A stretch of 63,326 nt of DNA, counting the filler, from Euprymna scolopes (taxonomy: Eukaryota): NCBI GenBank assembly GCA_053919585.1. It is 3 parts of 3 records of this genome, joined end to end, with 100 filler letters (N's around TTAATTAATTAA, not from the genome) between each part and the next. Parts side by side here need not be neighbours in the genome. Positions count along the whole stretch, not along the records: positions 1 to 31,912 come from CM132801.1; positions 32,013 to 57,713 come from CM132819.1; positions 57,814 to 63,326 come from CM132790.1. One strand, given 5' to 3'. Below the pieces are notes generated by a model. The model did no database searches, was not told the origin of the DNA, and was given only the letters and a program-made list of their open reading frames with translations. Position numbers and translations under genes: made by a program. Positions 1 through 63,326 of the stretch are shown here, one piece after another. Each line of letters starts with the position of its first letter. Within the stretch, counting starts at the first letter, position 1.

Positions 1-19
1 GACTTATACCGTGTGAAAT

Positions 20-560
20 TGTTGTATAGCATTCTTACCTGCGTTGAACAGAAAATCATTTAGTGTGAAAACTTTCATGAAATGTGAATAGTAGATTGTT
101 AGAAGTGATGTTAAGGCATTTAAACTGTTGAATAAAAAAATATCATTTGATCTGAGTTTTCATAGGGTGTGAAATAGTGAATTATTTGAAAGGAATTTTG
201 TGGCATTTAAACTGCCGAATAGCAAGTCATTTGGCCTGAGAGTTTTCACATGATGTGAGGTGGTAAATTGGTTGGAAATGACATTAAAACATTTAAGCTG
301 TTGAAATAAAAAAGAAAGAATTATTTAGCCTGGGAGAATTCATAGAAGATAAAATAGTAAAATGCTTCTCAACTGTCCCATAGAAAGTCGTTGGGTTGGA
401 GAACTTTATGAGGGAAAACAAAAACGAAATAATAATCTAATTGGGAGTAGTGTTAAATCACTTAAACTGTCGAGCAGAATGTCTTAAAGAAACTAACGGT
501 GCTGATAGTATTCTGTTTTGAAAAAAATTAAATATGCAGTCGTTGAGAAGTCTTTGAAAT
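20..560. repeat. degenerate ~86-87 bp tandem repeat (about 6 copies)
   Basis: Motif (g)catttaaactg and variants recur at 30, 117, 204, 290, ~365 and 459, with similar downstream sequence (tcattt..gag..ttttcat..tgtga). Confidence 0.6.
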
Positions 561-3500
561 TGTGAAAATATGAAATATCGTTGGGAAAATGTGCCTCTAT
601 GCCAAGAGGTATGCATGAGCTGAGGACGTTAGTTCTTTCCCTTCATGTAAAGGATTGAGAGAGATGCGTCTGAAGAAAAGAAAAAACTTCGAGGTTTATG
701 ATGTTATGAGTAAAGATATTGCATTCTTGGTTTTTAGAGATTTTTATAATCGAGCACTCTACTGGAGTATAGCTAGTAATTCTTATGTGCTCAACATGTC
801 GCTCAGATTTAAAACCGACAGTATTGATGGTAAATTTGAATTTTTGTATAGCTGAAGAATGGATTGTCATTGAGGAAGTAGAGATAAATAAATAGAGGCG
901 TAAATGTGACTTGATTGTGCTACGTTTGGTTGGAGTTATTTCAGTCACCAGAATACCACATTTACCCATTTTCATTTTGTTGGCTTCGGACAATCACGTG
1001 AGAATTAAGTGAGATTTTTTTGAAGATAGTGATTTGAAGGGGAGCAATTAGACCCACGGATGAACAATAAATTAGTCATGCGGAGATACAGTGTTTGAAA
1101 GAAGACAAAGTTAAAGAGGGTTAATCACACCAGAAATGAATAGAGATTTCTGTTTGAGTCCGTGTGAATTATGAGATGAAAGATCTTATTACCATCAGTT
1201 GGCTCGATGCACTGGAAAATGTGCATGTGGGTAGTGTACCTGGAAACTTCTGTCGATCTTGTAGGTTAGAGAATTAATTGTATTGGGAATTCTGTATTGT
1301 ATTTGTGAATACTAACTGAAAGGAAATAGTTTAGTTGAGGACCAACTAAATTCGAAAAAAAAGAGAAATATCAGAAAAATGGATATGTGGAAAGGATCTG
1401 ACCTTTCTTTTACTCAATGAGGTGTGAGAGAAATCTGGAGATTGTTTTTTTTTAATTAGCAGATAGCTGGATAAAAATGTGGGAGTCAATACTGAAAGAA
1501 TTCCCCAGTGTTAAATGTAAGAAGAAATAAGGTAACTACAAACCACTGCCAGTAGCGCACCTGGGCGAGGCGAGGCGGGGATATCAATGAGTGGCCTCTA
1601 CCAAAACCTGGATAGCGTGCACGAACTGCAACCATCGACAAAATCCAAGGTTACAAGCAGGGACGCCAAAGTCAGTCCCTAAGCCATTATTAAAAAAGAA
1701 AAAGAATGAAAAAACAAATATCAAAAGCGCAAATATTTTTCTGATTGTTTTATGATTTGTGAGAAAGAGAAAATGAGCAAGTAGTTTAAAGTATGTATGA
1801 GCCTCCTTTGATAGTGAACTGACATGGTTATCTTTTCTCGGTTGCATGCACATAGATTAAGTCATAGAGAAGTACCGAAAATAAAAAAAAAATGAAAAAA
1901 AGGAAGCACATGTTTTGCATGCACATAGCCAGTTGTAGAGAAAAACTGAAAATAAAGGGAAAACAAAAAACTGTTTTGCATGTACATGATTTAGTCACCT
2001 CAATAGTAAAGTGAAAAAAAAAGGGAGTTTATCAATTGAAAAAAATGAATGTGTAGGCGAATATAAAAATCCATGACTCATGAGCTGTGGAAGCTTATAA
2101 TTGCATGGGTGCATGTTTAATTATTGAATGAGTGCCATTTTCTCTGATGATAAGAACTATGGACTACATACAAGTACTTATGCATGCATACATACTACAT
2201 TATAATATATACAGCATTACAACCAGAACCATTGGACCAGAATATTTTTGCATGCTGAATTGACAATTTTTGTCAGTTGCTTTTTATTGACTGATTGTAG
2301 AATTACTAGTTTCGGGTCGGGCGTCTGGTGCAGGTCGCATATATGCCAATTATGACTAATTGACAAGTGAAAGGGAGGGGCGGATATGACGAGGTCCCTG
2401 GCGACACCAGATGATCTTGCTTTTCAAATAGAGGAAGAGAAGATGGGAGAGGATGAGGTATAGTTAGGGGGGGGGCATGCTGACACTTGGTCAAGGAAAA
2501 ACAGATGTTTATGAGATTTCTGTCCGCCAGAGAAGAAATAGTATCTTTTTCAATGAAAAGCAAATATAAAATCTGATAACAGGATTCGTAGAACAAGAGA
2601 TTGTTTTTCTAGTTGGATTTGGTAAAAATGAATTTTAACTATTAATTGAGTGAGACAGGTACAATGACTTGGGTTGAAAAGGTCTGCTTTCGTGTCTGGG
2701 ATATGTTGTCATTTGGGTCCACCTGTTGTATTTAACTACCAGACCATCAAGCCAGTGATAAGTTAGTTGGACAGATAAATAAATTGAACCTAGGCAGCGA
2801 TATGGTCATGAAAGAAAAAGAAGAGGGTCACAAAAAATAGAAAATGAAAAGAATAAAATAAGGGGATAGAGAAAGGAGTTCACGAGAGAAGAAAAAGAAT
2901 AAGATAATGGGATAGAGAAAAAAAAGATTCAGAGAAAAAAAAAAGGAAGAGTAATCTTCAATATGACAGAGGGGAGAAGAGGCCAGTTTTATAAAAACGA
3001 TTGGCTTTTTAGAGTTAGGGTCCTTTTTACTGGCTGGCATCGAGGTGTCCATATCGCTCTCACCCAGCCTGGGGGGGGGGCGAAACCATCATAAGAGCTA
3101 AGTTGAAAGGCTTTTGTTCTTAGCTGGGAAATTAATTAGAGGAACTTAAGTAATACAACCTGCATCATGAAGCTCGGATTAAGAAACTCGACTTTTAAAC
3201 AAGTGTAGAACGATTTCTGAATAATTATTTTGTCGCTTTTATGAAAATGAACCAGAGTTTTTCTTTCTTTCTCGATTTCCGGCCTGAATGAAGATGCAGT
3301 TTATTTCAGGTATGCCCTGACGCCAGATGATGAAAGAGATAGACTGGATCCAGCACAAAGCCAGAGTGACGACCGAAATCGACAATGTTGCCCCATGGAC
3401 TTAGGATCATGCACATTTCGCGTGCCCTGAGCAGCAGAAAGATATTTTCCAGTGACCAGTAAGAGTCTGGTCACCCTTGAGGGGTCCACCACTAGACAAG

Positions 3501-3645
3501 TAAGAGTGTAGCCCTGCTGGGTTGCATCTATGGTCCTGTGAGCTGGGAGCGACGAACATGGCCAGAAGTACATCACAAGTATGCTCTCGTGAACCAGAAT
3601 AGCGACGGATGCTGCCCGGCCCTCGGACAAGAAAGGGTGTTAGGG

Positions 3646-4050
3646 TTATATTTTGAGCACTGGCTCTTCAGTTTTGGGTCTAGAATTTAGGGTAATTTCT
3701 ATCATTATCTCTGCATGGTCAGCGTTCCCGAGTGGGCTGTCAGCATCTGTTATACAATCCTTGGGAACTATATTCAGAAACAGATCTAGAAGTGATGCGT
3801 ATTGTTCTTGCTGGTCAGGGAAACGGGTTGGAAACGTAACCATTTGTGATAAGGAGTGAGATATAACAAAACTATGTGTTGAGCTGCCTGCTGGATCTGT
3901 GTGAGTAGAGAATCCAAGCCAGTTTTTGTGCTGAACATTAAAGTCACCAAATACATGTACTTGTGCGCTAGTGTCGAGGGAGAGTGCTGTGTCTATGCTG
4001 TCAGAGACTTTGTTTATTATGGTGCACTCCTGGGTCGAGCTTGGAACGTC
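3646..4050 (-). mobile_element. CR1/Jockey-group LINE apurinic endonuclease (APE) fragment
   Basis: Minus strand reads PSSTQECTIINKVSDSIDTALSLDTSAQVHVFGDFNVQHKNWLG...SLSQMVTFPTRFP...SLLDLFL...SPLGNADH, containing the GDFN, PTR, LD and (S)DH motifs of LINE APE domains. Confidence 0.88.
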
Positions 4051-4071
4051 CCTTATATATATATATATATA

Positions 4072-4285
4072 CAGGGTGACCCCCCAAAAAACGTGATACC
4101 TCCATTATTTATTAACCGATTGCCCTTATTTTACAGGATATGGCACAATCAACGACCGTGAGTAAACCAAGACCCCCAGTGGCAGCTAGGACAAAGAATA
4201 CACTGTGTTAAATTTCATTCCGACAAAACACAAAGAAACGGGGCCTAATTAGAGTTGGGGTCCGTTTTTGGGGGGGATCACCCTG
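4072..4285. mobile_element. Tc1/mariner-type MITE (214 bp)
   Basis: Imperfect TIRs CAGGGTGACCCCCCAAAAAACG / CGTTTTTGGGGGGGATCACCCTG, flanked by TA on both sides, inside a TA tract. Confidence 0.85.
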
Positions 4286-4312
4286 TACACATACATATAT
4301 ATATATATATAT

Positions 4313-4795
4313 CAAATCTTATCTTTTTTTTAATAATATTATTGGAATTCATTCCCTCTCCCTTGTATCTATTTGTGAATTATTCTACGGATTTCTGCCT
4401 TTTGGATTATTTTGGACCATCTTCCAATTACGCGATTAGCTTGGATTTTACTTGTGCGAATGGAAATTTAACCAACTTTCTTGGATTCTGCATCTTTGGA
4501 TTTCACCATCATTGGATACCTGACTATCCATTCACATGAAATCACTTTTTCTTCACCCTATTCCCTCTGCTTCACCTTTTTGTTATCAAGTAAGATCTAT
4601 GACTTACTTATTGTTTCATCAAATACTTTTGCAAGCAAAATTCGATCCCGCATTTTGCTAAATCGTACCCTCTGATGAGAAGGAAAGTATTTCTTCGAAA
4701 CTCCGCGGATTAAGGACTATCCACTTATTTAGTATTTCCTTTTCAAATTAAATATGTTTTTAACTCATTTTAAAGTGTTTTTAACATGTTTTATT
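4313..4795 (+). mobile_element. Penelope-like element terminal repeat (pLTR) fragment carrying a hammerhead
   Basis: Pyrimidine-rich segment that starts after (TA)n and contains a minimal hammerhead. Its downstream part (4715-4795) recurs at 14786-14867 in an inverted repeat. The PLE call is an inference from the minimal hammerhead plus the inverted arrangement. Confidence 0.55.
4669..4715 (+). ncRNA. type I hammerhead ribozyme (minimal, family A)
   Basis: cct-CTGATGA-gaaggaa(agta)tttcttc-GAAA-ctccgcggat-TA-agg. It has a 7-bp stem II, a palindromic TCCGCGGA stem III with one mismatch at its base, and a 3-bp stem I. Confidence 0.75.
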
Positions 4796-4996
4796 NNNNN
4801 NNNNNNNNNNNNNNNNNNNNNNNNNNNNNNNNNNNNNNNNNNNNNNNNNNNNNNNNNNNNNNNNNNNNNNNNNNNNNNNNNNNNNNNNNNNNNNNNNNNN
4901 NNNNNNNNNNNNNNNNNNNNNNNNNNNNNNNNNNNNNNNNNNNNNNNNNNNNNNNNNNNNNNNNNNNNNNNNNNNNNNNNNNNNNNNNNNNNNNNN

Positions 4997-5220
4997 TGTT
5001 TGTAAACAAACTGATGGTGTGAGCACTGTTGCGACGGGTGGGTGTGGATTTAACACATACTCGAGGAGAAATATTTGCGTCACTGATTCGTGGTCCGATG
5101 GTTTAAAACTGCCGACTGTCATTGCGACGGTTGTAGGTTTGATTCACGGCTGGGGGAAGGTGTATGTCTAGCCGCACTGATGAGTTGTGATACAACGAAA
5201 CAATACTGAATGTGGATGAC
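4997..5220 (+). mobile_element. tRNA(Asp)-related SINE-like element ending in a hammerhead (family B, copy 1)
   Basis: A-box-like TGGTCCGATGG (5091-5101), anticodon-arm-like CCGACTGTCA, B-box-like GGTTTGATTC (5136-5145), then a hammerhead and (TA)n. The 5' end is lost in a gap. Confidence 0.72.
5166..5220 (+). ncRNA. type I hammerhead ribozyme (family B)
   Basis: gtc-tag-ccgca-CTGATGA-gttgt(gat)acaac-GAAA-caatactg-aa-tgtgg-at-gac. Stem I is ccgca/tgtgg and stem II has 5 bp. The cleavage-site T is mutated to A in this copy. Confidence 0.85.
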
Positions 5221-5299
5221 TATATATATACATATGTATACTAGTAATCTTATCAATACGGTTTAAGTCAATAATACGACATAATTCGTGGAAATATTG

Positions 5300-5338
<39 letters not shown>

Positions 5339-5439
5339 TTGATGAAAAACGAAATGACTCCTATTTGAATGCTTAATTTGCATAATTGTTTTTAAACAGT
5401 TCATCTGTTTGTTCCTTCCTTAGTTAGTCCGTACGTTAT

Positions 5440-5538
5440 GCTTTGAAAAAGGCCAAATACAGATTTTGATGACAAAACTGTTTCAAAATGGCCTAATTTA
5501 TGAAATTTGGCTTTAAGAAGGCCAAACTGGCAACCCTG
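5440..5538. mobile_element. possible DNA-transposon (hAT-like) terminus
   Basis: Ends in CTGGCAACCCTG (reverse complement CAGGGTTGCCAG) after repeated aaggccaaa subterminal motifs. No partner end was found. Confidence 0.35.
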
Positions 5539-6473
5539 GACAAGAATATGAAAGTGACCATCCTTTGATGTAGCCTCGTTTTCGAATATCATTATAATTC
5601 TATATGATCATTGTTGTAATGATGTGAGAAAGGAACTCATAGTAATTTTCATGTGCAGCAGTTCTCCACTAAAGAAAGAAGTCAGTTAAATGTTACGCAA
5701 AAAAAAGGGAATATGTGAAAGAAATAGGGCAAAGAAAACAACATTGTCTACCAAGAGGTGCTGGACTGAAGGAGTAAATTTCAAGATCGTCTCATCCAAT
5801 GTGATTTTGTTATTTGTGTTGAACTATGTAGCACAATATTACTTTTTTTCAGTATTTATTAGTATTCATGAATTTATCTCATTTGGGTCAGTTCTACATT
5901 TACAGTACAATAGATACTATTTTTATAGAAATGTTAATGAACTTATATTTGCTGCATGTTATTAGTTTTTCTGTCAAAAAAAACAAACTAATTTTTTGCT
6001 CTATCCAGAAAACTATCAGCTTCATCAAAACATTTGTTGATTAAATGTATTTCTCAATCCGTGCAATTTCCACTGATCTTCCTGCTATGATTTTGTGTTA
6101 TTCATTTGTAATTCTATTTTGCTATTGTTGTTATTAATATGCAATAGTTTTGTCAATACTAACGGTAATTAATTTAAGTGATTTAATAAGAAAGGATTAC
6201 TAAAACCTTTCTTAAAATATTTGTTGATTATTAAACAGATATCGCTAGCTAGAAAACAAAGATATACCAACAAGGCATAAGCAAAAAAGAAAAACGAGAG
6301 ATAGACTAATTGCTCTCTCTCTCTCTCTCTTTCTTTTTTCTCCTTCTCCCCTCCTCCTTCTCCTCCTCCTTCTCTCTTACGTTTGGGACGCTGGATTTTC
6401 ATTTTATTGTTTTTTAAATTCAATGATTATTTTGACCACGTGACAAACGTTTGACGTTTGCGTTTAACTGTCC

Positions 6474-6560
6474 ATTTTCTCTAAGGGACTTTCGTTTTTA
6501 AATTTTCTCTAAGGGACTTTCGTTTTTAAATTTTCTCTTAGAGACTTTCGTTTTTAAATT
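6474..6560. repeat. 28-bp tandem repeat x3
   Basis: attttctctaagggactttcgtttttaa repeated three times. Confidence 0.9.
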
Positions 6561-6987
6561 CGCTCAGGCGAATTGATTTCTTCTTTTTTTTCATTTCTTT
6601 ACTGTCTAGTTTGAAAGGCAAATGAGTTTCTGTAAATATAACCAAAATAGCAATATTTATCTATTTATATGTGTAAATGTTAATAGTCGTCTATTTATAT
6701 GAAAAAAATGTTAATATATATATATGAAAAAATGTTAATATTTATATAAAAAAATACGAAAGAGTTTGTTTTATATTCGCAAGAAACGTATGAATAAAAT
6801 GTGTATTTAAAAATTTGGTTTCAAGTAGTGAATTTTATAAAACGATAACGAGATGGTTAAACATACATACATTCACACTATACACAGAATAATTTGTGTG
6901 TGTGTGTTTGTGTATAAATGTATGTATGTTTTGCTGTCTCGTTATCATGTATATGTGTGTGCATGAAGAGAGAGAGAGAGAGCGAGC

Positions 6988-7018
<31 letters not shown>

Positions 7019-7751
7019 ATAAATGCTTACATTATTATTCATTTCTTATTTATTTACGCATAAGAATATATCAATGTTTTTCGTTGCCAAACGATAGAGA
7101 GATTTCACATGAATGAACTTGCATGTTAAGACAAAGATGAATCATTTTTTGACAAAAAGCGGGGGACTTCTCGAAATATCAAAATAAAAAATAATAATTA
7201 AAAAGACAACATCGTTTTATGCTTCATATNNNNNNNNNNNNNNNNNNNNNNNNNNNNNNNNNNNNNNNNNNNNNNNNNNNNNNNNNNNNNNNNNNNNNNN
7301 NNNNNNNNNNNNNNNNNNNNNNNNNNNNNNNNNNNNNNNNNNNNNNNNNNNNNNNNNNNNNNNNNNNNNNNNNNNNNNNTACAGCTGGTTTCCTTGTTTC
7401 TTGGTTTCCATACCATGGGCATCAGGCAGTAGTTATCAACCTTTTTGTCTTGGTATATATTTTCAAAATAAAACTTTGTTCATAAATCATCGATATTTTG
7501 TTGATAAGCACTTTGTTGAAAATGAAAAACAAACAACTAGCAGTGTTTGATTTGTATAATAAACTTCTTTATGATATGTTCATCAGACATTCAGAAGGTA
7601 TAAAACGACCGACAGGTATTCAGAGTTAATGTGATCATTTTTTTTTTTTTTATATATATATATTGTTACATTTCAGAATAATTTAAAGTATATAATACTG
7701 ACAAACTGCAGATAACTTTTTCTGTTTAATGTTGGTGAGTTTGTGGTTGGG

Positions 7752-8078
7752 CTATGATTGTCTATCCACTAGAATGGCTTGAATTGCTTTGGTTAAGGTA
7801 GCAATTTCTGATAATTCAGGGCTGGAATTGGATGCGGAGACTTTAGCGGCAGGTTCGGTCATGACAGTGGTTACAGCTGATGTGTGGTGGTAATTGTCAG
7901 CAATGCGTTCGATGATAACCATTAATTGTTAATTGTGCCAGATCTGTATCCTCAATGAACATGGACACCATGTGGGATAATTGTGAAGGCAATTTCTCCA
8001 ACCAAAGCTGTTGCAGGATGCTGTTGTCCATCGTGCGTGCACTAAGCAGGCCTCGCATCTGTCTCCAAAGCTGAGAAG
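7752..8078 (-). mobile_element. Ty3/gypsy gag-like pseudogene fragment
   Basis: Minus strand reads SQLWRQMRGLLSARTMDNSILQQLWLEKLPSQLSHMVSMFIEDTDLAQL..., then after a frameshift ..IERIAD. This matches the PSQLxRxMxxL...LxxLWLxxLP...LxxxADxI pattern of invertebrate gypsy Gag proteins. Confidence 0.7.
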
Positions 8079-8237
8079 AATTTGGTGAGTTTGGGAGCTG
8101 GAGATCATGGACAACTCAAAAGCACTGGAATACTTGAAGAGAGTGATCTGCAACATGATCATTTGTGCCAGATCAAAAAATTTAGAAATCTTAACTGCAG
8201 CTTAATGCTTCTTGAGTACCTTGAAGGCCATGAGATG

Positions 8238-10070
8238 TTTTTTTTTTTATTATTACATTTTCACCCCAAACAAGGCACATTGCCACTGTGGTGTAAGGGG
8301 CTACTATCAGGAACATAAGCTACTGGGATACTATGTAGGGAGTTGGGCAACAAGATGTCGGTTCACGTTACACTTGAACTTCTGCATGTCAGTACAGTTG
8401 GGGAAGCAAGAACCCGGAAGGGAATCCCAAAGTCTAGCGGTTCTGGGGAAGAATCTACTGGAGTAGAAAGCTCTCTTACATCTAGGGATCTCTACTGTGT
8501 AGGGGTGGGATTTAGCTGCTTGCCGGGTTTGTCGGGGGTATTTAGGTCGTGGGGGCACAAGTGCTTCCAGTTTGTCAGAGCATTCACCATTAAAATACTT
8601 GTACAACAGGCAGAGGCTGAAGCTTAGATGACATTTCAGGACCTATCAAGTTGGAGATTCTCTTTTGAACCTTGTCTAGGAGCGAGAGACTAGTAGCAGA
8701 TGCACCAGCCCAAATATGACAACAATACTCCATACATGGGCGAATGGTGGCCTTATAGAGGTACAGGATACTTTCGGGCGTTAGTAGTTTTCTAGCATGA
8801 TAGAGAGAGCCTACTTTCCTCGCAGCGGTCCTGGCAATGCTCTCAATGTAATTGCTCCAACTCATATTTCCTGTGAACGTTAGGCCGAAGAGTTGAAAAG
8901 AAGTACTTTCAGATAATGAATCTTTGGCCATTACTATTGGTGGTAGAGAAGGTTTCTTGTAATTATTGAAGGAAACAAGTTTAGTCTTGGCAGCATTGAA
9001 TGTGACCGTCCATTTTTGTCTCCATTCCACTACAGATTGGAGGTTATCCTCTAGTGTTTCTGCCATTTTCTCCGATATGTATTCATTTGTTTTCTTGTCA
9101 TGCCTGTTATAGAGCGTGGTGTCATAAGCATATATACCCATCTCAGAGGCAGTTTTGTCGGGAGGTCATTTATGAATATTAGAAATAATAAAGGTCCAAG
9201 GATAGACTCCTGAGGCATTCCCGCATTTATATCATATTGTTTAGATGTACGACCATTGAGGACAACCTGAATTTTTCTCTTATCTAAGAAGGATTTAATT
9301 ATGTTAAGTATTCTTCCAGTAATACCGTATGATCTAATTTTCCTGAGAAGACCTTCATACCATGCTCTGTCAAAAGCCTTAGATATATATAGAGCTGCCG
9401 CTCTACCCTGCCCTGCTTTGTCCAGTGAATGCTATATACGTTCTGAGATTACAGTTAGGATATCTGCTGTAGAACGTTCTTGCCTAAATCCATATTGTTG
9501 TTTGGTCAGAAGTTTAGCATCTGTAAGGGGATGGACTAGAGCTTGATTAATTATTGACTCAAATATTTTGGCGAAAAGTGGGAGGAGACTAATGGGGTTA
9601 TAATTTAATGGGTCAGTTCTTTCGCCAGAATTCTTGAATACTGGTACCACAGAAGCAGTTTTCCAGCAGTCCGAAAAGCAAGATTAAGGCATTTGTTGTA
9701 AAGTTTGGAGAGAACTGGAGCTACTTGGGTGGAGCATTTTTTTAATAGCACAGCCGGGATGAGATCAGGTCTACATGCTTTTGAAGTGTCAAGGTTTTTT
9801 ATGATAGCATGCACCTGAGAAGGGGTGATTTTCAGACCGTCTAGCGTGGCGTCTGTCTGCAAAGGAAAGTCAGGTAGGGGGTGGTTAGCAGGGTTCAGTG
9901 TGGAATTGGAGGCAAACAGACTGGCGAGCATGTTAGCCTTCTTGGTTGCTGAGCAAACAACCTCATGATTGTTGGACAGTGGGGGAATTGTTGATTTCCC
10001 ATTATTTACTACACTGTTGTAGATTTTCCAGAAGTCACGGGTTCTTAATTTTTGTGCTTCAAAGCGTTTT
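8238..10070 (-). mobile_element. 5'-truncated CR1/Jockey-group LINE, degenerate reverse transcriptase through the 3' tail
   Basis: Frameshifted ORFs contain VPVFK..DPLNYNPISLL, QYGFR, PQESILGPLLFLIFINDLP, YAYD (decayed YADD), FNAAKT, IRPCMEYCCHIW and FFPRTARLWDSLP. An A-rich tail lies at ~8238-8255 on the minus strand. Confidence 0.93.
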
Positions 10071-10299
10071 TTGGTTTATATATTATTCCTTAATTGGAAT
10101 TCATTTTTTGAGATGAGCATTATATATATTAATTTATTTTTATTTCGGACTATTATTCTCATCTTTATTAGTTGTTGTTTTTCATCTTTTATTGGTTTTT
10201 TGGTTGTTTCAGTAAATTCTCTATGCTATTTCTTTCTTACAGTTACTGCTAGCTTCTATATACTTCTGTCTGTTTGAACTGGACTTATGTAGTTAAATC

Positions 10300-11383
10300 T
10301 GCAGTATGCATGCTGCCTTTGCGCAATTGCTGTTGCACAAGTAGAAGTAAACCATTGGGGAGAGTGGGGCTTACTATAAAATTTCCGCATAGGAACATGT
10401 GCTTCAATTGCCGTTTTGAACCATGTAAGCTAGAGAATTGCAATGGAGATGTAGAAGCAGTGGCTAGCAGGAAGAATCATAGCACACATTCCATATCCAC
10501 ACAACAAAATTTGTTGAGAAGCTGCAAAACAAGTTGTAACACGATCCAGGCAAGACAATTCAGATGTTGGCAAAAGAGATGGGCATCAAACTGGCAACCA
10601 TGAAGAAAATGCTGAATGAGGATTTTCACTATTCATCATGCAAGAATCACAAGGGTTAGCTACTCACCACCAAGGCTCAAGAGAACTCTAATGTAATCTA
10701 AGAGACTCCACAACAACAAGGTCAAAAATCTAGTCAAGACAGAATACTCTGGTTCTTTTAAGATGAAGATGGGGACTAGTTGCACAACGTGCAGAATGAC
10801 AAGTAACAAACCTATAGTGTGCATCTAGCTCTGCCCTTCATGAAAACCAAGTTTATTTCAAGCCAAAGCCATATGATCACATATCCTTGAAAGAGGGCTT
10901 GTACTCAATTCTGATAACTATATTAAATTGCTGTCCACTGTTGTCAAGCACTTCACAGAAAGGGTGCTGCAGGGAAGCCATACATGCAACAGCAGAATTT
11001 AGTTTGGTCTCTAGGAACATCTGTCTATGAATTCTCACAACTTTACCATTTTAAACATTTGACTCTCCATCTAACCTAATTGCAACCGTAAGGACTACTA
11101 TTTGTGAGGTGCAATTGAGAATGACACAAACCTTTGCCTAGATTGTGCTGGTATTCAAAGGTTTCACAAAGGGTCCCATGAAAGCTGTAAGCTCCAGATT
11201 CAGATACCATCTGAAGACCGTTGCAGAGGTTCAAGACAGTTTCTTCACGTAAGTACTATTTGGTTCTAAATAAAGTCCTCTAAAAGAACGCATTGTGAAA
11301 TTTTGAGAATACATCAATTATTGGCCAAGATATGACGTTTTATTTTCTATCCAAAAATGTCAAATTTTTCCTAAGCATCTGTA
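10300..11383 (+). mobile_element. degenerate maT/DD37D-like (Tc1/mariner superfamily) transposon
   Basis: Broken frames give DPGKTIQMLAKEMG, LWFF*DE, HNVQND, MKTKF, LNSDNYIKLLSTVVK, PNCNRKDYYL*GAIENDTN (WPPxSPDxNPxDYxxW-like) and SSRFRYHLKTVAE. The element ends in ...catctgTA. The 5' boundary is approximate. Confidence 0.78.
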
Positions 11384-11401
11384 TATGTTGTTGAACATCC
11401 A

Positions 11402-11888
11402 TCTATAATATAAATCTCACCTGTCTGTTTAAATATCTGTATGTATTTATGTATGTATGTATGTATGTATGTATGTATGTATATATGTTTACCTAAAACT
11501 TTTGACAGAGGCGACGGATTTTCACGACGGATATTGTTTTGAAACCGACCCTTCGGACGACAAATATCGAAAAATTGGCTAAAAACATTAATTCCTTCAC
11601 TCTCAACGGGGCACTTTTCTACAAGGAGGGGTCGCTTTTTTTGCGGATATTTTCGAAAGTAATCCCCTCTTTTCGATTGACTAACCTTAATTTAAACATT
11701 CGCAACTTCCAGTTTGGCGATGGACGCAACAGCAAAGACGTCACGTTTTTTTTCACATTCTTTTCCTCCTTCATGGTAAGAGTTCGAGCCTGCCTGCCTG
11801 CCTGCCTGCCTGCTACCACTTTTTTCCCCCTTTGTTTTTTGCTCAACACACACCTCCAAACACCCGGGCAACGCCGGCACCCAGCTAG
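11402..11888 (+). mobile_element. non-autonomous Helitron-type repeat, family H1
   Basis: 5' a|TCtataatataaatctcac, internal (atgt)n and (gcct)n, subterminal hairpin cccgggcaacgccgg and CTAG end. Homologous copies at 24531, 25076 and 58273. Confidence 0.78.
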
Positions 11889-12809
11889 GCTAATCATATA
11901 ATAGAAATTCTCGATCCTCATCTGAAAAATTCCGAAACACTATTATATTTTTATAGTTAAGCGTTTGTTGTCTTTCTTTGAAACACAGCAGCAATATAGA
12001 ACAATGTTTCTAAATCCGTGGTTATCTTTGAATCTTTCTGCCACCTCGCCATCCCCTCATGCCAAACTACTGGTCTAAGTCATTGAACGTTTATTAAAAC
12101 TGACGATATAAATATGATACTTCTTGCAAAAGATTCATTGTAGATAAATGTAATATACAAATTTCGCTATAGCCGCGGGGCTATGTCAGTTCTTACCTTT
12201 CTTATTAGTTCATTAGAAGACGTTACATATTTGACCTTGGGTTACACATTCTACAGACTATATTGATTAGTAGCATACCCACAAAACCCATCTCCGACCC
12301 GGCTGTTTATTAAAGAGTATGTCTGCGAAATATTAGCAGAGAAATCTGGTGATGTTTAGTCAAATCTGACAATGGTTTACTGCAATCTTTGACACGTCGC
12401 ACTCTATGGCAACGGGAGACCAAAACGAGCCATATATATAACTTTCCTCTTATGAGACTCAGATGAGAGAGCGGGCGGAGGAGGGGAATACGTATCTAAT
12501 GAAATGGGAAAATTTATGATAATATTCACAAAATCGCCAAGATGAAAGTAAATAGAATTCGTGATTGGAAAAAGGAGACATCATACTTGAGCTTTTAACT
12601 TTTCGGACTTTACGAGGCAATATTTGCTAAATACTTGTATTAATGATATTGATGTTTATATAATATTTTAGCATTTCATATTTTTGGGCAAATTTTTGTT
12701 TTACAATAAGATATTTGTTGAAATCTGTAGTTCAAATACATTTTATGACAAAAAATAGTTCAGTTTTGTTAGATAAACCTTATAAAATTATGAATTTTCT
12801 GAAATACAG

Positions 12810-12860
<51 letters not shown>

Positions 12861-12865
<5 letters not shown>

Positions 12866-13114
12866 ATCCCACATACAATACTGTTTTGCAGCTCATCAGT
12901 ATGGCTAGACAAGCAACTACCTCAAGCCAGGATCGAAACCCGATCATCCAAATGACAGTCGGAGCTTCTAACTATTGCACTATATGGCTGCTGCTATGAG
13001 GGCTGTGAATTAACAATGTTTTGACATTGTCCTAAGTACCTAAGCTCAATTTGTTTACACAAAGAGTATTGCTTCATACGCTAATGGTAATTTGTATATC
13101 ACTTCCCAAATGCT

Positions 13115-37457: not shown

Positions 37458-38709
37458 AAAATTATGCTAAATGCGTCGATTTATTTTAGTTCTCCATAAC
37501 CTTTGCTTTGAGTAAATATTCAATTATAAATAAAATGTAACAATTCAATGTGCATTTCTTAAAGTTACGTAAATGCGAGAAACAGTTATCGATGAGAAAG
37601 AATTATGTAAAATGCATGTACATACATAGTTGTATGTAAATAAAACACTTCAATATGGTCAAACTTCGTTGTACGGTTTTAATCTGTTGTTGTCATTTTT
37701 GCATAAGGGTCAACGACGTCCCTAAAGTAATACTATGGGCTCGATTGGATGCCAACTTGGCACATACAGCTTCCCAGTTCCTGTCATTATCCACTAAATT
37801 AACATTACCTATGTAGGTAGATTATGACAGACTTGAGTAACTATTCGTTCTAGTTAAAGATACGTCTTCGACAATCCGTCCGATAGCGGTGGTGTTCCTG
37901 TCAGGCTGAAGTATTTTTTGTCCAGTCATTCTCCATAAGATAATTTTTTTTTGTTATAAATTTTGATGTTTCAGTATAAACAAGACATTACGTAAAGAGA
38001 TTGTACCCACAGCGGCACTATGTACAGAGTTGTGCAATGAGATGTTTGTTGCTAATTGCATTTAGGCACACCTGCTCGGTAATGATGACGGGGAAGCTCA
38101 TGCATATTTGTAGGCCTAAGATCATTTCATTTAGTGCGTTAGCTTTTCGAAGCCCACCTGACCGTGTACCTAATCCTGAAGAGTATAAAAACACTCTCCA
38201 AACATTTGTCACAAGATAGATCGTGTGTTCTTGCTATTGTAAGACATTTAATTCTATCAAGATTACTTAACGTTTAATCTAAGCCATTCTATAATCTTGT
38301 CTTTAGTTTGTAGACGAGAGTGCTTATAGGAGTATCCTCAAAAGCAAAGAGCGAGCGTTTGAGGCAATTTCAAGAATAATGATCGAGAAAAATAAACCAA
38401 AAATGCTTCAGAGCAGAAGTCGTTTTAAACAATGCAGTTTTTATGAGGAAAATAATCTAATACAAGGAAAACAGTTGACAAGCAATACCATGTTTAAACA
38501 ACGAAAAAAAAATCACCCAATGCTATATAAGTAAAATAAACAAAATTTATATTAAAACCTAGCGAGATAAGAGAGCGTGAAACATACTAGTAAAATAAAG
38601 ATAGAAACATTAATGATAAAAAAAAATTGATTAAATTACAGTATTTACTAATCCGCTAACAAATTAAGCAAGGAATTATAAAAAAATAGTTCTTAACCCT
38701 TGGTTGTTC

Positions 38710-39040
38710 ATTCTCTAAACCTCTCGGCCTTGATGGAAAAGAGACTAAAACTTGCTATGGTTTCATATGATCTGAAATAATAGCAAAGGGAGACTTGATT
38801 TAAATAATTTCTCATATGTAACATCTCCCCTCTTTTGAAAATAGAATACGATTATAATTAATTTTAGTATCAGATAATCCTTTTACACTGAAATTTACTT
38901 AATGCATGAAAACCAAAGAGGGGAGATATAACATGAGACATATTTGGAAACAAGTCTCCACTTGTATTATTGCAGATCATTTGAAACAACAGCAGCAAGT
39001 TTTAGTCTCCCCTCCACAAAAGGTTGGAGGTTTTGGGGAA
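38710..39040. mobile_element. foldback/MITE with ~125-bp imperfect inverted arms
   Basis: gagactaaaacttgct...atgatctg..aataat..ggagacttg...atctcccctcttt (38710-38836) is inverted at 38915-39040. Confidence 0.75.
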
Positions 39041-39310
39041 ATATCAGATATTTTGTAATTCATATGCAAAACAAGGGAAACAAATGACTATGATTTAAAC
39101 AATTTATGGCTGTGAAAAAAATGCCAAAAATAGGCCCCGGATGATAGATGGACCATTAAATATCCGACCTTGAGGGCAAGTGTCACATGACCCAGTACAC
39201 AATTCACGTTATTACCTTTCTAACTAGCTTTCATGTGTTAAATTCTGATCAATAGTTGCTGAGATTTCGAAATTAAAAAGTTGCAAAAAAGCTGGTATTA
39301 ATCGTGACGC

Positions 39311-39356
39311 ACTGTACTGAAGATTCCCGAAGGATCAAACACTAGTGTCTGTAGGT
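39311..39356 (+). ncRNA. type I hammerhead-like motif (family C, copy 2)
   Basis: CTGAAGA-ttcc(cgaa)ggat-CAAA-cactagt-GTC-tgtagg. The upstream ctggtattaatcgtgac is shared with copy 1; (TA)n follows ~20 bp later. Confidence 0.62.
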
Positions 39357-39374
39357 ATTTAATTATTATAGTTG

Positions 39375-39405
<31 letters not shown>

Positions 39406-40698
39406 CACACACACACACACACACTCGTAGCGACATTGATTATAGAAATACTCTACTCATATCTTTGCTTCTATGGGACGAAACATGAACCTCTGCAGGC
39501 TTTTTAAAGAGTATAAAACTATTCTATGATTAAAATTTTGTGACAATTGGTAAAAAATACAGCCAAATTTGTCTACATTTGTATATATAGTGTTTTGGCA
39601 AGCTATCTTTAGTTTTGTTACTTCAGAATGAATTTCTAAGGATTTGTTTATTGCTTGATTTTTCTCCTGTGTCTTTGACAGCCCACCAATATATAACTGA
39701 CTACAACAGGAGCGAATTGAGAGAAGGCAATAAAAAAGACAGCAGTATGTTATGCGCAGAGTGAAGAAGAATATAGTAGTGATTATTATTATTCAATCCC
39801 GAGCAACGTTGGGATTTCTTTCTAGTAAATTAATAAAAAAAGATTACAGAAATAAACTTATTTAGATAGATGTGTACGTCATTTTCATATGATTGTTTCG
39901 TTAATGACGATTAGACGAACTTTTCTTATAATTGGTAAATTGTTTTTATTAAACCTTTAATGCCTTCCGAATCATGTAATCGCGTGAAGAATGGACGGTT
40001 GATAATACTAAACGCTGTCGGAATAACGAAGATGTGAGCTGTTCAACTTCGGAACGTGCTCTTCGGTCGGATTCATCCGAAACCAACGAAGACAGACAGA
40101 GGGTCACGCGCTCGCAGTCGGCACCCGAGTAAATAAATAGTTAAATATTTGTAAAGAACTCCGAAACCGTTTTACTTTTTATTAGAATTTGAGCCGGAAT
40201 TCTAAATGTATTTCCTTTATTATGGTGTGGGCGTATTCTAGTAATAAACAAAATAAAATAAAAAATACTGGGTTCAATCTAGCGTTTAAGGAAAATACAC
40301 GTTTATCAAAAGAATTAATTTCTTTTAAGTTACAAAGAGTGTAAATAAAAGAAAACAAATAAACTATCGGTAGAGAAAAGGGAAGATGGCTGATACAGTT
40401 ATTATAGTTGTGGTTTCAAATCTCTGCTTTGTAGCGTCACGCTGATTAGTCATAAACACCGAAACAGTTCTGTATAGTTATTAAATAAAATTTAAGCAAT
40501 TTGTGGAAAGATGAATTAAGAAAAAAAAAAAAAAAAAAAGCTTATTTACCCTTCTCTTGCTTTTGAAAAGAATATTTATAAACAGCCAGAATTTATTCAC
40601 ACACGCACCCAAGATATACATCTTAACATCGAATTAATCTCATATACAATAAGTCTTCAATAACGGAGCAGATGATAAATTAATACTTGAAGATCTTA

Positions 40699-40699
<1 letters not shown>

Positions 40700-40760
<61 letters not shown>

Positions 40761-40867
40761 CACACACACAGACAAATATATATATACACACCCAGACAAA
40801 TATATATATACACACAGACAAATATATATATATATATATATATATACACACCCAGACAAATATATAT
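40700..40867. repeat. compound (TG)/(TA)/(CA) microsatellite with a repeated cagacaaa unit
   Basis: Direct reading. Confidence 0.9.
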
Positions 40868-41091
40868 TTCACCAGGAACAGACATATTTTTATGTTCATT
40901 AAAAAGCTTAAGTTATGCACGTGTACAATTGTTTCAGCACATTACTACTATTTATATATAAATTTTTAACATGTGTTATCTTTATGCCAACGCAGTAAAT
41001 AGTATTGCATTAACGTGCTATCTTAAAGTATTTTCATCTATATTTGAATACTAAATTAGATACACCTATTCGAACTGATATATGTGTGTGT

Positions 41092-41136
41092 GTTATCCAC
41101 ATATCGTTTCGCTATATCAGAACCACTCATCGCAGC
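41092..41136 (-). ncRNA. highly degenerate family-B hammerhead remnant
   Basis: Reverse complement gctgcgatgagtggttctgatatagcGAAACgatatgtggataac retains the GAAAC and tgtggat(g/a)ac end of family B. Confidence 0.4.
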
Positions 41137-41184
41137 TTTCGTAGCATCCATATATAAATAACATTGACAACCACTTGACGATGC

Positions 41185-41235
<51 letters not shown>

Positions 41236-41931
41236 CGCTAATTAGAAGTAGGCGATATGATCAACACTGCTTAACCTGACTAGCGAGGGATACCAATATT
41301 TATAAAGTACTCATATACATATCAAAACACATATGCAAATGCTTTCATTTAGATTGTGTGTGTGTGCATTTACACGCTAAAGTTTTCCTATTAATTTTTC
41401 TCTTTAAGCGAACGAAATTACTAAAATATTGAACTTGATGACTTTCCAAAAAGAATAAATTGCAATAGTTATTCTAAAGTCAATCTGAAAAAGTATTTAA
41501 ATATTTGATTTGTATATGTGTCTAATTCTCGAATGTAAATCTTACCTTGACATGACTTAAAGTATTGGTTGCTTTTAAGCGATCATATATTTTAAGAAAC
41601 GTAATAATGCTAAAGAATACGAAATAATTTTTAAAATAGACATATTCCTTCTTTAATTTTTGTAAGCCCGCTAAATTTATTTTAAATACACTGACTACTA
41701 ATCGAAAAAAATCAAAGCGCGCACTTCATAAAAAAAGCGACAAGAGAAGGAAAGAGATCCTAGCGATACGCACAAACTGAACAATATTTCTAAGTGATCT
41801 TATCTTCTCCTGTATCATGTCAATACCAGAAATATCTTGTACATTAGTCGACATGCCAGTTACGTCTATTGTTTGAGATTTTATAATGAATAGACCCGTG
41901 TACTACACACAGGAGTGTGTGCGTGTGTATA

Positions 41932-41990
<59 letters not shown>

Positions 41991-41991
<1 letters not shown>

Positions 41992-42260
41992 ACATTAACG
42001 TTGACACATAAGTTCTCATCAGATCATCGAAGTAAAGCAACGATGAGTCTGGTCAGTACCAAATGGTTGAGCATTTGGGTATAGCTCCCTGCTTTTCTTC
42101 GTTTTCAGTCGTCCCGAAAGTTATACTTGTCACTGATATTTAATAGTGCCGATTCAGTGTGGTTGGAGATTGTGCAACTCTTGCCACAAAAATATTATGC
42201 ACAAGTCACAGCATCAGTGAGGTCTGGTGATATATATCGGAAATGATGGACGGACACCAT
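41991..42260 (+). mobile_element. 5S rRNA-derived SINE (SINE3-type)
   Basis: gttctcatcagatcatcgaagtaaagcaacgatgagtctggtcagtacc head; body cttgtcactgatattt...gagattgtgcaactcttgccacaaaa shared with 14172-14403; flanked by TA/TG tracts. Confidence 0.75.
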
Positions 42261-43480
42261 ATACATATATATATATATATACATATATATATTATATACA
42301 AACATGCACACGCATATATATATTTCTATGCATATATATTAAAATATAATATCTGATCTAAGACTGCTTATTTAATTTGATAGCTTTATGAAGTGACTCA
42401 ATCATTGGCATGGAGGAGTGCATGTTTCATAACTTTAGTAATGTCCACATTTCAGAAGATTCATTTTTGTAGTTCTATATAGCTAAAAAGAATATTCCAA
42501 AATGAATCCGGATAAAATATGAAGTGACAAAATGTAGTCATGTCTCATTCATTCCTCTATAATCTGATGCATTAGTGCAATGGGTACTACAACAGTGTCA
42601 GGCCAGTGTAGCCTTCGTATATGCTGAGGTATTTACTTATAGTACTTTCCTTCAATTAGTACTAAAACTTGGTTAGAACGCAATGCTTAAATATAATTAA
42701 AAAAATAAAAAAAATAAATTTAGAACACTTATTTTTTTAATAAAAAATCACAAAAATGCCACTCGGATAATGATGAAAATAACAGATTCAAATTTATAAG
42801 AGGCATCCGAAATATATCAAGATATTTATTCACATTATAATCGCATTTCTACGTTTTCGTACAGTTTGATGAAACAGAGAGGGAATTCCAAAAGACAAGC
42901 GATCCAAGGAAAGAAACTATTATAATGAAAAATTTTCGATATAGGGCTGACTGGTGTATTTACGCTCAGGGGTGGAGACAAGAATAGTACGTTCATCGAA
43001 GCAAATGTGGAAGTATTCGCAGAACCCTAAAGCAGGTGTCACACACTTTATGGGAGAAAAATACAGGTGAAAAAGACTTGCAGAAGGGAGAAAAAATATA
43101 CATCCTAGAAACGGTTGAAATCTAAAATTCATCATGATCATTAGTCATTCGATGGATCTGACGAAGCGAAAAGTCATACTCATGTAGATGTTTATCTCAA
43201 AGTGTATAGGCAAGTTTTGATTGGAATATGAGGGAAACATTAAATGGATTGTACACCTTTATTATCTCGTATTTATTTATTCGGTACAATGCTCTCTTTA
43301 TATTCCGCCATTTTATAGTTCATTTCTTTCTTTTCTCAATTTGTTCCTACGTCATGCACATTCGAATATGTTCTCTATGAATTATAACATTTTTATATTG
43401 AAAGTAAAGAATGACAATAACCTAATAAAAATTATAATATATATGTGCGTGAGTATAGTGTCATAATATGCGTGTGTCCG

Positions 43481-45100
43481 TTAGTGTGTATGTGTGCGTG
43501 TGTTCATTAGTGTGTATGTGGTGCGTGTGTTAATTAGTGTGTATGTGGTGCGTGTGCACATTAGTGTGTGTGTGCATGTGACCATTAGTGTGTGTGTGTG
43601 CCCATTAGTGTGTGTGTGTGTGCGCGCGCTTGTGACCATTAGTGTGTGCGCGCCTGTGACCATTAGTGTGCGTGTGTGTGCGCGCCTGTGACCATTAGTG
43701 TGTGTGTGTGCGCCTGTGACCATTAGTGTGTGTATGTGTGCTTGTGACCATTAGTGTGTGTATGTGTGCTTGTGACCATTAGTGTGTGTATGTGTGTGCT
43801 TGTGACCATTAGTGTGTGTGGGTGTGTGCTTGTGACCATTAGTGTGTGTGTGTGTGTGCTTGTGACCATTAGTGGATGTGTGTGTGGGTGTGTGTGTGCT
43901 TGTGACCATTAGTGGGTGTGTGTGTGTGCTTGTGACCATTAGTGGGTGTGTGTGTGTGTGCTTGTGACCATTAGTGTGTGTGTGTGTGTGCTTGTGACCA
44001 TTAGTGGGTGTGTGTGGGTGTGCTTGTGACCATTAGTGTGTGTGTGTGTGTGTGTGTGCTTGTGACCATTAGTGGGTGTGTGTGGGTGTGCTTGTGACCA
44101 TTAGTGTGTGTGTGTGCGCTTGTGACCATTAGTGTGTGTGTGTGTGCTTGTGACCATTAGTGTGTGTGTGTGTGTGCTTGTGACCATTAGTGGGTGTGTG
44201 TGTGCTTGTGACCATTAGTGGGTGTGTGTGTGCTTGTGACCATTAGTGGGTGTGTGTGTGTGCTTGTGACCATTAGTGTGTGTGTGTGTGTGCTTGTGAC
44301 CATTAGTGTGTGTGTGTGTGTGTGTGTGCTTGTTACCATTAGTGGGTGTGTGTGTGTGTGTGCTTGTGACCATTAGTGTATGTGTGCTTGTGAATATTAG
44401 TGTGTGTGTGTGCTTGTGACCATTAGTGTGTGTGTGCTTGTGATCATTAGTATGTGTGTGCTTGTGATCATTAGTGTGTGTGCTTGTGATCATTAGTNNN
44501 NNNNNNNNNNNNNNNNNNNNNNNNNNNNNNNNNNNNNNNNNNNNNNNNNNNNNNNNNNNNNNNNNNNNNNNNNNNNNNNNNNNNNNNNNNNNNNNNNNNN
44601 NNNNNNNNNNNNNNNNNNNNNNNNNNNNNNNGTGTGTGCTTGTGACCATTAGTGTGTGTGTGTGTGTGCTTGTGACCATTAGTGTGTGTGTGTGTGCTTG
44701 TGACCATTAGTGTGTGTGTGTGTGTGTGCTTGTGACCATTAGTGTGTGTGTGTGCTTGTGACCATTAGTGTGTGTGTGTGTGTGCTTGTGACGATTAGTG
44801 TGTGTGTGTGTGTGCTTGTGACCATTAGTGTGTGTGTGCTTGTGCTTGTGACCATTAGTGTGTGTGTGCTTGTGACGATTAGTGTGTGTGTGTGTGTGCT
44901 TATGACCATTAGTGTGTGTGTGGGTGTGCTTGTGACCATTAGCGTGTGTGTGTGTGCTTGTGACCATTAGCGTGTGTGTGTGTGCTTGTGACCATTAGCG
45001 TGTGTGTGTGTGTGCTTGTGACCATTAGCGTGTGTGTGTGTGTGCTTGTGACCATTAGTGTGTGTGTGTGTGCTTGTGACCATTGGTGTGTGTGTGTGCG
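43481..45100. repeat. minisatellite: constant GCTTGTGACCATTA core plus variable-length (GT)n
   Basis: Dozens of copies spanning an N gap; the ends are degenerate. Confidence 0.97.
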
Positions 45101-46103
45101 TATGTGTGTGAATACATATAATGCTGACATTGTCTCGTCCATATCTTAGAAGCTAGATACGCTTGGGTTTGATTTAAACAAGATCTTTAGAAACGTCGCG
45201 TCTGGTTCCAGCCAAGAACGGTCAATGTAATCTGAATGGTGACAATGGCAAATTCGTCGAAGAATACAATAAAAGGTTAGAATCTTTCATTGCATTTGCG
45301 AAAATGAAGCAAGAAATATTTAAAAAAATATACACCGATGCCATTTAGCTACAAAGGTTCCCTTTCGTTTCTCTGGTCTTTTCAACGCGTTAACTGGACA
45401 AAAAGTAAATAAATGTTACCAAGGTCAACGTGTTCTGACCATTCTCTAATGTGGAAGCGGTCACATTTTCAAGTCTATACAAGTATTAAAAGATGGCTGT
45501 ACCCACTTACATTTGCCCGGGATGTTTTTCTAGTACTTTGAAAATTAAATTATTGTAATATTGTTTGTCATAAAATCATTAATTACATCAAATTCTTCTC
45601 ATGCTATTATTTTAAGGTAATATTAATCCGTTATAGTTTTGGATATAAATAGTTTTATATCTTTCTAATGAATTACAAACTAAGAATTCATCTCTACTCG
45701 ACAGTTAAAATGCGACCAATTTCCTTTTCGAACTTTGAAGAGTCATGAAATAATTCGTTCGTCTTTTTACAAACTTGATTACAAAACAACGAAATTCATT
45801 CTGGTGGATCTAATTTTGTAGTAAAATTATTTTTACGTAGCGTTTTTAATTTTTGTCTCATTTTCACATTACAACTTTTGTTTTTCAATAAAAGCAGAAA
45901 TATTGTGATAACAAAACTCAAGATGACAACAATTGTTCAAATAATGTAATCTTCACCTAAAAAAAGTTCAGATTTAATCTTCAGTATATTTTAATATGAA
46001 AATACTTTTTAAAATGCAATTGAAGCCATTAGAAAAAAATATGAACTTCGCAAGTAGTATCAAAAACATCGGCATCATAGTCATAACTATATTAAAACGG
46101 AAA

Positions 46104-46206
46104 TCGTACATAGAAAAGTCGTTATTTTGGTCGTACATAGAAAAGTCGTTATTTGGGTCGTACATAGAAAAGTCGTTATTTGGGTCGTACATAGAAAAGT
46201 CGTTAT
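46104..46206. repeat. 27-bp tandem repeat x~4
   Basis: tcgtacatagaaaagtcgttatttggg. Confidence 0.93.
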
Positions 46207-47359
46207 TAATTGTTTATAAGATCTTTTATCTATTTTACAAAGATTTCGAAGTCGCCGTTTCAGAGAAAGGATTAAATCAAATGTTTGATAGAGAATAAAC
46301 ATTTGAACGATAATATTCAAATTTGAATACGATCAAATAACAAGGTGCGGAGGAGATTTACTGATTTTATTTACAAACATTTAAAACTGTTCAGTTGTTA
46401 ATCGGATATAGTGATTGGAACTGAAAAACATCAAGGCATACAAAAGGTTTGTTGTGTATAAAACGAAATAAAAAGACTATCTTACGGGGTATTTAAATGA
46501 CGTAAGTCAACTTTATGTATACCGTTTACGCATGCGCTAATATACATTTATAGGTTTAACTGAGTGAATTAATAAAAGTTTGATGTGTATTTCAGATTGA
46601 ATCGAATATGCTAGAGAGCTAAATGTTAGGCTTCGATTCTAGCTGATGTCAAGCCATTTTATTTAACTTTTTAAATAGACACGATATAATAGGTACAATA
46701 AAATAATCAGTAGCGAATTTGCTAAAATGAAATCTACACGAATTAAAATATGTTTAAGCGTATAAGGCGACCGGGCAACCTTTTAGTATGTATGTGTGAT
46801 CAGAAATCTTGTATTAACGATTGAAAAACAGATCTTTATGGCTTGGATTTAATGCAGTTTTTATTCTTTACAATTTGTACATAATTTTAATTAAAATATT
46901 AAAATAAATCTTAATATTTTTTCTATATTTAAAATTCATTTTGATTAACATATTCGGGATTTTTTCAGAAATATTTGTGTTATTTTATATTTTATGTAAT
47001 TTTTTGTGGGATGGGGGGGGGGGGCTCATATTTATTTAATGTTTTTTCCCGACAGGACATGAATATGAAAATCTAAAAAATACATGCCGTTACGATGCTT
47101 ACAATATAATTGATTGGCCCGCTTTAATATTTTATCTATTGAATTGTTTACACTAATCGAATAACTACCGAGTTGTTTATATTCCAATAATACCAGGATA
47201 CACAATTCCTAAACTATTTAAACCATGTTTTGAATAGGTAATGGGTGAATCAAATATTGGAATCAAAATTGGAAGCAAATCAAAATCATGCTTATGAGAG
47301 TGAAGATTTTTTTCCTTGTGTTTCTGATTATTTGAGATGACGATTAATAATTCGTATTG

Positions 47360-47520
47360 TTTAAATGATTCGGTCTACTGTTCTCATCTGGAGTCCACCA
47401 TATCCATCAAGATGAAAACAATAGTTTGAATTATCAACATAATGTCTTATCTGGTAGTTTAATAAATTTTATTTTATCCAAATTCGTTGTGGAAAAGTCC
47501 CAAGAAATTTCAAATATAAT
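47360..47520 (+). mobile_element. very degenerate CR1/L2-type RT C-terminal remnant
   Basis: tactgttctcatctggagtcca resembles YCSxxWSP across a frameshift. Confidence 0.25.
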
Positions 47521-49907
47521 TTTAGTCCAAAAACCTATTCAAAATACATGTAAATACTTTATTTTACCGGGGAAAATGTAAATTTATCATTGGTGAGATA
47601 TGAAATGACTAATCCTTACAGCGAACATGTTAATGAGAGAAAAAAAAAAAAGAATTCGACTTGCTTATCTCAATGATTGGGTTACAAAATATTCCAGTAA
47701 TGGACCCGACAAAAACATTATGTATTTAGAAACAGTTAATTACAATGTACCTGCTACACTCATGCGACATAAACACTTTTGTGTCGGCGACTGCCCTTAT
47801 TCAATTGTTTTCATAGTAAAGTATGAAAGAACTTTTTACATTTTTATTTTATCTTGTTCTCACATATGGGTAGAGAAAGTATACTGTTCTTTCTATTTAA
47901 ATAACTTTTTAAAATGCTTATTTAAATATGCTTCGTTCATTATGATAGTGATATCGGACAAGAATAGAAAAAGAAGCAACCTTAGATGTTAGTCTCCCAA
48001 ATAGGATAAACCGCGCTGAGAGGGAAAAGATGACGAAATACTAAGGTCTTATGTACGACATGAAAAGAAATTAGAATCGTAGGAAGATTTTTCATTCCAG
48101 TAATTATAGGAGCAACCGGACGCATGGAAAAATATAAATCTACTTTATAAATATACCTGGTAGAACAAGTGCAATAGAGATACACACAATTGCATTTAAA
48201 CGGACGGTTACCATCTCTTTGGCAGATGTATCTGGAATAGTAGATGCATGGCTGGCATCTGGTTAGATGTCCATTTCCCAGCTAAAACAATATGAAATTT
48301 TAAAATAAATTGTTTTTACGGTCGATTTTAATAATTAATCCTGACTTTTGTTATTTTCCATACATACATACATACACACACACACATATATATATATAGC
48401 AGAGATAGCAATTACTCATCGTCTTTCAACTCATGAAACCTGCAAAAAGTAATTTCTAGATTCAACAGGTAAATAAGTAATACTTAAGATATTAATAAAA
48501 CGCCTTATCCATGCAAAATTTCAGACAAACAATTACATCTGTTTCAAATGTCTTAAATTTAGTTAATTATTATACAAATCACAACTTTGTTTTATAAATT
48601 AAGCTTTTCAATTAAACTGAACAAAACAGAATTTGTTATGTAACGAACAAATTCAATAAGTAAATGCGAGAAAAAATATAGTTTATAAGTCAAGAAACCA
48701 TAAATAAACGAATGGTTATAAACACTAAATGTCCTAGTGACTCGTATAGTGTATACATGGGTATTAACTGTCCTGTCCACTTGAAAAATCTTGTCTCCGC
48801 GTTTCTCTCACGTGAACAAAGTACATATATCAGTGTATTTAAAGGGTTGTAGTAAAAGATGTTCAAATTATATAATGCTCGTTTTATTGCCACAAAAATT
48901 GGCAATTTTCAAAACGATTTTAGTTTTATTTGCCAACGGATATTTTCCAAATTATTTTTAATTCATTATTTAAAAAAGTACTTTTTAAATGTTCTATAAT
49001 TCACATAAGTCTGATCTTCGATAAGTCTTATATATATATATTCGTGATAGTTATATTTATAAGGGTGTGCTAACCCGGTAAGATATTTAAAACAACGGTT
49101 CGTCTACTAACAAGTGTATATAATTTTCCTTTCTCGCTCTGCGCCTAAATCTAAACGAAACATCCACGACTAAATTCTATTGCCAAGAACTAATCGCGAG
49201 TAAAATACAACATGACCTTATTCCCAGCTCATTATAACATGATCGTTTTCAAAACCCATGCTAATATATATTTGTAAATAAACACTTTCAACCTAGTTAC
49301 AATCAGAGTTATGTTTTTACGTCGTCGTTTCCACTGATCACATTAACGATTATGATAAAGTGATTTTGGGGCCATGAGAACTGATTAGTTGAAAGAGATT
49401 GTTCAGCATCAGTAATGAATCACATACAACTTTTAAGAATGTAAACAATAAGATTGATGTTTGATCTGATGGATGCAACACATGAAACCGCCAGTAACAA
49501 TGCCCCGGTGATTATACGCACGCGTTTATTGCAGACAGAATTCTGAAAGTTAAAACTCAACGCACAAATCTTAACATTACATCGGGTTTCATCTTAATCG
49601 AATATTGCGGTTTCGGCTGTGGATTATTTCATATTTTAACGCAATTACTTTACGTGAGAATTCGCTAAATTGAATACGATTTATTTCCGTTCTATTCACG
49701 TAGCTCTTAGGATTGTCGTGTCAATGGAAGTCAAAGGCGACATCATTCTGAGGTTCAATAATGTGACTGGCGGAACAGTTGTAAATGTACGAAGCCAAAA
49801 CTTAGTGTATTTAAGAAGAAACGTACATGTATATGGAGATTGAACTATTTATTCTATATAACAGAGAAATAATGTATGTATATTATTCATACGCAAAATA
49901 AAATGGC

Positions 49908-49963
<56 letters not shown>

Positions 49964-50169
49964 TTTGGTGCCAAAATTTCGACTTTAAGTTGAACGCCAA
50001 CAACAAAAAAATACATTTTTGCACCAAACTAATATACCATAAGTCAATATACGTATATCTGCCTACGAGCATGAGTAAATCGTATAAAGTTTAAATTCAA
50101 ATAGAAAGTGCCCCAAAAATATTCAAGATTTTGTTTAAGAAAAAGTAATATTTTTTTTTAGATTAACTA

Positions 50170-50520
50170 AAAGTCCGGAACGCGCGTCGACTGACTCGTG
50201 TCGTACGTACGCAGGTTTGTGTCCGTGTGTGCGCGTTCATATAACCAAAAGCCATAAGCTCCGCACACACACACACGCACTTTTTTCAGTGAAGTGTGCG
50301 CGACTGCTACTAATAAACTACAGCAATACTACAGACGATCCAGTTTCTAGATACAACAATAACAACGTTTTTATCATAAGACATTGCAGAGCCATCTCAG
50401 AATCCATTGTCCGTTCGTAGAATTTCAATTAAGACTTGCAATCTACAGCTGAAACTTCTGCCTCGTTGTTGGCAAAGACGCCTTTTCAGCGACGCGACTT
50501 GAAAATAAACGTTCGTGTTC
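50170..50520 (+). promoter_or_regulatory. candidate core promoter / first non-coding exon
   Basis: Locally CpG-rich sequence with no recognisable TE features; initiator-like TCAGT at 50286, catataa ~47 bp upstream, and TGACTC. Motif evidence only. Confidence 0.25.
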
Positions 50521-50902
50521 AATTAAAGTAGAAAAAATAATAGAATAGAAACCGCCATTTTATCCGTAGCCGTAAGACTCCGACCACACACGAATTTTAA
50601 ATTGTTTTGTTTTTTAACTTTCATCTTTTTAGTATTTATTTACCAGTTTTTAATACGGACTTTATCTTTTGAAATGAAAAGTGCATAAAGAATAAAAAAA
50701 TATATAGACATGAAAGATTATTCAACAATTCTTTTTTCAAGTTGCCTGTATAATACAAATATTCGTAAAGGGCCATCTTTATAGTATGTAGCGACTTCTT
50801 TCAGTTATTCTGTTTTACGGCATATCGACCCTTTTTGAATGTTTAATGCCACATCTGTATTATCGTAAAAGTTCCTACGCTACATTTTCAAATATTTCTT
50901 GT

Positions 50903-50942
<40 letters not shown>

Positions 50943-53900
50943 TGATTTGTAGAGTTATATATTTCATTCTCTACATTATAATAAGGACCAATATTTTTAC
51001 TATAGAAATATCGATCGTGTCATTCAAAAGTTATCGCGTGAAAAATTTAAAAAAAATAACAAAAGTAAAAGAAAAACAAAAAAACTGCTGAACAAAATCA
51101 TCTCAAGTACTTACAGGAAGGAAGAAAGCAAATAGTCACTACACCTGTCGCCTGAATTGAATTTGGCAATAAATCGATACGTTATTTCTATAACGGGACA
51201 TTTTCAATCTTTTTTATTTTCTTCTTTAGTCTCGAGTCATTTTTTTTAACTGTCCGGTTCGAGAAGTATTTCATTGCAAGTTTATTGTTAAATGATTACT
51301 GTGAACGCTGGCAAAACATAAATTAATTTCGTTATTTTTTTACGGTGGGTGTACACTTGTAGGGACATATTTTCTAAATATTTCCTTTGGAACTGCGCCA
51401 TTTTTTTTAACTCTAGAGAGAAGCTGGACTAGTATTAACATCTCGGATGAGAATGAACGTGTAAGAGTGTAACACCCAAATGTGGACTTCTTCATTAAAT
51501 GCCATTTTGTGTCATACACATGACCAACTTTATAGATTTAACTTTAACAAAAACGAGTGTAATAGTATTTATTTCTTCGTTCACTGCAATATTAAAAGGC
51601 TCTTTGAAAGCGACGGACAGGAGTATGGTCAGGACTACGATCTCAGCGATAGCCACGATTTTATGGACGCGTATTATTCCGATCACAGCCGTGTGAAATA
51701 AAGAACATTGCACCCACGGCAACGATTTTTACTCTAATAAAATGATGTGTAAGAAAAACTAACCTCACTTACCAAGATAAGTTTTTCTCTAATTTTAAAA
51801 GAAAATGGAAGAAATATCTGCGTCTTAAAATGGTTGATAATTCCAAGCATTTCAAGGCTCATTAATAGAAAAGCATAGCTTATTACATTTCAATCAAAGA
51901 AATGGGTAGTATCGTCGTACATGGGACGGGTATTCATATTAGTATTTGGTTAAAAAAAAACGCATGCAATTATTATAATTACCGTTTTATCGACTCAATT
52001 ATAAATTTATAAATTATTATAAACTTGACCAGTTCGTTCGTCTATGTGTATGTTTGGTTAGTAAAATAGTTACCGCTGTTTTTTTTTTGTTTTTGTTTTA
52101 TTAAATCCGCAAAACAACTTCAATCTCAGTTATATCTTCTATATTCATATAGGTTTATATACACTCACAACAGGCATAGATCCATGGATCGAATAATCAA
52201 AAGGTAAAAGAGAGCAAAATAGATTTGATTATTCTATTTAAGTTAGCCACTACAACTCCGTATTTCTCGCTTTCATTCGTTATCTGCTTTGCTTATAACG
52301 AAATTATCCGGAACCCTTTTCAGGTTGGCGTTCTATACATTAGCCCAAAATAATAATCCAGGGTTCCACAAAACTTTCCCAAGTTCAGAAGGACCCAATA
52401 ATAAACAAATACTTTACATAAATAAAAGCATTAGTTTTTCATTAAATATAAACGCCCTTTCTGCATTAATTTGATTCATAAAAAATATTTTAGTCCAAAC
52501 ACTTAAAAAGTATACATATATATATATATTTAAGCAGAACTTTAATTGGCGTGAAATTAGTAGTTTTCAAGCAACCTAATTATCAAAGCTAATTTCCTCA
52601 TTTTTTCTAATTTAGATTGATAACATCGCTCACAGATTTTATTCCAGAAGAATTAATAACTTCATTACTTTTTGGTTTATATATGCAAATTGTCTGCAAT
52701 TTGTACCCGATGAATAAATTCACAAAAAAAAAAAATAAATAAAAAAATAAAATAAAAAAATAAAATAAAAAAATAAAAAAAATAAACTGACCAAAAACAA
52801 TCATATACTTGAGACATTTTTGTGTTATCTATTACCAATATACCATTAAAGATATTGCATACACTTAGTTAAACAAAAGTCATTTTCTTTCGAATAGCTA
52901 GTAAGACATTCTCAACATTACCAATACGCATTGGAACGGAATAGATATAACATTGAAACTTGTTATAGTGGGTTGCAAAGTACACACGGGTATCCATTAA
53001 ACTAAGGATGAACATCTCGTAAAACTAACAGTAAGCGAAAAGAAATACCTTTAAATGCATTCTCTTACAGTAAATACAAATATTACTATTTTTTTCACCT
53101 AATATCTCGTCCGCACTTCTCATAATCTATATTTTAAGTAGATACAAAATAAACGTCTCGCATATGAAAGGATTCTTTACAAAATTACTCATATTATAGA
53201 AAAGTAAACAAAAATGTGTATGATCTACGTACCCGTGACAATGCGGAAATATTCTAAAAAAAATTACTTAAATTGATAAAATAATATTTTTTAATTAAGT
53301 AAATCAAATTTTATTTGCATCCGAGGAGCAACCCTCTCTCCAGCCATTTTGAAAAAATGGACTAATTTAAAAAAGTTACTTGCCAGTTTTAAATATAGAA
53401 ATTACTTGAGACACCTAGAACATTTCATTTTTAAGCCAGACTCGTGCACCATAACTACTATCGATCAATGGAATTACCAGGTGACTTTAATCCGGCTCTT
53501 AAATAAAAAAAAAAATCCTTTTTTATCTTAGGAGTAACAAGAAATATCAACACGTTTAAGACTGGGCACAAGCGGCCTTGATTTAAGAGAGTCATAAACA
53601 ATAAATCAACTGCAGAAACTGCCTACCGGCATTTCGGGCACTAGCATAAAAATGTCTTTCTAAAACACACTGACAAAAAGAATCCATACAAACGTATCGT
53701 TTAATCGTCGAAACCTAAATGTTGTCGTTAAAAAGTAAAGCAGTAAATTACTAGAGAAAAATACACCTTTACAAATACCTATTAAATCATTTATCTGCAG
53801 CTAATAGGATTTTAGGGAGCAGCTTTATTTTCCTTTATCTCCCAAATGACCAGACATATACACTCATTTTCCAAATAAGTTATTAATTTCATGGAATTGG

Positions 53901-56134
53901 TTTAGAAAAAAAAAATAAAATGTGAACCGTACAATATTATCGAAAACAATATCAATGAAAATTATTATTTTGTTAAATATATATATATGTCATATAAAAC
54001 GTGGCAAAAATCTAACGATGTACACGTTAAAAAAGAATAGAATAAACGACAACAGTTATACGGAAACCAGAAATTCTAAAAATGGAGATATTAGTGAAAA
54101 TTAGTATTTCACCGTGTACTGATTAAGGCTTCTTCGGGAGTCACTCTTATAAATGTAAACCGATATATCGATTTCGCAATAAAATCCATCGTGTTTATGT
54201 TTTGTGTTCTTATAGATGTCTTTATTGATGCATTGATATTTTTAGTTTTGCCGAGACACTTATCGAAAAGAATATGTTTCAGTATAATAGACAATAAGCA
54301 ATCTATTCCATATTGATCGTTTCACTTTCCACTCTTATCTTTCTTTCCTTATCAAGTTTTGATACGATTTGGGGATGTCTATTTTTTTTTTCTAAGCAGA
54401 AATATATTTTTATGGATTAAATTTTATAATTAGATTATTTTGATATAATTGACAAACTTTCATTTTATTTTGTACCGTCTTAGCTTTTTTTCTTTTTTTT
54501 TAAATAAATTCAATATAAATAGCAAATAAACAAAAAAATCACAATCATCCAAAATAAAGTTTAACCGAGTATACGTGTCAAGGGATAAATTTTGGTATAA
54601 TTTTTCAGGTAATAATAATCTAATTCTAAGTATATAACTTATAATCCATATCTTTATTGTAAATCGATTACAATGCTAAAACGAATAGATTTCGGCTAAA
54701 GTATACCGATTAATAATTTATTACCATGGGCTTTGGAATTTACCCTTTCTAAGTAAATAGACACTTGATATCGACAGATACATTGCATATACAAAGGAAA
54801 ATAAGACAAACTACAACTGAATAACAAACAATTTATTATAAACCCTTTTAAAATGATTATATAAAATATCAAAATACTGTTTGAGTGCTGCTCGCTATTA
54901 GTATATAAAAGAGTATTTCAAAACATTGTGTATTATTGAGTTACATAAAATTTAATACTAATATGGGCGTGATGAAAGAAATATCTTTGCGTGTATATAT
55001 ATGTGTGTGTGTAAGTTCAAGTATATTGAATAAATGAGCATATTTTAATTATTTCATATTTTTTTAATAATTCTCATTTGTGCTCAATACACGTATGGAG
55101 CTCTTATAAATTATATAAACATTATAACGCGTAAAACTTATACATACCCACACCTATACTTATACTGATTCCGTAAGTGTATCTTCATTTATGTGCGAAT
55201 TGTTCTCATAATACAACTAGCATATAAATCTTGAGTTCAGACAGTGCAAACAAACGTTCTTGTAAATAGTCCCTGTTAGACCAGTGCAATCACATTATAA
55301 TGGTTGTGAAGCTGCAAGTTACCATGGAAATTGTAAATCCTTGTCTATTTTCTATTTATAGAACACAATACCAAATGCATTTCCTGCCAGGCAATTGAAA
55401 TCTTGAAGCTCTGAAGATGTCGTCAAAGATTGCGACAATGTAAATTGGAGAATGCGTCGAGAACAGCGTTATTGATTTTCGTTGACATATACAAAGATTC
55501 GACGACAGATGCAGAGGACAAAGACACATACCAATGCATAGGTATCGATAGGTAGTGTGATTCTATACATTTAAATTGTGTTGCCATTTCTTGTGTACCT
55601 GTGTGTAGGTTTCCCATCTATGGGCGACTTTTACATTAACTTTTCTTTGTAAACGAAGATTTATTGACATGAAAAATCAACATGAAACATTACGATTTTT
55701 TAAACAAAATCTTGGAAAACATTTAAATTCGAAATTAAAATCACCCGAAATACACTGCATTTTCATCGGAACAAGTCAACCATTTTAATGTTTTATCAAT
55801 AGTAAAACAAAACAAAAAAAAATTCCTATTTGAGAACCTTAGAAAATGGCAAGCAATTTCATAGCATTTACACTTTAACATTCTTAGCAAATGCTCATCT
55901 ATTAAAAGACAAAGAGTTCGACGTCATTTCTATCCAATCATTGTATAAAAGTATTTTTAATTGGAGTTATTACGCAACAATAGTTTATAAATATAGCTAC
56001 GCTTTAGTTTTTCTTTAAATATTTTAGTTTTTATCATTTGGACATCCTTAAATATTGCATTAACAATAAAAAAAAAATCCCTATCAAAATCCCACAATAA
56101 AATCGCGTCTAACTATAACAATTATAATTTTCCC

Positions 56135-56275
56135 TTCTTATCCTGCGTACCTAAAAGTGAACATACTTCTATTGAAAGTTTTTTTTTACTAGAATTACGC
56201 GTCTTTAGAACACAATATAACGAGGCTGCTTCCCAGCTAACTACAACAATTGTTTTCAATTTCAATGTTAAATTC
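56135..56275 (+). mobile_element. CR1/Jockey-group LINE 3' remnant
   Basis: tttactagaattacgcgtctttagaac...ggctgcttcccagctaactacaac..ttcaatgttaa is similar to 20150-20245. Confidence 0.55.
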
Positions 56276-57713
56276 TTAAACAGTCTTAACTAATCAAACA
56301 CTGCCTAATTTTTAATCAGCGTTGTAAATAAACTTATCCTCGAGTGGTCCCTTTGCCATGATAAGTGATAATTTTATTAATAAATGATAACAATGAACTT
56401 CAATATTCATAAATGCATAGAGTTCAAGAACATGCACGCACGAGATGTTTTTTGTTAATACGTAGATTAAAATATTACCATAACATTAATAGCGTTGCTA
56501 CAATTTTCAGCTAATTTCAAGTGGCATTAAACTCATTTCTATATAATATTTAAACCGACATTTAAATTTTAAGAAACATCCAGAGTACTGCTTCATGCAT
56601 CAATTCCGAAGAACTCCATATTTTGTACTTTCCCTTTGCGACATCATAGAGTTAAAGGTACTTAACACATGTTCTAAAAGTCAACGACCACGAGTTATAT
56701 ATAGTTCAGAACAGTGCAGAAGTATTGCGCTTCGTTGAGGCTTTCAGGCAACCTTAGAAGGGATGGTTTCTGTTGCACTATATTTCTACCCTTAAATTCG
56801 AGGACTATTATACCGATTAGAATTTAATAGGAAACAAAGTATAAGAAATTGTGCAATTTTGCATTTACATTAGTTAAGAGAGAATGTAAGAGACTAGGAC
56901 ATTCCCGTGCCCCTCATTTGGGAGGCCAGATTCACATTATAAACGTACGTTGTTTCTGCCTCTGTTAATCCTGAGAGGCATATTATATATATATATATAT
57001 ATATATATAATGCCCTCATCCTAAAATAAAGGTGTAATATATGTTCTATCAGATGATAAACCCCTATAGACTGAGACAACTTTAACTTTTTCTCCAAATC
57101 AAGACCACCTTCCTTAGAAGTTAAATGTTCTCACATTAAAACTAACTTTGTTTAACTTTGCACTAGTGGGGTGTGTGGGGGTATGTAAAAGGCAAATATT
57201 GAAAAGTTCAATAAAATTAAGTTTGGAGATTAAAAAAAATGTTGAATAGATTTGACCGTAGTGTCTATACTACAAAATGGGAAAATTTAATCGATGATTA
57301 AAAAGTTACACATCTGCACAAGAGGCGAGGGCCGATCAAAGTAAGTAACATTTTAATGGGAAAACAACAATCTTTAGATAAATTCTTACAAATATGTGTA
57401 ATTCAGTCAAAATTACATCACGCATTACACACACGCCGAATTAGACCCATGCACGCATTACATCGATTATCTTTGTTACAATATACTCGGATTTTTTTAA
57501 ATTATTAAATATTAAAAACCTTTGAAAATCAAGATGACACCAATCGTATTTATGAAAGTTTATCAAATGTACCGCACTGATATTTAATCCACGATTATCG
57601 CTATTGCCAGGAAATAGATATAAAGTGCCGAGTTAATATTGGTATAAAAATCGGATAGAATATCAACACTTAATTCGGTTTGAGTCAGATATATGATTTA
57701 ATATACTGTTTTG

Positions 57714-57813
57714 NNNNNNNNNNNNNNNNNNNNNNNNNNNNNNNNNNNNNNNNNNNNTTAATTAATTAANNNNNNNNNNNNNNNNNNNNNNNNNNNNNNN
57801 NNNNNNNNNNNNN
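57714..57813. other. artificial contig-joining spacer N44-TTAATTAATTAA-N44
   Basis: Same 100-bp construct as 31913-32012. Confidence 0.93.
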
Positions 57814-58272
57814 TTGAAATAGTATAAAAAGAAATAAAGCTGACAAGAAAAATGGCGCGCAAAAATTCTGAGAAAGCGACTAAGATTTATGAGAAAGATA
57901 TATATTTATGAAGTAATTAGACCCAATATAATAAGCAAATAATAAGTGACGAATTAATTTTATATATTTTATATACAAAATCCTCAAGGTTGCTGATGTT
58001 TCAAATGAAATAGGATAACTCGTTGATTTGAAAGTTGTGCCCAATTCATCAATAAAACTATTATGCTAGAAGGCATTAGCAAAGAGAATGTTAATCTTTA
58101 TTGAGCAATTTCATGAGATAATTGAACATCGAAACTAAATAATCAAGATCTTCATACTGTAGTATCATATTCTATCTCATAGAAAACATCACATAGCATT
58201 TTTTAATGAATGGTTAGTAGTTACTTGTTTCATTTGTACTTGTATTTATTTTTGATTATAATATATTACATA

Positions 58273-58704
58273 CTAGCCTGGCTGTCCAGCGTTGCCCGGG
58301 TGTTTGGAAGTGTGTGTTGAGTAAAAAAAAGTGGTAGTAGGCAGGCAGGCAGGCAGGCTCGAACCCGTGACGCGAAAGTAAAAAAGAAAGTGAAAGAAAA
58401 TCTGGCGTCGTAGCCGATTTCTCCATGATGCGATCAGATGTCAAACGCGTTGAAATTAACGAAGTCAATCCAACGGTGACGATGACTTGCTTCAATGTCG
58501 GCGACAAAAATCGACCACATTCTTGTATAAAACGGCCGAGTTTAGGGTGAAGGAGTCAATGTTTTTGGCAAATTTTTCGATAGTTTTCGTCAATATTGTA
58601 TCGATCTTGTTAATATCTGCCGCCGCGATCGAAAGTTTTTACAAGACATGCAAACATGCATGCATGCATACATTTAAACAGACAGGTGAGATTTATATAA
58701 TAGA
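58273..58704 (-). mobile_element. non-autonomous Helitron-type repeat H1
   Basis: Reverse complement starts a|TCtattatataaatctcacctgtctgtttaaatg and ends cccgggcaacgctggacagccaggCTAG|t. Confidence 0.78.
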
Positions 58705-58780
58705 TTTGTGAAACCTAAGAATTATTTTTTTATAATACATACATCCATAATACCAACACACACACACACTCACACACACA

Positions 58781-58839
<59 letters not shown>

Positions 58840-59410
58840 GCATGTATATATAATATCACTTCTTCTACGTCCCTTATAATATTAACAACAAAATATAAAA
58901 CTCTTCTACGATTGCAAAAAAATGTATTCTTCATGTTTCCATAGAGATTATTTCCAAATATTATTTACCATTTACTTCCTCATATGTAGCCTTTTTATAA
59001 TACTGTTAAAATCCTACTCACAATCACATTGACTCTTATTTCCGAGTAGCATTTGGTGATGGCACATTAGTATAAAAATCTTATATGTACTATGCCTTTT
59101 TTATTAACTACATAGACGTGATGTAGGATTAGACAAATGAATGGAATAATAATTAGTCATCGAGATTCTAACTAAAGGTTGATGTTTTTCAAAACCGAAT
59201 TAATTTATAGAGTCCACATCATTAATGTTCTTGTTCATTCATTAATCCCACACCATCTTTCATCTAAGACAATCTAAGAAAAAATATGCCGTACTGTTTT
59301 GGTGTGTTACTGTGATTAGCACATATAAAACATGTTTTATATATAATATTATTATATATATAATTCAGAAACAAAAACTTGCTGTTTCAATATTTAGAAA
59401 AAATCACCTA

Positions 59411-60320
59411 TGAGGGGCATGCAATAAGTAAGGCCTCTGACCAACTCTCAGTTGTCTGATCTAGCTGAAATTTTGCATCTGCAATGATTTATATATCTAC
59501 GGGTTATGTGGCAAATTACAGCTTTTAACTACTTGTGGTTTCTGTTTTACAGGTGTTTGAACTGAGTCAGGTGTGAAATGGAGCCTGTTGAATGTCGAAC
59601 AATGATCCGTTTTTATATTTGAAAGAATGCACATTGATGAAATGAAAGAACCTTATGGACCCATCATATGACCTTGTTAACGCTGGCATCGTGAATTTAA
59701 ACATGGCCGGAAGTCTGTGGAAACAGCTCCCAGACCTGGTCGCCCCCCTTCCGTCATTGATGAGGCATCTGTCCGTCAAGTTGAGGCTACCATTTTGGAA
59801 GATCAGCGCATTACTATTCCCCAAATAGCCCAAGATGTCAAGATAATTACAGGGTGTGTGGAAACTATGATTCATGACCATAAGGTGTCTGGCAGATTGA
59901 TTCCCAGGTTGCTCACACCATTCCAGAAGCGAGAACGCGTCGAGCGCTTAAGGATGAATTTGGAGATGTGCCAAGAAGATCAGTCAAAGTTTTTCAAAAG
60001 ACTGATTACACAGGATGAAACCTGGGTCCATCTCTATGATCCAAAGACCAAAGCCCAGTCAATGCAGTGGAAGTGGAAACTTGGACTCACCACCTCCAAA
60101 GAAGGCAAGGGTGCAGCCCTCCGCTGGCAAGGTCATGCTCACAGTCTTCTGGGACCAGGACGGAGTAGCGTGACAGATTTCCACAATTACAGGGGCCTAT
60201 TATGCTTCACTTTTGATGAAATTAAGGGAAGCTATCAAAATCAAGAGGCGAGGCATGATCAGCAAAGCTACCCTCCTCCTGCAGGACAACGCTCCAGTCC
60301 ACAACTCGCATGTCGCCAGA
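59411..60320 (+). mobile_element. 3'-truncated mariner (DD34D-type) transposon pseudogene
   Basis: 5' end TA|tgaggggcatgcaataagt; ATG at 59578; PRPGRP, LIPRLLT (WVPxxL-like), ITQDETWVHLYDPKTKAQSMQW, PSAGKVMLTVFWD and LLLQDNAPVH, with frameshifts. The third catalytic D is missing. Confidence 0.93.
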
Positions 60321-60329
60321 TCTTTGTGA

Positions 60330-60825
60330 CATATTTACATTCTATGGAGGTCAGGCGCGACCGAACACTCCATAATTTTATTATACAATATTTCTTCAAA
60401 CTGAAACATAATTATCAAAGTATACTTACGCAAACAGATATGAAAAGTCTTTGTTAAAGTTTGTGCCATGTTTCCATGGAGTACAGACGCGAACGCAGAC
60501 CCCACAATTGTATTATATCACCCCTATTTAAGTTAAAACATACTTTTCAAAGTATTCTTATGTACATCTATATCAAAAACCCTTGCAAACGTCTTTTTTT
60601 CATTTTTTATTTCCATACTTTGGGGGCCAGGCGCAAACGAAGACCCCAAAATTTTTATGAACCACTGTTCTGCCAGATAAAAACATAACCATTCCTGATC
60701 CTCGATACATCTTCTATCATAATATGTAATCAGTTTTTTTAAAATAGTCACCCACATAGGAGCCTATTCATGACCAGACACACACACACACGCACACAGA
60801 CACACGTTCAGCTTTATATTATAAA
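60330..60825 (-). mobile_element. Helitron-like repeat with three ~130-bp subrepeats
   Basis: g(g/a)cgc(g/a)a(c/a)cg.a(c/g)ac.cc...att motif at ~60350, ~60485 and ~60628; (CA)n and ctttatattata at the far end, as in family H2. Confidence 0.45.
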
Positions 60826-61060
60826 CTAGCGGGGGTACCCGGCGATGCCCGGGTGTCTTGAGGTAAATCAAAACTCCGGGAGAGGGGGGGGGTTAAATAA
60901 TAAAAAAAATGTTTTGGTAGGTTAGTATGAGGATCGAACCCGAACCCTTGAGGCAAAGTTGGAAATTAAAGTGCGAAAAAAAAACTAGGCGACGTTAACC
61001 ATTGAGCAACCGCGACATACAACAGAGATACGTTTGAATTTATTCATTTAACTATTAAAA
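60826..61060 (-). mobile_element. Helitron-type 3' end with a tRNA-like segment
   Basis: a|CTAGcgggggtacccggcgatgcccgggtg (same type of end as 25661); minus strand has ggttgctcaatggttaacg...gggttcgatcc A/B-box-like motifs. Confidence 0.55.
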
Positions 61061-61839
61061 ACAGGTGTCCGCAATAAAAGTTAATTCTGCTGCTTCCATT
61101 TGACCTAATTAAGAAGGTCAAATAGAAGTCACGCAGCGTTTGGGTTTGTTTACCACAATTTAACTGTTTTTTCACCCCACAGATGTTGGAGAAGGGGAAA
61201 CCAGCTCCAAATTGTCAAGATTGAATAGCAAATGTCTGATATACAACATTAGTCAAAGCTGATTTCTTCTGAACGTTTCCCGGCGTGATGCCTGGAAGGC
61301 TGTTAACTTGGAATTAGTTTCGCTTTTTATACGAAAAAAACGAATCAACACGTGAGAAGCCAAAATAGCAATAATTTTGTAAAAGTCGACGCAAATAAAT
61401 CTATACGCTACACGCGTTCCCAAATCGTAGATATTATTATATAGGGAGTATATAAACAGTTCTAAGCGATAGTAACGACAACGGGAGCGAGTGCGAAAGA
61501 AGCCTTTGTAGGTGTGTGTATGGGAGGGATAAGTAATAACCCTGAAACGATGTTAAAAAAATCGGAAAAACCAAAACAAAAAAAAACAGCGAAGAAAAAA
61601 ACCGCTGTGTGTATAGGGAGGGGAAAGTAAGCTAAAGAATAAGCGCAGTAAAAAAAAAGAAAGAAACGTTACTCGCGTGTCTAAAGATGTAAAAGAAAAA
61701 AAAGTTTTGGTCGTGAGGCTGGATTCCGGAAGCCTTGACGCGGAGGTGAAACAAACTCCAACCACTTAACCGTTTAGGCTAACAGTAAGAGGAATTGATT
61801 ATAGTGTTAAAATAAGGTCTATCAGTAAAAAAAAATTAA

Positions 61840-62269
61840 CCCTCACACAAGCTAAACTATGAATGTGAGTGAAAGAGGTTTGATTGGCAGATAGCCACTA
61901 AATGAGGTCATCGCGGGAGCGTTACGAGATGACGTAGCAAAATTACGTATTTCGTTTCCTGTCTAGACATCTCTCTCTATCTGTCTCTCTCTCTTTCTCT
62001 CTCTCTCTCTATTTGCGTTTGTGTATGTCTCTCTCTCTCACTTCGTCTTCCTTACTCTAAAGAGTGTTACTAAAAAAGAAAATGGCGTCTGGCTGTTTTT
62101 TTTTTGTAAAAACTTCGATCATTAATATTTTTTGTAAGCGTATTTTTGTTACTTCACATTTTTGCTTGTTATTTTTCATTTAACTATCGTATTTAACTAT
62201 TTTTAACGTGCTAATAACTTTGGTAAGGTTGTCATAGCGTAGAAGTTCATAGTTTAGCTTGTGTGAGGG
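61840..62269. mobile_element. piggyBac-type MITE (430 bp)
   Basis: Perfect 24-bp TIRs CCCTCACACAAGCTAAACTATGAA and TTAA target duplication at 61836-61839 and 62270-62273. Confidence 0.9.
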
Positions 62270-62479
62270 TTAAGTTTTTTATCGATAACAACAATGTTTT
62301 TTAAATTCAGACTGCCATTCCAGCTTGCTGACGTCAAGATCACGTGACATGACTCAGCGGGTTTTAAATACAAGTTGCCCCAAAATAAACGGCCCCTTGT
62401 ATACTTTATGTAGAAGAGTTGGCGCCCGTATTTTGGGGGGGCAGTTATAAATCGATTTAAAAATATGTAATGTTTAACA

Positions 62480-62690
62480 TTAAAATGTCACTTTTTTGCC
62501 CCCCCCCCTGCAGAAAATAGATCAGTTGCGACACTTCTGATGGTCCTTATGGACCAATTTTTCGATATGTGTCGTCCGGAGGGTGGTGCTTTCATATGAT
62601 ACCAAGTTTGTGAATTTTTGTTCCGTCGGTCAAAAGTTTTTAGCAGACACACAGACATACATACATACAATTTCGCTTATATATATATAG
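62480..62690 (-). mobile_element. diverged H1-related Helitron-type 5' fragment
   Basis: Reverse complement has (atgt)n, ctaaaaacttttgac, cggacgacacatatcgaaaaattgg, as in H1. Confidence 0.6.
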
Positions 62691-62774
62691 ATGAATGGAA
62701 ATGTATAAAAAAGAATACGAAAAGTATAAAAGCTTATAATTTTCTTTATTCGTTTTCAATTGGTGACGTAGAGG

Positions 62775-62900
62775 AATACAAAATAATATTATGAAAAAGA
62801 AATTGACCTCTGCGGTCTCTACCAAATTACTCAGAGAATTTCTGGTCCAAACATTTGAAATTTGACAGAAAGGGTATTCAGAGATAGGGCAAGCTTTTTT
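62775..62900 (+). mobile_element. H2 internal subrepeat fragment
   Basis: Reverse complement of the 21240-21350 type unit (aagcttgccctat...aaatttcaaatgttt.gacc...ggtagagaccgcagagg). Confidence 0.7.
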
Positions 62901-62904
62901 ATTT

Positions 62905-62967
62905 GCGCATAAGCCTGAGGAGTCCTAGAGTGGATGAAACGCGGAATATTCAGTGTAGCTTAATCGC
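62905..62967 (+). ncRNA. type I hammerhead ribozyme with intact core (family D)
   Basis: gcg-ca-taagc-CTGAGGA-gtcc(tagagt)ggat-GAAA-cgcggaatattcagt-GTA-gctta-at-cgc. It has a perfect 5-bp stem I plus extension, a 4-bp stem II, a near-palindromic stem III and a GUA cleavage triplet; a short TA run follows. Confidence 0.88.
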
Positions 62968-63088
62968 CATATATATTTTATAAATTACTAACTAGCTCTA
63001 CCTACGTATTGAGCACTTTTGAAGTAAATACTTAAAGTTTACGCATAAATCTATACTTTCGTGTATTAATTTATGTGAGTAAATTAAG

Positions 63089-63135
<47 letters not shown>

Positions 63136-63326
63136 CAATGAAAATGATTAATTCATAAACTAACGAACGACTTATCATAAATTATATACTATCTAATAAG
63201 GTGAGTACCATGAGGCTATACTGATTTTTTTAATAAGTTTCACCATTTACGGGGTGTGCCTACCTCATATACCTCACCAAGATTTTAAAAATAGTACAGC
63301 AGAAAGCAATAAAACAAGAATTTTTT

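Follow-up and report, generated by a model that had tools for sequence, protein, structure and literature searches.

Hammerhead ribozyme motifs lying beside TA microsatellites in a 63,326-nucleotide stretch of the Euprymna scolopes genome (GCA_053919585.1; hereafter the window) raise the question of what kind of element carries them, what brought these elements into (TA)n and what becomes of their transcripts. The window joins three assembly pieces, with N-spacer-N breaks at 31913-32012 and 57714-57813. The earlier note, a reading of the sequence alone, described four families (A to D) of type I hammerheads with palindromic stems III on all three pieces and suggested that one shared, microsatellite-preferring reverse transcriptase may mobilise them. 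We confirmed the breaks and found at least one hammerhead site on every piece. The type I order holds at all listed sites, and the four ends have no cross-family similarity (Table 1). The hammerhead motifs in the window are real. The four unrelated families abutting (TA)n are likely non-coding passengers (retrozyme-like units or truncated ends) of TA-targeting Penelope-like retroelements (PLEs), and the cut-site adenosine of family D is likely edited to inosine in many transcripts.

Table 1. Coordinates of hammerhead-family features in the window
Feature	Coordinates	Strand	Remarks
Family A repeat copy	4400..4795	+	3' end lost in N gap
Family A type I hammerhead	4669..4715	+	predicted cut after 4712
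Family A 3' fragments as fold-back	14682..15028	.	without ribozyme; between two TA tracts
Family B copy	4997..5222	+	tRNA-like segment ~5085-5150, hammerhead 5172-5215, then TA
Family B unit between two TA tracts	12862..13116	-	hammerhead (12899) without stem II
Family B copy	13166..13406	+	hammerhead (13395) collapsed, interrupted by (TA)30
Possible family B remnant	41092..41137	-	without working core; blastn E 0.02-0.1
Family C hammerhead copy	14535..14602	-	site 14577; 3' side in N gap
Family C hammerhead copy	39292..39358	+	site 39317; TA tract 17 nt downstream
Family D repeat copy	62905..63090	+	hammerhead, ~130 nt tail, then (TA)20
Family D intact type I hammerhead	62910..62962	+	predicted cut after A62957
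Strand-specific RNA-enriched A>G sites (four)	62948, 62957, 62962, 62963	+	

Among the eight listed sites, only D (62915) satisfies all three helices, and six of the eight carry a core mutation, are truncated or can scarcely be recognised. The core CUGAnGA + GAAA + UH in type I order is present in the D and A copies; it emerges for B from the family majority and for C only by comparing its two mutated copies. The stem III strings given in the earlier note match the sequence exactly at 4700-4711 (A), 39339-39348 and 14545-14554 (C) and 62939-62956 (D), and as self-duplexes these stems reach -13 to -16 kcal/mol, compared with 0 to -2.4 as hairpins. The D hammerhead has a stem I of 5 bp, a stem II of 4 bp and a near-palindromic stem III of 18 nt, whose one mismatch coincides with the family variants G>A at 62943 and A>T at 62952; core variation among the rows listed (best 40 of 89) is confined to the free position N7. 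The lowest-energy predicted fold of D is an inactive hairpin (-16.9, versus -8.8 for the ribozyme fold). The D repeat starts abruptly at the ribozyme, carries a long 3' hairpin in its tail (63025-63094) and has loose ends that pass into (TA)n at 62990, with TA also after 63072; head-to-head joints at 62904/62910 occur in 13 contigs. A junction of D with an upstream 149-bp repeat was rejected, as depth drops between the two and the reads of that repeat exit at 62899.

The family A hammerhead combines a 3-bp stem I and a 7-bp stem II with an 8-nt palindrome in stem III and a C.U mismatch at 15.2-16.2. The interval 4400-5300 attracted 33,385 DNA contigs and ~5,600 reads per polyA run, with depth greatest over A, and 4666-4728 is free of variants (0 of the 21 family A rows listed among the best 40 of 153, p about 0.03). 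Loose ends continue ~12 nt beyond the repeat before entering (TA)n, one contig contains a tandem joint (4795>4441), and the ribozyme-free fragments fold back through arms at 14678-14775 and 14786-14883. Family C is known from its two window copies, which are 84% identical (14535..14602 versus 39292-39358). Both retain an exact 10-nt palindrome and have a U.U pair at the base of stem II; site 39317 carries G12>C, and at site 14577 GGAA replaces GAAA. The latter copy lies 47 nt downstream of (TA)26. A B-box-like motif is visible upstream of site 14577.

The 5177 hammerhead of family B, in the 4997..5222 copy, carries U16.1>A, and C3-U4 and stem III are gone at 41092; the assignment of this last site to B draws on blastn similarity, whereas the B profile misses it at E 1. 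The palindrome proposed for B, ACAGTACTGT, occurs in no window copy, yet it correctly reconstructs the family majority, with G at 5203 in 92-98% and T at 5209 in 93-97% of reads or contig depth. These majority letters restore palindrome, helix and cut triplet and continue as (TA)n. The copies at 12862..13116 and 13166..13406 stand head to head around (TA)24 with 76% identity over 225 nt, and contigs contain single tandem joints of B.

Ahead of the B ribozyme lies a tRNA-like segment that is absent from the earlier note. In the 12862..13116 unit it spans 12925-12989 and consists of a 5-bp anticodon arm with a GUC (Asp) loop and a putative B box. Anticodon arm and B box are visible family-wide, and hundreds of contigs and reads have B box-like loose ends 5' of the ribozyme. 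A tRNA-like descriptor gave 1 match versus 0.15 per shuffle, a weak test in which 10 of 100 shuffles also gave 1; ARAGORN returned 0 genes over the window, and Rfam no tRNA match at the segment. We infer that the segment may serve as B's own tRNA-derived Pol III promoter. Schistosoma Sm-alpha places a Pol III or tRNA-derived promoter before its hammerhead, a design that family B would share; family B differs from it in the Asp-type anticodon loop and in forming a unit between TA tracts.

Both DNA and RNA reads show families A, B and D to be repeats of very high abundance that continue into (TA)n, in keeping with the suggestion that the genome hosts many ribozyme-bearing elements. Folding and published work together suggest that a tandem or read-through transcript would be cut by paired ribozymes acting through annealed palindromic stems III. 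The unit would then be copied by reverse transcription and placed in (TA)n by a PLE reverse transcriptase and GIY-YIG endonuclease provided in trans, with several PLE families as the probable source, and insertion would leave truncated, inverted and tandem copies that later decay. Such arrangements are observed, as PLE-type insertion predicts: inverted pairs or fold-backs at 12862-13406 and 14678-14883, and tandem and truncated copies in (TA)n. Head-to-tail hammerhead units are absent from the window; among the contigs, each of A, B and D shows single tandem joints. Of 218 window frames, the longest 150 include LINE-type reverse transcriptase and endonuclease and a mariner domain only, with no PLE reverse transcriptase or GIY-YIG frame, so that the mobiliser is one that we infer.

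Hammerheads in TA-targeting PLEs and their non-autonomous derivatives are an already published arrangement, and our ribozyme families are added members of this known class. High-copy ribozyme-bearing repeats, TA-anchored ends, inverted and tandem layouts and stem III self-duplexes far stabler than the monomer hairpins all belong to the picture already drawn for PLEs and retrozymes (PMC4209133, PMC8557442, PMC7229834 and bioRxiv 2026.07.22.740005). The window families share with PLE hammerheads the type I order, a palindromic helix III predicted to act as dimers, a genome with many families that differ from one another, chiefly as lone truncated copies, and opposite-strand pairs 100-700 bp apart. 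They differ in their stems III of 10-18 nt, where most metazoan motifs have loops of 2-4 nt, and in that no PLE ORF was found beside any copy (PMC4209133). The EN+ PLE clades Hydra, Neptune and Naiad likewise insert into (TA)n and leave tandem or inverted truncated copies. Hydra-clade elements combine hammerheads with (TA)n insertion, canonical PLEs also carry hammerheads, the TA bias of Neptune is a hypothesis, and Naiads, unlike the window families, are described as lacking canonical hammerheads (PMC8557442). Non-LTR retrozymes, regarded as non-autonomous PLE derivatives, are similarly non-coding, few-hundred-nucleotide, RNA-abundant units with a type I hammerhead; they form intact head-to-tail dimers, whereas the window copies are solo or inverted (PMC7229834; bioRxiv 10.64898/2026.07.22.740005).

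A possible, if doubtful, alternative is that A, C and D represent pseudo-LTR ends left by autonomous PLEs truncated at the 5' end and were never independent small units. Family A, whose stem II is long and stem I short, resembles PLE minimal hammerheads, most of which are single motifs from truncated PLEs (PMC4209133), and the abrupt start of D at its ribozyme fits this origin as well. It is opposed by the contigs, which show tandem joints without coding sequence, and by the tRNA-like segment in B. The pseudo-LTR and passenger readings overlap.

The new observation is an A-to-G change at and around the D cut site, an RNA-level feature invisible to a sequence-only reading. Four adenosines are affected: 62948 at the centre of stem III, 62957 at N17, the cleavage-site nucleotide, and 62962 and 62963 at the end of stem I. 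With RNA strand deduced from library convention, G makes up 31-51% of ribozyme-strand RNA reads at these positions in three libraries from two studies. It reaches 0-5% on the opposite strand and 0.1-3% in DNA contigs, where DNA and RNA come from different samples and the reads pool many copies. The change is restricted to the transcribed strand and rare in DNA at all four positions, as at ADAR sites. At N17, G was read in 280/671, 237/612 and 24/77 ribozyme-strand reads (31-42%), compared with 13/482, 17/519 and 0/62 on the opposite strand and 0.2% of DNA contig depth. The 20 D rows listed (within the best 40 of 89) include four with an odds ratio above 12, each of them an A>G change preceded by U or A; for the remaining 16 the odds ratio is 0.4-6.4. 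This pattern is likely A-to-I editing. ADAR likely acts on the D RNA when it is folded back on itself, in an imperfect hairpin or in a duplex of sense and antisense strands.

The same signal could arise from sense transcription of one or a few genomic copies that have diverged and are strongly expressed, an explanation that we consider unlikely. Other D variants, several of them not A>G, are mildly sense-skewed (odds ratio 2-6), so that one or a few loci appear to supply a good part of the sense reads; by a hand estimate, a subset of loci could give roughly 10-45%. Some G is also found at each site in DNA contigs, and outside D two changes of low depth, G>A at 62724 and C>T at 62733, are strand-skewed and DNA-rare, yet not A>G. 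Against divergent copies, every one of the four extreme D rows among those listed is an A>G change of the transcribed strand, and each follows a U or A. Neighbouring sites also differ in G frequency (291/631 versus 213/633, p 7e-6), unlike one fixed haplotype, site frequencies swap rank from library to library, and two bulk libraries give ~100 distinct read starts at each site.

Editing at N17 would slow cleavage. In the engineered hammerhead HR-F39, inosine at the cleavage site, the position likely edited in D, slowed the reaction ~30-fold and altered its final extent little (0.76 versus 0.87); HR-F39 is artificial and trans-acting with a UAA triplet, whereas D appears to be a natural cis GUA motif (PMC3923133). 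The edit might act as an off-switch on the D hammerhead, shielding host transcripts or throttling release of the mobile unit, a tentative idea that will probably not hold. Survivor enrichment of the N17 edit was not seen (31-42%, versus 31-51% at neighbouring sites), in one library 391 of the 671 ribozyme-strand reads at N17 remain uncut although they are unedited, and no comparable A>G row at N17 of A or B was found among the rows listed. N17 editing is most likely a by-product of general repeat editing, in which case it is ordinary repeat editing; a true off-switch would mean that D is a natural animal ribozyme under the control of editing. D could bear on whether dispersed animal hammerheads cut in vivo and on how hosts tolerate thousands of them inside transcripts. 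If editing gates cleavage, two RNA-processing systems would be linked on a natural hammerhead, a link unreported in the searchable literature. PMC7229834 names editing as one possible source of retrozyme sequence heterogeneity and nothing more. In openly available literature, our search met no account of a natural hammerhead undergoing A-to-I editing. ESTs of a human intronic hammerhead were reportedly found in 2010 to carry an edited cleavage triplet.

Signs of cutting were also sought in the RNA itself, where the families are abundant on both strands in polyA runs. RNA ends show no pile-up at any predicted cut site, a weak test in fragmented polyA libraries. An excess of antisense RNA (1.8-7.9-fold for A, 0.4-3.5-fold for B) was rejected as a sign of cleavage because a ribozyme-free repeat gives 1.5-1.6 and D 0.7-0.8.

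The association with TA tracts exceeds the random-position control. Seven of the eight sites have a (TA)6+ tract no more than 130 nt away, compared with 12.7% of random positions within 150 nt; the exception to the claim that all lie in or near TA is the A motif, 353 nt from the nearest long tract. With the inverted B pair merged, 6 of 7 sites are near TA (binomial p 3e-5, for sites and a threshold not picked blind). Adjacency to TA is not exclusive to hammerheads: of 19 repeat segments without a hammerhead, 5 also have (TA)6+ within 150 nt, including 2 of 3 5S-derived copies. That one TA-preferring reverse transcriptase moves all four families, whose activity built the (TA)n load of the genome, is very doubtful. 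All families do contact TA tracts, and 10 of 27 long tracts have hammerhead-family sequence within 150 nt; insertion into pre-existing tracts explains this co-location equally well. Against a shared enzyme, ribozyme-free 5S-derived copies also lie in TA, and the 3' ends of non-autonomous PLEs generally resemble those of the autonomous family to which each belongs (PMC8557442), whereas the window families have no terminal sequence in common. With four unrelated ends and no Penelope gene in the window, a single shared reverse transcriptase is unsupported.

Motif density likewise exceeds its control of 200 local dinucleotide shuffles. With stem III required to be palindromic, the strict descriptor matches 2 sites (4672, 62915) versus 0.005 per shuffle, the palindromic descriptor allowing one core mismatch 3 versus 0.03, and the descriptor without the palindrome condition 5 versus 0.9. 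An origin of the motifs by chance matching within AT-rich repeat DNA is largely refuted and extremely improbable: most window copies fail the strict descriptor, Rfam has no match at threshold and the loose descriptor yields those 0.9 matches per shuffle, but the window count exceeds 199/200 shuffles with the strict and 200/200 with the palindromic descriptor, the B majority letters mend helix and cut triplet, and D core variation among the rows listed touches only N7. Searching with the A-D families by nhmmer gave no further copies in the window besides those listed. In a viral-contig scan with the B core and stem III, all 11 loci appeared to be chance matches, lacking both hammerhead helices and blastn similarity to the window. 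A metagenome scan gave two loci: one (L013) was a chance match within a transposase-like ORF, and the other (L012) is a real-looking animal-like hammerhead that shows no significant resemblance to B outside the search pattern (E 0.13, 0.4). Rfam scans of the whole window and three sub-regions found no hammerhead or tRNA reaching threshold; the best hammerhead score was a sub-threshold Hammerhead_3 (E 0.016) at 5162-5206, and the matches obtained were microsatellite-driven miRNA and weak 5S only.

The interest of the window rests on a lead to RNA editing in family D, one of four repeat families (A–D) with type I hammerhead motifs; interpretation at the family level is largely known already. The family-level evidence comes from reads and contigs aligned to 4400–5300 and 62700–63090, drawn from one DNA contig set (~71% of the set covered) and, across two studies, three RNA libraries (4–13% of each covered). 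Four A>G differences in D are nearly confined to RNA reads of the ribozyme strand. The strand test covered 28 of the 40 variant rows listed (89 in all), setting aside six rows of low depth that precede the repeats, four that are near-fixed and two at boundaries, and kept every one of the 20 listed rows inside D. Among these 20, the odds ratio is at least 12.6 for the four A>G rows and 0.4–6.4 for the other 16. The 5′ neighbour is U or A at all four sites and 62957 lies in UAG, the context preferred by ADAR. Neighbouring sites change at unequal frequencies whose rank order varies among libraries, which suits partial editing. A-to-I editing is the probable origin of the A>G differences, and the pattern suggests that ADAR would act on D transcripts. 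Against this reading, the DNA and RNA samples are unmatched, part of the sense reads seemingly derive from a subset of loci, two low-depth rows outside D, excluded from the test, are strand-skewed yet not A>G, and none of the A and B rows listed is similar.

Positions of features in the window, with A>G fractions in RNA reads and frequencies in DNA contigs for the sites in family D
Feature	Position	Ribozyme strand	Opposite strand	DNA contigs
A>G	62948	306/668, 261/605, 25/70	6/458, 15/487, 1/61	0.1%
A>G at N17 (nucleotide preceding the predicted cut)	62957	280/671, 237/612, 24/77	13/482, 17/519, 0/62	0.2%
A>G	62962	266/699, 291/631, 40/79	24/520, 20/542, 2/64	0.4%
A>G	62963	218/700, 213/633, 36/80	16/518, 21/542, 3/65	3.1%
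Decayed LINE-type RT/endonuclease frames and mariner-like transposase fragment	8300–10600 (minus), 3649–4104 (minus), 59681–60454			
Two long minisatellite arrays (26–29 bp purine-rich; 28–30 bp GT-rich)	32519–34289, 43469–45099			
Complex repeat of 149-bp units (~12 units)	20866–22960, 62794–62902			
Three 5S rRNA-derived repeats	13464–13573, 14160–14276, 42002–42082			

PMC3923133 describes an engineered hammerhead in which inosine at N17, the position matching 62957 in D, lowered the rate ~30-fold and left the final extent similar. A functional switch by editing in D is unlikely. Further points against are that G at N17 is no commoner than at the neighbouring A>G sites, that sense reads spanning N17 are mostly unedited and uncut, and that the predicted lowest-energy fold of D sequesters the core. 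Nor do read ends form a pile-up at the predicted cut site of D. The literature searched, itself incomplete, does not record A-to-I editing at the cut site of any natural hammerhead; a 2010 report reportedly describes an edited cleavage triplet in ESTs of a human intronic hammerhead. An opposite-strand joint at 62956/62977, one base before the predicted cut, occurs in RNA only (40, 26 and 1 reads) and in no contig; it may mark a fold-back locus, be an artefact of the libraries, or reflect copying that began at a cleaved end.

The hammerhead motifs are real and above chance: the strict descriptor with a palindromic stem III finds two sites where a shuffle yields 0.005 on average, and the relaxed descriptor three where it yields 0.03. 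Among the eight sites listed in the earlier note, all three helices pass in D only. The A copy has an intact core and a C·U mismatch adjoining A15.1–U16.1; the B copies are each damaged in their own way, 41092 being a doubtful remnant; and the two C copies carry core mutations at separate positions and have an exact 10-nt palindrome in common. The perfect palindrome of B occurs in no window copy but is the majority sequence of the family, in DNA and RNA alike (92–98% and 93–97% at the two positions). Stem III of A, C and D is predicted to form self-duplexes (−13 to −16 kcal/mol) stronger than its hairpins (0 to −2.4 kcal/mol), which fits dimer action, and known families suggest that palindromic hammerheads would cleave as dimers.

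Families A, B and D occur in great abundance, with 33,385 contigs aligned to 4400–5300 and 56,068 to 62700–63090, the latter including the ribozyme-free 149-bp repeat, and summed depth in either interval does not equal copy number. Reads of A continue ~12 nt beyond 4795 and then enter a TA microsatellite, (TA)n, which begins ~12 nt after the predicted cut site in B reads and near 62990 or 63090 in D copies. Head-to-head arrangements occur in B (12862–13406), among A fragments (14678–14883) and in D (joints 62904/62910 in 13 contigs), with occasional tandem copies. The proposed association with TA tracts is strong, (TA)6 or longer lying within 130 nt of 7/8 sites against a 12.7% background, but not exclusive, since 5/19 other repeat segments are likewise near such tracts. 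D ends, just before the TA tract, in a long imperfect hairpin (63025–63094, about −19 kcal/mol). RNA reads of A from both bulk libraries show back-jumps of 35–57 nt at 4546–4612 (0 contigs), likely an internal duplication of one expressed copy.

The inverted and tandem insertions of A, B and D in (TA)n follow the pattern of endonuclease-bearing Penelope-like elements (PLEs), for which PMC8557442 records both (TA)n targeting and hammerheads. Other sources describe minimal, palindromic hammerheads of the dimer type, with numerous heterogeneous families in a single genome (PMC4209133), non-autonomous retrozyme derivatives (PMC7229834; bioRxiv 2026.07.22.740005) and, in the giant squid, a genome with a wealth of hammerhead repeats and of repeats derived from tRNA and 5S (PMC6962438). 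Families A–D are new, but of known kinds. Because no PLE frame was found among the 150 longest of the 218 window frames, and sequence comparison revealed no relatedness among the ends of the four families, we infer that several PLE partners serve them. By analogy with known families, PLE RT and endonuclease would copy the units in trans and insert them into TA. Mobilisation by a PLE-like activity, as the earlier note proposed, is partly supported by abundance (A, B and D), TA-running ends and inverted layouts, and the observation made in that note is borne out in part.

A tRNA-like segment lies ~25 nt ahead of the core in 3/3 good B copies; at 12925–12989 its 5-bp anticodon arm bears a GUC loop, the T loop resembles a B box and the ends are paired. 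B-box-like loose ends are seen in 352 and 155 contigs, with 236–294 reads per row. Since neither ARAGORN nor Rfam calls the segment and 10/100 shuffles reach the tRNA descriptor, it may at best be a decayed tRNA derivative. The order of putative promoter, then hammerhead is that of the Sm-alpha design outlined in PMC6765202 and PMC2770079, and Pol III would transcribe B as in known families. Family C, with a B-box-like motif upstream of its hammerhead (14585–14629, minus), may carry a tRNA-derived segment too. An animal-like metagenome contig (L012, 2740–2855) holds an intact-looking type I hammerhead with a stem III identical to that of B; after it come an 11-nt motif that precedes the B core as well and, ~50 nt later, a TA run. 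Its similarity to B beyond the search pattern is not significant.

The window consists of three pieces joined by N spacers and is repeat-rich animal DNA (34% G+C, 27 tracts of (TA)6 or longer) with LINE-type RT and endonuclease fragments, a mariner-type fragment and three 5S-derived repeats. The 149-bp repeat reaches high abundance in both the DNA and the RNA runs; a fragment of it adjoins D but belongs to a separate family. All three 5S-derived repeats have 5′ ends in or adjoining TA runs; two give weak Rfam 5S matches, two seemingly share a longer body, and they are a possible TA-targeted SINE3-type family.
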